A stretch of 64,000 nt of DNA from Euprymna scolopes. Its lineage: Eukaryota. The DNA lies in assembly GCA_053919585.1 (NCBI GenBank), contig CM132803.1; one strand, given 5' to 3'. The notes beneath the pieces are model-generated. The model did not search any database and was not told the DNA's origin. It saw nothing but the letters and a program-made list of their open reading frames with translations. Both the position numbers and the translations under genes were made by a program. Positions 1-64,000 of the stretch are shown here, in pieces. Positions within the stretch are counted from its first letter, which is position 1; every line of letters begins with the position of its first letter.

Positions 1-1240
1 GAAAAATCCCATTATTTTTTTTATTTTGAAAATAGAATACATACAAAATAAAAATATATATGTAGATAATTGTATAATAAAAAATAGTTTGCTTTTTTTT
101 TTTTTATTAAAGTAAATTATTTTTGTCTATTTCATATAAGAATAAAATAGGTCAGAATATTTTTCTAAGTTTGAAATTGAAAGTCATCAAAAACTGATGA
201 CAAATGTTGAAATTCAATTATGAATTAAAGAATATTGTTTACGTTCTGTTTCAAATATATAAGAAAAATATTCAACTTAAAATCAAAACATGGATGGATA
301 TATTACTTAATCTAAAAAGTAAATTAATATAAGTTTTAAAAATTTATTTTCATTATTAAACATTAATTTTATATCAAATAAGAAATTAATAGGAAAATAT
401 TTTAATAATCTAATTCAATGTTGAAATTTAATTTTCAAATTAATTTATTTAAATACAATTCTAAGAAACCTCAAACAATCATGATATCAAAATAAAAATA
501 ACAATATTATTTTTCAAATTCATAAATTTGAAAAATATCAATGATTATGAAAACAAAACAATTTCTTTTGGTTTCTAACTTTGAAATCAAAGAAAAAAAA
601 AATTCTGAATTTAGTTCTTGTCACATATTCACACCAATATTTTCAAAACGGATCTGTGTATACAAACACAAAATTTGTTTTTTTAAAAATAAGATTCTGA
701 AATTTTAGTAAAACTTCTTATTTCTCAATAGTAATAATAGTAACTACAATCTAAAAGATTTCTATTTGTATATTAATCAAATTAACATGAAATTAAAGAA
801 AATACTTTTTAATAGACATTTTTCAGTTTAAGGTATTTTTCTAACATAGCAGAACTTTTTACATTTACAAAAATATAAACAATGATAAAATTGTAGAAAT
901 TTCATAAAGTTGAAAACACATTTAATTAATTTTTAAATTAACTTCAAAAGGTTTTATCTAAATCTGAAAGTTATTTAATTTTTTGAAAGGTGTTTAATTG
1001 ATTTATTTTTTCTGTTAAATGACTTAAATTTTGTATATTTTATAAATTATCTCTATTTTTTGTGAACAATAAAAACAAGGTGTTTAAGAGAATTATGACT
1101 GATTTGATAAATAATAAGACAGTTTTTACATTAAAAACAAAAAAGAACTTATAAGTGTGCTTAATAACTTTTACCTTAAATCTAATATTTATTAATCCTT
1201 TTTGCTTATTCAGCTGTTCTTCAGTAAAATAAAAAGCATG

Positions 1241-1554
1241 AAATACTTGCAGTTCTCTTGATAATTTTTATGCTTTGTTAGAGTCATTGGCTCTAGCCAC
1301 CATGATACACAGAGCAGACTTGATAGGACTGTGATTTTCTTTCTTTTTCATATTAGCACTCTCCCACTTCCATACATAAACATACACACACTGTAACATA
1401 CACATACACACACATGTGTGTGTGTGCCCAAAAGGAGGCTAACATTGTCTCCATACAATAGCATCAGCAGCAGTAGCAGTTGAGCTGTACACTAGGATAC
1501 AAATACGCATCTTGTTTCTTCATACATCTCTGCTTCATCAATACAACATTGCAG
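1241..1554 (+). promoter_or_regulatory. Putative promoter and non-coding exon 1 of Pcdh-1 (donor after 1554)
   Basis: One of six paralogous blocks (ATGATRCAYAGRRCAGAYTTGATAGGAC ... CTCTCCCAC ... AAAAGGAGGCTAACATTGT ... AGCAGCAG ... TGCTTCATCAATACAACATTGCAG|GTTAGT), each upstream of a Pcdh coding exon. It ends in a splice donor and has no conserved reading frame. TSS not determined. Confidence 0.75.
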
Positions 1555-2397
1555 GTTAGTTGACATTAACATTTTTATAACTTTCGTTTTTTTAAATTTG
1601 TATCATTTATGTTTATTTATATTTGTTTTGTAACAGATTAACAACAATTAAATGCATCAAGGCTTTTCTTTATACAAATTCAATCAGTTTTCTAGCATAG
1701 AAAATTCTAACTTCGAAATTTTCACAATTTAATCAACTCACTATTTTGCAATCATCGTACAACATGTAAAAATGTCTGACTCATACATTTGGCATGTTTA
1801 TTTAAAACGTTATATTAATATATTATAAGTTTATTCAAAATTTGTTTATACAAGGATTATCGCAAACCTAAAAAAAAAAAAAAAAAATCAAGCTTGAAGG
1901 AAATTTTATTTAAATTTTAATTATGATTTTTTTAAATTATTTTAGAACACGCAGTGATTTTCTTTGTTAAAATGACACAATCTTCAGAAACTAAATGTTT
2001 GAAAATAAATTATAATAAATTGGTATATCACTCTTTAGCAATAATCCTTGTTTACATGTTATACCATTTTGATGAAAATATACCATCAGCATAAGACAAT
2101 ACATTAAATGTTATCTTTCTTTATTTCAGACATTATCTTTTTAATAGCATGATATTATCAGGTTTCATTACAAATTTTCACTTTTATGTTAACCAATGAT
2201 AAAATTGAAATTGAATAAGCATTCATTTCATTTAACTTTATTCACTACTAGTTATCTTGAAATGTTTAAAATCTGCTTTTATTTAAGTAATAAAATAGTA
2301 GAGTTGTATTTACATGTTGTTTCCCAGTAGTACTGTGCATGCATGGTTGCTGTATAAAGAAACAGAAACAGCTTATGCTGACTACACCCCTTAAATA

Positions 2398-3180
2398 TGA
2401 TTCTACTTTCTTTTGTAGGTGATTATATATAAAAAGCCTAAAAAGACTTGGAGTTAAAAATTTTTTTCTTTTTTTTTAGAACATAAAGTAGGAAATCAGT
2501 TTCACCTATAAACTTAACATAAAAAGATCATCTACTTATGGGCCACTCTCTTCCAAACCCGCAAGCATTTTTAAAGAAATATAACCAAATAATTTTTCTT
2601 AAAGGGAGATTTATTTTGTGTGTATGTTCATGTGTTTGGGAGAGGGGTCAACAAGTCTTCGACCTTTTGTTATACTGAAACCAAATTAACATGTAATTAA
2701 AAAAAAAAATGATTACTTTCCATCACTTAAAGTAAGTATTATAGAAAAACTTGAGCTCTCCACCCCATTTTCAAAATCATAAAATATCAAGCCATTACTT
2801 ACCCTCCGGATAGCAATGCAAATAATAATTAATAAAAAAAATGGGGAAGATATGTGTGATATTGATGTGATGGGACAATTAAAAATCAATTTATAACTGG
2901 ACAGTTAAAAGTCAATTTTGACCCTCCCCCAAAAATGAAGTAATCATATTATTTACTACATGTTTTACTGTGTATTTTGAAAGCCCTCACATCTCAAACC
3001 CTCCATTAATTTTTAAGAAATTAAGAAATTGACAAATAATTCAAAGCAAATAAATAAAAAAATTGTTACATGTCCTTAAGAATGACATCTTATATTAAAT
3101 TATTATTTATTTTGTTGTTTATTTGTACTGCAAGGTTTTTCAGGCTATTTATATGTAATCACCTAATGAAGACAGAATCT
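2398..3180. mobile_element. Old inverted-repeat-bounded element (MITE-like) in intron 1 of Pcdh-1, homologous to ~16620-17210 in Pcdh-2
   Basis: 2398-2450 (gattctactttc...aaaagactt) is an imperfect reverse complement of 3131-3180. The internal sequence recurs in intron 1 of Pcdh-2. Confidence 0.45.
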
Positions 3181-3601
3181 AATTTTCCATTTTTGGATGA
3201 AGTAACATAGGTAACAGGGTTACAATAAGATGCTGTAAACATTATTATTAGCATTTAAGGAGACAAACTTCTGCGAAACTGATATCCCAGTTTAAAGTCA
3301 CAAATAATTTTTTTTTTTAATTTAATGCAGTTTTAAACACTGTTAAAAATTTAAATCTAATTTTCTTATTAGGCGAAGTAGTGCTGAGCATAGGTTTCCA
3401 ATAATACACAAACATTATTAACTTTTAATAAAAGAAACTTAATCCTGATTTTGTGTCTGACTCTGTCTTCATATGGAAGTGAATAAAAAAATGATATATT
3501 ATTTCTCCATCAGCACCAATCAGATATATTTGGCGTTTATTTAATTATTTTTTTGAATCAAGTTATTTATTTGTGTTTTAATTGTTTATTGAATAACTAA
3601 A

Positions 3602-3647
<46 letters not shown>

Positions 3648-5249
3648 CAGTGCTGCTAAAAAGAAAGTCCGCACTTGTCATTTTTTCAAAAACCTCAAAT
3701 TAAAGCTAAAGAAATGTAACTGTTTAAACAATCTCTACCTCATTTGATTAGCGTTTTTATTCCTCTGTAATTTTACCTGTTCATATTTGATTTTTAATTG
3801 ACGTATCCTAGTGTTCCCGTCAATTTAAAAAACTTACTTAAAATTGAGAAGGCAGAAAGAAACTCCGCACATTGGAAAATTGTTATTTAAATGTAACTTA
3901 AGAACATTAATGCAACAAAAATACAATAGGCACACAATGAACTAGTTATTATTTAGTAGCATAGCCTTTCTGCAATATGACAGCCTGCAAACTTTGGGGC
4001 ATTCTCTTGAATTAGTCTGTGACATTACTCCGGTGAAAGGGTAGCTCACTTTTCTTTAATTTTTGTCCAAAGTTTTTCTAGATTTGAAATTTTATCATTG
4101 CAATGATGTTACTTGATGTAATGCCATACATTTTCAATAGGATTGAGGTTTGGAGATTGTGCAGGCCAATCCAAACACGGAATATCATGCTCTTCAAGGA
4201 ATCTTTTGACATTATCAGCTATGTGAATGGGAGCATTATCCTGCATGAAGATGGGATTATCATCCAAATTCCTGCCAAAGTAGGGTAGAAAATGCTCAGT
4301 CAACATATTAATGTACTTGGTCGAATTAATTCAACCTTGCAAGCAACCTATAGGCCCTGGATCATTGGCACTAATAACGCCCTACACCAAAACTGACCTT
4401 CCATCACCTTACAGCATTGAAACTGTGCATAAGATTATTCTTTGTTCTTCCTTCGAAGGACATACTGCCTACCATCACTTCTTAGCCTATTGAACTTACT
4501 TTCGTCGCTAAAAATGTCTTTCAACCAATATGAAGAGTCATGATCTTCATTGCATCTGATGAAGTTCAGACAATGTTTTCTGTTCTTTACAAAAATCAAT
4601 GGCTTGCATCTTGGAACACAGCTTTGCATATTAAATTCCTTCAATCTGTTCCTAATTATAGAAAGAGAGCACTTTTTAACAAGATTTCACTGTTGTTGGA
4701 TTTTGGGAGCCATTTCAAATCTGTTGCTGAGGTTGCGGATGTTGATAGCATTGTCTTCCCTTAAGTAACTCTAGGACGACCAGATTAAGGGACATCACAC
4801 ACACTACCGGTGTTTTGGTGCTTTTACACAGCCATTCCTACCATTTTCTTATCACATTTCAATCTGCGGCTGATTTCTCAATTGGATAAACCAGAAAGGT
4901 TGAAATTAATAAGCTCCTGAGAGACTCAAGTTATATGTACTAAACGTTACATTGTATAACCTAGGAATAACAACAATTACGATTACAGATGCTAAAAGGT
5001 GGATATGTTAAGCTGGTTTTAAACTTAATTGTTGCTGAGTTTCTTTTTGCCTTCTCGATTTGAAGCTAATTTTTTAAATTGATGTGAACACTAGGATACA
5101 TCAATTAAAAGTCAAATATGACCAGGTAAAATTATAGAGGAATAAAAGGCGAATCAAATGAGGTATAGTTTGTTAAACCAGTTACATACAATTTAGTTTA
5201 AATTTGCGGTTTTTGAAAAAATTACTAGTGCAGACTTTCTTTTTGGCGG

Positions 5250-5250
<1 letters not shown>
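3648..5250 (-). mobile_element. Decayed Tc1-family DNA transposon (IR/DR type, ~1.6 kb) with disrupted transposase
   Basis: Imperfect TIRs of ~220 bp (3648-3870, 5030-5250) starting CAGTG, with an internal direct repeat (aagaaagtccgcac / aagaaactccgcac). Minus-strand fragments IFSDESKFN (4435-4644) and FMQDNAPIH...WPAQSPNLNPIENVW (4109-4306). (TA)n on both sides. Confidence 0.9.
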
Positions 5251-5286
<36 letters not shown>

Positions 5287-7076
5287 CTAATAACATAATG
5301 GAGAAAAGTAGTGAAAAACTAGGTTAGCTCAAATCAAAGAGCTATACCAGGCAAATTGCTATTTGAGTCTGAAAATCCAACTGACTTGAAAGAGAGAGGC
5401 AGGGATTGAACTGGTTAAATATATTTTTGTATATATATTTCAAGTAGATTTGCATAAAAATAGAAACTGTATACGTGGAAAATTTTTGTGTACATTAAAA
5501 AAACAATAACATACAGAAGAATGGAAGAGAAAAACAAATAAGATGTGAAATATAAATGTTGGTATAAAAAAATATAAACCATAAGTGTTCAAGTTAAAAT
5601 TTTTTCCTCCATTTCTAATAACTATGGAAATGTATTTTACCTTTAATTTCACCACTGGTTTAATTACAATCATTATGTTTTTTTTTGTTTTTTTTTACTT
5701 TTACCATATGTAACTATATTTGTTGCTTTTGTTGTTTTTTTTTGTAATATGTTTTGTCTGTTATTTACTCAGATTCATTTTGTCATCTTTGTAAATGATG
5801 TCCTTTATTACTTAAATATAACTGCTTTTTTTATTTATGTGTTCTTATTAGTCGTAAGGTAAGAAAAAGAAAAATTAAACATAGGGATGAACCCATGCAC
5901 ATACACACACGTCCTATATAGTGGAAATTATTTTATATCAATACTAATTATTAGGTATTGCAACAATTTAGTTAAGTAAATGATGGAAATTAGTATATAA
6001 TATTGCTATGTTATTACAGAATGACATATAAATGTAAAAGAATCTAAGTATTCAAATAAGTATGTACCTTAATTAGGAGACCATTTACAAAAGTAAGCAG
6101 AAGCAAATCAAAAGAAAACAATTAATAGTTAATTTGCTGAGAATGTTAAAGTATTTTACAGAAAGTGTAGTTCGTAAAGTATACTTTTATTTTTTATTTA
6201 AGAAATTTGAATTCATTTTGTAAATACTATTTAAAAAAATTAAATATGACATTGTACTGTAATTTCTAACTTTTGAAAAAAAAAATACCATCATCCATTG
6301 TACTTCAACATATTAATGGCTTCTTTATTTATATATAAAAAAAAATATGTAAAAAAAAAAGTAGAGTACCAGTGAAAATACTAAAATTTAAATTACAATA
6401 ATGCCAATTAAATATTAAGGTATTCCTTTATTTTATACTAACCAACACCAGTGCTTTGAAAGTCTTTCTCCACTCAAACAGATTTCTTAACTGGAATAAA
6501 TATTTCAGATTCGGAATAAAAAAAAGAAAAAAAAAGAAACAAAATGAAATATATTTATGCCAACAAAATAGTGAGGAAAACTAGTAAAAAGAATAGGCTA
6601 GATAAATTAAATAGATGCCAGATTGTTATTTAGACCTGATATTGAACATCTGACTGAGAAATAAAATTATATAAACATTGTGAGAAGTTTATGCAGATTG
6701 ACCAATGTTTCTCCATTTTTCATGTCATCAAGGCTCAACATGGATTTCATGGTAGAAAAGCTTAAAGACAAATCCATCCTAAAATAAGAGGCTAAGACAA
6801 TGACCACCCTCCCAGCTCTTTTGCTAATTAAATATCCACCCCTTCCCGCTTTGGTCATCTGGGTCAGCTACATACAGCTAAAAATCTGCTTAGTTTAGGA
6901 GTACACTATTTCCATTTCTTCATTTTAATAAACATTACTCATTGGCTGATCCGTATAGACTCCTCACAATATATATAAAAGCTCTATATGTGTATTGAGC
7001 ACCTATCAAGAAACATTGGTTTTAGTTCATGCTAGTAATATACCTGAACTTAATCAATTAATATATATATATGCAA

Positions 7077-7080
<4 letters not shown>

Positions 7081-7144
<64 letters not shown>

Positions 7145-7166
7145 TAAATTTGTTAAAAATAATCTG

Positions 7167-7222
<56 letters not shown>
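7081..7222. repeat. Compound microsatellite (AG)n, then (GT)n/(TA)n
   Basis: Directly visible dinucleotide runs. Confidence 0.95.
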
Positions 7223-7224
<2 letters not shown>

Positions 7225-8183
7225 ATTATATTAGCATTAAGATGGACTCTTATAAAAATTTGATGTGCATTAAAAATAATACACAGTAACATACAAAAGA
7301 ATGGGAGTTAAATTTTTTTTTTAAAGAAATATTTTTATGGTAGCAAATTTAACTTCAGTTGGGAGCGACTTAAAAACAGTATTAATCATTCAATAGTATG
7401 ATCCTTAACTTTAACTTTGAGAATAATCCTTATTGAAAATTGGTAGGTTGATAGATGATACAGAAAATTAGTATTTCCCTAAAATAATATTCTATTTTTT
7501 ATTTGTATTGACAAGTTGATAACATCTAATGTATGTTAACTGAATTGACATCAATATTAAATTATTTTTAATACACTTAAGAGACATCATCATATTCAGT
7601 TTTGAACCTATAAATGGGTTGACTTATATACATTAGAGGGATTCATAAGAGATGTTCATACTTTTGCATACATATGGAGAAAATGTCATATTCTTTTCAT
7701 ATGTGAAAGTGATTTCAGATACACATTAAAATAATTTTTGTATTAGCTGTAATCTATATAAAAAACAAACAATGCCATGGTAGAGGGAATAACTATAAAA
7801 AAAAGTAAAAATCTATGAATTCAGTACAAAAAATATTGAATTAGAAGTGATTTTAGAACCTGGTAAGCAAACAGTCTGTTTAATGAGTTTCTACTTTCAT
7901 TTCATCAATCGACATATTAGATTTATTATATAAGCATACTGCTTAATCATTTTCTTTATTTTGTCTTTAAGTAATCGCTTGATGCAGAAACTTTTAAAGT
8001 TTTCATTTTCTTTTTAATTTCAGGTAAAGTATTTTGAATCTAACAAAGTTTATTTGTTATATTCAAAAGTGATTATTTTCCTAAGATTCAACATTGGTGA
8101 CTTATTCGATTTACATGTATGATGCGATGTTATGACATGTAACCTAAAATGTGTCCTTTTTTTCAGGAAAAATACAAATAAAA

Positions 8184-11100
8184 ATGACAAAATATAACAC
8201 AAGTGTTTACATGTTGATAATGATGATGCTGTATTTCTTCACATCTGTCATACATTTGATCCATGGTGTAGATCTGAGATACAAAATAGATGAAGGAAAA
8301 AGTCCAGGAACTTACCTTGGTGACATTGCTTCAGACTCTCATATCATGGATGACATTTCTTTGGAAAATAGAAGACTGATCACTTTCAATCAATTATTAC
8401 AAGAAATAACGGGCACTTCACAGTTGTTCCATGTCTCTCGGAAGAAAGGAAAACTTTTCACTTCACAGACATTGGATGCTGAATCCCTTTGTACCTACAA
8501 TACAGAATGTTTCCAAATGGTGGATGTGGCTGTACGACAAGGAAAGACATTCTTGAAGATAATTAAAATTAAAATAATTATAAATGATGTCAATGATAAT
8601 AAACCAGAATTTCCTGAAAAGGAAATTCATTTGGAATTCATGGAAGGTGTAAAAAAAGGATTTAAAAAATCTATTTCGAATGCAAAAGATAAAGACATTA
8701 GTATTTTGAATTCTCAAATCACATATGAACTAAGAGAACAAAATAATCAACCTTTTTCTTTATCAATCCAAAAAACACCTTTTGGTATTCCAAAACTAAG
8801 CATTATCGGTGAGGACACATTAGACAGAGAAGAAAAAGATTCATACATGTTGCAAGTGATTGCAAGAGATGGTGGATCTCCATCAAAAGAAAGTGTTTTA
8901 GATATCCATATTAAAGTAAAAGACTTCAATGATAATGCACCAGTTTTTAGCAAAGATATTTACAATGTTTCAATTAATAACCAAGAATATAGTGATAAGC
9001 CTTTTGTCACAGTTTTAGCAACAGATTTGGATGAAGGAGAAAATGGAAAAGTTTCTTATTATATCAGCACAGAAACATCAGAAGATGTAAAAAATCATTT
9101 CAAAGTAAATGGTTTATCAGGGGAAGTATTTTTGACAAACAAACTGCCCTCAAATCGTAAAAAAGTTTATAAATTATTTATTGGTGCAAAAGATGGTGGT
9201 AAACCTCCACTAAATGGACTCACAGGTATATTAGTAAATGTAATTAATACAGAAAATCGACCACCAAAGATTTTTGTGACTTTCATGTCAGAATCAACGG
9301 ACAAAATTGCAACTATTTTAGAAGACACTGAGATAGGCAGTTTTATTGCTTATGTTAAAGTGACTGACCCTGATGCTGGACAAAATGGACAGGTCAACTG
9401 TGAGTTGCACCATGATAAATTTCGTTTACAGAAATTAAAATCCAAAGAATACAAAGTGACATTGAAACACAAAGTTGACAGAGAAATGCAAGAGCACCAT
9501 GATGTTACAATCAGCTGCAAAGATGAAGGATCTCCTCCACAACACAGTGATAGCAAGTTCTCCATCAAAGTCAAAGATGTCAATGATGTAAGACCACAAT
9601 TTACAAAAGATACATTTAAATTCTCTGTGTTTGAGAATGAAAGTCCAAAGACGTCAGTTGGTTCTATCAATGCCACTGATCCTGATCTGGGAGCTGGCAG
9701 TAGACTCACATATTCTTTGCTTACGAAAAATGAAGACTTCCTACCTTTCAAGATAACCAGTGATGGCTTGATTTCAACAATCATGTCTCTCGACCATGAG
9801 TTCAAAGACATTTATAAATTCAACGTTTTAGTGAAAGATAATGGAAACCCTCCACTTGATAATAGCGTCAATGTCATTGTGCAGATTGAAGATAAAAATG
9901 ATAATGCTCCATATTTTACCTTTCCCAGTGTGAATCCTTTCAATCTCGATGTCAAATATCATCCACATCATACAAAGAACATCACTCTTCTCAAGGCTGC
10001 CGACAGTGACAGTCAAGAGAATGCATTTCTCAAATATGAAATAACTGCAGGCAACGATAAACAGTTGTTTGCCATCAATCATTATACTGGATTGTTGTCT
10101 TTCACTCGCTTACTTGGCCATCAAGATGCTGGCTCCTATCACCTGCAGTTTATGGTCAAGGATAGTGGTAGTCCAGTTTTATCTGCAAAGACATCAGTCT
10201 TTTTGACATTGACAGTTAGTAACAATACCGCAGATATCTTAAATGCTGCCTATACGCACACTGATATCAAGATCCACCAGTATTTACTCATTGTCATTGT
10301 GTTGGTTGCAGTCACCGTTGCTATACCAATTACTGCTGCAATTTCCATCTGCATCCTTCGTTGCATTGATACCAGAAGTGTTGCACAAGCACATCCATTG
10401 GCTGACTCTTCCAGCAAATATTATCCCGAACAGGCACATGCGATGCATCCGTCTTACCAGACTACTTATTGGTCTGGTGTGTCTGTTGCTGTGCGAGCAG
10501 AACAAGATGTGCTTTGTAGAACTCTACCGGGAAGAGGCAGAAGGCCACAACATCGTGCAGATGTCACAAATGATGGACGGAGAAGTTCAGCCCTGGGAAT
10601 TAAAGTCCAGACAGCTACAGAAGTCATCTATGAGGTAGGAATTCATTTTCAATTTTTACTTTTAAATAACTATATCAATCCAACCTTGGCTAAGAACCTT
10701 TACTCTCATTTTTCTTTTGTTACTTTGTAAGAAATATAAATGGAGAATTGTATGTAATAAAAATTGTCATGTAATAAAATTTAATAGACATCTTACAAAA
10801 ACTTAAAAAAAAACAAAAAAACAATGGCTACAGAAGTCATCTTAGAGGTTAGAATTTTTTTTTATTTTTTTTTTCCTTAAAATTTGTATCTCACTAATTA
10901 TTTTAAATTGCTTTTTTTTTTTTTAGAAGTAATAAAGCAATATTTTTTGCTAAGTGCTTGTAGTTAATTTGTATTTAGTAAGAATTCAACTCATTATTAT
11001 GAAACAAAAATGTAAAAATGCTATTTTCAGCTTGGCCAGTGATATGGCAACATTGCATTTAACATCTCTAGCATGTTTATCCATCAGACTGGCTTTTCAT

Positions 11101-12342
11101 TACATTCACCTTTAGGAAGTTTTACGCGTCTGCATTATTAGCTGCATTTTTGTTGAATACAAATAAAATGTTGTGTAAAAAACAAAACAAAAGAAAAAAC
11201 AACTCTTTATTAACTTGTTTTCATCATATTATCAACATGATTGGGATGATGCGGATTGTTCACATTACATTTAAGCTTCTGCTTATCAGTGCAGTCAGGG
11301 AAGCAGGAAACAGGAAGGGAATTCTAAAGTCTAGCAGTCTGAGAGAAGACTTAACAGTGAAGGGGTGGGATTTTGCTGTTGAGTTAGTTGGGAGTATGTA
11401 TGTCTAGAGGGAAAAATTGCTATGAGTTTATCAGAGTACATTTCATGAAAGTACTTGTAAAACAGGAACAGGGATGCAACATTCTCATCTTATAAGCTAT
11501 TTCGCTCTCTTTTGCTCATCAACATAATTTATAATATAAATTATTAAATCTAATACACATACATAAGAGTAAAGTTAAAGAAAATAAGTTCATTTTATTT
11601 CATATGTATTTATATATTTTGCTCCATTGAAAGGAAATCCGAGGTGCAACTGGTGGTAAGAGACATGAAGAGAGAAACCACATGGCTTCTACTTATCATC
11701 CAGACATGGGACCTTCTCCTCAATCAGACCAAGAAGATCCGTATGCTGAAAGATATGCTAATCATTGTCAAAATGTACCTGGTATGTTTTTCATTTTTAT
11801 CAATTAAGCTTTAAAATCCAGTGTAAAAATTAAAGCTTGAATATAATTCACTTTAAAATATTTATATAAAGATTGATTAAATAAACTAATCTCCGTTTTG
11901 GTCATTTCAGCAAACTTAATTTCCTGTATTCATTTCAGCATCTGAAACATCAGATTATTATGAACCACATTCAGCAGAGAATATTCACGAGGAATACACA
12001 GATATGAAACCTTCATTACAAACATTCATGTCTCCTGGGGATACAAGGACTCTTCCAAGACGGATGTATAAGGCAGATGCTGATCCTAACTCGGACTATA
12101 GGCAGTGGGGTAGTCTGAAGAAGAATGCGGCAGATAGATGCACATCTGAAACGCAGTTGCATTTGCACAATGTTGATGCAGACAATGTTACATGTGAGCC
12201 TCAACAAGAACAAACACAATCAGAAGTAGAAACTATACAAGATGACAAAGAAAAAGAGATAGAAAACATTGAGAATAAAGAAAACATTCAACAAGATTCT
12301 CCACCAAACACTCCAACATCAATGCATTCAATACAAACATAA
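8184..12342 (+). CDS. Pcdh: Protocadherin Pcdh-1, join(8184..10634,11634..11781,11939..12342), about 1000 aa
   Basis: Signal peptide, six cadherin repeats (DxNDNxPxF, DxD, LDxE), Pcdh-type C-x5-C in EC1, TM YLLIVIVLVAVTVAIPITAAISICIL. Acceptor tttcag|8167; GT/AG junctions keep frame (phase 0, then 1) and match all paralogs. Confidence 0.93.
11220..11510 (-). mobile_element. LINE 3'-end fragment (CR1/L2-like), same family as 43950-44390
   Basis: ggaagcaggaaacaggaagggaattctaaagtctagcag matches the reverse complement of ~44190-44240. Confidence 0.55.
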
Positions 12343-13786
12343 AATTACAATCGATTATTGCTTAAGAATATTTTACATACAATTCTCTCTGGGATTTCAG
12401 GATTTAAATTTTTAATTAATATCAGATCTTAGAAATAATCACTCATTTAAATTAATATTCAGTTAGTTTTTATGTTATGTAACTAAAAATGATTAGCCAC
12501 TCAGCATAATTTAAAAAAGAAAAGCTGACACAAGATTTCTTTAAATATTTTATTTTGCTCATCTTTCATCATCTATTGCTTCATAAAAAATAAGAATCTA
12601 CTTCTAATCTTAAATGAAATGTACTTATCACTATTTCATACTATATTATTTGCATTTACTTACATGTAAATACTTTATGACAAATGATCAGTTTAATCTC
12701 CATATAAACAAACGAAAAATAATAATAATCGAGCCAACTCTAAAAATTAGCTTTTAATTATTATTTCTGATATTTCATAAAATACTTTTTATCTACTATT
12801 CTTTGAAGAAATCAAATAATTTACTGTATTGAGATTATTATTATTATTATTATATTATGTGGATTTATTTATGGAATTTCTTCACTGAAAAGCGATCTAT
12901 TTATTTTCACATGAAAAATGAATTAAGAAACAAATGTCTAAATGAGCTTTCTTGATTTTAAAATAGAAATTTAGGAGTTTAAACATCAGAATGTAGCAAT
13001 ATATTAAAAGCTAGGATGAAAAAATTATGAATAAACATTTATTTTATAGCACAATCTTATATAGATACAATGTTTCTATTTTTATAAGAAATAAAAAAGT
13101 GAAACATTACTTTTAATCATTTTTATATGTGAGTTTAAATTTGAAAATAATAAAAAAATATGAGAACTGCAAACAAAAAATCTTTTTTAAATTCTTTCTT
13201 TGGAAAAGATCCAAATTTTTGATAATTTTGAAAATAAAATATATACAAAATCAAGAAAACATGTAAAGATTAACAATAAAATACATGCATTAATAATTTT
13301 TATGAAGCTAAATTATTTTACAAACCGTAAGCAAATATTTGACAAAAGGAGTCAAATCACAACATAAGTGTGATAACGGTAGAGATATCTTTGAAAAACC
13401 GATAATTATAAAATTTAATTAAAAAATGAAATATCTTTTAATTTTAACTTAACATTATTAGCGTTAAAAATCAAACGAAATTATTTTTTTTATCAATTAC
13501 TGATTCAAGCACATCAATAGGAATGTCAACAGAAAAATATTTTCTTCTTATAAAGATGCTTTTAAAAAAATACATTTAAAAAAAATAATATTAAAGAAAA
13601 ATTGATTAATTTAATATTTTATTAATGAATAAAAACTGTTTATTACTTGTTTAAAATATAATTACATTTTATTTATATTTAACTTCAAGAGTCAAACACG
13701 TTGAGCAATGAATATGAAGTTTTATGTGTAAAAATTAAGTAATGTTGGACAAAACAAAGGACATTGCTAGTGGATACACATATTTA

Positions 13787-14480
13787 ATCTATATAAATAA
13801 AACAGTAGATGCATATATGTATGTATACATGTCTGTGTGAAAATATTGAACTGATAAACTCATTTATTTCTTATTCCGTGGAATTTCCACAGGTCCTGCG
13901 AGTTATTATTATTTGACATTATTATGATAGAATGATAGTTTGAAATAAAAATTAGTAATTTAAATAAATGCGATAGAAGTTATGCATGATTATGCCGGAA
14001 GTGACTCATAATTTGATTGATTGATGATGATATAGCAGATCTATACTCATTAATAAAAAGACAAAAAGAAAAAAAATAGTTAAAATAAAGAAAAAGAAGC
14101 AAAAGAGAAAAATCTATATAAATAAAAGAGTAGATGTCTGTGTGTAAATATTTAACCAATAAACTCTTAAACTACTAGTCACATAACACTGAAATTAACA
14201 GGAAATAACAATCATGCACCAAGGATGGTTTATAACGAGTAAAATCTTTGTTTGGATGGATGAATAACGCGTACACAAATATGTCAGCAAGTTTAAATGC
14301 AAAATACTATTTCAACTTGTTGACATATTTCTATTACTTTTGTGTATGTGTTAATTCATTCATAGCTTTAAGTGGTTTAATTTTAAATCTTTCTCATCTG
14401 CCAATAGGTCAAATGGTAGGGAACATGGCTGGAGCATTAAATGTTTTAGTTTCAATTCTAGCTGATAGCACCCAAGCCAT
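13787..14480 (+). mobile_element. Helitron-like fragments (duplicated TCTATATAAATAAAA 5' ends) with a degenerate tRNA-like segment at ~14403-14470
   Basis: aatctatataaataaaa(c/g)agtagatg occurs at ~13787 and ~14111. The tRNA-like segment resembles the reverse complement of 25888-25954. Confidence 0.4.
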
Positions 14481-14609
14481 TTAAAAAAAATCTTTTGAAA
14501 TCAGTACTATAAATTAGGTACAATATAATATTCGATAGAGAATTGGTTCTGTAATAATAAATACAACATCTGCATGAATTAAAATATATTTCTTATCTCC
14601 CCCCCTCTC

Positions 14610-14684
<75 letters not shown>

Positions 14685-15002
14685 AAATAAAAGGTAGAAA
14701 AAATAATTTTATTAATTTTTGTATAAGTTAAAAAAATTGATTTTTAAAAGATAAATGAAATCGTTTTTATTTTTGGCTGCTAAATTTTATATTTGCTGTA
14801 TAGAATATCATTTTTTTATGTAAATATGTAAAAATAAATTTAACAAAATTATATTTGGTTTTTATAATTTAAAAGAAATGTTTATGTAAAAATTAACTGA
14901 ATCAGTTTTCTTAATAATGACACAAAGAGTTTGAACCTGAAATCTAATCTTTATTCACTTTTTTAAATAATTCAAGCATGTCTTAAGTAAAATAGAAACA
15001 AC

Positions 15003-15327
15003 AAAATACTTGCCTTTCTCTTGATAATTCGTTTGCTTTGTTAGCCATTAGCTCTAGTTGCCATCATGCACAAAGCAGACTTTGGAGGACTGTGACTTTC
15101 TTTCTCTTTCACATATGAGCACTAACCCACATCCACACATTAACATACACTATTTGTAACATGCACACATGTACACATTGTGTGCTCAAAAGGAGGCTAA
15201 CATTGTCTTCATACAATAGCATCATCAGCAGCAGTAGCAGCTAAGCTGTACACCAGGATACAAATACGCATCTTTCTCTTCATACTGCTTCATTTCTGCT
15301 CTCTGCTTCATCAATACAACATTGCAG
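15003..15327 (+). promoter_or_regulatory. Putative promoter and non-coding exon 1 of Pcdh-2 (donor after 15327)
   Basis: Paralog of 1241-1554; ends CAACATTGCAG|GTTGGT. Confidence 0.75.
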
Positions 15328-17459
15328 GTTGGTTGACATTAACATTTTTATAACTTTATTTTTTTAATTTCTATCTTTTATTTGTTTTATGACAGATTAA
15401 CAACAATTGAATACACTAAGGATTTTCTTTATACAAATTCAATCAGTTTTCTTGCATAGAAAATTCTAACTTTGACATTTTCACAATTTAATCAATTCAC
15501 GTTTTTACAATCAACGTACAACATGTAAAATGACTCATGCATTTGGCATGTTTATTTGAAATGTTATATTGATATTATTTTAAAGCTTTTCAAAATGTGT
15601 TTATACAAGGAATATTTCTTTTTTAAATATGATAAATTTAAAGGGAATTTATTTCAAATTCAATTATATGTTTCTTCTATAACACAGTATTTTGCTATAA
15701 GACAGCACCATATCTAGAAACCTAAATGTCTTGTTATAGACAATAACTCTTGAGTCCTCATCCCTGAGTAAATTTTATTTACACCATTCCAATGAAAATA
15801 TTCTATTAGATAAAAGCAAATACATCAAATGTAATCTTCCTCTATTTTAAAGTATATCTGTTTATTAGCAATGATTGGACTGTGAGACTTCTTTTATAGA
15901 TTTTCTATCATATCATTATTATTATTATTATTATTGTGTAATAGGACCATTTAAAAATCAAGAAACCTCTCAATTATATCATGCTAATAAAAAAAAATTA
16001 AATTTGAAATTATGGAAAATAGCATTTTAAATATTGTTTTGAGTCACTCATGGTAATAAAAATTTAATGAATTAATAATTTATTTAATTTTAATTTAACT
16101 TTATTTATTACTAATATTGCTTGGGAGTATTTAAAGTCTATTTTTATTTATTCTAGTACCAAAATAATATTAGATAAGTTGACCTGTCCATTGTTGTTGC
16201 ATGACACTCTCATATGTGTATTGTGGTGGGTTTCATTTTGTGAGAAAATTTATTTTTCTTTTAAAAATAAGATTGTTCAAAGTTTGTTCGAAAAAAGGAA
16301 CTAATGACTTATGAAGAAGATTATGAAATTGAACAGAAAACAACAAGGAATTTTTTAAAACTAAATTCAGCATAAAGATATTTTAGAATATTATATAAGC
16401 ATCAATGTCATTGTCATGGATTATATTTACATGTTATTAGTTTAATATATAATTAAATTAACCTTTTCAATAGTACTTATTTCTATTAAAATCATGGAAA
16501 AAATTTTCATAGTTAAAAAAAAAAAAATGGTAAAATTATAGCCCTACATACTATGTAAATGCTTTTGACCTTTTTTTCAGAGAGGTAAACAGCCTCATAA
16601 ACCTGGGGTAAATATAAAGGACTTAGAGTAGGGGATCAGTTTTGCCTATAAACTTAACATAAAATGATTAACTATTTCCAGGTCACCAGATGGTAATTAA
16701 TTGTATTTATCACTTAAATAAGTAGGTATTATGGAAAAACTGGAACTTTACACCCCATTTTTAAAAGACATAAAAGCATGCCCTTCCTTAACCTTATCAC
16801 TAACCTCAAGTATGGGTGGCAATATGAATAAAATTTTCTTTTTATAAGGACAGAAACCATGAGAACGACATTAGTGTAATGGGGCTGTTAAAAGTTAATT
16901 AACAGACTGCTGAATGAGTAAAAGTCAATTTTGGCCTCTTAACAGTAATTATTTTATTTATAACATATTTACTATGTATTTTAAGCAGAATTACTGTTTC
17001 CAAGAAATTAAGAAAATTACCAATAATTCAAAGTAAACAAATAAAAAATTGGTTACTAAATATATATTTTAAATGCCATCTTGTTTTCAATTCATATGTT
17101 AAACTGATCCTCATTCTAATGTCAAAAATATATTTTTTTATTATTTATTTTTATTATCATGTTTTTCAGGTTGTTTATATGTGATTGCCTGATAAAAGTA
17201 GAATCTTATTTTAATTTTTGGATGAAGTAGAATAGGTAACAGATTTACAATAATACATTGTAAACATTATTATTAGTATTTAATAAGACAAACTTATGCA
17301 AAACTGATTTCCCAGTTTAAAATCTTAAATAACTTTTTTACATTTAATTTTGGCATTAAGTTTTTCAGGCTGCTTAAAAGTAGAATTTAATTCTCTTATT
17401 TGATGAATTAGTATTATGTGTAGGGTTTCTATAATAAACAGTATTATTATTGAAATGTA

Positions 17460-19800
17460 ATAAAATTTGGGCAGGGAGAGATTGAATCTCGGGTAAGGAG
17501 TGCACCATTCACTTGCTCGTTCAGAGCAAATGCAATGCCATGATGTCCAGAGTTGTAGGTAGGATCGCTGTAGTAGATATGATATGACATATCTGCTTGC
17601 GGGACTTTGACGAATCTACTGCTTGTGTTTACAAATTTGACTTCTGAAAGGCAGGCGACATTGATCTTGTACTGATGGAAGGCAAGAACTGTGAGTGCTT
17701 GCATTTCTCCACACATCATTGTTCAGACATTCCAGCATACAAAGTTATAGAGTTAATGGTGATGAAATAGTCCAGCTTAATGATTTGACACTCACAGTAC
17801 TGGGAGAGTGCGTCGGACCCTGAGGACGCTGTAGTGGATGTTGTATTCATAGTATGTGGTGGATTCATTGAAGTGAGTCTACGTCCCCACTCTCGATACT
17901 GACAATGACATTAAGTGATGCTTTTTATAATAGTCTCCCGGCTGTTATCGCTAAAATTTCATCACAAAATTTTATGGTAGTCGCAGATGATTTCAATGCC
18001 TGCATAGGTGTTGGAAATACTAATACAGGACACATCATTGGCCAGTTTGCGATCTGGAATTGCTGCTCAAATAGAGAACGTTGCATTGGTTTTGCAGGTT
18101 TCAATCTCAAGCATCTATTTTCAAAATTCCAGACACCACCTCATGACTTGGTACTCTAGCAATAGCGTCACTCAGAACCAAATCAACCACATCCTCATCA
18201 AATCTTGCTGGATATCTAGTATGTTCAACTATTTTGTGCATCATGGGACAGAAAAGGCAATGACACGGATCATGTCATAGAATGTGCAAAACTACATCTC
18301 ATTGGCTGCTAAAATATGATGTATTGCAGCTCAAATATGAAGCTACTCAAAACTCTTTGCGAATCCATCTATCCAAGCATTTCGACGGTCTTGAAGCACT
18401 TCAACCAACTAACATAAATGTCAATGTAAAGAAAATAACACAGACTCTTGGCACCACCAAAAAACATGTCAAAGATTGGATATCCGGCTGCAGAATTGAA
18501 CTTGCAAATTGAACAAAACAGATTCAATGTTTCAGCTTTGATATCTTCTGCCAACTGCACCATGAAAGCGCCTGCTTTACAGGAGTTGATCGCAACATTT
18601 ACTGACAAAAAAAATTGCTGAAAACATGGAGCAAGCCTCATCAGTTGGTGACACAAGAAAGTTGAACAGTATTCTTCAATCAACCACAAAGCCATTTAAG
18701 GGCAGTGACGAAGTAGTCTTTAATCAGCAAGGTGAGCCTATCACAAACCTTGATGAATGCCTTCAATATTGAAATGATCACTTTGCATCGCTGCTTAACC
18801 ATTTCAGTCAAACCTCTCAGATACCAACTGTTCTTTCTACAGTTTATGACTGTGTCACCCCACCCCCACCCCCCAACCTATGGATGAAATCCTGGATCCT
18901 GGACATTATCAAAAATCTGAAAAAACAATAAGACAGAGATGATGGTTTTTCACTGCACTAAAGTTTGCATTTATGGTCAGGAGTCACGCTTCTTTGACAT
19001 TCACTTTGATGTCTGATTAAGATGCAGTCTTCATATATGCTATCACCTGGATCACATTGAACAACCCGGCCAACTTTCCAGGCGTAACAGTAAATCATGG
19101 TTTAGAAAATATCAGATCTCAACTATACAGACAATATTACCATATTGGGTTAAAGCTTCGCTCACATTCAATCGACCATTGATGAGATGTAATCTTAGGC
19201 ATCAAAGATTGATGTAAAAATAAATGCCAATAAGACAAAGATACTGACAGCAGTTATCTTTCCAAATGAAATGCAGCCGGTTGTCCTTGACATAGAAACC
19301 CTTAAAGAGGTCAATTGGTTTAAATACCTTGGCTCCATCATTACTGCAATAGATCAAGGGGAAGACAACATCCTCAACTATTTCAGCAATGCTTGCACTG
19401 CCTTCTGTCAACTTTGATTGTGGCTACAAACTGGAGGTGTTCCACCATCATTACCTACGCCACATTTCCCATTTGGCAACAGTTTGTCTCCAACAGTACA
19501 GTTTGCGCTTGCTCCTTGCCAGATGCTTTCATTGATTTGGCTGTGCCCTTTGATGATGTCCAAATGACTTTATTCATAAAGTCATTAACCCAACATCACC
19601 ACCACACTGGTGAAGCAGGATGCTGAACAGATTCTAGGCCCTTATCTTTATAGGGTCCATTTCTGGAACTGCGAATGTTCATAACAGAAGCAACCTTGGA
19701 TTGCCATGCCTGGTCAGCAAGTATTCAGAATGTGGTGAACTTGTCGGAAAGGGACGGCCCAACTGGTCCAGGGCGAATACCATAACCACAAGCAAAAAAG
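17460..19800 (+). mobile_element. Decayed RTE-like LINE with an inverted 5' segment (17460-~17875 on the minus strand)
   Basis: Minus strand: APE N-terminus (WNV, INVACLSEV, HGIAFAL). Plus strand: YVPT, VADDFNA, QINHILI, degenerate YADD (YTDNI), KINANKTK, FKYLGS, EVFHHHYLRHI. Many stops and frameshifts. Confidence 0.8.
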
Positions 19801-20032
19801 GACATATTACTTCCTCATCAATATACACAGCAGATATATTGTTTAATTATTTCTTATTATTATTACTGACATCTGCATTGAAGCAAGGTTAATCATTATG
19901 TTTCTAACTGTTTATATAAAAAAAGCTAAAAAAACAAAAACAATGCATGAAATATGACCACCTGTAAGAAAATAATACAAATCACAAATGTTCAAGTTCA
20001 ATACATATACAGTCTTATGCTTTATTTTATCA

Positions 20033-20501
20033 CTAGCCGGATCCGTTTCTGACGCTGCCCAGGGTAATATAAACTAAAAAGAAAATATTAAGTATTCTTT
20101 TTAAATGAATGTATCCATTTTTATGACGTGGTCAGTAGGGACCTCCATTGCAATGTCATAATTTGTGAGTACTTTACAAAGTTGTTTATAGGTATTGTTT
20201 ATTTACAGATTAATCAAAAGCGTAAAATATAAATAATGGAAATAACGTCTAATAATCAGAAAAAAATAAGAAACGTTTACTCAAAATTCTATGGTTAATA
20301 ATGTTTCAAAAATGAATTATTTTCTAAAATGTTTTTTTTACATTGCAATTCAAAAAATTATAGTATATATAAATGAGATTGGCGTATGTATTAAGCAGTA
20401 ATATGTAGAAAGGCAAATACAAATTTAGCTTCATGCGAAGAAATTAACCTCTTAATAAAAAGAAACAATGATTTTTGGTTTCCATTTTGGTAATATAGAG
20501 A
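20033..20501 (-). mobile_element. Non-autonomous Helitron-like element
   Basis: Plus strand a|CTAGCCGGATCC...GCCCAGGG at the left end and ...TATAGAGA|t at the right end, which is TC...CTAG on the minus strand in an AT target. Confidence 0.5.
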
Positions 20502-21071
20502 TTAAATATGTGCTGGTTATTTGGATGTTAATATAGTTAAGATAGGTGGTAAAAAAAATGCATCAGAAGTCTTAGTTTATTTTGTATAAGAATTCATCTT
20601 TATATATTTATAAGAATTTTGTGTACATTAAAAAATTAGATGCCGCAACAGGTAAAAGAATGAGATACATGAGATTTAAAAAATATTTTTATAATTGCAG
20701 ATTCAAAATATAAGAATCCATATGGGTTGGAAACAAATTGAATAAAAGCATTAATTATTCAATAGTATGATTCTTGTTGACATTGCTAATAAATTAATCT
20801 ACAGAGAAAAAGTGTCCTTGTTTCTCTTTATATTGAAGAGTATCTCAAGTATTACGTTCAACTTAAGTTTTTAAGTTTGTAGATTATAAGGAAAATAAGT
20901 ATTTGCTTAGAATCTTATTCTATTTTTGCTGTTTTTAATATATGGACAAGATATATTGTAATAGAATTATTAACCTATATGAAAGGAATTCACATTGATA
21001 TTAAATTATTTATATATAAAGTGGTAGGTTATAAAACGAATATTGCTTGATATGAAAAGATAAATCTTCTA

Positions 21072-22308
21072 TCTATATAATAAAGTAAAGTCAATTTTCC
21101 CTTTGTTCATCAGTCATTATAGGTCTGTAAACAGAAGTGATATATACAATTCCGTTGATGCATACTTTCAGAAAATATGCATCCATTTTGTTTGCTTTCA
21201 GTAATTCTACATTTTTTCAGTTTGCCTGATATTTCTGGAATAATCAACTAGAATTGGCTAACACTAAACAACAATTGAAATTTAAATATGACGTTTCATA
21301 TTTAATAATAGCAATTATTACAATGAACTGTGCTGTATTCTGATCAAAAACGTTTCCTTTCTTTCACTCTTTGCTTTTTTTTTTCTTCTTCTTTGCATTG
21401 TTCGTTTTTTAAATGGTATTCGGTTATTCAATAATATTCTATAATAGAAGAGAAACAAGAGAAAATTCATATATGGAAATGAAGACATTTGTTTTCTTTT
21501 CTTAGAAGTGGGGTCCATTAAAATAGTAAAAAGAAAATTATTTTTAAAAATATATCCACCTTAGTTATTTGTCTAACTTTTAGCCAACAACTATTATTAC
21601 AAGGTATCTTTTTCAGTATTTTTTTTTACCCACTCTGACAGAAGTTAAGCACATGGTCAACTTTACATTTCCTGGTAGGGGCACCTCATGCAATTAGCTA
21701 TAAACTAACAAAAATTGTAGGTATAAGCTGGGAGGGTGGACCTCAAGGAGTAAGCAAAAATTAGCAACAAAACCGGTGCCACACTGTCCCTTAAACCAAC
21801 TACTAATCCTAAATCCACATTACAAAAAAAAAAAAATTCAATAAAATAAATTATTTGCTAAATCCACAAATTCATAAAACAAATTAGTATTACTGATATA
21901 AATTGTTTTAAATGAAAATTAATATTTAATAAAAGTTATAAGACGTTTATGAACAGTTCTTTATTTGTTTTTTTACAAAACGCACACAAAAAAAAAAAAA
22001 ACTACGATTAACCTTAGGTTCATGTGGTAAGAAAACAACTGCGAATAAAAATGAACAAGCACATTCATAATGAATTTTTAATCCTGGCTCAAAACTTGAA
22101 AAAATTGCTTATATTTACAAACAAAATTTTTTATAAAAATAATTATTTATTATCTGCATATAAAAAAGCATGTTAAATCCTATTTTAATCAACTACAGTA
22201 CAGTGAAATGGGTTCTTTTGATTTTATTTTATTTGCACAATTGATACCTCTAATAAAATTGATATGTAAAACTTTTCCTGGGCAATACGGGGACATAAAT
22301 CTTACTGG
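21072..22308 (+). mobile_element. Possible non-autonomous Helitron-like element
   Basis: a|TCTATATAATAAA 5' end; GC-rich subterminal cctgggcaatacggg then CTGG|t. Pairing of the two ends is inferred. Confidence 0.4.
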
Positions 22309-22675
22309 TTATATAATTATTATAAGCTATAAAATATAAAAACTATGTACAAATTTTTAATAACTTCTTTGTTAGAAACAACTCTCTTTGTCATAATTTA
22401 TTATATAAAGATGCTGCTCAAGAAATTGTTTCCATCATTTTGTCTTTAAATAATTGTTTGACATTGTAAAAACCTTTTAAGTTATTTTCTTTTCAATTTC
22501 AAGTAAAGTATTTTAAATCTAACAAAGTTTATTTGTTAGATTTAAAAATGATTAATTTTTGTAAGATTCAAGATTCATATTAACATTGGAGGCTTATTCA
22601 ATTTGCATGTATGACCTAGGGACACCTAACCTAAAATGTGTCTTTTTTTTTCAGGAAAAAACAAAATAAATAAAA

Positions 22676-25600
22676 ATGATAAAACACAACACAACTGTAA
22701 ACATGATTATGATGATGCTGTATTTCTTCACATCTGTCATACATTTGATTCAAAGTGAAGACCTGAGATACAATATAAATGAGGGAAAAAGTCCAGGAAC
22801 TTACCTTGGTGACATTGCTTCAGACTCTCATATCATGGATGACATTTCTTTGGAAAATAGAAGACTGATCACTTTCAACCAATTATTACAAGAAATAACA
22901 GGCACTTCACAGTTGTTCCATGTCTCTCGGAAGAAAGGAAAACTTTTCACTTCACAGACATTGGATGCTGAATCTCTTTGTACCTACAATACAGAATGTT
23001 TCCAAATGGTGGATGTGGCTGTACGACAAGGAAAGACATTCTTGAAGATTATTAAAATTAAAATAATTATAAATGATGTCAATGATAATAAACCAGAATT
23101 TCCAGAAAAAGAAATTCATTTGGAATTCATGGAAGGTGTAAAGAAAGGATTTCAAAAATCTATTTCTAATGCAAAAGATAAAGACATTAGTATTTTGAAC
23201 TCCAAGGTTACATATGAATTAAGAGAACAAAATAATCAACCTTTTTCTTTATCAATTCAAAAAACACCTTTCGGAACTCCAAAACTAAGCATTGTGGTTA
23301 AAGAAGAAGTAGACAGAGAAGAAAAAGATTCATACATGTTACAAGTTATTGCTAGAGATGGTGGATCTCCACCAAAAGAAAATGTTCTAGATATTCACAT
23401 TGCAGTGAAAGACTTCAATGATAATGCACCTGTTTTTAGCAAAGATATTTATAATGTTTCCATTAATAACCAAGAATATGGTGATAAGCCTTTTGTTACG
23501 GTTTTAGCAACAGATTTGGACGAAGGTGAAAATGGAAAAGTTTCTTATTATATCAGCACAGAAACTTCAGAAAACATAAAGAGTCATTTTAAAATAAATG
23601 ATTTATCAGGGGAAGTATTTTTAACCAACAAACTGCCTTCAAATCGTAAAAAAGTTTATAAATTATTTATTGGTGCAAAAGATGGTGGCAATCCTCCACT
23701 AAATGGACTTGCAGGTATATTAGTAAATGTAATTAATACAGAAAATCGGCCACCAAAGATTTTTGTAACTTTCATGTCGGAATCGACTGACAAGATCGCA
23801 ACCATTTCAGAAGATACTGAGATTGGCAGTTTTATTGCTTATGTTAAAGTGACTGACCCTGATGCTGGACAAAATGGACAGGTCAACTGTGAGTTGCACC
23901 ATGATAAATTTCGTTTACAGAAATTAAAATCCAAAGAATACAAAGTGACATTGAAACACAAAGTTGACAGAGAAATGCAAGAGCACCATGATGTTACAAT
24001 CAGCTGCAAAGATGAAGGATCTCCTCCACAACACAGTGATAGCAAGTTCTCCATCAAAGTCAAAGATGTCAATGATGTAAGACCACAATTTACAAAAGAT
24101 ACATTTAAATTCTCTGTGTTTGAGAATGAAAGTCCAAAGACGTCAGTTGGTTCTATCAATGCCACTGATCCTGATCTGGGAGCTGGCAGTAGACTCACAT
24201 ATTCTTTGCTTACGAAAAATGAAGACTTCCTACCTTTCAAGATAACCAGTGATGGCTTGATTTCAACAATCATGTCTCTTGACCATGAGTTCAAAGACAT
24301 TTATAAATTCAACGTTTTAGTGAAAGATAATGGAAACCCTCCACTTGATAATAGCGTCAATGTCATTGTGCAGATTGAAGATAAAAATGATAATGCTCCA
24401 TATTTTACCTTTCCCAGTGTGAATCCTTTCAATCTCGATGTCAAATATCATCCACATCATACAAAGAACATCACTCTTCTCAAGGCTGCCGACAGTGACA
24501 GTCAAGAGAATGCATTTCTCAAATATGAAATAACTGCAGGCAACGATAAACAGTTGTTTGCCATCAATCATTATACTGGATTGTTGTCTTTCACTCGCTT
24601 ACTTGGCCATCAAGATGCTGGCTCCTATCACCTGCAGTTTATGGTCAAGGATAGTGGTAGTCCAGTTTTATCTGCAAAGACATCAGTCTTTTTGACATTG
24701 ACAGTTAGTAACAATACCGCAGATATCTTAAATGCTGCCTATACGCACACTGATATCAAGATCCACCAGTATTTACTCATTGTCATTGTGTTGGTTGCAG
24801 TCACCGTTGCTATACCAATTACTGCTGCAATTTCCATCTGCATCCTTCGTTGCATTGATACCAGAAGTGTTGCACAAGCACATCCATTGGCTGACTCTTC
24901 CAGCAAATATTATCCCGAACAGGCACATGCAATGCATCCGTCTTACCAGACTACTTATTGGTCTGGTGTGTCTGTTGCTGTGCGAGCAGAACAAGATGTG
25001 CTTTGTAGAACTCTACCGGGAAGAGGCAGAAGGCCACAACATCGTGCAGATGTTACAAATGATGGACGGAGAAGTTCAGCATTGGGAATCAAAGTGCAGA
25101 CGGCTACTGAGGTCATCTATGAGGTAGGAATTCATTTTCAATTTTCACTTACAAATAATTGTACCTACCCAGCATTGCATTGGATTCTTTTCTCTTGTTC
25201 ATTAAATAAAAGATTTTATACTATAAAAAGTTACTTTTGAAATAACATTTTACAGATAACTTACAAAAACTTGAAATTCCTCTTCAAATATAAAGTAATA
25301 ATTTTTGTTTAAATTTTTTTAAAACCATCTGTATTCACACACATACATGATTGTCTAACTTTGTCACAAATAATGCAATGTCATCTACTTTATATTTATG
25401 CTAATCCTTCTCTTTTTTTATAAAGATTTCTTTATTTTTTCTTAATTTTAGTGTTTGAAAATGTTTTGTGAAGACAGATATGACTAATCTGATTTCATAA
25501 TCAGAGAATGTCCAACTACCTTGTTCATAAACAATTAGTCAATCATGAGTGTGTGTGTATACATACAAATTACTTTCTTTTATAATTTGCTCATTGTCTC

Positions 25601-28418
25601 AAACCACTTAGATTTCCATATTACTAAATGTAAAGATTTATTAGCAAATAAAATGAAACATATTGTAGTATTGCATTTGTATGTACATGAAGAGAGATTA
25701 ATAGATGAATATTATTTTTTATTAGCAAGGAGTGCCGGCGTTGCCCGATCATAAAATATACTTAAATATTATATTTTAACTTATGCGGATCTTATATTTC
25801 TTATTATAGAATCAATTCTCTATTGATTATTACATATTATGTTGTACTCAATATTTTAAAAGTAAAAAACAAAAAATATGACTTATAGCCATCAGCTAGA
25901 ATTGAAACCAAAACTTATAGCACTCCAGCATGAGTTGTTACCACTTGAGCTATCATCAATTAGATAAAATATAGCTAAAAATGAACTAACATTAACGTAT
26001 AAATGTATATATATTTGCACATGCGTGCAATAAAAGTAGACTTATGCATGTCAAGTGCCAATTTCCTTTAGTTTTGATCCTTTAGCAGCTATTTTTACCA
26101 GCTAAAGACCTATAAAAAATGGTTCGTGCAATCATTTGACCCGACTCTTGCCACTTTGTGACCTTTCATCTTGGAAAAGATGCAGGTTGAAAATATGGAG
26201 ACAGACATACAGACAGAGCTAGTGAATTTTATAAATGAGATTTGTCCTGTCAATATAGCCAAAATGCTGCCTCTGTGCATGTAGAAGTTTGTAAATTGGA
26301 CATGTTAATGATGTTTTTCTTATTCTCATGTATCATTTTTTTTTTTTTTTCAATAATTAATTTTACACAAGTTTTTTTAAATTTTTTTTTTTTATTAAAG
26401 TACAAAAACAAGATAAATACAATAAAGTAAACAAAAAGAATTAAAAAACTTACTCAATGAATTAGGATGACATTTTCTATTTACCAATTCTAAAGAATGA
26501 AATGATTTCATTTGATAATTGTTGATTATCCAATGAAAATTAGTGCTGAATCTCTGGAAATGTATGTTACTAAAAGAACTATTGGGCTAATTAGAATATG
26601 AAATCAATGAAATTTATTTGAATTAAGATATTTGTTTTGCACAGACTGGGACTTTCTGTAGTAAGAGTTAACTATTGATTTGACAGATGCAATGATATTG
26701 ATGTTAAATGCCGAAAAATATATTTGCTTAATTTAATATATTGGATTTTTTATTTCATTTATTTTCAGAAATCACTTTCTTTAAAATTAATAAAGCAATA
26801 TTTTTTATTTGTATATTTCTTCTTATATAAAAATCTAAAAAAATTATATATGCTAGCGACACCTATTGGGAATATAAGATCGGCAAGGAGGCAGACAATC
26901 GACTTTCCACACACGAAGAATTTTACGTAAATTGAACACCCACACGTTGACGCTCCTCCAACAAAAATTCGGCAAATGTGTATTTCAGCGGCGTAAATTT
27001 AAGTTTTACACTAGTGGTGGCCATAAAGTGGGTGATCATTATACGTTAAATTATTATAGAAAAGTGATACCCCACTTTCTTTAAACTAACATTTCTTCAT
27101 ATCTTGGAAACTACTCGTTTGCTGGAATTTTAAACGTTATTTTCGTTTTTAACATCCTCAAAAACTTATAAATGTCTTAATTTTCCAAGTTTTTTTTCTA
27201 TAGTGTGTAAAGTCGATTGTCTGCCCCCTTGCCGATCTTATATTCCCAACAGGTGTCGCTAGCAGTATATCATTCAAAAACAAGACAAGATGGTGGGAAG
27301 TTTTTCTTCGATAAAATGTCTATAATATTTGATTTTCTTAAATAAAAACAAACTACTTGATCGATTTACGTGATTTTTGGAATATGACATTTTCATGCAG
27401 TGACAAGTACGTACATTATAAAGATTTTTTTCAGATTTTTATAGTAAAAAAGATTACTAGTGGACCATTTATAGCCTTGCACCATAAATCCTACTATTTT
27501 TTAAAAAGTAGTTAGTTGTGTTTATCAACATGTGTTAGACCAAATAGAGTCAATTAAAATTTTGAATAAAACATTAGTGTTTCATTTCATATCTGTTTGT
27601 GTACTTTGCTCTATTCAAAGGAAATCCGAGGGGCAGCTGGTGGTAAGAGACATGAAGAAAGAAACCACATGGCTTCTACTTATCATCCTGACATGGGACC
27701 TTCCCACTCAGATCAAGAAGATCCGTATGCTGAAAGATATGCTAACCATTGTCCAAATGTACCTGGTAAGTTGAAGATTTCATTTTTTATTAATTAAGCT
27801 TTAAAATTAAATTTTATACTGTGAATATTATTTGCATTAAAAGACGAATATTAAAAGTGATTTCATAAAATTTTATCTTTTCAGGCATTTCAGCATCTGA
27901 AACATCTGATTATTTTGATTATGAAAATTAAAAAGAAAAACATGAATATTTATTATTTTCATATCATAATAGTTAAATGTCTTTTTCAAACATGTTCTCC
28001 TTGATTCATTTCAGCATCTGAAACATCAGATTATTATGAACCACATTCAGCAGAGAATATTCACGAGGAATACACAGATATGAAACCTTCGTTACAAACA
28101 TTCATGTCTCCTGGAGATACAAGGACTCTTCCAAGACGGATGTATAAGGCAGATGCTGACCTTAACTCGGACTATAGGCAGTGGGGTAGTCTGAAGAAGA
28201 ATGCAGCAGATAGATGCACATCTGAAATGCAGTTGCATTTGCACAATGTTGATGCAGACAATGTTACATGTGAGCCTCAACAAGAACAAACACAATCAGA
28301 AGTAGAAACTATACAAGATGACAAAGAAAAAGAGATAGAAAATATTGAGAATAGAGAAAACCTTCAACAAGATTCTCCACCAAACACTCCAACATCAATG
28401 CATTCAATACAAACATAA
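22676..28418 (+). CDS. Pcdh: Protocadherin Pcdh-2, join(22676..25123,27621..27765,28015..28418), about 998 aa
   Basis: Same domain and exon structure as Pcdh-1 and its closest paralog; acceptor tcag|22655; frame-preserving GT/AG junctions. Confidence 0.93.
25722..26241 (-). mobile_element. Helitron-like element with an embedded tRNA-derived segment (25888-25954)
   Basis: Left end ttagc...gccggcgttgcccg (degenerate CTAG plus hairpin); right end gacagacatacagacag...ataaatgaga|t. The minus strand carries A-box TAGCTCAAGTGG and B-box-like GGTTTCAATTC. Confidence 0.55.
26851..27265. mobile_element. MITE with ~60-bp near-perfect terminal inverted repeats in intron 2 of Pcdh-2
   Basis: tgctagcgacacctattgggaatataagatcggcaagg...gcagacaatcgacttt versus aaagtcgattgtctgcc...ccttgccgatcttatattcccaacaggtgtcgctagca; TA-rich flanks. 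Confidence 0.9.
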
Positions 28419-28902
28419 AATTACAATCAATTATTTGATACTTTTCATTTCTTAACACTATTTTATATACAATTTTCAAATGGGATTTAACAGTTATAAA
28501 AATATTTATACCAGATCATAAAATAATCAATTATTTAAATTAATAATCATTTAATCCTCATATTACATATCTAAACGTGATTAGACATTTGGCCTCACTC
28601 TAAAAAGAAAAGCTGATATAACATTATATAACATTGCTTTAAATATTTCTCATTACTTATATTTCATGAAATATTACTTCATAGAAATAAGAATCTACTT
28701 TCGCTCTTTAAATAAATCCAGATGAGTTTAACTGTGTTGAACTTATCACACCATAGTATTATCAGTTATTTCTCTATAAAATTTGAATGAAAAGTCATTT
28801 ATTATTTTATTTAAGAAAGAAAGTATTTAGAATCACATCTCAAAAAATGAGCTTTTTTTTCACGTAATGGGAGAAAAGTATTTAAATACAAACAAATCTG
28901 TT

Positions 28903-28903
28903 A

Positions 28904-28936
<33 letters not shown>

Positions 28937-28953
28937 GAGAGAGAGAGAGAGAG
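28903..28953. repeat. (GT)n(GA)n microsatellite
   Basis: Directly visible. Confidence 0.9.
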
Positions 28954-30571
28954 AAAATATGATTTTAATTTGTTTTATTCTTACATGCAAATAAATATTT
29001 GAAAACTGAAAAATATCAAACAGGATTTAATTCTTTCTTTGGAAAAAAAATTGATAATTTTGAAAGTACATATATTCTGAATTATGAATGATTATTTAAT
29101 AATAAAATATTTGACAAGCACGATAATTGTAAAAGTCAAAAAGAAAACCAAACTCTCACACACTGCATGTTATACCTGAAGGTTATTTTTGCCATGTGTT
29201 CCCTTAATCAAAATTTTCATATTTTAGATTATCTTCTCAGTCTTGTGTACTAGAGTTAATTTTTTTACAACACTTTTTTTCATATATAAAGTAATAATTA
29301 TCATATTTTAAAATTCAATATATCAAAATAGTTCTTGGGAGATGACAACTGAAACAAAACATAATATGACTGATTAAGATGAGAACTAATTTTTTCTATA
29401 TTTCTTATAAGCACAATAAGTTTGTCAGATTTTTTTTTTAATTATGAAAAACTGATATGAAAATTTAAAATTCAGTTAAAAAAAATGAAATTTTTTTTTT
29501 ATTTCTACTCAATAGCTTTACAAATACAATTTCTTCATTATTTTAGTTAATGATTCAACATTATAGATAGAAACATAAAATTATTCCCTTTCTATAAAGA
29601 ATCTTAAAAAAAAAATTAAATATACATTTCTAAAATGCTATTCCAGGAATATTAATATTTAATTAATGAATATACGATTTACATTTTGCATAAGTATTTC
29701 TGAAATATTTGCTAACATTAAGTATGAATAGACAAAAAACTGAAAGAAATTCAACTTAGTGAATATATTACTGAATTTAAAAAGTAAAATAATATAATCA
29801 GTTTTTTTCTAAAATAATTATAAACATATATCTCATGAAAATTAATAAAAAAAACAAAAACTGTACATTTTTTAAAATGAAATATGGAATAAAAACAATT
29901 ACAAGAAATTCATGAAACCAAACAAAAATAATAAAACTACTTTCAAATCTATAAATCTGTATTTCTAAATTTTGTTATTGTTATATGTTCAAAATGGATC
30001 TGCATATAAAGATGCACAACACATATTTAAATTTGTTTTTAAAGATACTTGATTTGTAGTGAAATTTCACATTCATATTAAAAAAATGATATACATTATT
30101 CTAATTAAGATTTGAAAAATTACAGAAAATTCCTTTAAAGATTCATTACTTTAGTTTATGGTATTTTTCTAATGCAATAGTGTACCCCCCCCCCCCGAGC
30201 TTTTACATATACAAAAATATGAACAAAATAAAATGGCAGAAATTTCATAAAATTAAAAAGGAATTTCATTAATTTATAAATAAGTCCAGAAGTTTTATCT
30301 AAATTTAAAAGTTATTTGAGTTTTTTGAAAGGTTTAATTGAATGAGTCTTTTTTTCTGTCAAATTACTTAAAAATTTTGTATGCTTTATAAATAGAATAT
30401 CTTTGTTTTTTGTAAATATGTTATAAACAAAGTGTTTTAAATAAATTGTATCTAGTTTTATGAATATAAAACAATTTCCTTAATAATGATACAAAGATTT
30501 TGATCTTCAAAGTAATTTTTATTTATTTTCTTAGCTAATTCATTAAGCTGCTTAGGTAGAATAGAAACAAT

Positions 30572-30848
30572 AAAATATTTGCCTTCATCCAGATAATTTT
30601 TCTGCTTTGTTAGAGTCACTGCCATGATGCACAGAGAAGACTTGATAGGACTGTGGCTTTCTTTCTCTTTCACATATGAACACTCTCCCACATCCACACA
30701 TAAACGCACACATGTACACATGCAAGTGCCCAAAAGGAGGCTAACATTGTGTTCAGACAATAACAGCAGTAGCAGCAGAGCTGTACACCAGGATACAAAT
30801 GAATCTTGTCTCGTCATACATTTCTGCTTCATCAATACAATATTGCAG
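30572..30848 (+). promoter_or_regulatory. Putative promoter and non-coding exon 1 of Pcdh-3 (donor after 30848)
   Basis: Paralog of 1241-1554; ends CAATATTGCAG|GTTAGT. Confidence 0.75.
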
Positions 30849-32329
30849 GTTAGTTAGGCCATTTTTATAACTTTCTTTTTTCATTTTATCAATCTTTTAT
30901 GTTTATTCATGTTTGTTTTGTGGTAGATAAACAACAATTAAATACAGTAAGGCATTTTTATTTACAAATTCAATCAGTTTTCTTGCAGACAACATTCTAA
31001 CTTTGATATTTTCCACAATTTAATCAATTCACTATTTTTCAATTCATTCGTACATGTCTGACTCATGTATTTAGTATGTTCATATGAAATGTTGTATAAA
31101 GGTTTTTTTTTTTTTTTTATTTGTTTAGACCAATTAAAAAACAATGATAAACTGGAAGGAAATTTATTTCAAATTCAACTACATGCTTTTCTTTCTTTTT
31201 TGAGAACACACAGCATTTGGTTTTGTTAAGGACACCATGTAGAAACTAAAATGTCTTGTTATAGATTATAATAATTTGGTTCATTAGTCTTAATCCCTGA
31301 GTAGATTTGACACCATTGCATTAAAATATTTCATCATCTCAAAGAAATACATCACATGTTATCTTTTTTTATTCCAAATTTTATCTTTTCATAAAAATTT
31401 GAATGAATTAAGAATTTATATAAATTGAATTTAGCTTTATTATTAACAAGATCTGCATAGTCAATATTGTTATAAACTTAATGAAGGACCTATTTTATCT
31501 GTCTCTATTTCGTTAAATATTATAAAACAAGCTGGAAAAAGAATCTGAGGACACTGAAACTGTTTACATGGTTTGCAGTGATGAAAACACTGAATTTAAG
31601 TTACTATAAATATTTTGTTCTCTAATTATAAATGTTATAAATATGTAGTATGATTCGACCCCTTGGTGTCTGGGGTCTTTTAGTTGACCCTCTAAATCTT
31701 TAAAATAATGTCCAAATGTAGTATAGCACAGTGGAATGGTTCACCTATGGTGGATTTTATTTTGTAATTAATTTTTTAAAATAAGATTTTTAAAAAGTCA
31801 TTAGGGAATTGGAACTCAAAATTAGGTATGGTAGGAGTGCTAATTAATTAGCCTTTAAAACTTTCAATATTTTAATACACGAGAACTTCTTAAGAATTTT
31901 AAAGCCAGTTTAAATGCTTTCACTTTGAGAGATTATAAAGTTATACATATTTACATTATTAAATGTTTTCCTTGGCTATGGTGGTGTGTGTTGTGTATTT
32001 TTGCATGGAGGAGAGGTTTTGATAACATACAATTTAGAATAGGATTGCAATCCAATGCCACGGAAGTAAAGAAGTTTAAAAGAATTTTTAACAACAAATT
32101 CTAAGTATTTATTTATTAAATAAAATAGTATTCATGAGCAGAAATATGTTTTACATTAAAAGCAAAATTTGAAATAAAAACAAAAAAAGGATAGTTAATT
32201 AATGAAACATCCTTTTGCAAATCAATATGAAAATTAGTTAATCTTAAGACATATACCTAACCAGTATATCAAAAAGATAGGTTGCTCCTGTTGTGCGAAT
32301 TTGAAAAGAGCACTGTAATCACACTGTTA

Positions 32330-32826
32330 NNNNNNNNNNNNNNNNNNNNNNNNNNNNNNNNNNNNNNNNNNNNNNNNNNNNNNNNNNNNNNNNNNNNNNN
32401 NNNNNNNNNNNNNNNNNNNNNNNNNNNNNNNNNNNNNNNNNNNNNNNNNNNNNNNNNNNNNNCATCACACTTCGAATGACAATAAAATCTTTATTTATGA
32501 ATATAAAGTGAAATGGAATGGTTTCAAATACAGAAGACAAATATGATTGAAGAATCATGTTCACAAATGTTCAAATTGATGATCATTATTGTTCAACAAT
32601 GCTGATAACAGTTAAAGTGTGAGCACATTTTTTGAGACATCCTTAATATATGAATGAAGATTTTTATTATATTATTCTATAATTTACACCCAANNNNNNN
32701 NNNNNNNNNNNNNNNNNNNNNNNNNNNNNNNNNNNNNNNNNNNNNNNNNNNNNNNNNNNNNNNNNNNNNNNNNNNNNNNNNNNNNNNNNNNNNNNNNNNN
32801 NNNNNNNNNNNNNNNNNNNNNNNNNN
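32330..32826. other. Two assembly gaps of 133 N each (32330-32462, 32694-32826) in intron 1 of Pcdh-3
   Basis: N runs. Confidence 0.99.
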
Positions 32827-33829
32827 TTATCTTTAGAATCCTTAGATCGAAAACAGAAAAAGTAAGTTTCATCATACAGCGAAAATAAGATTAAAAAACA
32901 ACAGGATAAAAACCATGTTCATCACTTACTCTACAAGAAGATACAGTTATGGCCATTAAGGATGTTCAAAAGATAAAAAATCCAGAATATAATTTGTAAA
33001 ACAATCCCAAAAATCAAAGAACGTAAATCCTTCCATCTCCGAGTCAATTTTTAATAATCAAAAATATACATCATTAAAAAAAAAAAGGCCAAACTAAAAT
33101 GTATAGCATTTGGTTAAAAAAGAAAAGTTGTATCTGGCATTTTGCTAACCAGAAACAAAAGCCATACAGCGGTACATTTTTATTTAAATACAAAACATTG
33201 TAAAATATCCAAAGTTTATGATATTTCAATTGAGAAAAGGGCTATTATCTGGAAGGTCGCATTTCAAAATTTTCAATTGTTTTAGCATACCAATTGAACA
33301 CCAAATCCCTGGATTCATACATGGTTATCTTCCCTGACATTTATATTTCCCCTTTATTGAGCCTTATATCTTCCTTGTTGATATAGATATCTATATGTAA
33401 ATGTATCTGATTCCATTGCATGGTGATGTGACCAAAAAAGCCATGAGGAAATGGAAGTGAACATACAGAAGAAAAGCCCTACCACTCGTCAGTTTCTTGT
33501 TTTTATTCAACAACTTACTGTTGTAACAATATGCAATGCAATTAACATATTCAAGCTTTTATATCTAAAATAGCCCTTTAAAAAATTCTTATGAAGAAGC
33601 TTGTAGTGTATATCTTTATAAAAACAACTTTAGCCATGCCTTCTTTTTAGTCTTGAGAGACAATGGACATTCCTTGTAAGTATACCTATGCAGGGAGTCT
33701 ATAATGATGCAAGCAATACTCAACATCTCTTCTGAACTGATTCCAGTAGCAAGAAGTCTAGGACAACTGAAAACAATTCTGGAGTAAGCAGAGAAAAACT
33801 GATGTTACTTTGGAGTTTTCAAAGCAAAG

Positions 33830-33985
33830 CTTGTTTATCTAGTCTATTTTAACTCATAGATGGATAGAGGATATATAGATTCATAGCTTTCCAAAGGGCA
33901 TTAGTGAAAATGATGCAGTTGTTCTGACAGAACTCAAACCCAGCACATCAAGTCCACAGGCCACATCTGTAACCACTACACTATG
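33830..33985 (-). mobile_element. tRNA-derived SINE fragment
   Basis: Minus strand atagtgtagtggttacag...gggtttgagttc (A/B boxes), followed by a body containing cactaatgccctttggaaagctatgaatc. Confidence 0.6.
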
Positions 33986-36106
33986 CCATTTCTTGGATAT
34001 GACGATCATAACTACTAAAAACTGATAATGTTTTAAAAATCTATACCATGAACATTTGTATTATCTATTAATGTCAGAAAATATTTGATAGTGCCTTTTT
34101 TAAGAGTCTATACTTAATTTGTTTATTTGTGACAGTTGTACTCTGATTATACTGAAACTAACCTGCAAGTGTGCAGGGCAAGGGCATTTCTGTCGGGTTA
34201 CCTTAGCCTTCTCCTTTAGCTCTCCCTAGCCATACCTGAAAGCAGCATGGAGGTTTCTGTTAGGAATACCTAAATCTTACCTTTTAACTATCCCTCAAAT
34301 GCAGCAGACAAAAACAGTAATGTGTTTATTTTGGTGTAGTCATGGACTGAACTTAAAAGCAGTTGGGAATTGAGTAATAAAAGAAAACTATTAAAAATGT
34401 TATTTTACTATAATTATAATTTTAGTAATATTACTATCAGAGTGACATATATAAAATGTCAGTCTTAAGATCAGGAGTTAATACTGTTTTACAGAGATTT
34501 CTTATATATTTACATGATTTATTTTGTAAAGTGTTGTATATTGAAGGGTTAGTTTAATACTGTTGGAATAAGGAGGAGTACTAGTGTTGGGTCAAAGGAT
34601 GGCACTTCATATAATATATCTGACATATTACTGTGTAGTAATCAATGAAATTTTTTAATGCAAATTATTTAATTAGAAAGTTGATTTCTTTTATAGGCTG
34701 TTTCAATCACATTTTAATAACATTGATTGTTCAAGATTATAACATCAGAAGTATCAAAATAGACAAACATTTAGAAATTGTAACACAAAAAAAAAAAAGA
34801 TAAAAACAAATTAAAATATTTTCTGCCCCAAAATTGAATTAAATTTTCACTTTTCCCTGATTAGCAAAACATATTTTTTTTGACTGACAAATTTCCAACA
34901 ACACCTAAAAAGTAGAATAATTTTGAAAGCACAAAATTGACAACCAAATTTTGCAACAAATAATGCAGATGTTCTTTTAAAAGCTTGAATATGTTCTCTC
35001 AGGGCAAAACTTAAAAAAAAAATAGTATATTCTTAACTCCATACAAAAATAATTTTATGATTTTATTGTTTTTAATATTGAAGGAGAAAGGGAAGGGTTA
35101 GTTAAAACATTTTTTAAAATTATATGAAAAGAATTTATAGCACATTTTTTGTAGCTTAAAATAATTAAAAAAAAACTCAATGTTATTCCTTGACAAAATA
35201 AGAAAATTTAAATATGATCAAGTTTTGCTTGTTTTCATTATATGCATTAATACTAAATGCAGCATATAGACATTTGCTGCTGACAACATTGTAATTAACT
35301 TTTACTTCTGATAAAAAAAAAAAAAAATGGTTTCCCCTCCAAAAAATATTCCAAACATCATAATAAAATTTTTTAAACAAATTATCTCAAAGTACATTTT
35401 AGTATTCTGAAGAACATGGTGCCACAAAACACATAAAGAAATGATGATTCAGAATGAAATATAATTAGTTTTTTTTTTATATACTATAGTTACAGCTTAT
35501 CAAGACCAAGAGGCCACTTAAGAATAAGGGTTAATAAGTATCAGGTGAGACAACTGTAATGATTGGTGATAGCGGAAATTGGGTGGAAATTGATTATTGA
35601 AGAGAATGGCTCAACAAGAAATATGTTTATGTTGACCTTGAAAACGACTATGTTGTAGTCAGCAAGAAAGCAGCCCCATGATATTGTGCTCTACAGACAG
35701 GCAGTTCTAGGAAATAAACTTTACCCTTGAAATTTTTGTTTAGTTTTAGATACAGTGTAATACAATTTAAGTTTTACTTTGAGAATCTGTCTGACTTTTC
35801 AAATAATATAAAAATCTAACGACTTATGTTATGAATGATTATTTTGTTTTATAGCATTTTTGGTTTATTTAATATTTGGGTTATTTTGACTCCATTTATT
35901 TTGATTAAAGGTTATTATGCTTAAGTTTCTTAATATTTCCAAATATTTAATAGATTCTAGTTTGTATACGATTATGTTAAGAAAGAAACTACTTAAGTGC
36001 AACTGCACAGTGCATCGATTCAAAGATATGCAATAAATTGAATGAGAAATAGCTAATACAAAGTCTTTTTTTAAAAACAAATAATCATATCTTTTCAGAA
36101 ACCCTA

Positions 36107-39100
36107 ATGCAACATCAGATAATGCCAATAATTGTATGCATATTCCTGCTGGTCTTACAACTTTGCCAAGGTGCAGATCTGACATACAATGTTGATGAAG
36201 GTAAGAGTCCAGGTACTTACCTGGGTGACATTGCAGCTGACTCCCACATCATGGATGATGTCCCTTTGGAAAACAGGCGTTTGATCACTTTCAACCAACT
36301 GCGACAGGAAATGGCAGGCACTTCTCAGTTATTTCATGTCTCCGAGAAGAAAGGAAAACTTTTTACTGCTCAGACTCTGGATGCTGAATCAATGTGTAAA
36401 TGGAATACAGAATGCTTCCAAATGGTGGATGTTGCTGTACGACAAGGAAAGACATTCATGAAGATTATAAAAATTAAAATAATTATAAATGACATTAACG
36501 ATAATGCACCAAAATTTCCAGAGAAACAAATTAACATGCACATCTCTGAAGGCGTCAGAGAAGGTTTCAAAAAAACGGTTCCAGTTGCAAAAGACAAAGA
36601 TGTTAGTGTAATTAATTCGCAGATAACTTATGAACTGAAAAAGACAAAAAATGAACCGTTCTCTTTGTCAATAGATAAAACCCCATTTGGCCCAACACAA
36701 TTAGATTTATTTGTTGATGGTAAACTTGACAGAGAAAAGAAAGATTCGTACATGCTCCAAATAATTGCAAAAGACAATGGATCTATACCTAAACAAAGCA
36801 TTTTAAATATTCATATCATAATAACAGATTTGAATGACAATCCTCCAAGATTTACAAAAAGTATTTATAATGTTTCGATAAAAAATGAAGATTATAAAGA
36901 GAAGGCAATTGTTACTGTGTCCGCTATCGATTTGGATGAAGGAGAAAATGGAAAAGTTTTCTATCATTTTAGTTCACAAACATCAATTGATGACAAAAAC
37001 AAGTTTGAACTTAATGAAAAAACAGGAGAAATATTTTTAAAACAGAAATTACTGTCAGTCCAGAACATTTATAAATTGTATGTAATGGCAACTGACAGTG
37101 GACATTCACCATTAAGTGGATTTGCAGGAGTGTTAGTAAATATTATAAACACTGAAAACAGATCGCCAAATATTTTTGTCACTTTTATGTCTGATTCAAC
37201 AGATAACACAGCTACTATACTTGAAGACATTGAAATTGGTAGTTTTATTGCTTATGTTAAAGTAACTGACCCTGATGCTGGACAAAATGGACAGGTTAAC
37301 TGTGAGTTGCACCATGATAAATTTCGTTTACAAAAACTAAGATCCAAAGAATACAAAGTGACATTGAAACACAAAGTTGACAGAGAAATGCAAGAGCACC
37401 ATGATGTTACAATCAGCTGCAAAGATGAAGGATCTCCTCCACAACACAGTGATAGCAAGTTCTCCATCAAAGTCAAAGATGTCAATGATGTAAGACCACA
37501 ATTTACAAAAGATACATTTAAATTCTCTGTGTTTGAGAATGAAAGTCCAAAGACGTCAGTTGGTTCTATCAATGCCACTGATCCTGATCTGGGAGCTGGC
37601 AGTAGACTCACATATTCTTTGCTTACGAAAAATGAAGACTTCCTACCTTTCAAGATAACCAGTGATGGCTTGATTTCAACAATCATGTCTCTTGACCATG
37701 AGTTCAAAGACATTTATAAATTCAACGTTTTAGTGAAAGATAATGGAAACCCTCCACTTGATAATAGCGTCAATGTCATTGTGCAGATTGAAGATAAAAA
37801 TGATAATGCTCCATATTTTACCTTTCCCAGTGTGAATCCTTTCAATCTCGATGTCAAATATCATCCACATCATACAAAGAACATCACTCTTCTCAAGGCT
37901 GCCGACAGTGACAGTCAAGAGAATGCATTTCTCAAATATGAAATAACTGCAGGCAACGATAAACAGTTGTTTGCCATCAATCATTATACTGGATTGTTGT
38001 CTTTCACTCGCTTACTTGGCCATCAAGATGCTGGCTCCTATCACCTGCAGTTTATGGTCAAGGATAGTGGTAGTCCAGTTTTATCTGCAAAGACATCAGT
38101 CTTTTTGACATTGACAGTTAGTAACAATACCGCAGATATCTTAAATGCTGCCTATACGCACACCGATATCAAGATCCACCAGTATTTACTCATTGTCATT
38201 GTGTTGGTTGCAGTCACCGTTGCTATACCAATTACTGCTGCAATTTCCATCTGCATCCTTCGTTGCATTGATACCAGAAGTGTTGCACAAGCACATCCAT
38301 TGGCTGACTCTTCCAGCAAATATTATCCCGAACAGGCACATGCAATGCATCCGTCTTACCAGACTACTTATTGGTCTGGTGTGTCTGTTGCTGTGCGAGC
38401 AGAACAAGATGTGCTTTGTAGAACTCTACCGGGAAGAGGCAGAAGGCCACAACATCGTGCAGATGTCACAAATGATGGACGGAGAAGTTCAGCCCTGGGA
38501 ATTAAAGTGCAGACGGCTACTGAGGTTATCTATGAGGTAGGTGTCTTTCTAGTTAATTTGAAATAACATTTCATGAGGTAACTACAATTTCCAGACTTTT
38601 TTCATATGAGCACTTTTATTGATAGTACACACATGAAACTCTAGTCTCCTTCGAAGTAATCTCCTCCAGCTGTAATGCACTTGTACTGTTCCAACAATTT
38701 CTGGAAGACCCCACTGAAATTTTCTTGTGTGCGCGTGTCAATGATCCTCGTCACAGCCTTTTTCATCTCCTCAATTGTCTCATAATAACAGCCTCTAAGG
38801 TTTTCTTTGAGCTTAGAGAAGAACCAAAAGTCACAGGGAGTAAAGTTTAAAGTATATGGAGGGCGAGGAACTGTCTTCATGTCCATCTTGGTCAAATAGT
38901 CCGTGATAAGGATGTAGTTGTAGACTATAGATTTGGGACAAACTTCACACAGATCCTCCGCATGATTGTGTGTACAGTTCCTGACACTGACATCAAACTG
39001 TGCACTTAATGTCTCTAGACACATGACGGTCCATATAGATGAAATTCTTTATTTGGCCAATCAACTCTGGTGTTCTGACTTCCTTACTCCTCACACATCT

Positions 39101-40355
39101 CTCATCATGCCTCACAGACTCCCAGCCTTCCTTGAATCTCTTATGCCACTCAAAAACTGATGCTTGATGCATGCAAGATGATCCAAAAGTAGTCTGAAGC
39201 ATTCCATATGAATCTGTGGCATTTTTTTTCCAAGTTAAAAAAAGAATCTTATTGCATATCATTCTTCTCAAATGTCCTCATGTATAGATTAGATTTTTGA
39301 AATCCACTAGCTGTGACAATAAGGCTTTAGTGGAGTGTATTCCAATTCCTGCTGTTACTATTTATTTGAACCTGAAATCATGAAAATAGGTCAGTCATTT
39401 CACAGGATGTATAACAATAGTGTACTGTATTTTCAAGAGTCTACAACAATTTTAAATGCCTGTACAAAAAAGTCTGGAAACTTATTGAAGGCAATTTGTA
39501 AAATTTAATCTGGAAAATTTCTTTTTAACTAACATTTGTGCATTTTTCTTTTTACTGGGATTACTTCAATTCATTTTTATCTTTCGTTGTACTCATGAAA
39601 GGAAATCCGAGGTGCAACTGGTGGCAAGAGACATGAAGACAGAAACTGCATGGGTCCTGCATGTCACCCTGACATGGAACCCTCCTCTCGATCAGACCAA
39701 GATGATCCCTATGCTGAAAGATATGCAAACCACTGTCAAAATGTATCAGGTTAGTTCTTTCTTGTGGCGTACCATGACAATATAAGATAAAGAATTTTTA
39801 AAAAATTTATTTTTGAGAATAAATTTTGCAAAATAAATTAATGGAGGATTATTTTATTTTGCTCATTCTGGTTTTTAATGTGAAGTTGAAATTGAGTCAT
39901 TTATACAACTATTTTATTTTGCATTCATTTCAGCATCTGACACATCTGATTACTATGAACCACACTCATCAGAGAATATTCATGAGGAATACACAGATAT
40001 GAAACCTTCTATGCAAACATTCATGTCTCCTGGAGATACAAGAACTCTTCCAAGACGGATGTATAAGGCAGATGCTGACCCTAACTCTGACTACAGGCAG
40101 TGGGGTAGTCTGAAGAAGACTGCAGTGGATAGATACACTTCTGACACGCAGTTACAACTGAACAATGCAGAGGCAGACAATGTTACATGTGAGCCTCAAC
40201 AAGAACAAGTACAAAGCACATTGGAAGAAGCAGACGAACCAGTAGAAAAAGAGGAAGAAGAAAAAAATGCTACACACACTTTACCCAATGATGTGGATGT
40301 TCAGCAAAATTCCCCTCTCGAAATACCTCACACAATACATTCAACGCAAACTTGA
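36107..40355 (+). CDS. Pcdh: Protocadherin Pcdh-3, join(36107..38536,39602..39749,39934..40355), about 999 aa
   Basis: Signal peptide, 6 EC, TM; acceptor ttcag|36099; frame-preserving junctions. Confidence 0.93.
38572..39500 (-). mobile_element. Internally deleted mariner element in intron 2 of Pcdh-3
   Basis: TIR cores tttccagactttttt / aaaaaagtctggaaa. Transposase N-terminus (ASVFEWHKRFKEG) and C-terminus (PPYTLNFTPCDFWFF...GDYFEGD*, degenerate YSPDLAPCD) are present; the central catalytic region is missing. Confidence 0.9.
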
Positions 40356-41954
40356 AAAAAAAATCAAACCCCATTTAATTTAAACGAAAATTAGATTGAA
40401 ATATAAAGTTCATAATTTTAATTTGTTTTTATTAATTATAGAAAATTTAAAAAAACTATATTTTGTTAATAAAATAAACTATCCAAATATCAAGTATTTA
40501 AATACTAAAATGCAAACAAAATTATTTAGAAAATAAAAACAAGAGCTCCCAAAGAATCTTCATTTATCAATATCAATTGATTTCATTTTTATAAATAGAA
40601 AACAAAAAATCAATAAGATTATTATAGAGAACATTTGCAAATGGATAAGTAACAAATTTGATGCAAATATTGATTATGAAAACAGTTTTACTTCAGAATT
40701 CTCTTGTAATCATTTATGCATATATTTACAAAAGGAAAAAAGTATAAAATGAAAAGTAAAGGTGCAACATTGATTTTTCAACATCCTTCGTTCCACAGCC
40801 TCACTGTATTAAGCGTTTTGCTGGGCTATCTAATTTCACTGTAATAATAAATCAACAACACACCCCTAACACACTATTTAAACACCTACCATATCTCTAA
40901 ACCACCAGAAATTTCTAGAAACGGAAACTTTTTCTTTGATGGAAATAAACTAGTGTTTACGTTTAACACCACAGTAACAATTTGAATTTGTCTGTGAACC
41001 TATAACTAGATTTAAATTTAAGCAAAATAAAATCTTAAAATCAAGGGTGACTACCACCAGCAGGTAGAGAGTAACCAAACAAATTAATGGCATACTACAT
41101 GTAGAGTCATCAGTTGACCACTTAGTAAGCTAGTAAGCTTAATTGAAACTCAAATCTAATTTATTATGTAAAGTATGTTATTTTCATCATAACTATTGTT
41201 AGCTTTAGGAAAACTAGAACCCCCCCACCAAAAAAAAAAAAAAAAAAAAAAATATCATATCAGAAATATTAATAAACATGTTCTTTGATTATTGTCAACT
41301 AGCTGTATTTGGAGACATATTAAAGGGTAGAGGACTTAACTGAAAAATAATTCAAAATATAGTCATGTTTAAAATTTGAAGAACCTTATTTTATGGTTGA
41401 TTTCAATAAATATTTGATTAATAATAAATAAAAACATAATTAAAGTAATAATGATCCAAGTTACAAAAAAGGCAAGAATCACACCCTAAACACACAAGAT
41501 GTGGCATAATAGTTAGGTTACATAGATAAAATAAAACAATAAAATGTAGCCATAGAAAATATAAAATTGAAATATTACTGAATTCTTAACACAATACAAT
41601 TTAATAATGAAACAAATCCTGCTTATTAAAACTTGAAAAATTTTCAGATTTGGTTTTCATTAGTGATTGTAATATAAAATAGATTTATAAAGTAAACAAT
41701 TTTGACATTAAAGTTTAGCAGATTAAATTATATATAGATATTTTAACATTTAACTTATAAAAAAAAAATAAAAAAAAACATGAAACAAAGAAAGCACATT
41801 TTTCTATGGCAGCTTTTTTTGTTCTGTTTCAATTATTCTTTCTAAATATTCAATGTCATTTTGGTCTTTTTTACAGTTCCCAAATATTTAGACAATTAAA
41901 TAAGAATTAGATTAAGTGTAAACAAAAATTCACTCTCTTGGTAATGAAAGAAAA

Positions 41955-42092
41955 AAATACCTTTTTAATATTGTGATTTTTTGTGCTTTGTCAGTTGGCT
42001 CTAGACGCCATGATGCATAGAACAGACTTAATCGGACAGTGGCTTTCCTTCTCCTTCATATATGCACTCTCCCACATCCACACATTAAACAT

Positions 42093-42160
<68 letters not shown>

Positions 42161-42302
42161 ATACCTTAATGTACACGTGTGTGTGTATCACCAGAGATGA
42201 ACAATGTGTTCACATAATAGTAGCAGCAGCAGATGTGTACACTCAAATACATACACATCTTTTCTCGTCACACAGTTTTGCTTCATTCATACAACATTGC
42301 AG
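41955..42302 (+). promoter_or_regulatory. Putative promoter and non-coding exon 1 of Pcdh-4 (donor after 42302), with expanded (CA)n
   Basis: Paralog of 1241-1554; ends CAACATTGCAG|GTTAGT. Confidence 0.72.
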
Positions 42303-43949
42303 GTTAGTTTTCAATTTTCTTTTTTCTGTCATTTTAATCTTTCTTTCAAGTTCATTATTTTGTGTTGCATTAACAAAGACAAACATAGCTTCATTGAAAA
42401 CATGAACAGTCTTTTTTTTTTTTGCTAAAAACTGCATATCTCTCATAGAGAGAAAATCTGAGTCATGCATTGAGTACATTCTTTTGTGTTTCATAAATTA
42501 TTTCCATGTTATAAAAATATTTTTCTTTATTCCACTTGAAATCTCTTTGTAAAACTTTTCTTCTACATTTTATTATTTAAACCTTGAAGTTTAGAAATTA
42601 GAAGGCTTGTATTAATTTATTCTTATATTTGTGAGCATAATGTTTTCCATTTTATTTTAATGTCAGCTTCTATTGAATTTGACTTAGTACAATGGTTTTA
42701 ATAAATTTGAAGACCGTCAAAAAGCCATACTTCCTCATATTTTATAAAAATGGATGAACTCAGTTAGTTGTTTCATGCATACATGATTTATTCTAAACAT
42801 TTTTATTTGATAAGGCACAGATTGTTAAATGTACAATCTTTTTTATTTTGTTTAGTTGGTACATGGATTCAATAAAAACTATCCTCAGTTAATACATATC
42901 AAACCTGATTATTATTTAATAATAAATAAACATATAAGAATACATAGTATTAATATATAATGATAAAAAAGATCAAAATTATAATTTAAGTTGTGTCCTT
43001 TTCATGTTCAATTATTTTTGTTTGATCGTTAATACAAATGTTGATAACATTTAATTTTATTAAAATCTGAACAAGTTTTTCCGTCATGTTTCTTAGGTCA
43101 TAGCTGTTTGACTGTAATAGCATTATAATCTTCCAATATTGAAACACATTAAATATAAAAGTTAGATTTTCATTTTTCCATTCTATTTCTACCATTATTT
43201 TAGTATTTTACATCAACAAAAATTATGATATTATTAAAGAAAACAATCTTCTGCATAGGATTGCATTCTTAAAAACACAAACTTGTAACAAAATAAATAT
43301 AAATTTAAAAAACATGTTCTCAAAAACTGACATTAAAATTAAAATACATAAAAAATTAGAAATGGAGAAATCATTTTTTCATAGGGGTTGATTAAACATC
43401 TTTTTATATCAATTTAAATCAACTGCTAGATGATTAAAGCCATTTTTATACAAACATGTAATTATTATTATTATTATAAACAAATACAATCTCAATGGCA
43501 TAGGCAAATAGGTTAGGTTTTTTAATTCTTAAACCACTTACAAAATAATAGATAAAAATTACTCGTTTTTACATAGTTCAAGAAATACAAATTAGATTAC
43601 TAAAATCTAATATTTGAGCTGAAAAAAGTTTGAGCGACAAAATAAAATTTTTTATTAGTAGTAAACAAAAACAAATGGATAATAAATATTATGTATCATA
43701 AGTTTTGAGATGAAGATTAATAATTTATATACAAAGTTCCATCAGTCAAAATGTTAAAATAACAACTAAGATAAAACTGTAGGCTGAGTAATTCAAAATA
43801 AACCTTTAATTCGATAAAAAATTTGACAGTTTATAAATATTATTAAATAGAAAAAAAAAATAGTTAAAAGTTCATAATTGGCTAATATAATTGATGTTTC
43901 CGACACTGAGATTTTCCTCTGTGTATATTATATCTAAAGGGTTCAAAAG

Positions 43950-44390
43950 ACAATCACCAACCTAATAGGTCCCGAACTGTCAGCTAGACTTCAGCCACTG
44001 TCCCATTGACGAAATGTTGCATCTCTCTGCCTGTTTTACAAGTATTTTAATGGTATATGCTCCGACAAAGTACAACCCCTTGTACCCCTTGAACATAAAT
44101 ACCCCCAACAAACCCAACAAGCAGCAAAATACCACCCCTATAGAGTAGAGATACCAAATGCCAGAAAGCCTTCTACTCTAATAGTTTCTACTCCAGAACT
44201 GCTAGACTTTGTAATTCCCTTCCAGGTTCCTGCTTCCCCAACTGTACTGACATGGAGAAGTTCAAGTGTAGTGTAAACAGACATCTTGCTGCTCAACTCC
44301 CTACATATTATCCCGGCAACCATGTTCCAGATAGCATAGTATCAAGCTACATCAAAGTGGCACCATGCCTTGTTTGGGGTGAAAATGCAA
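43950..44390 (+). mobile_element. LINE 3'-end fragment (CR1/L2-like)
   Basis: Translates to FYSRTARLCNSLP...KFKCSVNRHL, typical of a LINE ORF2 C-terminus, followed by an A-rich tail. Confidence 0.6.
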
Positions 44391-45181
44391 TAAAAATAAA
44401 AATAAAATATAATTTGATGTTATGTTGCTCAAAAGCTTTGGACAATTAATAAGATACACAGAATTGAATATATTGCATAAAAAAATCAATACTTATGTCC
44501 CCTCCATGTTAAATATATAACACTTATGTTCATTTATCCATTTTCTCAATATTGGGATAATATTTGAAATATGTAATAATATTGTTTTTCAGACTAAGTA
44601 AGGAATCAAAAATACAATTAAAAAAATTGAAAATTACTTTACATGAATAGTATTAGATGTTCTTGTTTTCAAAATAAGAATAAAATAGAAGTAAGAAATA
44701 CTTAGAGTGCAGAAGATTTATTGCTTATTGTCTGTTCTTGGAGTAGTTTCATTTTATTTAATTAATAATGAAGTATTATCTAACTCTTGATTTAACAAGA
44801 GTTAAAATAAAATTCCTTTCAACTCAATTAATTTCTTATAAATAACTTCAGAATTTTTGAGATGAGAATCGATTTGTATTATTTGCACTACTTCTTTCAT
44901 CTTGGATGTTATTCTCACAATATTTTGGCCAATGTAATCGATGACCTTTTTCGGGCACATATCAAGAAGGTAGGAAGTTACAACAGTCGTGAGAATAGTC
45001 TGAATAATCCAAAATATATAAAAAAATTCTTGATGTAAAAAAAAAAAAAAGAAAGAAAGAATTACTAAATAGAAAAATATTAGTCTCTTAAAACCCATAA
45101 AGTAATATTACCTTTCATTTCAGGCATACAAGAATTTTGAATAAAGTAAAGCATTGAAATCTGGAATACCTGAATGTGATT

Positions 45182-48100
45182 ATGAAAATATCAGCATTAA
45201 TATTCTTGTGTTTCATCAAACTGTGCTGCAGTGCTGACCTGACATACAGTGTAGATGAGAGCAAGAGTCCAGGCACCTACCTGGGAGACATTGCTGCTGA
45301 CTCCCACATCATGGATGATGTCCCTTTGGAAAATCGGCGACTAATCACTTTCAACCAACTGCGACAAGGAAATGCAGGCACATTACAGTTGTTTCATGTC
45401 TCCAAGAAAAAAGGCAAACTCTTTACTGCCCAAACTCTCGATGCTGAATCAATGTGTAAGCGTGACATTGAGTGTTTTCAAATGGTTGATGTGGCTGTGA
45501 GGGAAGGAAAAACGTTTATGAAAATTATAAAGATTAAAGTCATAATAAATGATGTCAATGATAATCAACCTGAATTTCCAGAGAAAGAAATTGATTTACA
45601 CTTTTCTGAAGGAGTTAGTAAAGGATTCAAAAAACCCATTCCGAATGCCATTGACAAAGACGTTAGTGCTATTAATTCCAAAATAACTTATGAACTAAAG
45701 AAGAACAAAAATGACCCATTTTCTCTTGTTGTACAAAAGATTCCATTTGGAGCACCAAAACTTAGTATTTCTGTTGAAGAAAAGTTAGACCGTGAAAGTA
45801 AAGATTTTTACTCAATACAAGTTATAAGCAAAGATGGCGGATCACCGGCAAAGCAAAGCGTTTTAAATGTAAACATAATTATTGAAGACATGAATGATAA
45901 TGCACCAATGTTTAGCAAAGACATTTATAACATTTCAATAATGAACAAAGATTATGGAAATGTACCAATCGTAGAATTGACGGCACATGATTTAGACGAT
46001 GGAGAAAATGGAAAAGTTTCATATTATTACCAATCACAAACGTCTGACGAAATCAAAAAGTTTTTTGAGTTGGATAAAGAAACAGGGAAAATATATCTTA
46101 AAGAAAAGTTACCTCAAAATCCAGAATCTGTCTATAAGTTATTTGTTAGTGCAGAAGATGGCGGGGAATCGACACTTAGTGGTTATGCTGGAGTTCTTGT
46201 GAATGTTGTTAACACTCGAAATCGACCACCAAATATATTTGTTACATTCATGTCTGAAGCTACAGATAACACAGCTACAATTTTAGAAGATGTTGAAATT
46301 GGTAGTTTTATTGCTTATGTTAAAGTGACTGACCCTGATGCTGGACAAAATGGACAGGTTAATTGTGAGTTGCACCATGATAAATTTCGTTTACAAAAAC
46401 TAAGATCCAAAGAATACAAAGTGACATTGAAACACAAAGTTGACAGAGAAATGCAAGAGCACCATGATGTTACAATCAGCTGCAAAGATGAAGGATCTCC
46501 TCCACAACACAGTGATAGCAAGTTCTCCATCAAAGTCAAAGATGTCAATGATGTAAGACCACAATTTACAAAAGATACATTTAAATTCTCTGTGTTTGAG
46601 AATGAAAGTCCAAAGACGTCAGTTGGTTCTATCAATGCCACTGATCCTGATCTGGGAGCTGGCAGTAGACTCACATATTCTTTGCTTACGAAAAATGAAG
46701 ACTTCCTACCTTTCAAGATAACCAGTGATGGCTTGATTTCAACAATCATGTCTCTTGACCATGAGTTCAAAGACATTTATAAATTCAACGTTTTAGTGAA
46801 AGATAATGGAAACCCTCCACTTGATAATAGCGTCAATGTCATTGTGCAGATTGAAGATAAAAATGATAATGCTCCATATTTTACCTTTCCCAGTGTGAAT
46901 CCTTTCAATCTCGATGTCAAATATCATCCACATCATACAAAGAACATCACTCTTCTCAAGGCTGCCGACAGTGACAGTCAAGAGAATGCATTTCTCAAAT
47001 ATGAAATAACTGCAGGCAACGATAAACAGTTGTTTGCCATCAATCATTATACTGGATTGTTGTCTTTCACTCGCTTACTTGGCCATCAAGATGCTGGCTC
47101 CTATCACCTGCAGTTTATGGTCAAGGATAGTGGTAGTCCAGTTTTATCTGCAAAGACATCAGTCTTTTTGACATTGACAGTTAGTAACAATACCGCAGAT
47201 ATCTTAAATGCTGCCTATACGCACACTGATATCAAGATCCACCAGTATTTACTCATTGTCATTGTGTTGGTTGCAGTCACCGTTGCTATACCAATTACTG
47301 CTGCAATTTCCATCTGCATCCTTCGTTGCATTGATACCAGAAGTGTTGCACAAGCACATCCATTGGCTGACTCTTCCAGCAAATATTATCCCGAACAGGC
47401 ACATGCAATGCATCCGTCTTACCAGACTACTTATTGGTCTGGTGTGTCTGTTGCTGTGCGAGCAGAACAAGATGTGCTTTGTAGAACTCTACCGGGAAGA
47501 GGCAGAAGGCCACAACATCGTGCAGATGTCACAAATGATGGACGTAGAAGTTCGACTCTTGGAATTAAAGTGCAGACGGCTACTGAGGTCATCTATGAAG
47601 TAAGTATTTAATTTAGTATAATACTGAACAATAATATCACTTTTAGTTTCATTATTCCTTTAAAATTGCATTAGAGTGACATTTTAAAAAATAAATATTC
47701 ATATCCTTTGCATGGAACTATACATGGCCAAAGTGTACTCAATTTTCATATCCATAACAAGTGGAAAGAAAAGAGTGAAATTATTTTCATATTCATAATC
47801 ATTTTATGCCTTGGCAATTTAAGCATAATAAATGATTTTATTATTTATTTTTATACTATAATAAATTTGAATAGATAATTTTTTTTTCTAAGTTATCCTT
47901 CTTATTTCAAATGTTTAACTTATATTTTTATGTTTATAAACCAACTATAAAATCATTATTGAAGTAATTTTTACTATAAAATATTTTTGATACTTTTATT
48001 GAATATTCATTCAGTTTGTTTTGTCATAGTAGTAGTTTTAATAAAATGCATAGATTGTTTCATCTTGTATTAATTATTCAATAAAGGAAATTCGAGGTGC

Positions 48101-49105
48101 AACTGGCGGTAAAAGACATGAAGATAGAAACTGTATGGGTTCTGCATGTCATCCTGACATGGAACCATCTTTTCAAGCGGATGAAGATGATCCCTATGCT
48201 GAAAGATATGCAAATCATTGTCAAAATATCTCAAAACGTAAGCCTCATTACTTTTTAAAAAAAATAAATATTTGACAATTATCAGCTTTTTATAATAAGC
48301 AGAGAAAAGCGTTAAATGAAGAATTTTTACAGAAAATATAGTTAACCAAATGGTGAAAATAAATTTCTTAATAATTTCTTCTTTTGGTGAATTACTAAAT
48401 TCTTTCCTATCCATTGTTAAACTAATTTTTTTTAAAAACTTTTTTTCCCCAATTAATTAAAGATACTAATAGGAAATTATCTGATGCATCAAAGTGAAGT
48501 ATCAGATTTTAGCCTTTTATCTATAAGGAAGTGATGTAAATTATTATACAACAGAATTGAGCATTTAATGACAAGAAAATATACATGTTTACTAACTTGA
48601 AACAATGTATTTTTTAAGTATTTCTTTATACTGCATTGTTGTATAAAGAACTTACATATTATTTATGACTATGTTTACATTTTCTAAAAACGTTTTTACA
48701 GATAATGAAACCTCTGATTACTATGAACCACATTCAACAGAGAATATCCAAGAGGAATACACAGATATGAAACCTTCATTACAAACATTCATGTCTCCTG
48801 GAGATACAAGGACTCTTCCAAGACGGATGTATAAGGCAGATGCTGACCCTGATTATAGACAATGGTCTACCCTTAAGCGGAATGCAGTGGATAGATGTAC
48901 TTCTGACACGCAGTTACAGCTGAACAATGTAGAGGCAGACAATGTTACGTGTGAACCTCAACAAGAACAAACAGTAGTAGAAGAACCAACAGAGAAAGAA
49001 GAACAAGAAGCAATAGAAGAGACACAAAACATTTCTTATTCACAAAATCTTGAACATGATTCTTTACCAGAATCACCAAAATCTAACCATTCCCATCACA
49101 CATGA
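45182..49105 (+). CDS. Pcdh: Protocadherin Pcdh-4, join(45182..47599,48087..48237,48702..49105), about 990 aa
   Basis: Signal peptide, 6 EC, TM; acceptor tttcag|45124; frame-preserving junctions. Confidence 0.92.
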
Positions 49106-49674
49106 ATATGCAAAACACTAGGCAAATTCGCATAATTAACACAATTGTATATACTGCATTTTCAAATAGAATAAAAATGGCCAATTTAGTAAATAAGTAA
49201 ACAATTAAAACAATACTTTTAAATAGATATTAAAAATAAAAAATTCAATTTAGACTGCATAAAGATGAAGTGGATATAATATTTCTTACGAAAGGCATGT
49301 TAAATTAGTATAAATCTGAAAATGTAAAACTTAATATGTATGACACAATTAAGTATCAAAAACATCATAATATAATTCTCAGTCTTTTTATTTGAATTTT
49401 GCAGATTTGAGAAAATATTAAAATTTTATCAGTACTTCTCAATTTAATTGCTTTCTAAAATAATTATTTGAATTTTTTTAAATTCAGTTCAATTCTAGTC
49501 ATGAAATAAAAAAATAGACCACTAGTATGAAATAGAAATAAAATTTACACACAACTATTAATAAAAGAATGCTTGAATCCAATTTGTTCTTTAATCACAT
49601 TTAAATTTATACATCTTTTATGAAAACTGAATAAGAACTGAAAAGAAGAATATATTGAATTTATGAACGATGAG

Positions 49675-50000
49675 AATACTTGCCTTTCTTTTCATTGTAA
49701 TTTTTGGTGCTTTGTCAGAGTCAGTGACTCCAGCCGCCATGATGCATAGGGCAGACATGATAGGACTATTCTGGATTTCTTTCTTTCACTACAACATATG
49801 CACCCTCTCCTACATTTACACATATGCAAACACACAATTAATATCACTGACACATACACATGCACATATGTGTGTGTGTGGAAAAAAGGAGGCTAACATT
49901 GTGTTCATATAATAGCAGCAGCAGTAGCAGCCAGGCTGTACACCAGGGCACACACATCTTTTTCATTCTACCTTAGTGCTTCATCAATACAACATTGCAG
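49675..50000 (+). promoter_or_regulatory. Putative promoter and non-coding exon 1 of Pcdh-5 (donor after 50000)
   Basis: Paralog of 1241-1554; ends CAACATTGCAG|GTTAGT; starts only ~570 bp after the Pcdh-4 stop. Confidence 0.75.
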
Positions 50001-53000
50001 GTTAGTATTCAATTCTAATTTCATTTCATTTCAATTGAATTAAATCTTTTTATTTTTTTGTCAATTGTTTTATATTATTGTAGATTAACAAAGATAAAAA
50101 CAAAGATTAATTATAATTTACTTAATTGATAAGAAAATAGTACATCCTAAAATCTATTATGATACCCTCTCCATCATTTTTCTCACTCAGTATTTGAGTC
50201 ATGCATTTTATATGTTATTTTGATAGTCATTTTTTTTTTTACAAATATATTAAAAAAATAAAGATACATACAAATAGCTTATACTAATTGTTTTATTTTA
50301 TAATTTATACTACAAAAATTTTTTTTTATTAACTTTTATTCTGTTGTCATATATGGGAAGAATCTTATATGTAGCTAATATAATATATATATATATATGC
50401 ATGAAAATGATTTTACAATTTTAATTTTTAATTTTATCATAAATAATGCTCTAAAATGTACATGTACATATTTCATATATATATATATTTGTGTAAAATA
50501 TGTTATCCTTAAAGTTTATTTGTATATTTTTTTAAACAATCTCTGCATTGTGTTATGGATCGTAGACGAACTCACTAATATAATAGAGAAGGTATCACTT
50601 TAAGAGTTTTCAAAATAAATTACTATTGTTTACAAAATAAATGCAAACCGAATGTAAGATTAAACTATGTAAGTTAAAATAGAATTTAAACTATTCAGAT
50701 TTATGAAGTATTGATATATGAAATTTTAACTTTAAAGCAGTTTGCAAATATCAGGAGACATAAAATCGTTTTAATAATCTACAAACTCTTATGTTTGTAT
50801 TATTTAATCAACATTATTTTTATGTTGACAATTCCATTAATAAAACAAGATAATACATTATGGGCATTTAGATTTGAATTTGAGCTGAAGAAAATGAGAA
50901 CACTTCAAATGGGAAATGAATTAAATTGATAAAGTCTGTAAAGTAGAATTATGTTGAGAAAATAATCAAGTAACTATAAAACAAAGTTTTCAAAAAATAC
51001 ATATTAATATTTACATTTGAATAAAAAAAAAATCACAAAAGTTTATAGACCACAAGGTATTAATATCAAAGAACAATATTTAATTAAATAAATTTCCATT
51101 GCAAAAAGAAGAGAAGTTCAACCACATTATATTAGTTTTGTAAGAGAAATAACTTGCAAAAACGTTATGGCCAATTTTTATCATACAACAGAAAAAAATC
51201 ATTATGAATATATCATAAAACATTAATGCATCTCTTACCAAAAATCACCATCATATAAATAATTACATAAAACTGATTTATAAAAGTGACTATATTTTAC
51301 TGAGATTTCAACCTGTAACATTGGATTAAGTAATTCATTATGACTGTTATGCTAATTTTTAAAAATAAATTTATTAATATAAAACTTTATTAAATCCAAT
51401 ATATAAAATTTAGTCAGTTGGATTTTCCAAGTTAGACCTAAATAGCAAGACATCTTACAAATTGATATTTAATTCTGCCTATTTCATGAAATACAAAAAT
51501 TTTATTTTAAGTTTGTGTTTTATATTCAATCCTTCCTAATACATCTTTCAGTTCTATGAACTGAGAGAGATCCATCGTTTGTTACAAATGAAAAATTCAA
51601 AATGGCATCTAGATTCATTGGGTGCATAGTTATTCAAACATTTAGTTTCCTCTCCAAAGTGCACACCAATTTCCCGTAACAGTCATTTATTATTTGAAAT
51701 GAGAAAGCAAACAAAAACATTATTCAACATACACATGAATACATTTAATATTCACAACTTTATTCATAATTCAAACATAAATTTCTTTTAAAACAATTTA
51801 AGACAATTAGTAAACCATTTGGCCGCACAGTATCGCATGCTTTAATAAATACTAAGAAAATAGAACACTTACAAGATTTAAAAAACAAAATTAAAACATA
51901 GCATATTCAAAAGTAAAAAAAAAACAAACAGAAAAAACAAAAGTGAAATAAAATTTTACAAATCTTTCAAAGCCATTCAATTAAGGGAAAATAAAATTAT
52001 GATAAATTACACTTTTAATAACATCCAAAATGGATGCAAACATCAAATTTTTATTTTATTTGTTGAATCATAGACATATTAAGTATTTTCGAAAATGTTT
52101 ATTCCTTTAAATCATTTATGTATCTATTCTCCAAAGAATGGATTGTTTATAGTTATGAAGCATCAAAATTTGGCAAGAATAATTGAACTGAAAAATTTCT
52201 TGAAAAATATGAATGTTAATATTTTTATTTTGATCAATTCTTTTCTAGATCTGAAAAATATTGCTGTTAAAAAGATGTTTTTTTAAAAAAATAATTTAAC
52301 TTGGTCCTAGAACTAAGATTATATTTGTATTACTATTTACAGATGTTGTTACCTTTTATTTAAAGCTTATTTACTTGTAAAACTACTTATTGTTATCATA
52401 AGCAAAATATGTGAGAAATAAAACACATTGTAAAGCAAATAAATATTTCTGAACAAATATTTTCATTATCAACTTTAAACTTAAAAACAAAAATACCAGC
52501 ATAAAAAAACTTTCTATACATTTATTTAATTAAGTAATTCAATATGACCACTGTTAGGCTAATTTTTTAAAAATAGATAGATTTCATCTTGGTTTAATAA
52601 TAATAGAATGTTTCTTATTTAGTTGATGTAATATTTATTTAGTTTCAATTAGATATTCAGATCATCAACATTGTAAGTCATTTGTTTTCAAAGTAATTCA
52701 AAGTTGAACTCTATGGTGAATATTTATATTAAACAAGCTGTACTTATCAGCATTGCCCGGGAATAAAAGAAAAAAAAAATGATTGATTTGTAAGCATTTT
52801 ATTTTGTGAAACAAGAATTTTTTCTTTTAAGTTTGTTTTAGTATTTGACGTTAATTCATTATTAGTAAAGAGCAAATAATTATGTATTTTGATGTAGAAA
52901 CTTCATTTAATTTTTAAAAATATAACATGTTTTTAGATATTAATTTTTGTAGAAGTCAAAGGAAAATAATTCATGGCTAATGGCATTACTTCCCTTTAAT

Positions 53001-53220
53001 GCATAATCCAGTGAGTATGGGAAAAATATTAACTGGAACTGGCTTCTTCAGACTGATTGCTATTTGAGTTTTACTTCGAAAATCTATCAAGAAAAAAAAT
53101 CATATGTTATAATTGTCAGCCTCTAATTTAATTCTAATTTTTAATTTCAGGAGTGTTGGAAGATCTGAAGAAGTACATTTATGATTAATAAATTCAGAAT
53201 TATAAAAAATACTTCACAGA

Positions 53221-56200
53221 ATGGGAAACATGATGATACTTTTGTTGTTTTTCTTCAATGTTATACAAATCTGTCAATGCATTGACTTGACATACAATGT
53301 GGATGAAGGGAAAACTCCAGGTACCTACTTAGGGGACATTGCTGCTGACTCCCACATCATGGATGATGTCTCTTTAGAAAACAGACAATTTGTCACTTTT
53401 AATCAGTTGCAACAGGGAGTATCAAGTAATACTCAGTTGTTTCATGTCTCCAAGAAAAAAGGGAAACTCTTCACTGCTCAAACTCTTGATGCAGAATCAA
53501 TGTGTCAACGTGATATTGAGTGTTTTCAAATGGTTGACGTGGCTGTGAGGGAAGGAAAAACATTCATGAAGATCATAAAGATAAAAGTTATAATAAATGA
53601 TGTCAATGATAATCAACCCGAATTTCCGCAGAAAGAAATCGATTTACAAATCCTTGAAGGGATGAGTAAAGGTTTTGAAAAATCCATTCCGAATGCCATT
53701 GATAAAGATATTAGTGCAGTCAATTCAAAAATTACTTATAAATTAGAGAACAATGACAAAGTGCCATTTTCTCTTCTAATTCATAGGCTTCCTTTCAGTA
53801 CACCCAAATTAAGTATTGCTGTGCAAGAAAGATTGGACCGAGAAAATAAAGACTCTTATGTGATACAATTAATTGCCAAAGATGGTGGATCACCCCCAAA
53901 ACAAAATGTTTTAAACATTAACATCTATGTTACAGACGTCAATGATAACCCTCCCATTTTTAGCAAAGATATATATAATGTTTCTATTGAAAATAAAATG
54001 GCAAAAAACATTCCAATAACAAAAGTGACAGCAAATGATTTGGATGAAGGAGAAAATGGAAAAGTTTCATATCAAATAAGTGCAGAAACATCGGAAGATG
54101 TTAAAAATCTCCTTGAATTGAAAGAAATTTCTGGAGAAATATTTCTACGTGAAAACCTGCCATCCAGTGAAAACAGAATATTGAAATTATTAGTCACAGC
54201 TACAGACAATGGTCAACCACCATTAAGTGGTTTTGCTGTGGTGCTGATAAATATGATTAATACTCAGAACAGACCACCAAAAATATTTATTACATTCATG
54301 TCCGAATCTAAAGAAAACACAGTTTCAATTCTGGAAGACGTTGAAATTGGTAGTTTTATTGCTTATGTTAAAGTAACTGACCCTGATGCTGGACAAAATG
54401 GACAGGTTAATTGTGAGTTGCACCATGATAAATTTCGTTTACAAAAACTAAGATCCAAAGAATACAAAGTCACATTGAAACACAAAGTTGACAGAGAAAT
54501 GCAAGAGCACCATGATGTTACAATCAGCTGCAAAGATGAAGGATCTCCTCCACAACACAGTGATAGCAAGTTCTCCATCAAAGTTAAAGATGTCAATGAT
54601 GTAAGACCACAATTTACAAAAGATACATTTAAATTCTCTGTGTTTGAGAATGAAAGTCCAAAGACGTCAGTTGGTTCTATCAATGCCACTGATCCTGATC
54701 TGGGAGCTGGCAGTAGACTCACATATTCTTTGCTTACGAAAAATGAAGACTTCTTACCTTTCAAGATAACCAGTGATGGCTTGATTTCAACAATCATGTC
54801 TCTTGACCATGAGTTCAAAGACATTTATAAATTCAACGTTTTAGTGAAAGATAATGGAAACCCTCCACTTGATAATAGCGTCAATGTCATTGTGCAGATT
54901 GAAGATAAAAATGATAATGCTCCATATTTTACCTTTCCCAGTGTGAATCCTTTCAATCTCGATGTCAAATATCATCCACATCATACAAAGAACATCACTC
55001 TTCTCAAGGCTGCCGACAGTGACAGTCAAGAGAATGCATTTCTCAAATATGAAATAACTGCAGGCAACGATAAACAGTTGTTTGCCATCAATCATTATAC
55101 TGGATTGTTGTCTTTCACTCGCTTACTTGGCCATCAAGATGCTGGCTCCTATCACCTGCAGTTTATGGTCAAGGATAGTGGTAGTCCAGTTTTATCTGCA
55201 AAGACATCAGTCTTTTTGACATTGACAGTTAGTAACAATACCGCAGATATCTTAAATGCTGCCTATACGCACACTGATATCAAGATCCACCAGTATTTAC
55301 TCATTGTCATTGTGTTGGTTGCAGTCACCGTTGCTATACCAATTACTGCTGCAATTTCCATCTGCATCCTTCGTTGCATTGATACCAGAAGTGTTGCACA
55401 AGCACATCCATTGGCTGACTCTTCCAGCAAATATTATCCCGAACAGGCACATGCAATGCATCCGTCTTACCAGACTACTTATTGGTCTGGTGTGTCTGTT
55501 GCTGTGCGAGCAGAACAAGATGTGCTTTGTAGAACTCTACCGGGAAGAGGCAGAAGGCCACAACATCGTGCAGATGTTACAAATGATGGACGTAGAAGTT
55601 CAACTCTTGGAATTAAAGTGCAAACGGCCACCGAGGTCATCTATGAGGTAAGGACTCCTTTATTTTTGTTTTCATTCACAATTAAAAAAGTTATAATTAA
55701 TTAATTGTTCTAAAAAATAAATAAAAGGAAACAGAAATGGAAACATAATAGTTATTCATAAATTTTACAGAAGTTTAGATCAACATGGTACTTTGGGTTT
55801 CAAACTTAGGGAGTTGATCTAGGCAGATAAAAACTGGGTTATTTTGAATTTTTACTATAAACCACCTATTGGCTTTCATGTGGCTGATGAAAGTTAGTGA
55901 GTAGTTTAAAATTAAAGATTTTGCATTAATAGTTATAAAGTTCTGTCCAGAATTTTGATATAGTCCTCAGAATTATCCTGATTGCAATTGTCCAGTCCTT
56001 GAGCTAAAATAATCCTAAAACATTGAGCCGCTTTAATGTTTTAATGTTGGCACTGTATTCTTTGAGAGGAATAGCTCATGTTTCTTGGTTCAAACCTTTT
56101 GCACATATTTGTTGAAAAGATCAATGTGTATAATCACTCAATATTACTTGTTTCCAAAAATCAAGTCTTTCTAATAACATTTTGGGTAAAAATAAACTAA

Positions 56201-57708
56201 ACAATATGAAGAAAGGTTTTTTGTGGTTAGTTTCAATAAAACTGATTCCAAATTTAACAATGTTGTATTGCGCAAATACCTACACTCTTACCACCATATC
56301 CAAACTTTTGGGAATGTCTTTCAAATAATATTTTGGCGTATATTAACCTTTAAAAACAGTTTTTGCAGAGTGCTCGATGACAATTTAAATTTTCTGCCAC
56401 ACTCAGACAAATACTCTGTTATGTCATACTGTTTAAACTTCTTTGTGACTAAATGTAACATAGATCTAGTGATAACTAACCAGTTTGAAATAGTGCTGTT
56501 ACTATTTCCTGGTTTGTTGAAGTTACTAATTTCTTGTCTCAAATTAAAGCTCAGCTTCTTTGTTTTCCTCATTAGGTTCTAAATATGAAAATAACAATAA
56601 CGTCATTTGCAATGCGTAATGTTCTTTACTGAAATGCTCCCAATAAACAGCGCAAAAGATATCACTGATAAAATAAGTAAAGTAAATCACTTATACTTCC
56701 ATGAATCAATTAAGTTAAAACATTTTCTATCGTAAAATTAATTTTATCTTTTCCTAATAATTGTCAAATTTACTGTATTAACTTATTGTTATTCTGAAAA
56801 TTGAGACTTAGTAAAATAATAATAATGAAGCCAGCAGTAAAACAGGCATTAAATGGGTAAAAAAATATACCTATTTATGGCAGAACACCTTTGAGGAACA
56901 TCAATTTTAGAGTTACTGGTCTCCTCTACCAAGGAATACAAGTTTAAAGATTTTAATTAAAATTTATTATCGATTGAATATAGCTCATTAATTTATATAA
57001 GGTTTCTTTGTGTTTCTATGCTGAAAGGAAATTCGAGGTGCAACTGGTGGTAAGAGACATGAAGAAAGGAATTGTATGGCTCCAACTTGTCACCCTGATA
57101 TGGGACCTTCTCATCCAGATCAAGAAGATCCCTATGCTGAAAGATATGCTAATCATTGTCAAAATGTACCAGGTAAGTTTTATAGATTTGATGCATGGAC
57201 CCTTATAAATTGCATGATGAGTACATTAGAATATTTGAAATAAACACTATGAAAAAAATAAAAAATACATTTTACTAAATTTTTTTTATATATAAAACTT
57301 TCAGCATCTGAAACATCAGATTATTATGAACCACATTCAGCAGAGAATATTCACGAGGAATACACAGATATGAAACCTTCATTACAAACATTCATGTCTC
57401 CTGGGGATACAAGGACTCTTCCAAGACGGATGTATAAGGCAGATACTGACCCTAACTCGGACTATAGGCAGTGGGGTAGTCTGAAGAAGAACGCAGCAGA
57501 TAGATACACATCTGAAACGCAATTGCATTTGCACAATGTTGATGCAGACAATGTTACATGTGAGCCTCAACAAGAACAAACACAACCAGAAGTAGAAACT
57601 ATACAAGATGACAAAGAAAAAGAGATAGAACACATTGAGAATAGAGAAAACCTTCAACAAGATTCTCCACCAAACACTCCAACATCAATGCATTCAATAC
57701 AAACATAA
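53221..57708 (+). CDS. Pcdh: Protocadherin Pcdh-5, join(53221..55647,57028..57172,57305..57708), about 991 aa
   Basis: Signal peptide, 6 EC, TM; acceptor tttcag|53151; frame-preserving junctions. Confidence 0.93.
55770..56860 (-). mobile_element. Possible decayed piggyBac-like fragment in intron 2 of Pcdh-5
   Basis: Right end ggcattaaatgggtaa resembles a TTAA-CCC terminus. Minus-strand LFSLFLPKMLLE...ET-like remnant. Confidence 0.35.
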
Positions 57709-59169
57709 AATTTCAATCAATTATTTGATACTTTCCATTTTTTTTATAATATTTTATATACAATTTTCAAATGGGGGTTTAGCGTTATAAAAATATTATT
57801 CATATAAAATCTTAGAAATAACCAATTAAAATTAATATTCAGTTCTTATGTTATGTAACTAAAAGCCATTAATCACTCAGCATAATTTAAGAAAAGAAAT
57901 GCTGATACAAGATTTCTTTAAATTTTTTGTTTTATCATGTATTGCTTCATAAAAATAAGAATCTACTTCTAATCTTTGAATAAATTTAATTTATTTATTT
58001 CTATTGAAATTATCATACTATTTATTCTTTGCATTTAATAAAAAAATGATCTATTTAATCTTCATATAAAAATGGATTTAATCAATCATTAACTTTAATA
58101 ATTTTTTAATTATCACAACAAATAATTTTTTATTCTCTAGATTTTAAATATATGAAAAGCTAGTTATGTCTTTTTGATAAAAAATATCTTACAATTTTAA
58201 CAATTTGTAATAAAATACTTACCAATGTCTATTGTAACACTGAAGAAAAAATCTTAGAAATTTATTTCCTGATGTAAAAATATAAAGTTCACTCATTAAA
58301 ATGAGATATTTATGAATAAATTCAATTAAACGAAAAGTGAAAAATTTAAAATGAAAAGAGAGAAATATATTTTTCTTATAGGTAGCTTTTAGAAATAATA
58401 AATTCTTGTTTTTAATTAAGAAAAAGTTACATTTTTATTTTCACTTTTTTCTTCTTAAATAAGTGATTTTGCCTTATGTTGAATCTTAATTTTTTTTATT
58501 GCTAGATAGACTAAAAATTAAAACATGTACAGATTTTATTGTTTAATCAAAAATCATTTTTTATTTCATAAATTGTTAAAAAATTTAACCATGAAAATTA
58601 TAAAAAGGTAAAAATCATAATTATATTATTTTTATCACTTTAAGAATTAAAATTTTGTTCAAAATGTCATCTTCGATAGGATGTAAGAATCTAAGTTATT
58701 TTTATACTCTTTTTAGAAGAAAATACACTGAAACGTTAAAACACTATATTCTACTTCAAATTATTTAAATATTTTTTTAATTATTTTGCACAATATCTTT
58801 TTACTATCAAAAGAAAAGATGTTTATTGTTTCTATTAGTTGTACAATAATTAACTAAGTAAAAAAATGATGTGAAAAGTACTAATAGATAATATTGTTAT
58901 CCCTTTTTATATTTTGGATATTTAGGAGCAATAAAAAATAATTTGATATTTTCAATTTAATTTACATCTTTTAAAATAAGTTAGGAATATAAATATGAGA
59001 TGAAAAATGAATGAAATAAAGAACAAAAGAAATAGAAGAGATTAAGCTTCAAGTAAAATATTCAGTATTCAGTAATACTATTTTCTACTAAAAAAAAATT
59101 AAAAACATTTTTAAAATACTTTTGAATCATTTTTCCACAAGTTAAATTAAACATTTAATGCATAATTAA

Positions 59170-59434
59170 ACTACTTGCCTTTATGCTTTCTTTTGCTTTG
59201 TTTGAATCTGTGGCACAAGCTGTCATGATGCATAGGACAGATTTGATAGGACTATAGCTTTCTTTTTCCCCCACAAACACACATAATCACACACACACGT
59301 ATGCCCAAAAGGAGACTAACATTGTGTTCCTACAATAGCAGCAGCAGCAGCAGTAGCAGAAGAGCTGTACACCAGGATACAAATACGTATTTTGTTCCTT
59401 CATACAGTTATGCTTCATCAATACAATATTGCAG
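59170..59434 (+). promoter_or_regulatory. Putative promoter and non-coding exon 1 of Pcdh-6 (donor after 59434)
   Basis: Paralog of 1241-1554; ends CAATATTGCAG|GTTAGT. Confidence 0.75.
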
Positions 59435-61715
59435 GTTAGTTGACATTAATATTTTTATAACTTTTTTCATTTCTATCTTTTATGTTCATGTTTGCTTTGT
59501 AAAAAACTTAACAAAAATTAAATACACCAAAACTTTTCTTTATACAAATTGAATCAGTTTTTTTGCATAGAACATTCTAATTTTGATATTTTCACAATTT
59601 AATCACTTCACTGTTTTACAATCAGTGTACAACATGTAAAATGTCTGACTCATACATTTGGCATGTTCATTTAAAATGTTATATGTTAAAATGTTATATT
59701 ATTAAGAGTTTTATTATTGAAAAATGTCTAGATGAATTTAACTGAAAATTTTTAATAAAGTCTCTGAAAAGCAGGTTTGAATGCTGAAAAGACCATATAA
59801 ATTTTTTTTTTTTTCTATACATGATTTTTTGAGAATAAACAATATTCAGCCACATCAAGATGGCATCATGTAGAAGAATCGAAATAAAATGTCTTGTGGT
59901 GATGGTGGTTGTTGTTGTTGTTGTTATTATCATAGTGATAATAATAATAATAATAATAATAATTATTAATATTATTTCACATAATTCTTAAGTATATTTT
60001 ATCTACATAAAAAACAACAAAAACTAATTGCTGAGAAGAAAATACTAATTTTTATCAGCTTAATATTCAAATTTATGTTTAATATGATTATTAGTATTTT
60101 AATTTTATTAAAAATGGATTGCATTTTTCTAACAAAGATTTTACTATTACAACTACTCTTCAATTACAACTACTCTTCAAAAAAATGTTTTTATAGGATA
60201 AAAATTCATATTCTGTATGTATGATTCCTTTCTCATTAGATTCCTCTATTTTGTTATATGTACACATATATGCTGTGAACAGAACCAACCCAATTTTTAT
60301 CAAAATAATTATAAAATTTAGATTAAGGTTAGTTTAGGGTCAGAGTTTGATTCAAATTCTGTAGAAATACCTTTTCTTGATATTATTATCATCATCAATA
60401 GTAATAATCATTTAAGCCATTTAATGAATAAAGTTTAAAAATCTAAAATGACGTTCCATTTGATTATTTTTAAATTCAAATTAAAACTCTGAATTATGAT
60501 TATGCATGCATACATTTACACTTAACAAAAACTTAGATTACTTTGGAATAATTTTTCTTAAAAAATAAACTCTGCATAAAACACAATCACTAACAAAGTT
60601 TTTCTTGTTATAATTAAATAGATACATTTATTATTTTAAAAACAAAATTTGATGTTGCTGCTACCATTGGTTGTTATGGTCATGATTATGATGCTAACTA
60701 TTCCATCTGGCATGAAAAAAAAAAGAAGAGTCCCTCCTCTCATCTTTCTAAATCAGAAAAAAAATTTTTTCTTAATTTAAATTATGTTTTTTTTTTCTTT
60801 CTTTAATAATAAGAGCAAAAAGCACAAAGCAATCATTTCAAATTAGTCCCTAATATATAATTGTTTTATCTGACCAATGACAATTCCACCTTTTTGTTTA
60901 TACATTTTATTATATAAACAGTTGTTTATGGGAATATATTACCATTTTTATACTCATATAAAATCAATTTCCTCAGGTTTGAATGCTGAAAAGACCATAT
61001 AAAATAATCATTTTGTTGTTTTTTTTTTTTTTTCTAAAAAAATTAATTTGACTGTCTTCATACATTGTAAATTTCCTCAAAAATAAAATATATCAAATAA
61101 CACCATAAAAATCATTCTTTTGTTGAGTTTTTGCCAAATTACCAAAATATGAGATGAAAATTATTTTTGTTGTTTTTCTGTAAAGAAGACTATAGCTTCA
61201 TTAGTTGCTGCTTGGGAGGGGGGGGGGGGGAGTAGTTTTTTTAGTACTTGATTCCATATAATAAAGTGAAGCTGTTTTTTCTTTCTCAGTTTGTCATTAA
61301 TAGCATTGTATATTATGAATCAATATTTAAATTGGACTAGCTATTTTTTTTATTCCACTATGTTCTTTACAAGAATAAAATGTATTTTGCTGAAAATATT
61401 TGATAAGCTACTTATTCCAGTTAAGAAGATTGTTATAATGGAGACATTCTAAATTAATGACTGAAACAGCTGTATCAGTTAAAAAAATTGTCATTGTTCT
61501 ACTTCAACTAGCAGACATACACTTATATGTGTTTAAAATAAATACTAAAATATTTATTTCTTGATGATAATAAGTAAACTAATCTGACTTATAACACCTA
61601 ATTGAAATGCAGTTTCTATTCAATATGACATGGGACCTTTCGTATGAATCAAATAGTTAATGAACTTGCATACATGATTCTTACCGTAAGTTCATTATTA
61701 TGTTTAACTATTTAA

Positions 61716-62496
61716 CTAGCAGTTCAGCCCGCCTTTGCTCAGGCCCTATGTACTGCTCATAACTTTATGTGCGTATGTACTCATGTCCAGGTAACCTACA
61801 TCTAAAATTTCAAGTGTTTAGACCCAAAATTGGCGGAGGAGTTTGATAGAATCTGCAAAGGTACACTCTTTCAACTATGACCTCTTGGCAGTCAAATTTT
61901 TGCCCAAAAATTGATTAAAAAGCTTGCTGCATGTCTGAATACCCGTTATGTAAATTTTCAAATGTTTAGACCCAAAATTGGCTGAATAGTTTTACTAGAG
62001 ACTGCAAAGGTAAAAATCTTTTGAACTTTGACCCCTTGGCACCCAAATTTTCAACAAAGAATGATTAAAAAGCTTTCACTATGTCTGAATACACTTTATG
62101 TAAAATTTCAATTTTAAAAGTTTAGACCAAAAATTAGCTGAGTAATTTCGTAGAGACCACAGAGGTAAATTTTTGTTAAAATTTTGACCCTGTAACATTT
62201 ATTGTTTTGGGCTCAAATCAAATTAAAAAGTTTGATCCATGTCCAAGTAACCTAAATCTAAAATTTCAAGTGTTTAGACCAAAAATTGGCGGAGGAGTTG
62301 TGCAGAGTTTTCAAAGATCAAATCGTTGAACTTTGACCCCTTGACAGCCAAATTTCTGGGCGAAAACCGATTAAAAAGATTTTCCCAAATTTCAATACCT
62401 CTTTTATCAAATCTCGAGTCTGTGGACTGAAAATTGACAGAGTAATTTGATAGGGACACCGCCACACAGACAATTTCACTTTTATAGATATATAGA
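61716..62496 (-). mobile_element. Non-autonomous Helitron-like element with about five internal ~150-bp tandem repeats
   Basis: a|CTAGC...GCCCGCCTTTGCTCAGGC at the left end and ACAGACA...TATATAGA|t at the right end. The unit gtttagacc(c/a)aaaattggc recurs at ~61815, 61963, 62120, 62272 and, degenerately, ~62420. Confidence 0.75.
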
Positions 62497-63649
62497 TTCT
62501 AAATTATTTTCACTTTATCTCTATTTAAATCACTCACACTTTGTAAAAGTCATAAAAAAAAAAAAAAGATATTAGATCAACTTTGATTAAGCCAAGAAAT
62601 TAATATTTACTTTTTGGCAATTTACCCAATATTCTTCCTATTATTAATTCATTCATAATACTGAATTTATTTCTAAATGACATATTTGTGATTTACATAA
62701 CCCTCAAAATAAGAAAACATTTTGTTTTAATTTAATTAACTGTCGATAAAAAAAAAAGTCAAATAAATAATACAAAGTTTAAAAATCTTTTAAATGTCAA
62801 AGAAAAAAAAAAAACTGTTAAAAAATGTAAATAAAAGACAGTTTTTTTTTGTTTTTGTTTCAATTAAAGAATTGTAATTGGATTGGAATTTTTGTTTCTT
62901 TTAAATAAAAATTTAATTCTCATTTGATTAAAACTTTGATAAAATCAAAATAAGGAAATTATTTTTTGTTTTAATACTGTGAAAAAAGTAGAAAGCAATA
63001 CTCACATCAAACGCCCAGTGTAGTCACCATAGTAATTTAAAACAATAGCCAAACTATATATATTAAATGTTAAGTTTACAAATATAATTGCAGAGGGAAA
63101 AATGAAAAGTACAGTATCTTAAATGTTGTAATAAGCATGAAATGCTGTATGTTACATTATACTAAACTGAATTAACAGATTAATAAAATACATATTTGCT
63201 TTATTGTTATTTCAGTAAGTCAATGTGTATGTGTATGTATAAAAGGTACTAATTTAGCAACACAAAAAAAAAAAAAAAAATCAAAATCAAATATAAATTT
63301 GACCAATGTGCTGCTATTCAGGCTTAAACACTTCAATCATGATTGAAAAGGGGAAAATCAATATTCTGATATTTACATTATTTTAGAAAACATTTCAAAC
63401 TATGATAATGCTAAGAATAAATGTTTTAATTTGATATTAATTAATATGCAAGGCATCTATATTTTAAACATGGTGTAGACTTATGTATGAAGGATGATTT
63501 CACTCAAATTCTTCAATTATAAACAAAATATGTTTAAAATATCACATGAAATAAAATTTTAAAAAAATGAATTAAATTTCTGAATCTGAGAAAGATATAT
63601 AAAATTATTTTTGCGATAATATTTCAAAATCATTTTTTCTTCTTTCAGA

Positions 63650-64000
63650 ATGAACATACAGAATTTGAAGACTACAAAATATTACTCTGGTATTAACAAT
63701 TTTACTATGTTACTAACCATCTACATTTTCATGTTGACTCTTCACTTGGGACAGAGTGTGGACCTGAAATATGGGGTTAATGAAGGTAATAGTCCTGGTA
63801 CCTACCTGGGAGACATTGCAGCTGACTCTCATATCATGAAGGATGTCTCTTTGGAAAACAGGCGATTGATCACATTCAATCAATTGCGACAGGGAAAAGC
63901 TGGAACTTCACAGTTGTTCCATGTCTCCGAAAAGAAAGGGAAACTTTTCACTTCACAGACATTGGATGCTGAATCTCTTTGTACCTACAATACAGAATGT
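63650..64000 (+). CDS. Pcdh: Protocadherin Pcdh-6, 5' partial (signal peptide and most of EC1; runs off the window)
   Basis: Acceptor tttcag|63649; open frame MNIQNLKTTKYYSGINNFTMLLTIYIFMLTLHLGQSVDLKYGVNEGNSPGTYLGDIAADSH...LCTYNTEC. Absent from the ORF track because there is no stop in the window. Confidence 0.92.
   Translation, partial: MNIQNLKTTKYYSGINNFTMLLTIYIFMLTLHLGQSVDLKYGVNEGNSPGTYLGDIAADSHIMKDVSLENRRLITFNQLRQGKAGTSQLFHVSEKKGKLFTSQTLDAESLCTYNTEC

What the first reader, a model, noticed from the sequence alone, without database searches (positions are those of the whole stretch)
1241..1554. Conserved promoter/first-exon cassette in front of all six genes: candidate invertebrate analogue of the clustered-Pcdh promoter element
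Seen: six copies (1241-1554, 15003-15327, 30572-30848, 41955-42302, 49675-50000, 59170-59434), one per gene and 2.8-7.3 kb upstream of the coding exon. They keep ordered motifs: TGCTTTGT, ATGATGCAYAGRRCAGAYTTGATAGGAC, CTCTCCCACATCCAC, a CA tract, AAAAGGAGGCTAACATTGT, a CAG tract, GCTGTACACCAGG, and TGCTTCATCAATACAAYATTGCAG|GT. The flanks of the more distant copies are unalignable. Inference: each gene has an equivalent promoter and non-coding leader, the arrangement needed for promoter competition or stochastic choice in single neurons. Vertebrates use a CTCF-bound CSE; I see no CGCT/CTCF-like motif here, so the mechanism would be different. TGATAGG resembles a reverse CCAAT box and TGATGCA a C/EBP-ATF site (speculative).
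Basis: partly seen in the sequence, partly recalled or inferred. Interest (0 to 1): 0.85.

Follow-up and report, generated by a model that had tools for sequence, protein, structure and literature searches.

The report
Conserved non-coding leader exon of protocadherins
Each of six neighbouring cephalopod protocadherin (neuronal adhesion) genes starts with the same ~310-base non-coding first exon, kept by natural selection and spliced onto the coding exon; this is a normal gene part, useful for studying how these genes are controlled, and not evidence of a vertebrate-style "promoter choice" system.

Summary
Six collinear copies lie at the stated places, one per protocadherin gene on the + strand, 2.8-7.3 kb upstream of the large cadherin exon. 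Each ends in CAG|GTTAGT or CAG|GTTGGT. A 26-nt end motif hits 6 times against 0 expected.

The block is mainly a transcribed non-coding first exon, not a demonstrated promoter.
- RNA data show the predicted junction 42302|45124 (GT..AG) for gene 4.
- Many RNA runs hold block 1.
- Ten further copies, again one per gene, lie in a second cephalopod assembly.

Purifying selection, not gene conversion, keeps the block. Where synonymous sites are near saturation (0.44 identity), the block stays 0.70 identical, against 0.30 upstream and 0.39 in the intron. Within-genome and between-genome identity are equal.

Conservation starts sharply at about 1246 and stops at the donor. DNA upstream of the block is not conserved among old paralogues.

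The blocks contain no CTCF-like or CGCT motif, no conserved RNA fold and no Rfam match.

An AP-1 palindrome sits 157-223 nt into the intron in 16 of 16 copies.

Stochastic promoter choice is untested. The transcription start site was not mapped, and splicing was shown directly for one gene only. The scan also noted per-gene upstream elements in other protocadherin arrays of this genome (s1-288450, s1-292377); I did not check them.

The parts
1243..1554 (+). Gene 1 leader exon (conserved block; 3' end is the splice donor CAG|GTTAGT)
   Evidence: HMM hit 1233-1562. Conservation rises at about 1246 and falls after 1560. RNA runs hold 0.41-0.66 of the words of 941-1554, of which the block is 0.51.
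15005..15327 (+). Gene 2 leader exon (donor CAG|GTTGGT)
30574..30848 (+). Gene 3 leader exon (donor CAG|GTTAGT)
41958..42302 (+). Gene 4 leader exon, conserved part. RNA extends at least 175 nt further upstream, to the A-run at 41760-41780.
   Evidence: Joint 42299->45121 (cut +3, so 42302|45124), GT..AG, in an X1 contig of depth 57 and in one raw X21 read. X1 contig covers 41759-42085 at depth 40. Read directions indicate + strand RNA. A-run seen.
49678..50000 (+). Gene 5 leader exon (donor CAG|GTTAGT)
59172..59434 (+). Gene 6 leader exon (donor CAG|GTTAGT)
8167..8186 (+). Gene 1 acceptor (polypyrimidine tract, cag|G) and start ATG at 8184
22655..22678 (+). Gene 2 acceptor and start ATG at 22676
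36099..36109 (+). Gene 3 acceptor and start ATG at 36107
45124..45184 (+). Gene 4 acceptor, the only one confirmed by RNA, and start ATG at 45182
53151..53223 (+). Gene 5 acceptor and start ATG at 53221
63649..63652 (+). Gene 6 acceptor and start ATG at 63650
1777..1783 (.). Intronic AP-1-type palindrome TGACTCA, 223 nt after the donor of gene 1
   Evidence: TGASTCA lies at +157 to +223 in 16 of 16 copies. The window has 9 such sites in all, and 6 are these.
15531..15537 (.). Same element, gene 2 (+204)
31059..31065 (.). Same element, gene 3 (+211)
42459..42465 (.). Same element, gene 4 (+157, TGAGTCA)
50195..50201 (.). Same element, gene 5 (+195, TGAGTCA)
59646..59652 (.). Same element, gene 6 (+212)

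Best explanation
Each block is the non-coding first exon (5' leader) of its own protocadherin gene. Transcription starts at or upstream of the block's 5' edge. The leader ends at a conserved CAG|GTTAGT donor and is spliced over a 1.2-7.3 kb intron to an acceptor that lies 1-70 nt before the start codon of the large cadherin exon.

The leader was inherited with each whole-gene duplication and has since been kept by purifying selection, while the surrounding non-coding DNA decayed.

Shown here:
- the copies and their one-per-gene placement in two genomes;
- transcription of two blocks;
- the exon 1-exon 2 junction of gene 4;
- constraint without gene conversion.

Inferred: conservation and G+C content follow the exon's limits, ending at the donor and starting near where RNA starts, and the sequence has strand-specific features. 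These are a CU-rich tract, CAG and CA tracts, and an upstream ATG kept in 16 of 16 copies. I therefore think the constraint acts mostly on the mRNA leader, as a shared 5'UTR that sets translation, stability or localisation for all family members (about 0.45). The alternative is that the same DNA is a platform for transcription factors just downstream of the start site (about 0.35). The conserved intronic AP-1 site shows that some DNA-level control lies right beside the block.
For: - Six collinear copies in the window. Ten more lie on a 397-kb contig of another decapodiform assembly, each 1.2-2.9 kb upstream of a cadherin exon on the same strand.
- All 16 copies keep a GT donor. All six window acceptors are a polypyrimidine tract followed by cag|G.
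- RNA: the joint at 42302|45124 with GT..AG ends. The spliced contig has depth 57, against 6.9 for the contig that reads into the intron. Read directions indicate + strand RNA. Block 1 is held by at least 12 RNA runs, the labelled ones spanning 5 studies.
- Constraint: in 36 gene pairs whose four-fold sites in the EC1-3 half are under 0.5 identical (mean 0.44), the block is 0.70 identical, upstream DNA 0.30 and the intron 0.39. Block identity follows the variable half (Spearman rho 0.70), not the converted half (0.36).
- Within-genome and cross-genome block identity are equal at matched divergence (0.73 vs 0.76; 0.78 vs 0.80). The converted half is 0.94 within a genome and 0.71 across genomes.
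- The conservation profile steps up at about 1246 and falls just after the donor. Block G+C is 0.39-0.41 against 0.17-0.25 in the flanks.
- A cDNA contig of a 55%-identical paralogue from another species carries the block's core in its 5'UTR (E 1e-8).
Against: - The splice was seen directly for one gene only, through one contig with 26 nt on the exon 1 side and one raw read.
- The transcription start site is not mapped. For gene 4 the RNA contig runs at least 175 nt upstream of the block, which could mean an upstream start or read-through from gene 3. Read-through protocadherin transcripts are reported in octopus (PMC9712504).
- The block's 5' edge (...TGCTTTGTYAG) also looks like a branch point, polypyrimidine tract and acceptor, so the block could be an internal exon.
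- Nothing here separates an RNA-level from a DNA-level function. No conserved RNA fold was found, and the upstream reading frame is not conserved as a peptide.
- No whole-genome search for the block was possible.
Confidence: 0.8

Rival explanations
1. Promoter-choice cassette. The block is the conserved promoter element through which protocadherin genes compete for activation, so that each neuron picks a few of them. This would be a cephalopod counterpart of the vertebrate CSE and CTCF system working through a different factor.
For: There is one equivalent cassette per gene, under selection, in two genomes. A strictly conserved AP-1 palindrome sits next to it. No published description was found that excludes it.
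Against: The conserved block is transcribed and bounded by the exon's limits. DNA upstream of it is not conserved. No CTCF-like or CGCT motif is present. Every tandem whole-gene duplicate has its own promoter, so the arrangement proves nothing. Single-cell atlases report ubiquitous and cell-type-specific protocadherins, about 19 per cell in octopus (PMC9712504, PMC12240821).
Confidence: 0.1
2. Internal exon or read-through. The block is a second exon reached from an upstream exon or from the preceding gene's transcript, and it uses the YAG at its 5' edge as an acceptor.
For: Thirteen of 16 copies have YAG after a pyrimidine-rich stretch at the 5' edge, and conservation begins about 35 nt before it. 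Gene 4 RNA continues upstream of the block. Read-through protocadherin transcripts are known in octopus (PMC9712504).
Against: The X1 contig passes through that site without a break, at the depth of mature mRNA (40, against 6.9 for intron-containing RNA). No loose end or joint was listed there, though only the best-supported were shown. Three copies lack the AG at that position. For gene 1 the share of words held by RNA runs fits a start near the block's edge.
Confidence: 0.07
3. Passive remnant. The similarity is only left over from recent duplication, or is refreshed by the same gene conversion that homogenises the 3' half of the coding exon.
For: The genes are tandem duplicates, and their C-terminal halves are strongly homogenised, with four-fold site identity of 0.92-0.96.
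Against: The block is 0.70 identical where four-fold sites are 0.44 and the flanks 0.30-0.39. It is no more similar within a genome than between genomes, unlike the converted half.
Confidence: 0.02
4. Dispersed repeat or exonised transposon fragment that happens to lie near these genes.
For: The block contains microsatellite tracts (CA/TG and CAG). The introns are full of repeats.
Against: All 16 copies in about 130 kb of genomic DNA from two genomes lie in one orientation, one per gene, at the same relative place. None lies elsewhere apart from weak reverse-strand matches to the CA/TG tract. There are no terminal repeats or transposon reading frames. No match was found in JGI metagenome contigs, which is uninformative.
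Confidence: 0.01

Closest known systems
Vertebrate clustered-protocadherin variable-exon promoters with the conserved sequence element (CSE) bound by CTCF
   Same: One conserved non-coding element per isoform unit, upstream of the large ectodomain exon, repeated along a tandem array of neuronal protocadherins.
   Different: By my own knowledge, the CSE is a promoter element of about 22 bp with a CGCT box, roughly 200 bp before the ATG, contiguous with the variable exon and bound by CTCF; variable exons are spliced to shared constant exons. Here the element is a transcribed exon of about 310 nt, separated from the coding exon by a 1.2-7.3 kb intron. It has no CGCT or CTCF-like core. Each gene has its own 3' exons (PMC9068888).
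Mammalian odorant-receptor gene structure (non-coding 5' leader exon or exons spliced to a single coding exon, one promoter per gene in tandem arrays)
   Same: The same gene layout: a short non-coding leader, an intron of a few kb and one large coding exon, with many tandem paralogues each carrying its own leader.
   Different: By my own knowledge, odorant-receptor leaders are poorly conserved between paralogues, and singular choice is documented experimentally. Here the leader is strongly conserved and choice is untested.
Chelicerate shortened-Dscam clusters using alternative promoters (cited in PMC6339937)
   Same: An invertebrate tandem array of recognition-molecule units, each with its own upstream start.
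   Different: There the variable cassettes are joined to shared constant exons of a single gene. Here the units are complete genes.
Conserved upstream-ATG-bearing, pyrimidine-rich 5'UTRs that control translation (uORF or TOP-type leaders)
   Same: The leader has 3-8 upstream ATGs. One lies in a GCCGCCATGA-type context and is kept in 16 of 16 copies. There is a conserved CU-rich tract and a CCTTTC run at the 5' edge.
   Different: The uORF peptide and its stop position are not conserved. A distant paralogue's cDNA lacks the ATG. No start-site or translation data exist, so this is a resemblance only.

Membership tests
Non-coding 5' leader exon of a protein-coding gene | Transcribed on the sense strand | tested here: met
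   Gene 4 has + strand RNA over the block. Block 1 is held by at least 12 RNA runs. The other four blocks were not tested.
Non-coding 5' leader exon of a protein-coding gene | Ends at a splice donor joined to an acceptor upstream of the start codon | tested here: met
   RNA joint 42302|45124 with GT..AG ends for gene 4. By sequence, all 16 copies have a donor and all six window genes have an acceptor.
Non-coding 5' leader exon of a protein-coding gene | No conserved protein-coding frame | tested here: met
   Only short upstream reading frames of variable length, 9-108 codons. Third-position excess is 8/10 against 9/20, which is not significant. Residues vary.
Non-coding 5' leader exon of a protein-coding gene | Begins at a transcription start site | tested here: inconclusive
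   Word shares fit a start near 1246 or up to about 100 nt upstream. The gene 4 contig reaches at least 175 nt upstream. No capped-end data were available.
Vertebrate clustered-Pcdh CSE promoter element | Short promoter element with a CGCT box and CTCF core | tested here: not met
   No CGCT or AGCG in any of the six blocks. The CTCF-like core with up to 2 mismatches has 4 hits in the window, none in or near a block.
Vertebrate clustered-Pcdh CSE promoter element | Lies in untranscribed promoter DNA contiguous with the variable coding exon | tested here: not met
   The block is transcribed and separated from the coding exon by an intron of 2.8-7.3 kb.
Vertebrate clustered-Pcdh CSE promoter element | Variable exons spliced to shared constant exons | tested here: not met
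   Each unit repeats its own two downstream conserved islands, which are probably exons 3 and 4. The literature reports whole-gene duplicates (PMC9068888).
Vertebrate clustered-Pcdh CSE promoter element | Stochastic promoter choice in single neurons | not testable with these tools
   Single-cell RNA runs of the organism exist (X19, X20), but the single read-laying run had been used.
Dispersed repeat / transposable element | Many copies at unrelated loci, in both orientations, with transposon hallmarks | tested here: not met
   16 of 16 copies lie upstream of cadherin exons on the same strand, in about 130 kb of genomic DNA from two genomes. A genome-wide count was not possible.
Gene-converted (concertedly evolving) tract | Higher identity within a genome than between genomes at equal gene divergence | tested here: not met
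   Block: 0.73 and 0.78 within, 0.76 and 0.80 between. Converted half of the exon: 0.94 within, 0.71 between.
Structured RNA element | Conserved secondary structure with covariation, or an Rfam match | tested here: not met
   RNAalifold gives -6.3 kcal/mol with a covariation term of +0.22. No Rfam match reached a gathering score in the window.

The most novel reading that the evidence does not exclude
The leader exon and the invariant AP-1 site about 200 nt into the intron form one cis-regulatory cassette shared by a whole subfamily of cephalopod protocadherins. Through it, neurons would select or tune individual paralogues, by activity-dependent or competitive activation or by shared translational gating of the mRNAs. 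This would be an independently evolved regulatory logic for a neuronal barcode family that uses neither CTCF nor constant exons.
Probability: 0.12. Interest if true: 0.85.

Novelty: new member of a known kind. Interest (0 to 1): 0.4.

Why it matters
Cephalopods carry 170-320 protocadherin genes (PMC9068888, PMC12240821). How their expression is organised is unknown, and the papers I found do not describe any shared cis element.

This work defines such an element precisely: a leader exon of about 310 nt under purifying selection, with a neighbouring invariant AP-1 site, conserved across old paralogues and two genomes. It gives experimenters exact donor and acceptor junctions, a profile for annotating first exons across the arrays, and candidate motifs to mutate.

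It also tempers the attractive analogy with vertebrate promoter choice. The conserved part is the transcript's leader, not the promoter, and having one leader per gene follows from whole-gene duplication.

Tried and rejected
1. Conserved uORF peptide. At least one of two adjacent ATGs survives in 16 of 16 copies. However, residues 3-5 vary, the stop falls at codon 11 in 6 copies and far downstream in the others, and nucleotide conservation is equal in both groups. The third-position excess is not significant, and the distant cDNA L007 has no ATG there. I reject a coding element and keep the possibility of a generic uATG.
2. Conserved RNA structure. RNAalifold gives no covariation support and Rfam gives nothing.
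3. CTCF or CGCT element. Absent.
4. Own-species cDNA contigs to map the start site.
   - Full-length homologue search: best hits were only 81-85% identical and came from another assembly.
   - Search with the N-terminal 250 residues: no near-identical hit.
   - Look-up of the 80-residue reading frame in leader 5: not on record.
5. Upstream DNA of more distant subfamilies (P0016, P0021, P0032). The look-ups returned no DNA.
6. 5'UTRs of other paralogues' cDNAs. L002 gave no block match above chance, and L012/L013 gave only CA-tract matches.
7. JGI metagenome scan for the core motif. No hits, which is uninformative.
8. NF-Y box. The reversed CCAAT at 1286-1292 in copy 1 is not conserved in the other copies.
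9. TATA-like elements upstream. Their positions are inconsistent between subgroups in this AT-rich DNA.

Full report
**Setting.** The window holds six tandem protocadherin genes on the + strand. Five complete large exons lie at 8151-10730, 22676-25240, 36107-38566, 45176-47611 and 53221-55704, and a sixth starts near 63650. Each encodes Cadherin_2 plus five Cadherin-domain matches. The best named relatives are Acanthosepion pharaonis PCDH proteins at 56-57% identity and octopus proteins at 46-53%. The RNA runs that hold the sequence carry coded animal labels or the label 'mollusc metagenome'. Together this points to a decapodiform cephalopod; I did not determine the species.

**Observation.**
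- A profile built from them matches the window exactly six times, all on the + strand and all at the stated places.
- The 26-nt 3' motif occurs 6 times against 0.00 expected.
- Each block ends in CAG|GTTAGT (GTTGGT in copy 2).
- Each predicted acceptor is a polypyrimidine tract followed by cag|G, with the start ATG 1-70 nt downstream.

**More copies.** The closest proteins in the public collection (81-85% identity) lie on a single 397-kb ENA contig. About 67 kb of that contig was fetched as L001, L003, L004 and L005. The block profile finds ten more copies there. Each is 1.2-2.9 kb upstream of a cadherin exon on the same strand, and none lies elsewhere. All keep a GT donor.

That assembly is a different genome. 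Four-fold sites in the homogenised C-terminal half are 0.92-0.96 identical within each genome but only about 0.71 between them.

**Is the block an exon?** My one read-laying run covered 41700-47699.
- It returned a joint from 42299 to 45121. The cut fits equally well 3 nt to the right, which gives 42302|45124 with GT..AG ends.
- The joint appears in one X1 contig of depth 57 with 26 nt on the exon 1 side, and in one raw poly(A) read with 52 nt on its shorter side.
- A contig that reads on into the intron has depth 6.9.
- Read directions in the stranded-looking libraries indicate + strand RNA.
- A second query, the 300 nt upstream of block 1 plus block 1 itself, is held at 0.41-0.66 of sampled words by at least 12 RNA runs; the labelled ones span 5 studies. 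The block makes up 0.51 of that stretch.

Two blocks are therefore transcribed, and one junction is shown directly. The other five junctions rest on sequence alone.

**Where does transcription start?** I could not map the start site.
- For gene 1 the word shares fit a start near the block's 5' edge or up to about 100 nt upstream.
- For gene 4 an X1 contig at mature-mRNA depth (40) runs unbroken from 41759 to 42085. It starts at an A-run (41760-41780) that would break any assembly graph, so the RNA reaches at least 175 nt upstream of the block.
- In either case the conserved block lies inside the transcript.

**Extent and cause of conservation.** In a 16-copy alignment, mean pairwise identity is 0.3-0.5 upstream. 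It steps up to 0.68-0.86 from about 1246 and dips only in the CA/TG microsatellite (1381-1430). After the donor it falls to about 0.45-0.55 within some 25 nt. Block G+C is 0.39-0.41, against 0.17-0.25 in the flanks.

The paralogues are old. Four-fold sites in the EC1-3 half are 0.33-0.56 identical for most pairs, close to saturation, while the C-terminal half is homogenised (this agrees with scan note s1-244837). In the 36 pairs with four-fold identity under 0.5 (mean 0.44), the block is 0.70 identical, the upstream 230 nt 0.30, and the first 300 nt of the intron 0.39.

Block identity follows the variable half (Spearman rho 0.70) rather than the converted half (0.36). At matched divergence it is the same within and between genomes (0.73 vs 0.76; 0.78 vs 0.80). 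The block is thus held by purifying selection, not by concerted evolution or recent duplication.

**An older origin.** A Logan cDNA contig (L007) of a 55%-identical paralogue from another species carries the block's core in its 5'UTR. The core reads ACTTG.TAGGACTG..GCTTTCT followed by TTCTCTTTC (profile E-value 1e-8). Other contigs of the same gene join the same exon end to a different downstream sequence. Leader exons of this type therefore extend beyond this subfamily.

**What is inside the block.**
- The best-kept runs are ATACTTGCCTTT, TGCTTTGT, ATAGGACT, TTTCTTTCTCTT, ACATATG, ACATCCACACATAAACA, CTAACATTGT, the CAG tract, TACACCAGGA and the last 20 nt before the donor.
- An ATG in a GCCGCCATGA-type context is kept in all 16 copies. 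Either of two adjacent ATGs can be lost, but never both. The reading frame it opens is not conserved as a peptide.
- There is no conserved RNA fold, no Rfam match, and no CGCT or CTCF-like core.
- Any assignment of these motifs to transcription factors (GATA-like TGATAG, E-box CATATG, SOX-like CATTGT/ACAAT, YY1-like GCCGCCAT) rests on consensus sequences recalled from memory. I did not test any of them.

**Beside the block.** The AP-1-type palindrome TGASTCA lies 157-223 nt into the intron in 16 of 16 copies from both genomes, with C or G at its centre. The window contains only 9 such sites in all. This confirms scan note s1-244996 and extends it to a second genome. It shows that DNA-level control sits next to the leader.

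**Mechanism.**
- Established: a per-gene non-coding leader exon under selection.
- Inferred: the constraint respects the exon's limits and the sequence is strand-asymmetric, so I favour selection on the mRNA leader, affecting translation, stability or localisation (about 0.45). The alternative is a DNA platform just downstream of the start site (about 0.35).
- The promoter-choice reading remains possible (about 0.1), but nothing specific supports it. One promoter and leader per gene follows from whole-gene duplication (PMC9068888). Published atlases describe ubiquitous and cell-type-specific protocadherins, about 19 per cell in octopus (PMC9712504, PMC12240821).

**Novelty.** I found no paper describing this leader exon. 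In kind it is an ordinary gene feature, so I class it as a new member of a known kind. Its interest is moderate: it is a concrete handle on cephalopod protocadherin regulation.

Noticed in passing
window 43900-44500 (intron 1 of gene 4); related copy in reverse orientation at 11257-11483: A repeat family with very high RNA word depth (10^4-10^5 in X1 and X6), many internal joints and loose ends. It looks like an abundantly transcribed dispersed repeat. ARAGORN finds no tRNA and Rfam finds no match.
   Followed up: partly
window 41914 and 41924; whole stretch 41700-47699: The RNA contig differs from the DNA by A>G at both sites, at full contig depth. A>G and T>C are the commonest change classes in all four runs. 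This could be A-to-I editing or allelic variation. It needs a DNA run from the same animal.
   Followed up: no
window 1302-1334 and the same place in all copies: An upstream ATG in a GCCGCCATGA-type context opens a uORF of the form M(M)HR.DLIGL. At least one of two adjacent ATGs is kept in 16 of 16 copies. Each leader holds 3-8 upstream ATGs.
   Followed up: yes
window 1650-1714 and 1764-1803 (intron 1, +95 to +250): Moderately conserved intronic stretches, 0.54-0.61 identical against a background of about 0.4. The second contains the AP-1 site in the context TGASTCATGCATTTGG.
   Followed up: partly
window 26856-26869 (-) and 27246-27259 (+): An inverted pair of near-identical 14-mers (CCAAYAGGTGTCGC) about 400 nt apart, picked up by the CTCF-like scan. 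They may be terminal repeats of a small transposon.
   Followed up: no
window 11630-11774 and 11943-12329, with counterparts in units 2-5: Two further conserved islands downstream of each large exon. They are probably exons 3 and 4 (cytoplasmic tail and 3'UTR) and are repeated in every unit, so there are no shared constant exons.
   Followed up: partly
L003 6001-7416 / L004 3604-5019: Reading frames of a Tc1/mariner-type transposase (HTH_Tnp_Tc3_2, DDE_3) lie between two protocadherin genes in the related assembly.
   Followed up: no
L007 about 290 vs L009/L010 about 28 and L006 1517: In the cDNA of a distant paralogue, the same leader-exon end (...ACTACAG) is joined to different downstream sequences. 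This suggests alternative 5'UTR splicing or chimeric contigs.
   Followed up: partly
intron 1 lengths: window vs L001/L003/L004/L005: Intron 1 is 2.8-7.3 kb in the window's genome but 1.2-2.9 kb in the related assembly. Gene spacing is 8-15 kb against about 7 kb. The window's array appears to have been expanded by repeat insertions.
   Followed up: no

What the first reader, a model, noticed from the sequence alone, without database searches (positions are those of the whole stretch)
9339..10634. A 1296-bp near-identical 'constant region' inside every Pcdh gene (EC4-EC6, TM, proximal tail), fused to variable EC1-EC3
Seen: 9339-10634, 23828-25123, 37241-38536, 46304-47599 and 54352-55647 are each 1296 bp with no indels. 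Over 432 codons I see only two variable residues (QKL[K/R]SK and RSS[A/T]LG). The few nucleotide differences cluster in the first ~110 and last ~90 bp, and the core is almost invariant at synonymous sites. Just upstream, EC2-EC3 are heavily diverged; just downstream, intron 2 diverges within ~25 nt. Established: vertebrate clustered Pcdhs use EC1-EC4 (especially EC2-EC3) for homophilic specificity and EC5-EC6 for promiscuous cis-dimers, and they share constant exons by splicing. Inference: this array reaches a variable/constant receptor code convergently, through domain-restricted gene conversion instead of shared exons. Cephalopod Pcdh expansions are known, so the literature should be checked for earlier reports of this pattern.
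Basis: partly seen in the sequence, partly recalled or inferred. Interest (0 to 1): 0.9.

Follow-up and report, generated by a model that had tools for sequence, protein, structure and literature searches.

The report
Gene-converted constant block in cephalopod protocadherins
Five neighbouring protocadherin (neuronal adhesion) genes of a cephalopod share a 1.3-kb stretch that repeated copying between the genes keeps almost identical while their outer recognition domains stay old and different, the same pattern long known in fish protocadherin clusters but arisen here independently.

Summary
The five 1296-bp blocks have no indels and differ pairwise at only 10-22 bases, giving two amino-acid differences. 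The EC1-EC3 coding part just upstream is 60-85% identical, and the intron just downstream cannot be aligned.

The cause is concerted evolution by interlocus gene conversion.
- Synonymous divergence among paralogs is 0.03-0.075 in the block and 1.1-3.1 in EC1-EC3.
- A collinear array from a second species (ENA ERZ21867824) carries the block at dS about 0.31 from the window.
- The block tree splits by species (100/100). The EC1-EC3 tree gives four cross-species pairs at 100% support, and an AU test rejects a species clade (p = 2e-6).
- GC3 is higher in the block, a Sawyer-type run test gives p <= 2e-4, and block differences increase with distance along the array.
- Contigs from four independent sequencing runs show the block at about 20-25 times the depth of the gene-specific part, so this is not an assembly artefact.

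Each gene has its own tail exons 3 and 4, so no constant exons are shared by splicing.

The pattern is not new in kind. Fugu and zebrafish clustered protocadherins show the same >99% identical 3' region of the variable exon, with a boundary in EC4 or EC5. For cephalopods I found only general mentions of gene conversion. An earlier scan note (s1-259181) reports a similar block in another array of this genome. The functional variable/constant "code" remains an inference.

The parts
8184..9338 (+). Gene 1, exon 2, variable part (signal peptide, EC1-EC3, first ~30 residues of EC4)
   Evidence: ORF 8151-10730; first ATG at 8184; 92% aa identical to gene 2 and 63-65% to genes 3-5
9339..10634 (+). 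Gene 1 constant block (rest of EC4, EC5, EC6, TM, 92-residue juxtamembrane part); the exon ends at a GT donor
11634..11781 (+). Gene 1 exon 3 (148 bp, cytoplasmic tail)
   Evidence: homology to gene 3 exon 3, AG acceptor and GT donor, reading frame kept
11939..12342 (+). Gene 1 exon 4, coding part up to the stop
22676..23827 (+). Gene 2 variable part of exon 2
   Evidence: recent duplicate of gene 1 (variable-part dS 0.28)
23828..25123 (+). Gene 2 constant block
27621..27765 (+). Gene 2 exon 3 (145 bp)
28015..28418 (+). Gene 2 exon 4 coding part
36107..37240 (+). Gene 3 variable part of exon 2
   Evidence: Pfam Cadherin_2 plus Cadherin; pairs with s304k of the second species (100/99)
37241..38536 (+). 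Gene 3 constant block; TM at residues 693-718 of the precursor
   Evidence: contig depth 441-495 against 18-22 for the variable part in run X1
39602..39749 (+). Gene 3 exon 3
   Evidence: a contig of run X5 carries the end of exon 2 directly before 39600; a contig of run X3 leaves at 39749; splice sites read
39934..40355 (+). Gene 3 exon 4 coding part (stop at 40353-40355)
   Evidence: intron 3 has zero depth in the RNA runs while exons 3 and 4 are covered
45182..46303 (+). Gene 4 variable part of exon 2
   Evidence: pairs with s291k (100/99)
46304..47599 (+). Gene 4 constant block
48087..48237 (+). Gene 4 exon 3 (151 bp)
48702..49105 (+). Gene 4 exon 4 coding part
53221..54351 (+). Gene 5 variable part of exon 2
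   Evidence: pairs with s245k (100/100)
54352..55647 (+). Gene 5 constant block
57028..57172 (+). Gene 5 exon 3 (145 bp)
57305..57708 (+). Gene 5 exon 4 coding part; tail is nearest to genes 1 and 2 (dS 0.16-0.18), unlike its EC1-EC3
63650..64000 (+). Start of a sixth gene of the array (signal peptide and EC1), cut by the window end

Best explanation
The window holds part of a head-to-tail array of complete, multi-exon protocadherin genes of a decapodiform-like cephalopod. Each gene has six EC domains, a TM segment and its own tail exons. Frequent non-reciprocal copying between the paralogs (interlocus gene conversion) keeps overwriting the 3' 1.3 kb of the large exon, from about 30 residues into EC4 through EC6, the TM and the juxtamembrane segment. 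That part therefore evolves in concert within each species. EC1-EC3 escapes conversion and keeps lineages older than the split of the two species compared. Tracts cannot run into intron 2, where homology is lost, so the last ~70 nt of the exon are converted less often. On the 5' side they stop where EC3 is already 60-70% identical, and that boundary sits at the same place in both species. Divergence there blocks heteroduplex extension, and selection for distinct EC2-EC3 probably removes tracts that overrun it. Exchange is most frequent between neighbouring genes. The tail exons, separated by a non-homologous, transposon-filled intron, are homogenised too, but more rarely. Shown here: the concerted evolution, the boundaries, the distance dependence and the gene structure. 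Inferred only: that the outcome is a functional split into a variable recognition part (EC1-EC3, mainly EC2-EC3) and a shared cis-interaction, membrane or signalling part.
For: Block identity and the sharp edges are confirmed. Nei-Gojobori dS among window paralogs is 0.03-0.075 in the block and 1.07-3.1 in EC1-EC3 (0.28 for the recent pair of genes 1 and 2). Between species the block has dS 0.28-0.35, so its synonymous sites are free to change. In ML trees the block splits by species at 100/100, while EC1-EC3 gives g4-s291k, g5-s245k, (g1,g2)-s340k and g3-s304k, each at 100% bootstrap and in collinear order. The AU test rejects a window-species clade for EC1-EC3 (p = 2.35e-6). The longest runs of agreeing polymorphic sites are 74-122 against at most 40 in permutations (p <= 2e-4). 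GC3 is 0.34-0.37 in the block and 0.24-0.30 in EC1-EC3 in all 16 genes. Block differences rise with distance along the array: Spearman rho 0.91 in the window (Mantel p 0.016, close to the smallest value obtainable from the 120 orderings of five genes) and rho 0.59 (p 2e-4) in the second species. Independent read data from four samples and studies show contigs of 500-630 nt identical to the block at 441-495x depth against 18-22x for gene-3-specific sequence. The same kind of synonymous-site drop, with other boundaries, occurs in two further sub-arrays of the second species. A published precedent with the same signature exists in fugu (PMC1852091).
Against: The conversion events themselves are not observed, only their footprint. 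Between the species the block has dS ~0.31, but the four EC1-EC3 'ortholog' pairs have dS ~0.75-1.1 (up to 1.3-1.6 in EC1-EC2 of g5-s245k), which unbiased neutral concerted evolution does not predict. Either those pairs predate the species split, or the block evolves more slowly at synonymous sites. Orthologous non-coding flanks do not align, so neutral divergence could not be calibrated. The run data are assembler contigs that drop rare variants, so the private single-base differences of individual copies could not be confirmed. Only 5 of an estimated 20-25 copies lie in the window. No functional data were examined.
Confidence: 0.87

Rival explanations
1. Assembly or polishing artefact: the copies really differ, and multi-mapped reads made them look alike during consensus polishing or collapse.
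For: Near-identical 1.3-kb repeats are the classic place for such errors. Private variants of single copies (for example C at 38164 in gene 3) are not seen in the contigs of any run.
Against: In four runs from four samples and studies, single contigs of 500-630 nt match the block with 0-1 difference at 20-25 times the depth of gene-3-specific sequence. This requires many truly near-identical copies in the raw data. An independent assembly of a second species shows the same architecture with its own block version. The copies still carry 10-22 differences that are ordered by distance.
Confidence: 0.02
2. Recent whole-gene duplications followed by very fast divergence of the 5' half, through positive selection or local hypermutation, with no conversion.
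For: Genes 1 and 2 are a genuine recent duplicate pair (EC1-EC3 dS 0.28). Non-synonymous change is highest in EC2-EC3.
Against: Synonymous sites of EC1-EC3 are saturated (pS 0.56-0.76), which selection on the protein cannot produce. EC1-EC3 lineages are shared with the second species with 100% support, and a species clade is rejected, so they predate the species split, whereas the block postdates it.
Confidence: 0.02
3. Unequal crossing-over with breakpoints in the block (reciprocal recombination with gain and loss of units) is the homogenising process, rather than short non-reciprocal conversion tracts.
For: Tandem arrays do undergo unequal exchange. The two species differ in the number of genes between the paired ones (s331k, s297k, s265k-s251k have no partner in the window). 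The distance dependence fits either process.
Against: Unequal exchange homogenises whole repeat units. Here the introns, intergenic DNA and EC1-EC3 next to the block are old and gene-specific, and the EC1-EC3 order is collinear between species. The tail exons have a different history from the block 1 kb upstream.
Confidence: 0.07
4. The block is kept identical by purifying selection on the nucleotide sequence itself, such as an embedded RNA structure or regulatory element, without exchange between copies.
For: The block's between-species dS (0.31) is about a third of that of EC1-EC3 pairs. One run shows a cluster of A>G changes in it, and cephalopod transcripts are known (from my own knowledge) to be heavily edited.
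Against: About 70 synonymous differences separate the two species' block versions, yet all copies within a species carry the same version. Independent selection in each copy cannot produce that. Elevated GC3 and the distance dependence point to exchange.
Confidence: 0.02

Closest known systems
Regional gene conversion in teleost clustered protocadherins (fugu Pcdh2 alpha and gamma subclusters, Yu et al. 2007, PMC1852091; zebrafish, Noonan et al. 2004 as cited in PMC4978886)
   Same: The 3' part of the large ectodomain exon is >99% identical in nucleotides among neighbouring paralogs that are told apart by divergent 5' sequence. There is a discrete boundary in EC4 or EC5, low dS inside the homogenised part, raised GC3, lineage-specific homogenisation, and EC1-EC3 keeps the phylogenetic signal. 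Every one of these was reproduced here.
   Different: In fish the units are variable first exons spliced to shared constant exons. Here they are complete genes, each with its own tail exons, which are also weakly homogenised. The cephalopod expansion is independent of the vertebrate one (PMC9068888). GC3 rises only from about 0.26 to 0.35 in a 29% GC window, against above 50% in fugu.
Vertebrate clustered protocadherin loci (alpha, beta, gamma) with variable exons and shared constant exons
   Same: A same-orientation tandem array. Each unit has one large exon coding six EC domains, the TM and the proximal tail. The best solved-structure matches include Pcdh gamma-B4 EC1-6 (6e6b, E = 7e-83). 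EC2-EC3 are the most variable and EC1 is more conserved.
   Different: There are no shared constant exons: exons 3 and 4 follow each gene. The sameness of the C-terminal half of the ectodomain comes from DNA exchange, not from splicing.
Cephalopod protocadherin expansions (Albertin et al. 2015 as cited in PMC6339937; Albertin et al. 2022, PMC9068888)
   Same: Multi-exon genes in head-to-tail sub-arrays. [quoted passage not shown]
   Different: In the papers I could read, conversion is inferred from whole-gene trees. I found no description of a domain-restricted block, its boundary, dS profiles or conflicting EC1-EC3 and EC4-TM trees. The 2015 paper and its supplement were not available to me.

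Membership tests
Protocadherin (cadherin superfamily, six-EC type) | Six extracellular cadherin repeats coded in one large exon | tested here: met
   Pfam Cadherin_2 (26-110) plus Cadherin with 5 stretches, E = 1.8e-76. Residues 27-668 align end to end with EC1-6 structures 6vg1, 6e6b and 6vg4. The 2.4-kb ORFs are uninterrupted.
Protocadherin (cadherin superfamily, six-EC type) | Single transmembrane segment followed by a cytoplasmic tail | tested here: met
   A 26-residue hydrophobic stretch lies at residues 693-718 of gene 3. It is followed by 92 residues in exon 2 and 182-189 residues from exons 3-4. This was read from the sequence; no TM predictor was run.
Vertebrate-type clustered Pcdh locus | Tandem variable exons each spliced to one shared set of constant exons | tested here: not met
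   Each of the five genes has its own exon 3 and exon 4 with AG and GT sites and its own stop. A contig of run X5 joins the end of exon 2 to 39602.
Vertebrate-type clustered Pcdh locus | Head-to-tail array of paralogs in one orientation | tested here: met
   Six genes on the + strand, 8-14.5 kb apart.
Vertebrate-type clustered Pcdh locus | Stochastic, promoter-choice expression with a conserved promoter element and CTCF sites | not tested
   I only noted a conserved 0.3-1.3 kb block 3-7 kb upstream of each gene at 69-83% identity.
Regional gene conversion / concerted evolution of Pcdh paralogs (teleost type) | Near-identity at synonymous sites confined to the 3' part of the ectodomain exon | tested here: met
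   dS is 0.03-0.075 in the block and 1.07-3.1 upstream. In 40-codon windows pS is 0.00-0.07 across the block (0.19 and above in the last ~45 codons) against 0.56-0.76 upstream.
Regional gene conversion / concerted evolution of Pcdh paralogs (teleost type) | The homogenised part clusters by species while the unconverted part keeps orthology | tested here: met
   Block: both species monophyletic at 100/100. EC1-EC3: four cross-species pairs at 100%, AU p = 2.35e-6 against a species clade.
Regional gene conversion / concerted evolution of Pcdh paralogs (teleost type) | Statistical signature of conversion tracts (Sawyer/GENECONV type) | tested here: met
   My own permutation version of the run test gives p <= 2e-4 for all five within-window pairs tested and is not significant for g3-s304k. 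GENECONV and RDP themselves were not run.
Regional gene conversion / concerted evolution of Pcdh paralogs (teleost type) | Raised GC3 in the converted region | tested here: met
   GC3 is 0.34-0.37 against 0.24-0.30 in all 16 genes of both species. The substitution spectrum was not polarised, so GC-biased conversion itself is not shown.
Regional gene conversion / concerted evolution of Pcdh paralogs (teleost type) | Discrete boundary in EC4 or EC5 | tested here: met
   Identity rises from 0.73 to 0.97 within about 16 codons just after the EC3-EC4 linker. In the second species the rise begins about 16 codons further upstream.

The most novel reading that the evidence does not exclude
The conversion boundary at the start of EC4 is an evolutionarily stable, selection-enforced module border shared by at least two cephalopod species and repeated, at other positions, in other sub-arrays. 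Cephalopods would then have arrived independently at the same two-part receptor logic as vertebrates: EC1-EC3 for private recognition, and EC4-TM as a common cis or signalling chassis per sub-array. In addition, the block would evolve about three times more slowly at synonymous sites than EC1-EC3, because GC-biased conversion or RNA-level constraint such as A-to-I editing structures acts on it.
Probability: 0.25. Interest if true: 0.7.

Novelty: new member of a known kind. Interest (0 to 1): 0.5.

Why it matters
The cephalopod protocadherin expansion is the standard example of an invertebrate parallel to the vertebrate neuronal self-recognition system, but how its proteins recognise each other is unknown. 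Conversion spares EC1-EC3 and erases differences from EC4 to the membrane, with the boundary in the same place in two species. Fish arrays, which arose independently, show the same pattern. This argues that specificity lies in EC1-EC3 and that the membrane-proximal half works as a shared module.

It also provides ready-made natural chimeras. Genes 3, 4 and 5 differ only in EC1-EC3 and in the tail, so they can be used directly in binding-specificity assays.

There are three practical consequences:
- Whole-gene trees of cephalopod protocadherins will wrongly suggest recent species-specific expansions.
- Short reads and probes that fall in the block cannot be assigned to a paralog.
- Assemblies of these arrays need long reads.

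Tried and rejected
- **Papers not available.** Noonan et al. 2004 (PMC353213) and Albertin et al. 2015 (PMC id and DOI) are not held. The vertebrate precedent is therefore cited through PMC1852091 and PMC4978886, and the 2015 statement through PMC6339937.
- **Literature searches.** Four completed searches for a domain-level report in cephalopods found none.
- **Neutral divergence from flanks.** I tried to calibrate it from orthologous non-coding flanks. The upstream 1.5 kb does not align at all, and downstream only the exon 3-4 region aligns at 72-83%.
- **Read check.** All runs offered are stored as assembler contigs, so copy-specific single-base variants and long-read spanning could not be checked. 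Depth ratios and contig identity were used instead.
- **Positive selection in EC2-EC3.** I looked for dN/dS above 1 in recent duplicates. Counts are too small and ratios are below 1 (g1-g2 EC2: dN 0.059, dS 0.40), so nothing is claimed.
- **Pfam on the tail exons** gave no family.
- **Rejected explanations.** These were a shared constant exon (the block is in frame within each gene's own exon), whole-gene recent duplication, and nucleotide-level selection alone (see rivals).
- **Not attempted.** Structure prediction and fold searches, because they would not discriminate between the explanations.
Full report
**Observation**

They differ from each other at 10-22 positions. The differences lie in the first ~120 and last ~70 bases, plus five private singletons in the 1.1-kb core. 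The protein differs only at K/R and A/T. Each stretch is the 3' part of one uninterrupted 2.4-kb reading frame.

In 60-base windows, mean pairwise identity is 0.60-0.85 over the upstream coding part and 0.96-1.00 inside the block. It is 0.885 at 10570-10629, 0.32 in the next window, which begins at the last five bases of the exon, and lower still beyond it. A sixth gene begins near 63650-63707 and runs off the window.

**What the genes are**

Pfam finds Cadherin_2 plus five Cadherin stretches. Residues 27-668 of gene 3 align over the whole length of solved six-domain protocadherin ectodomains: 6vg1, gamma-B4 6e6b and Pcdh10 6vg4. Fragment structures place EC3 at about 245-348 and EC4 at about 349-462. 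The block starts at residue 379, so it begins about 30 residues inside EC4. It runs through EC5, EC6, the membrane segment (693-718) and 92 juxtamembrane residues.

The large exon ends at a GT donor. In gene 3, exon 3 is 39602-39749 and exon 4 is 39934-40355. A contig of run X5 carries the end of exon 2 directly before exon 3. Intron 3 has no depth in the RNA runs while both exons do. All five genes have their own exons 3 and 4 with canonical splice sites and intact frames. Nothing is shared by splicing.

The nearest named proteins are from the cuttlefish Acanthosepion pharaonis at 57-58% identity. The window is therefore probably from a decapodiform cephalopod, but I did not identify the species.

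**A second species**

The protein search returned 12 full-length and 2 partial proteins from one ENA assembly (ERZ21867824): 10 full-length ones on a 397-kb contig and the rest on two short contigs. Their block is 93.3-94.7% identical to the window's and 97.5-100% identical among themselves. Their EC1-EC3 parts are 62-80% identical to the window genes. I fetched four loci holding 11 distinct genes.

**Tests of the mechanism**

1. *Synonymous divergence.* Among window paralogs dS is 0.03-0.075 in the block. In EC1-EC3 it is 1.07-3.1, or 0.28 for the young pair of genes 1 and 2. Within the second species the block has 0.03-0.11, and between species 0.28-0.35. In 40-codon windows the raw synonymous difference falls from 0.56-0.76 to 0.00-0.07 at the boundary. 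It rises again only in the last ~45 codons.
2. *Trees.* The block splits the two species at 100/100. EC1-EC3 gives four cross-species pairs with 100% bootstrap: g4-s291k, g5-s245k, (g1,g2)-s340k and g3-s304k. They lie in the same order along both arrays. An AU test rejects a window-species clade (p = 2.35e-6).
3. *Run test.* A permutation version of Sawyer's test gives p <= 2e-4 for every within-window pair tested.
4. *GC3.* It is 0.34-0.37 in the block and 0.24-0.30 upstream in all 16 genes. The fugu study used the same sign.
5. *Distance.* Block differences grow with distance in the array. Adjacent genes differ at 10-11 sites and the outermost pair at 22. Spearman rho is 0.91 in the window and 0.59 (p 2e-4) in the second species.
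6. *Boundary position.* The 5' boundary lies just after the EC3-EC4 linker in both species, beginning about 16 codons further upstream in the second one.

Together these show concerted evolution by exchange between paralogs after the species split, restricted to the 3' part of the exon.

**Artefact check**

I laid contigs of four runs from four samples and studies on gene 3. The gene-specific part has depth 18-22 in X1, while the block is covered by contigs of 125-633 bases with 0-1 difference at depth 441-495. The ratios are similar in X3 and X12 and higher in X5. Many truly near-identical copies therefore exist in raw data, roughly 20-25 if X1 is genomic DNA.

The second species' assembly shows the same architecture independently. 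Contigs drop rare variants, so the private variants of single copies remain unconfirmed.

**Beyond the block**

- The tail exons also cluster by species (100/99), but with within-species branches of 0.1-0.16.
- Their history differs from both other parts. The tail of gene 5 is nearest to genes 1 and 2 (dS 0.16-0.18), although its EC1-EC3 is the most distant from them.
- Homogenisation therefore acts on everything 3' of EC3. It is very frequent in the exon-2 block and rarer across the non-homologous intron 2, which holds a high-copy mariner-type remnant in gene 3.
- Two other sub-arrays of the second species show the same synonymous-site drop, with boundaries further 3'.

**Open point**

Between species the block has dS about 0.31. 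The EC1-EC3 pairs have dS 0.75-1.1 in most domains, and up to 1.3-1.6 in EC1-EC2 of g5-s245k. Neutral concerted evolution predicts equal rates.

Either those pairs are older than the species split, or the block changes more slowly at synonymous sites. Slower change could come from GC-biased conversion against the common GC>AT mutations, or from RNA-level constraint. Flanks could not be aligned to calibrate this.

**Comparison with what is known**

The fugu paper describes exactly this pattern. The 3' regions of variable exons are >99% identical among neighbouring paralogs with divergent 5' parts. There is a discrete boundary in EC4 or EC5, raised GC3, and EC1-EC3 is used for phylogeny because EC4-EC6 is homogenised (PMC1852091). 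The Xenopus paper summarises the same for zebrafish, mammals, shark and lizard, with EC2-EC3 spared (PMC4978886).

[quoted passage not shown] I found no domain-level analysis in the library.

**Verdict**

This is a real and clean case of a known evolutionary process in a lineage where the gene family expanded independently. It is new at the level of detail: the boundary, the rate contrast, the distance dependence and the weaker tail homogenisation. It is not new in kind. The functional reading as a variable/constant receptor code is plausible by analogy and untested.

Noticed in passing
window 38276, 38279, 38290 (also 37229): Run X5 alone has its dominant block contig (depth 896) carrying A>G at three sites within 15 nt just after the TM segment. 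The changes would be R724G, S725G and a silent Q728. The likely DNA run X1 and the runs X3 and X12 show A. This could be clustered A-to-I editing or a polymorphism of that animal.
   Followed up: partly
window 38641-39271 (- strand), intron 2 of gene 3: A remnant of a mariner/Mos1-type transposase (Pfam HTH_48, E = 9e-6) sits in sequence with contig depth up to 70,000-114,000 in all runs. It is a very high-copy transposon family, and it accounts for much of the size of intron 2 here.
   Followed up: partly
window 11634-12342, 27621-28418, 57028-57708: The tail exons 3-4 of gene 5 are nearest to those of genes 1 and 2 (dS 0.16-0.18), although gene 5 has the most distant EC1-EC3 from them (dS 2.8-3.1). 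This suggests a separate, long-range exchange of the tail module.
   Followed up: yes
window 769-2153, 14900-15875, 30092-31392, 41978-42367, 49670-50100, 59220-59717: One conserved non-coding block (69-83% identical, not homogenised) lies 3-7 kb upstream of each of the six genes. It may be a promoter or 5' exon, and earlier scan note s1-244856 says the same. The block before gene 4 contains a (CA)n run near 42040-42160.
   Followed up: no
alignment of window genes with L001-L004: Between the two species the block's synonymous divergence (about 0.31) is roughly a third of that of the collinear EC1-EC3 pairs (about 0.75-1.1, higher in parts of g5-s245k). Simple neutral concerted evolution does not explain this.
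   Followed up: partly
window 61782-62457: There is a tandem, self-similar stretch with a period of about 150 bp at 70-75% identity between copies, in the spacer before the sixth gene.
   Followed up: no
L005 (contig ctg119318l) and L006 (contig ctg118819l) of ERZ21867824: Other protocadherin sub-arrays of the second species have their own homogenised 3' parts. They start later, at about alignment codon 460 and about codon 540, and their edges are less sharp.
   Followed up: partly

What the first reader, a model, noticed from the sequence alone, without database searches (positions are those of the whole stretch)
10623..11642. Splicing assembles an invariant YEEI (Src-family SH2 ligand) across the exon 2/3 junction
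Seen: exon 2 ends ...EVIYE and exon 3 begins EIRG in all five genes, giving EVIYEEIRG, which is invisible in the ORF track. Established: pYEEI is the classic optimal Src/Fyn SH2-binding sequence, and E-x-I-Y-E is a good Src substrate context. Additional acidic Tyr sites are conserved (DPYAE, DYYEP, EEYTD). Intron retention would destroy the motif and truncate the tail within 3-38 codons. Inference: a shared tyrosine-kinase signalling output.
Basis: partly seen in the sequence, partly recalled or inferred. Interest (0 to 1): 0.7.

Follow-up and report, generated by a model that had tools for sequence, protein, structure and literature searches.

The report
Conserved YEEI tyrosine motif in cephalopod protocadherins
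Five neighbouring cuttlefish protocadherin (neuronal adhesion) genes each build the motif EVIYE|EIRG by splicing two exons, and the same YEEI core is kept in most cuttlefish and all sampled octopus protocadherin tails, so it is probably a real, still untested docking site for tyrosine-kinase signalling or receptor trafficking.

Summary
All five + strand protocadherin genes end the large exon with EVIYE|GT and start the next exon with AG|EIRG. The intron is phase 0.

- **Junction in transcripts:** assembled contigs from three studies carry exactly the 10634^11634 joint. A cuttlefish database protein reads EVIYEEIRG.
- **Selection in the window:** the nine motif codons show five synonymous-only variable codons and no amino-acid change. 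The introns are only about 48% identical.
- **Breadth:** in 8 divergent decapod tails the only invariant column is the Glu at Y+2, and 7 of 8 have IY[E/Q]EI. All 35 octopod tails carry YEEIPAMSG.
- **Splicing is incidental:** in Argonauta the motif lies inside one exon. Splicing is needed to make the motif in cuttlefish, but it is not the essence of the motif.
- **Not universal:** some decapod paralogues have His or no Tyr at that position.

The Src-type SH2-ligand reading fits every sequence rule I could check, and the motif resembles the FAK/Pyk2 DYAEI site. Phosphorylation and binding are untested. A YxxΦ AP-2 sorting signal, as in L1, is a serious rival.

I found no paper describing the motif. 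The scan lists this same stretch once more (s1-244955) and no other DNA.

The parts
8184..10634 (+). Gene 1, coding part of the large exon ('exon 2'): signal peptide, cadherin repeats, transmembrane helix, about 91 aa of proximal tail ending ...TATEVIYE
   Evidence: ORF 8151-10730; first Met at residue 12 of the translation; Pfam Cadherin 3.9e-75 and Cadherin_2; TM at residue 711 of 828
10620..10634 (+). Gene 1, first half of the motif: E V I Y E, followed by donor GTAGGA
   Evidence: joint in RNA contigs
10635..11633 (+). Gene 1, intron 2 (999 nt, phase 0, GT..AG)
   Evidence: It holds a degenerate copy of the donor region at 10827-10856 and a highly represented repeat at about 11268-11555 (table 2)
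11634..11781 (+). Gene 1, exon 3 (148 nt): EIRGATGGKRHEE...DPYAERYANHCQNVP, ending in phase 1
   Evidence: joints 10634^11634 and 11781^11939
11939..12342 (+). Gene 1, last coding exon: (A)SETSDYYEP...EEYTD...KPSLQTFMSP...SIQT, then stop
   Evidence: (loose end CATCTGAAACA after 11781)
25109..25123 (+). Gene 2, EVIYE at the exon end (donor GTAGGA)
27621..27765 (+). Gene 2, exon 3, starts EIRGAAGG
38522..38536 (+). Gene 3, EVIYE at the exon end (donor GTAGGT)
39602..39749 (+). Gene 3, exon 3, starts EIRGATGG
47585..47599 (+). Gene 4, EVIYE at the exon end (GAA|GTAAGT)
48087..48237 (+). Gene 4, exon 3, starts EIRGATGG
55633..55647 (+). Gene 5, EVIYE at the exon end (donor GTAAGG)
57028..57172 (+). 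Gene 5, exon 3, starts EIRGATGG

Best explanation
The window holds five tandem cuttlefish-type protocadherin genes. Each has its own two small tail exons. About 90 residues after the membrane helix, the tail carries a short linear motif with family consensus [D/E]-x-[I/V]-Y-[E/Q]-E-I. In decapods a phase-0 intron splits it after Y-[E/Q], so only the spliced mRNA encodes it. These points are shown. Inferred: the tyrosine is phosphorylated by a Src-type non-receptor kinase. The acidic residue at -3, the beta-branched residue at -1 and the acidic residues at +1/+2 fit that substrate preference. The resulting pY-E-E-I would then dock an SH2 domain of the Src-family class, which recognises pTyr plus a hydrophobic pocket for Ile at +3. 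That would couple homophilic protocadherin adhesion to tyrosine-kinase signalling, in the manner of the FAK/Pyk2 DYAEI autophosphorylation site. The downstream conserved tyrosines (DPYAERY, DYYEP, EEYTD) would be further docking sites. Splicing here is constitutive gene structure, not the point of the motif, because octopods encode the same YEEI within one exon.
For: Junction and motif. RNA contigs from 3 studies. A spliced A. pharaonis protein reads EVIYEEIRG. Protein-level selection: 5 of 9 motif codons vary synonymously and none non-synonymously, while introns are about 48% identical. Family breadth: spliced transcript ORFs of divergent clusters read AEVIYE^EIEGD, EAIYEEIGE, DVIY(Q/R)^EIGVDEE, DIIYQ^EIDTED, EGIYQ^EIEGDD and EVVYE^EIGVS. 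In alignment A1 of 8 tails (20-28% identity to the first tail, mean column identity 39%) the only invariant column is the Glu at Y+2. All 35 octopod tails from four species have YEEIP, including two that share only 48-53% tail identity with the query. The order YEEI ... [H/P]Y[Q/A][D/E]RY is shared by octopod and cuttlefish tails, which argues for one ancestral motif. Sequence rules from the literature: Src SH2 binds pYEEI with high affinity, and Ile at +3 and Glu at +1/+2 each contribute (PMC2888578). The classic probe EPQpYEEIPIYL shares QYEEIP with octopods. FAK/PYK2 share (S/T)(D/E)DYAEI (PMC1570463), and the Pyk2 site is SIESDIYAEIPDET (PMC2193795). Mouse Pcdh-alpha is reported to interact with Fyn (cited in PMC6339937). 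The tails match no Pfam domain, consistent with a linear-motif region.
Against: There is no phosphorylation or binding data of any kind. Four residues is little information, and the same residues satisfy YxxPhi. Y+1 tolerates Q and R. The octopod flank (S-R-Q-Y) lacks the -1 Ile/Val and -3 acid that make the decapod version look like a good Src substrate. Some decapod paralogues have His or no Tyr at the position, so the family can do without it. The last exon codon (GAG/CAG) and the first G of exon 3 are also constrained by splice-site consensus. No outgroup (Nautilus, other molluscs) could be searched.
Confidence: 0.42

Rival explanations
1. It is a tyrosine-based YxxPhi sorting signal. Unphosphorylated Y-E-E-I would bind the mu2 subunit of the AP-2 clathrin adaptor and drive endocytosis or trafficking of the protocadherin, possibly switched off by tyrosine phosphorylation. 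This is not exclusive of the SH2 reading.
For: Y-x-x-I is met in every copy. Y and the +3 hydrophobic residue are among the most constant positions, and Y+1 varies between E, Q and R. Precedent in a neuronal adhesion molecule: L1 Tyr1176 followed by the alternatively spliced RSLE exon makes YRSL, which binds AP-2, and Src phosphorylation of that Tyr blocks AP-2 binding (PMC2173551).
Against: Glu at Y+2 is the single invariant column across decapod tails and is invariant in 35 octopod tails. From general knowledge, a bare YxxPhi signal does not require this. The conserved -1 Ile/Val and -3 acidic residue in decapods are also not part of a mu2 signal.
Confidence: 0.25
2. It is an ITIM-like motif ([I/V/L/S]-x-Y-x-x-[I/V/L]). 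After phosphorylation it would recruit a tandem-SH2 phosphatase of the SHP/Corkscrew type and dampen signalling at contacts.
For: The window genes read V-I-Y-E-E-I, which fits the consensus exactly. Five of seven Tyr-bearing decapod clusters have V or I at -2.
Against: The homologous octopod motif has R or G at -2 (SRQYEEI, ERLYEEI, NGLYEEI). Two decapod clusters have A or G at -2. The defining -2 position is therefore not conserved, whereas +1 to +3 are.
Confidence: 0.08
3. The junction is a regulated switch. Intron retention, alternative acceptors or cassette exons at YE|EI would produce tail-less or motif-less isoforms, so that splicing decides whether a given protocadherin can signal.
For: Short ORFs that read through the donor occur beside spliced ORFs in 5 of the 7 paralogue clusters examined, each grouped at 90% identity. 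For one paralogue, contigs show three forms: the canonical YE|EIGV, an acceptor 4 nt upstream that shifts the frame (YE-TGDRS...stop), and a 78-nt insert with a stop.
Against: For the window gene, only the canonical joint leaves the donor among the joints listed in four runs (13 further joints were not shown), and no contig covers 10692-10835. Read-through contigs may be pre-mRNA or DNA, and frame-shifting forms may be splicing noise. Octopods do not have the intron inside the motif.
Confidence: 0.12
4. The block is conserved for a reason unrelated to tyrosine signalling: an unknown partner, an LC3-interacting [W/F/Y]xx[L/I/V] core, or nucleotide constraints of the splice sites.
For: There is no functional data. 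The codon before the donor (GAG/CAG) and the G after the acceptor match splice consensus. Some paralogues lack the Tyr.
Against: Synonymous changes occur within the motif codons, including GAG/GAA at the donor and ATC/ATT in exon 3. Octopods keep YEEI with no junction in it. The flanks do not fit the extended LIR pattern as I recall it, which was not tested with a tool.
Confidence: 0.13

Closest known systems
pYEEI, the optimal Src-family SH2 ligand (hamster polyomavirus middle-T peptide EPQpYEEIPIYL)
   Same: The window genes encode Y-E-E-I exactly. Octopod protocadherins encode Q-Y-E-E-I-P, six consecutive residues identical to the reference peptide (peptide sequence from PMC2888578).
   Different: The reference ligand is defined by measured binding to phosphopeptide. 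Here neither phosphorylation nor binding is known, and decapod paralogues vary at Y+1 (E, Q, R).
FAK Tyr397 / Pyk2 Tyr402 autophosphorylation site, (S/T)(D/E)DYAEI, the Src SH2 docking site
   Same: The Y-x-E-I core has acidic residues before it and often after it. Compare Pyk2 SDIYAEIPDE with decapod SDIIYQEIDTED and PDVIYQEIGVDEE.
   Different: FAK and Pyk2 phosphorylate themselves. A protocadherin tail has no kinase domain and would need a kinase in trans.
L1CAM Tyr1176 | RSLE: a tyrosine motif completed by the next exon in a neuronal adhesion molecule
   Same: The Tyr lies at or near an exon end, and the rest of the Y-x-x-hydrophobic motif comes from the following exon. The protein is a neuronal homophilic adhesion receptor. 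In L1 the site is both a Src target and an AP-2 signal (PMC2173551).
   Different: In L1 the RSLE exon is a documented alternative, neuron-specific exon. Here the downstream exon appears constitutive in the window gene, and the intron falls one residue later (YE|EI).
Vertebrate clustered protocadherins (alpha/gamma): variable exon spliced to shared constant tail exons, with Fyn and FAK/Pyk2 links
   Same: One large exon encodes the cadherin repeats, TM and proximal tail (the Pfam scan matched Cadherin in five stretches plus Cadherin_2; the count of six repeats is my reading, not a tool result). Small exons follow, and the genes lie in a tandem head-to-tail array. A tyrosine-kinase connection is reported for vertebrate tails.
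   Different: Each cuttlefish gene has its own exons 3 and 4 rather than a shared constant region. The tails match no Pfam family. Earlier papers report no vertebrate CM1-3 motifs in octopus protocadherins (PMC6339937).

Membership tests
Protocadherin (cadherin superfamily, single large ectodomain exon) | Several extracellular cadherin repeats with an N-terminal Cadherin_2 domain, one TM helix and a cytoplasmic tail | tested here: met
   Pfam Cadherin at E 1e-73 to 1e-76 with 5 matched stretches, plus Cadherin_2, in all five ORFs. TM at residue 711 of 828. Closest named proteins are A. pharaonis PCDHGA and similar.
Vertebrate-type clustered protocadherin locus | Variable exons all spliced to one shared set of constant tail exons | tested here: not met
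   Every gene is followed by its own exon 3 and exon 4, 0.5-2.5 kb downstream. The RNA joint goes to the gene's own exon 3.
Src-family-class SH2 ligand (pY-[E/D/T]-[E/N/D]-[I/L/V/M]) | Sequence Y-E-E-I or an allowed variant | tested here: met
   YEEI in 5 of 5 window genes once spliced, in the A. pharaonis protein and in 35 of 35 octopod tails. Other decapod clusters have Y[E/Q/R]EI.
Src-family-class SH2 ligand (pY-[E/D/T]-[E/N/D]-[I/L/V/M]) | Located on the cytoplasmic side, outside a folded domain | tested here: met
   About 91 residues C-terminal of the only TM helix. No Pfam domain on the tails. Indel-rich, poorly conserved surroundings. Disorder itself was not predicted.
Src-family-class SH2 ligand (pY-[E/D/T]-[E/N/D]-[I/L/V/M]) | The tyrosine is phosphorylated in vivo | not testable with these tools
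   Needs phosphoproteomics. The tryptic peptide VQTATEVIYEEIR spans the junction.
Src-family-class SH2 ligand (pY-[E/D/T]-[E/N/D]-[I/L/V/M]) | Phospho-dependent binding to an SH2 domain | not testable with these tools
   Needs a binding assay with cephalopod SH2 domains.
YxxPhi AP-2 (mu2) sorting signal | Y-x-x-bulky hydrophobic residue in a cytoplasmic tail | tested here: met
   Y-E-E-I. Binding to mu2 is not testable here.
ITIM | [I/V/L/S] at -2 together with Y-x-x-[I/V/L] | tested here: inconclusive
   Met in the window genes (V-I-Y-E-E-I) and in 5 of 7 decapod clusters. Not met in octopods (R or G at -2).
L1-type splice-completed tyrosine motif | The motif straddles an exon junction | tested here: met
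   YE|EI with a phase-0 intron in five genes, supported by RNA contigs. The same junction appears in six other decapod clusters. Not so in Argonauta.
L1-type splice-completed tyrosine motif | The completing exon is alternatively used, giving isoforms with and without the motif | tested here: inconclusive
   Only the canonical joint is seen for the window gene. Alternative acceptor, insert and read-through forms are seen in contigs of paralogues. Contigs cannot quantify isoforms.

The most novel reading that the evidence does not exclude
YEEI is an ancestral signalling hub of coleoid protocadherins, older than the decapod-octopod split and kept through their separate gene-family expansions. It would link homophilic recognition to Src-family kinases, a functional parallel to vertebrate Pcdh-alpha/Fyn and Pcdh/FAK-Pyk2. 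In decapods the intron inside the motif would let read-through or alternative acceptors produce signalling-dead isoforms gene by gene.
Probability: 0.2. Interest if true: 0.75.

Novelty: new member of a known kind. Interest (0 to 1): 0.52.

Why it matters
Cephalopods expanded protocadherins independently of vertebrates. Published work states that their cytoplasmic partners are unknown and that vertebrate tail motifs are absent (PMC6339937; PMC7339444). A short motif kept in most cuttlefish subfamilies and in all sampled octopus tails, with the sequence of a textbook Src SH2 ligand, gives a concrete and cheap hypothesis to test: one tryptic peptide, one phosphopeptide and one Y-to-F mutant. If it holds, it would show that two independent protocadherin expansions both feed into non-receptor tyrosine kinases. 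If it is instead an AP-2 signal, it would point to regulated endocytosis of these adhesion codes. Either answer opens the tail biology of cephalopod protocadherins.

Tried and rejected
- **Genomic loci of divergent paralogues.** I asked for these to test the intron position directly. The ENA and A. pharaonis records returned no DNA. Intron position in other paralogues therefore rests on read-through ORFs whose residue after Y[E/Q] is Val, from the GT of the donor, and on spliced transcript ORFs.
- **Word search with the spliced tail of P0001.** It found nothing new.
- **Exhaustive representative search with P0001:496-705.** It gave only 11 hits, one of them a full-length protocadherin (P0047). 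Spliced tails are rare in the libraries, and no outgroup could be assessed.
- **RNA-editing lead.** Y+1 is Q (CAG) in some contigs and R (CGG) in others of one paralogue. The two contig sets differ by 1.2% with all substitution types, so this looks like a species or allele difference. Editing is not shown.
- **Pfam on tails and single exons.** No family matched.
- **Literature.** No paper holds protocadherin plus YEEI, or YEEI plus octopus. One unrelated hit came up for protocadherin + octopus + intracellular domain + SH2. The motif table of Styfhals 2019 has no cytoplasmic Tyr motif. Albertin 2015 is not held, so its supplement was not checked.
- **LC3-interacting-region reading.** Considered and set aside, because the flanks do not fit the extended pattern as I remember it. 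This was not tool-tested.
- **Joined exon model.** I used the natural database protein P0001 and transcript ORFs instead.
- **N runs at 32330-32462 and 32694-32826.** Left alone.
Full report
**What is in the window**

The 64-kb window is AT-rich (22-39% GC). It carries five + strand ORFs of 811-859 aa, spaced roughly 8-14 kb apart. Each scores as a protocadherin ectodomain: Pfam Cadherin at E 1e-73 to 1e-76 with five matched stretches, plus Cadherin_2. Each has one transmembrane helix and about 91 further residues before the ORF is interrupted. The closest named proteins are Acanthosepion (Sepia) pharaonis protocadherins, 90% identical over the region from EC6 to the end of the exon. Unnamed ENA contigs are 94% identical. 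The source is therefore a cuttlefish, not identified to species.

**Checking the observation**

- The degenerate donor pattern for E-V-I-Y-E followed by GT occurs exactly five times, once at the end of each big ORF. Shuffles give 0.02.
- The acceptor pattern AG followed by E-I-R-G also occurs exactly five times, each 487-2497 nt downstream of a donor. Shuffles give 0.04.
- All five introns are phase 0 with GT..AG ends.
- Exon 3 is 145-151 nt and ends in phase 1.
- A last exon follows in each gene and carries DYYEP and EEYTD. DPYAE lies in exon 3.

**RNA evidence**

I laid contigs of four public runs on window 8100-12400.

- Three runs from three studies, one of them an oligo-dT RNA-seq library, contain a contig that skips exactly 999 nt. 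The ends are GT..AG, and the cut can be placed at 10634^11634.
- Two runs show the next joint at 11781^11939.
- Among the joints listed, no other leaves the exon-2 donor (13 further joints were not shown), and no contig covers 10692-10835 just inside the intron.

These are assembled contigs with only 25-26 nt on the short side, and the paralogues are almost identical here. The result therefore establishes the junction for this gene group, not for gene 1 alone, and it says nothing about isoform proportions.

Independent support comes from an A. pharaonis database protein (P0001) that reads EVIYEEIRGATGGKRHE, although that gene model wrongly fuses two genes. Transcript-derived ORFs of other paralogues give further support, described below.

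**Is the conservation meaningful?**

Within the window the answer is weak by itself. The last 45 codons of exon 2 are nearly identical in all five genes, with 13 codons varying only synonymously and one amino-acid change. Introns next to the junction are only 47-49% identical. That shows protein-level purifying selection on the whole proximal tail, but not on the motif in particular. In the nine motif codons there are five synonymous-only variable codons and no replacement.

The wider family is more informative. Cluster members retrieved for seven divergent Sepia-type protocadherins include spliced transcript ORFs that read:

| Cluster | Sequence across the junction |
|---|---|
| 1 | AEVIYE^EIEGD |
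| 2 | EAIYEEIGE |
| 3 | DVIY(Q/R)^EIGVDEE |
| 4 | DIIYQ^EIDTED |
| 6 | EGIYQ^EIEGDD |
| 7 | EVVYE^EIGVS |

One cluster has no Tyr (ESSRQ-MCIEEV). In an alignment of eight such tails (20-28% identity to the first tail, mean column identity 39%), the only invariant column is the Glu at Y+2, and IY[E/Q]EI is present in 7 of 8.

Fourteen further divergent ORFs that read through the donor end in [I/V/L]Y[E/Q]-Val in ten cases. The other four end in SHQ, SHQ, THQ or AHH followed by Val. The intron position is therefore shared widely, but a minority of paralogues lack the tyrosine.

**Octopods**

A tail search from an Argonauta protein returned 35 proteins from Argonauta hians, Octopus bimaculoides, O. 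sinensis and O. vulgaris. Every one carries YEEIP (mostly SSRQYEEIPAMSG). This includes two proteins with only 48-53% tail identity, which read ERLYEEIPANLG and NGLYEEIPAMSG.

Mapping one Argonauta protein on its genomic locus shows three coding exons. YEEI lies inside the middle exon, seven codons before its donor, and the preceding junction lies about 50 codons upstream.

Octopod and cuttlefish tails share the order RTL..., R[R/K]SS..., YEEI..., [H/P]Y[Q/A][D/E]RY. I therefore take the two YEEI motifs as homologous, with different intron positions.

Two consequences follow. The motif most likely predates the decapod-octopod split. 'Assembled by splicing' is a feature of decapod gene structure rather than of the motif.

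**What it most likely does**

No tool here can show phosphorylation or binding, so this part is inference from sequence rules.

- The Src SH2 domain binds pYEEI with high affinity. Ile at +3 and the two Glu residues each contribute measurably, and the standard probe is EPQpYEEIPIYL (PMC2888578). The window genes match YEEI, and octopods match QYEEIP.
- In decapods the preceding residues (acidic at -3, Ile/Val at -1) also fit what I know of Src-type kinase substrate preference. This is general knowledge, not tested here.
- The closest natural analogue is the FAK/Pyk2 autophosphorylation and Src-docking site, (S/T)(D/E)DYAEI. In Pyk2 it reads SIESDIYAEIPDET (PMC1570463 and PMC2193795). It shares the Y-x-E-I core and the acidic surroundings with decapod SDIIYQEIDTED.
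- Vertebrate protocadherins have reported links to Fyn and to FAK/Pyk2, which makes a tyrosine-kinase output plausible by analogy only.

I put about 0.4 on the SH2-docking reading.

**Rivals**

- **YxxPhi AP-2 sorting signal.** The same residues fit this signal. The precedent is close: in L1, Tyr1176 is followed by the alternatively spliced RSLE exon. The composite YRSL binds AP-2, and Src phosphorylation of the Tyr blocks that binding (PMC2173551). The invariance of Glu at +2 and the conserved -1/-3 positions argue for something more specific than a mu2 signal, but the two functions can coexist.
- **ITIM.** This reading fits the window genes (V-x-Y-x-x-I) but not the octopod motif (R or G at -2).
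- **Splice-site constraints.** These could explain the NAG codon before the donor and the G after the acceptor. They cannot explain the synonymous variation within the motif or its retention in octopods without a junction.

**Is splicing a switch?**

For the window gene I saw only the canonical joint. For paralogues, short read-through ORFs stand beside spliced ones in 5 of the 7 clusters examined. For one paralogue, contigs show the canonical junction, an acceptor 4 nt upstream that shifts the frame, and a 78-nt insert with a stop. These may be pre-mRNA, DNA or splicing noise. Contigs cannot decide, so this remains a lead (about 0.12).

**Novelty**

- The held literature contains no paper with protocadherin and YEEI, or YEEI and octopus.
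- The octopus protocadherin paper lists only extracellular, TM and PP1-type motifs. It states that vertebrate CM motifs are absent and that intracellular interactions are unexplored.
- The original octopus genome paper and the Wang and Ragsdale review are not in the library, so prior mention there cannot be excluded.
- The kind of element, a tyrosine-based linear motif in an adhesion-receptor tail, is well known. Its presence and depth of conservation in cephalopod protocadherins appear to be undescribed.

I did not touch the N runs.

Noticed in passing
window 12007-12051 (gene 1); also 28083, 40002, 48770 and 57373: All five last exons encode KPS[L/M]QTFMSPGDTRT. L-Q-T-F-M-S fits the WAVE-complex interacting receptor sequence (Phi-x-T/S-F-x-x) as I recall it. 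The review read says only that delta2- and a few alpha-protocadherins carry a WIRS. Related tails have SLKTFMSP and TLHTFNSF, while others lack the T/S-F.
   Followed up: partly
window 11953-11967 (gene 1) and the same place in the other four genes: The conserved SDYYEP motif (Y-x-x-P, the Crk/Abl/Nck SH2 type from general knowledge) recurs as SDYIEP, SDCYES and a four-fold repeated SDY[L/V]EP in more distant cuttlefish protocadherins.
   Followed up: partly
window 10827-10856: A degenerate copy of the exon-2 end plus donor (26 of 30 bases identical, with TAT GAG GTAGG changed to TTA GAG GTTAG) sits 193 nt inside intron 2 of gene 1 only. It is a small local duplication.
   Followed up: partly
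window about 11268-11555 (intron 2 of gene 1): This stretch has very high summed contig depth in all four runs (up to about 6000), with many internal joints and loose ends. It behaves like a dispersed, expressed repeat or transposon fragment.
   Followed up: no
L006, L007, L008 (transcript contigs of a paralogue): One cuttlefish protocadherin shows three forms at the YE|EI junction: canonical, an acceptor 4 nt upstream (frameshift, stop after 15 codons), and a 78-nt insert with an in-frame stop.
   Followed up: partly
L002-L005 (transcript contigs of another paralogue): The residue after the motif Tyr is Q (CAG) in two runs and R (CGG) in two others. Overall the contigs differ by 1.2% with all substitution types, so this is probably a species or allele difference rather than A-to-I editing.
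   Followed up: yes
L001 (Argonauta hians, 24 kb): Three tandem protocadherin genes lie about 6.5-7 kb apart, each with its own two small tail exons. YEEIPAMSG is encoded inside the middle exon.
   Followed up: yes
window 9350-9811, 23839-24300, 37252-37713, 46315-46776, 54363-54824 (- strand): A 153-aa antisense ORF recurs inside the conserved EC4-EC6 part of every gene. It is most simply a by-product of the conserved sense sequence.
   Followed up: no
window 32330-32462 and 32694-32826: Two runs of 133 N each, either assembly gaps or masked sequence.
   Followed up: no

What the first reader, a model, noticed from the sequence alone, without database searches (positions are those of the whole stretch)
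38537..59700. Duplication/exchange unit offset from the gene: tail of gene n co-segregates with promoter of gene n+1
Seen: exon 4 falls into type A (Pcdh-1, 2, 5; ...DSPPNTPTSMHSIQT, near identical) and type B (Pcdh-3, 4; TSDTQLQLNN). Promoter/intron-1 starts fall into type A (P1, P2, P3, P6; TGACTCA context) and type B (P4, P5; TGAGTCA). Every A tail is followed by an A promoter and every B tail by a B promoter (5 of 5). Markers at the exon-2 3' edge (SSAL with gtagg in genes 1-3; SSTL with gtaag in genes 4-5) follow the gene's own promoter. So Pcdh-3 is A-head/B-tail and Pcdh-5 is B-head/A-tail. Inference: unequal crossovers near intron 2/exon 3 shuffle ectodomains onto different cytoplasmic tails.
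Basis: partly seen in the sequence, partly recalled or inferred. Interest (0 to 1): 0.7.

Follow-up and report, generated by a model that had tools for sequence, protein, structure and literature searches.

The report
Offset duplication unit in protocadherin array
In a cephalopod (cuttlefish-type) row of protocadherin nerve-cell adhesion genes, the piece of DNA that is inherited, copied and exchanged runs from inside one gene to inside the next, so a gene's tail end travels with its neighbour's promoter and outer domains get re-paired with different tails; this is the expected outcome of unequal crossing-over, but had not been described for cephalopods.

Summary
The core observation is real and holds beyond the window. 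I joined the window to 170 kb downstream, giving 19 intact genes, all on the + strand. The variable end of exon 4 falls into clades {1,2,5-12}, {4,13,14,15} and {17,18}. The leader/intron-1 blocks fall into the same clades shifted by one gene: {2,3,6-13 (+1)}, {5,14,15,16}, {18,19}. AU tests reject the in-phase groupings. Single BLAST alignments run unbroken from exon 4 across the spacer into the next leader exon and intron 1. Relatedness carries across the spacer (Mantel r about 0.6) and collapses across the homogenised 1.2-kb constant block of exon 2 (r 0.07-0.28).

A near-identical three-copy 10,476-bp unit, not checked with reads, has its junction inside that block (54,897-55,329). Genes 6 and 7 therefore carry one head with gene 5's tail, and gene 8 carries the same head with another tail.

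- "Type B" is not one class.
- The SSAL/SSTL and gtagg/gtaag markers do not follow promoter type array-wide.
- The one datable crossover lies in exon 2, not intron 2/exon 3.
- One upstream junction breaks the rule.

Verdict: this is ordinary unequal crossing-over plus conversion, newly documented in cephalopod protocadherins. The scan had not noted it before.

The parts
36107..38536 (+). Gene 3, exon 2 (EC1-6, TM, proximal tail). Alpha-type promoter, unique EC1-3, non-A tail, so a head/tail chimera.
   Evidence: Intact ORF and Cadherin domains. Promoter clade {1,2,3} against tail outside clade A.
37240..38443 (+). Homogenised constant block (C) of gene 3. The same block lies at 46,303-47,506 (gene 4) and 54,351-55,554 (gene 5).
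   Evidence: Pairwise diversity 0-0.7% among 19 genes, against 7-33% in EC1-3 and about 9% in the last 95 bp of exon 2.
39602..40355 (+). Gene 3 tail: exon 3 (about 39,602-39,749), intron 3, exon 4 (39,934-40,355; unique 'B1' end).
   Evidence: EIRG acceptor, exon 4 ORF to the stop. Exon-4 variable half differs 33-45% from all others.
41943..42309 (+). Leader (non-coding exon 1) block of gene 4, ending in CAG|GTTAGT. A singleton type.
   Evidence: nhmmer hits with a leader profile. Conserved donor. Distances.
45182..47599 (+). Gene 4, exon 2. EC1-3 is sister to gene 5 (100/99).
48087..49105 (+). Gene 4 tail: exon 3 (about 48,087-48,234) and exon 4 (48,702-49,105). It is a mosaic. Intron 2 to the start of exon 4 resembles genes 17/18. 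The variable half of exon 4 resembles genes 13-15.
48713..50035 (+). One unbroken homology segment: exon 4 of gene 4, spacer, leader of gene 5, first 29 bp of intron 1. It aligns as single HSPs with the same segment of units 13-14 and 14-15, about 100 kb away.
   Evidence: HSPs of 1,421 bp (75%) and 1,411 bp (74%).
49662..50006 (+). Leader block of gene 5. It groups with the leaders of genes 14-16.
   Evidence: 86/92; 93/91.
53221..55647 (+). Gene 5, exon 2. Beta-like promoter, EC1-3 sister to gene 4, A-type tail, so a chimera.
54897..55329 (+). Interval that holds the junction of the recent three-copy 10,476-bp unit, inside the constant block of exon 2 (gene-5 coordinates).
   Evidence: The last marker private to the head of genes 6/7/8 is at 54,897. 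The first marker private to gene 8's tail side is at 55,329.
57028..57708 (+). Gene 5 tail: exon 3 (57,028-57,172) and exon 4 (57,305-57,708; type A). It is 100% identical over these bases to the gene 6 tail, and the gene 7 tail differs by one substitution in exon 4.
   Evidence: RNA joint 57,172/57,305 with GT..AG.
59161..59442 (+). Leader block of gene 6 (alpha type). Exon 1 ends at CAG|GT, 59,434/59,435.
   Evidence: A contig of run X4 stops matching exactly at 59,434 and continues elsewhere.
63650..64000 (+). Start of exon 2 of gene 6, cut by the window end. It is the first of three identical heads (genes 6, 7, 8).

Best explanation
The array is built from historical units that run from inside gene n to inside gene n+1. 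Each unit holds the variable end of exon 4, the 3' flank, the spacer, the leader exon of gene n+1, intron 1 and EC1-3 of gene n+1. Units are joined at coding blocks that stay near-identical among paralogues. The main joint is the 1.2-kb constant block of exon 2. The roughly 120-bp conserved core of exon 4 is a second joint.

Shown:
- The register of homology.
- Incongruence of head and tail trees.
- Loss of relatedness across the constant block.
- One recent unit multiplication with its junction in that block.

Inferred:
- Misaligned paralogues recombine (unequal crossing-over/NAHR, plus conversion tracts) where identity is long enough.
- Each event copies or swaps 'tail of n + head of n+1' and leaves in-frame genes whose ectodomain is paired with a different tail.
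- A block of duplicated units is therefore bounded by a foreign head on the left and a foreign tail on the right. Gene 5 … gene 8 shows this for the recent event, and gene 13 … gene 16 for an old one.
For: - Tail clades {1,2,5,8-12}, {4,13,14,15} and {17,18} equal the promoter clades {(1),2,3,8-13}, {5,14,15,16} and {18,19} shifted by +1.
- AU tests reject the in-phase clades. On promoter data p = 1.6e-5, 0.0026 and 8e-4. On EC1-3 data p = 2.7e-4 and 1.7e-4. Head clades tested on tail data give p = 2.6e-4, 2.8e-60 and 0.005.
- Unbroken HSPs run from exon 4 through the spacer and leader into intron 1 between distant units. Units 13 and 14 share a 2,393-bp HSP.
- Mantel map: leader to intron-1 start 0.85; intron-1 start to EC1-3 0.63; EC1-3 to exon-2 edge 0.07; EC1-3 to exon-4 end 0.26; 3' flank to next leader 0.62; exon-4 start to next EC1-3 0.65.
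- Three copies of a 10,476-bp unit carry only two clean substitutions and a poly-G length change. The junction interval is 54,897-55,329, inside the constant block. The three copies are the only 100% matches in the assembly.
- Exon 4 of genes 4 and 18 switches nearest relatives across its conserved core.
- All 19 genes keep open exons 2, 3 and 4.
Against: - Only one event can be mapped.
- Counts of old switch points (5 between EC1-3 and the exon-4 end, 1 in a spacer, 2 in intron 1) do not differ significantly from breakpoints spread evenly over the unit. A hotspot in the constant block is therefore inferred from homology requirements, not demonstrated.
- Introns 2 and 3 are unalignable even between sister units, so the left end of old units cannot be placed. 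In units 13-15 homology starts only 23 bp before exon 4.
- One upstream junction has a B-type tail followed by an alpha-like promoter.
- The three-copy unit was not checked with reads from the reference animal. In an independent DNA run it sits at about the same depth as single-copy EC1-3 of gene 5: 15-24 against 14-16.
Confidence: 0.62

Rival explanations
1. Plain physical linkage with no preferred exchange site. Tail n and promoter n+1 lie only 0.26-2.6 kb apart, while a gene spans 8-13 kb. Breakpoints spread evenly along the DNA would mostly fall inside genes and give the same offset pattern. The constant block plays no special part.
For: Spacer, intron and exon sizes. Old switch points number 5 between EC1-3 and the exon-4 end, 1 in a spacer and 2 in intron 1. 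That is close to the length shares of those intervals. Mantel r at shifts 0 and +2 is also sizeable, because the array has long runs of one type.
Against: The one mapped junction lies in a 432-bp interval of the constant block, which is about 11% of the unit. Mosaic switches in exon 4 sit in its conserved core. Homologous exchange needs long identity. Outside the near-identical three-copy unit, only the constant block (over 99%) and exon 4 of A tails (93-98%) offer that between non-adjacent units.
Confidence: 0.18
2. Gene conversion alone. Patches that cover the exon-4 end, the spacer and the next promoter were copied between units without any crossover or change in copy number, so the offset reflects tract positions rather than the duplication unit.
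For: Conversion clearly acts here. The constant block is homogenised. Exon 4 of A tails is 93-98% identical with sharp edges at the exon borders. Gene 18 carries an A-type patch inside a B3 tail. Genes 8 and 9 share exon-2 edge to exon 4 at 94-98%, but not the flanks.
Against: The spacer, leader and intron-1 homology between units of one clade is old (70-76% identity) and unbroken, as expected of duplicated DNA rather than recent tracts. A rise to three copies of a 10.5-kb unit cannot come from conversion.
Confidence: 0.12
3. Assembly artefact. The assembler joined reads wrongly across the identical 1.2-kb blocks, or over-expanded a repeat. That would create false head/tail chimeras and a false triplication.
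For: The constant block is identical in about 29 genes. The three unit copies are nearly identical. An independent DNA run shows the unit at roughly single-copy depth, with 1.3-1.8% differences from the reference. Short-read contigs break at the block's edges.
Against: The tail(n)-promoter(n+1) continuity lies in unique sequence and does not depend on joins across the block. HiFi reads, as used for published cuttlefish assemblies (PMC13218726), are far longer than 1.2 kb. The copies carry two clean private substitutions and are much more alike than the roughly 1% heterozygosity reported for Sepia officinalis (PMC13218726), so they are not stacked haplotypes. The end structure of the old block (genes 13-16) repeats that of the recent one.
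Confidence: 0.06

Closest known systems
Regional gene conversion in vertebrate (fish, coelacanth) clustered protocadherins: Noonan et al. 2004, Genome Res 14:354, cited in PMC6339937
   Same: Paralogues in a tandem protocadherin array keep the membrane-proximal ectodomain, TM and proximal tail near-identical, while the outer EC domains stay diverse.
   Different: In vertebrates the distal tail comes from shared constant exons added by splicing, so there is nothing to re-pair. Here every gene owns exons 3 and 4, and exchange at the homogenised block changes which tail and which downstream promoter lie next to a head.
Hybrid genes from unequal crossing-over in tandem arrays: haemoglobin Lepore/anti-Lepore, red/green opsin array, KIR and plant NBS-LRR clusters (from general knowledge, not tested here)
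   Same: Misaligned paralogues recombine within homologous coding sequence. The duplicated segment runs from mid-gene to mid-gene, and the products are in-frame chimeras plus a change in copy number.
   Different: Here the junction sits in a block that is itself kept identical across about 29 genes, so almost any pair of genes can misalign. The pattern is seen as the standing architecture of a whole array, not as a single variant.
Cephalopod protocadherin expansions described as 'full gene duplications' with homogenisation by gene conversion: Albertin et al. 2022, PMC9068888; Styfhals et al. 2019, PMC6339937
   Same: Same gene family and clade. The genes are tandem, same-strand and multi-exonic, and each has its own cytoplasmic exons.
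   Different: Those papers do not resolve the register of duplication. Here the unit is shown to be offset from the gene, so duplicates are head/tail chimeras at the ends of each duplicated block.

Membership tests
Protocadherin (cadherin superfamily, 6 EC + TM) | N-terminal Cadherin_2 domain followed by repeated Cadherin domains, in one large exon | tested here: met
   PF00028 E about 1e-73 to 1e-76 with 5 stretches, plus PF08266, in all five window ORFs.
Vertebrate-type clustered protocadherin locus | Variable exons, each with its own promoter, spliced to constant exons shared by the cluster | tested here: not met
   Every one of 19 genes is followed by its own exon 3 and exon 4. An RNA joint of exon 3 to exon 4 within the gene 5 unit was seen. 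Splicing to a neighbour's tail was neither seen nor excluded.
Concerted evolution / regional gene conversion | A sub-region near-identical among paralogues whose flanks are much more diverged | tested here: met
   Constant block diversity is 0-0.7%, against 7-33% in EC1-3. Exon 4 of A tails is 93-98% identical, against about 70-75% in the flanks.
Unequal crossing-over / NAHR tandem duplication with hybrid genes | Duplicated segment bounded by homologous positions of two paralogues, with the junction inside a high-identity tract | tested here: met
   A 10,476-bp unit is present three times. Its junction interval, 54,897-55,329, lies within the constant block.
Unequal crossing-over / NAHR tandem duplication with hybrid genes | Flanking-marker exchange: head and tail of one gene have different nearest relatives | tested here: met
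   AU tests reject in-phase clades. Genes 3, 5, 13 and 16 are chimeras.
Unequal crossing-over / NAHR tandem duplication with hybrid genes | Copy-number polymorphism or the reciprocal product in the population, and read-level support for the junctions | tested here: inconclusive
   An independent DNA run shows the unit at about single-copy depth, 15-24 against 14-16 for EC1-3 of gene 5. That fits a polymorphism or an over-expanded assembly. Reference-animal reads were not available.

The most novel reading that the evidence does not exclude
Exchange at the constant block is ongoing and polymorphic within the species. The three-copy unit is under 0.05% diverged and is not at triple dose in another animal's DNA run. 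Individuals would then differ in how many protocadherin genes they have and in which ectodomain is joined to which tail and promoter. The homogenised block would act as a standing recombination cassette, doing over generations what vertebrates do by splicing to constant exons. A still bolder reading, not excluded here, is in-frame splicing from exon 2 of one gene to exon 3 of a downstream gene, since all junctions share phase 0.
Probability: 0.3. Interest if true: 0.6.

Novelty: new member of a known kind. Interest (0 to 1): 0.4.

Why it matters
Cephalopod protocadherin diversity is described as arising by full gene duplication plus gene conversion (PMC9068888). This array shows that the copied and exchanged unit is out of register with the gene. 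Three consequences follow.

- Expansion automatically creates new ectodomain/tail pairings and puts a tail next to a different downstream promoter.
- Head/tail discordance across the homogenised block is evidence that crossing-over, not only conversion, takes part in keeping that block identical.
- Gene trees built from whole protocadherin proteins of such arrays mix at least three histories (EC1-3, constant block, tail) and should be partitioned.

It also flags a candidate copy-number polymorphism that can be tested with existing long-read data. The mechanism is textbook, so the value lies in annotation, phylogenetics and the evolution of the array rather than in a new principle.

Tried and rejected
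The upstream array is therefore represented only by ten 3.5-kb tail loci.
- Two extra 'EVIYE' peptide hits at 104,326 and 126,312 (joined coordinates) looked like exon-2 fragments. They lie in a repeat shared by introns 1 of genes 10 and 12 and are chance matches.
- Mantel tests at shifts -1, 0, +1 and +2 favour +1 in most partition pairs, but only weakly, because long runs of one type give high correlation at every shift. I rely on trees, AU tests and contiguous HSPs instead.
- The exon-2 edge (last 95 bp plus the start of intron 2) was tried as a marker for the side of the crossover. It is a patchwork: gene 4 matches genes 8 and 9, and gene 3 half matches gene 1. It follows neither head nor tail.
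- Introns 2 and 3 were compared to place the left ends of old units. They are unalignable even between sister units.
- The look-up of encoding contigs with the gene 5 exon-2 ORF found nothing.
- Pfam finds no domain in the exon 3 or exon 4 peptides.
- Short-read contigs and paired RNA reads cannot phase EC1-3 with a tail across the identical block.
Exons were translated and searched one at a time by reference.
- The large protein searches were not used, because no claim here rests on them.
Full report
**What is in the window**

The window is C21:73,656,001-73,720,000 of a 5.9-Gb assembly. Earlier notes of this scan call the animal a cuttlefish-type cephalopod. I did not verify the species. The window holds five complete protocadherin genes on the + strand and the start of a sixth.

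Each gene has four exons:
- A non-coding leader exon ending in a conserved CAG|GTTAGT donor.
- A large exon 2 of about 2.45 kb.
- Exon 3, entered in phase 0 as …EVIYE|EIRG….
- Exon 4.

Read evidence supports the model. Raw polyA RNA reads show the exon 3→4 joint of the gene 5 unit at 57,172/57,305 with GT..AG. A contig of run X4 stops matching exactly at the leader-6 donor (59,434).

Exon 2 has three parts:
- EC1-3, which differs 7-33% between genes.
- A 1.2-kb constant block with diversity 0-0.7%.
- A 95-bp 3' edge with diversity of about 9%.

**Checking the observation**

With two B and three A, a perfect match has a chance of about 1 in 10, so five genes prove little.

To widen the test I joined the window to 170 kb of downstream sequence. 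Joined coordinates equal window coordinates. This gives 19 genes, all on the + strand, with open exons 2, 3 and 4. V-region hits show 29 genes in the whole array.

Genes 6 and 7 are near-identical copies and were left out of all trees and tests.

**Array-wide result**

Maximum-likelihood trees give these clades:

| Partition | Clades (support) |
|---|---|
| Tail (exon 4 + 250 bp of 3' flank) | {1,2,5,8-12} 95/99; {4,13,14,15} 99/99; {17,18} 100/99 |
| Promoter (leader + 450 bp of intron 1) | {1,2,3,8-13} 77/89; {5,14,15,16} 86/92; {18,19} 100/100 |

The promoter clades are the tail clades moved by one gene. By class, 14 of 14 informative junctions fit at shift +1. The counts are 10 of 14 in phase, 9 of 13 at +2 and 7 of 13 at -1.

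Cross-partition AU tests:

| Data tested | Clades rejected | p |
|---|---|---|
| Promoter | in-phase tail clades | 1.6e-5, 0.0026, 8e-4 |
| EC1-3 | in-phase tail clades B2 and A | 2.7e-4, 1.7e-4 |
| Tail | head clades | 2.6e-4, 2.8e-60, 0.005 |

The continuity is direct. Exon 4 of gene 4, the spacer, leader 5 and the first 29 bp of intron 1 (48,713-50,035) align as one HSP with the same segment of units 13-14 and 14-15, about 100 kb away. Units 13 and 14 share a single 2,393-bp HSP from 23 bp before exon 4 to 942 bp into the next intron 1.

A Mantel 'linkage map' shows where relatedness is kept and lost:

| Pair of partitions | r |
|---|---|
| Leader – intron-1 start | 0.85 |
| Intron-1 start – EC1-3 | 0.63 |
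| EC1-3 – exon-2 edge | 0.07 |
| EC1-3 – exon-4 end | 0.26 |
| Exon-4 end – 3' flank | 0.62 |
| 3' flank – next leader | 0.62 |
| Exon-4 start – next EC1-3 | 0.65 |

Relatedness passes through the intergenic spacer and is lost across the constant block.

**A recent event that can be mapped**

Gene 5's tail region recurs twice more at 100% identity, at periods of 10,477 and 10,475 bp.

Aligning the four successive units gives a clear picture:
- Copies 5, 6 and 7 are identical from the constant block of exon 2 onward, through tail, spacer, leader, intron 1 and EC1-3.
- Gene 8 shares the head of genes 6 and 7 but diverges from them at the end of exon 2.
- The last marker private to the 6/7/8 head is at 54,897 (gene-5 coordinates).
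- The first marker private to gene 8's tail side is at 55,329.
- The junction therefore lies in a 432-bp interval of the constant block.

Genes 6 and 7 are one ectodomain on gene 5's tail. Gene 8 is the same ectodomain on another tail.

The older block of units 13-15 has the same end structure. Its foreign head on the left is gene 13, which has alpha EC1-3 and promoter. Its foreign tail on the right is gene 16.

**Caveats on the recent event**

Points in favour of the three copies being real:
- They differ by only two clean substitutions and one poly-G length.
- They are the only 100% matches in the assembly, with no copies on other contigs.
- They are far more alike than the roughly 1% heterozygosity reported for Sepia officinalis (PMC13218726), so they are unlikely to be stacked haplotypes.

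Points against:
- I could not lay the reference animal's long reads.
- In an independent DNA run (X1) the unit's contigs differ from the reference by 1.3-1.8%.
- Those contigs sit at depth 15-24, like single-copy EC1-3 of gene 5 (14-16), not at three times that depth.
- In the same run the constant block sits at 441-570, which is about 30 copies.

Either the copy number is polymorphic or the assembly over-expanded the unit. The array-wide result does not depend on these copies.

1. 'Type B' is not a class. Tails 3 and 4 differ by 35% in the variable half of exon 4. Tail 4 belongs with tails 13-15. Promoters P4 and P5 are about as far from each other as from anything else.
2. TGACTCA and TGAGTCA are reverse complements of one another. 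The exact heptamer exists only in P1-P10.
3. SSAL/SSTL and gtagg/gtaag do not follow promoter type array-wide, and the exon-2 edge is a patchwork. The argument that places the crossover in intron 2/exon 3 therefore fails.
4. There are further breakpoints.
   - Promoter 3 is alpha but EC1-3 of gene 3 is not in {1,2,3} (AU p = 5e-6).
   - Promoter 5 groups with 14-16, but EC1-3 of gene 5 is sister to gene 4 (100/99; AU p = 6e-4 against {5,14,15,16}).
   - Exon 4 of gene 4 switches from 17/18-like to 13-15-like across its conserved core.
   - Gene 18 carries an A-type patch.
5. Upstream, four 'B4' tails form a clade. Two of them are followed by sister leaders, as the rule predicts. One (locus L022) is followed by an alpha-like leader, and another by a long-branch leader. 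The rule therefore holds at 5 of 6 classifiable switch points.

**Mechanism**

Shown:
- The offset register.
- Incongruence of head and tail.
- The discontinuity at the constant block.
- One unit multiplication with its junction in that block.

Inferred:
- Unequal crossing-over (NAHR) and conversion tracts are anchored in the only stretches that remain long and near-identical between paralogues. Outside the three-copy unit itself, these are the constant block (over 99%) and, to a lesser extent, exon 4 (its core is 92-98% identical in all genes; the whole exon is 93-98% among A tails).
- Because junctions fall in homologous coding sequence, the products stay in frame.

I could not show statistically that the block is a hotspot. 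The old switch points (5, 1 and 2 in the three intervals) fit breakpoints spread evenly by length. Tail n is also simply much closer to promoter n+1 (0.26-2.6 kb) than to its own promoter.

**Comparison with what is known**

- Regional homogenisation of protocadherin paralogues is long known in fish (Noonan et al. 2004, cited in PMC6339937).
- Hybrid genes from unequal crossing-over are textbook (Lepore haemoglobin, opsin arrays). This comparison is from general knowledge.
- For cephalopods the literature I could search speaks of 'full gene duplications' and gene conversion (PMC9068888, PMC6339937). The cuttlefish genome paper only counts the family (PMC13218726).
- I found no description of the offset unit.
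- This scan's earlier notes cover the constant block, the leader exon and the YEEI junction, but not this feature.

**Verdict and limits**

This is a real, coherent feature of the array. It is explained by a known mechanism and is moderately interesting, mainly for cephalopod protocadherin evolution and for how such families should be analysed.

The two masked N runs (32,330-32,462 and 32,694-32,826) were left as they are.

Noticed in passing
window 57,299-57,841 and homologues (e.g. 11,910-12,359; 28,009-28,549): Exon 4 of the A-type tails is a second homogenised block. It is 93-98% identical among ten genes from about 10-30 bp before the exon to 17-330 bp past the stop, while the flanks are only about 70-75% identical.
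   Followed up: partly
L046:3498-3679 and L046:3921-4102: Intron 2 of gene 8 holds a second copy of exon 3 with its acceptor (95% identical, 423 bp upstream of the used copy). If both copies were spliced in, the frame would shift.
   Followed up: no
L036:7786-9501: A 61-bp minisatellite of about 28 copies (98-99% identity) fills part of intron 3 of gene 17. A 59-bp tandem repeat lies at L039:1379-1862.
   Followed up: no
window 54,300-55,600: In an independent DNA run the constant block has 28-36 times the depth of single-copy flanks. This agrees with the 29 genes counted in the assembly.
   Followed up: partly
window 53,500-54,300: EC1-3 of gene 5 has no reads in two polyA RNA runs, at the depth sampled, although those runs cover the constant block and exon 4. 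It is present at low depth in contigs of run X4. Gene 5 may be weakly or narrowly expressed.
   Followed up: no
window 43,940-44,405 (- strand), 11,258-11,488; L033/L035 region (joined 103,360-105,218 and 125,354-127,184): A dispersed repeat is shared by introns of genes 1, 4, 10, 12 and 18. The copies in intron 1 of genes 10 and 12 are 88% identical over 1.9 kb. It also produced chance 'EVIYE' peptide hits.
   Followed up: partly
window 1,554; 15,327; 30,848; 42,302; 49,999; 59,434 (leader ends): All 19 leader exons end in the same donor context, …(T/A)TTGCAG|GT(T/A)AGT. This holds even in the most diverged leaders (genes 18, 19).
   Followed up: partly
window 32,330-32,462 and 32,694-32,826: Two masked N runs of 133 bases each lie in intron 1 of gene 3. 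They were left untouched.
   Followed up: no
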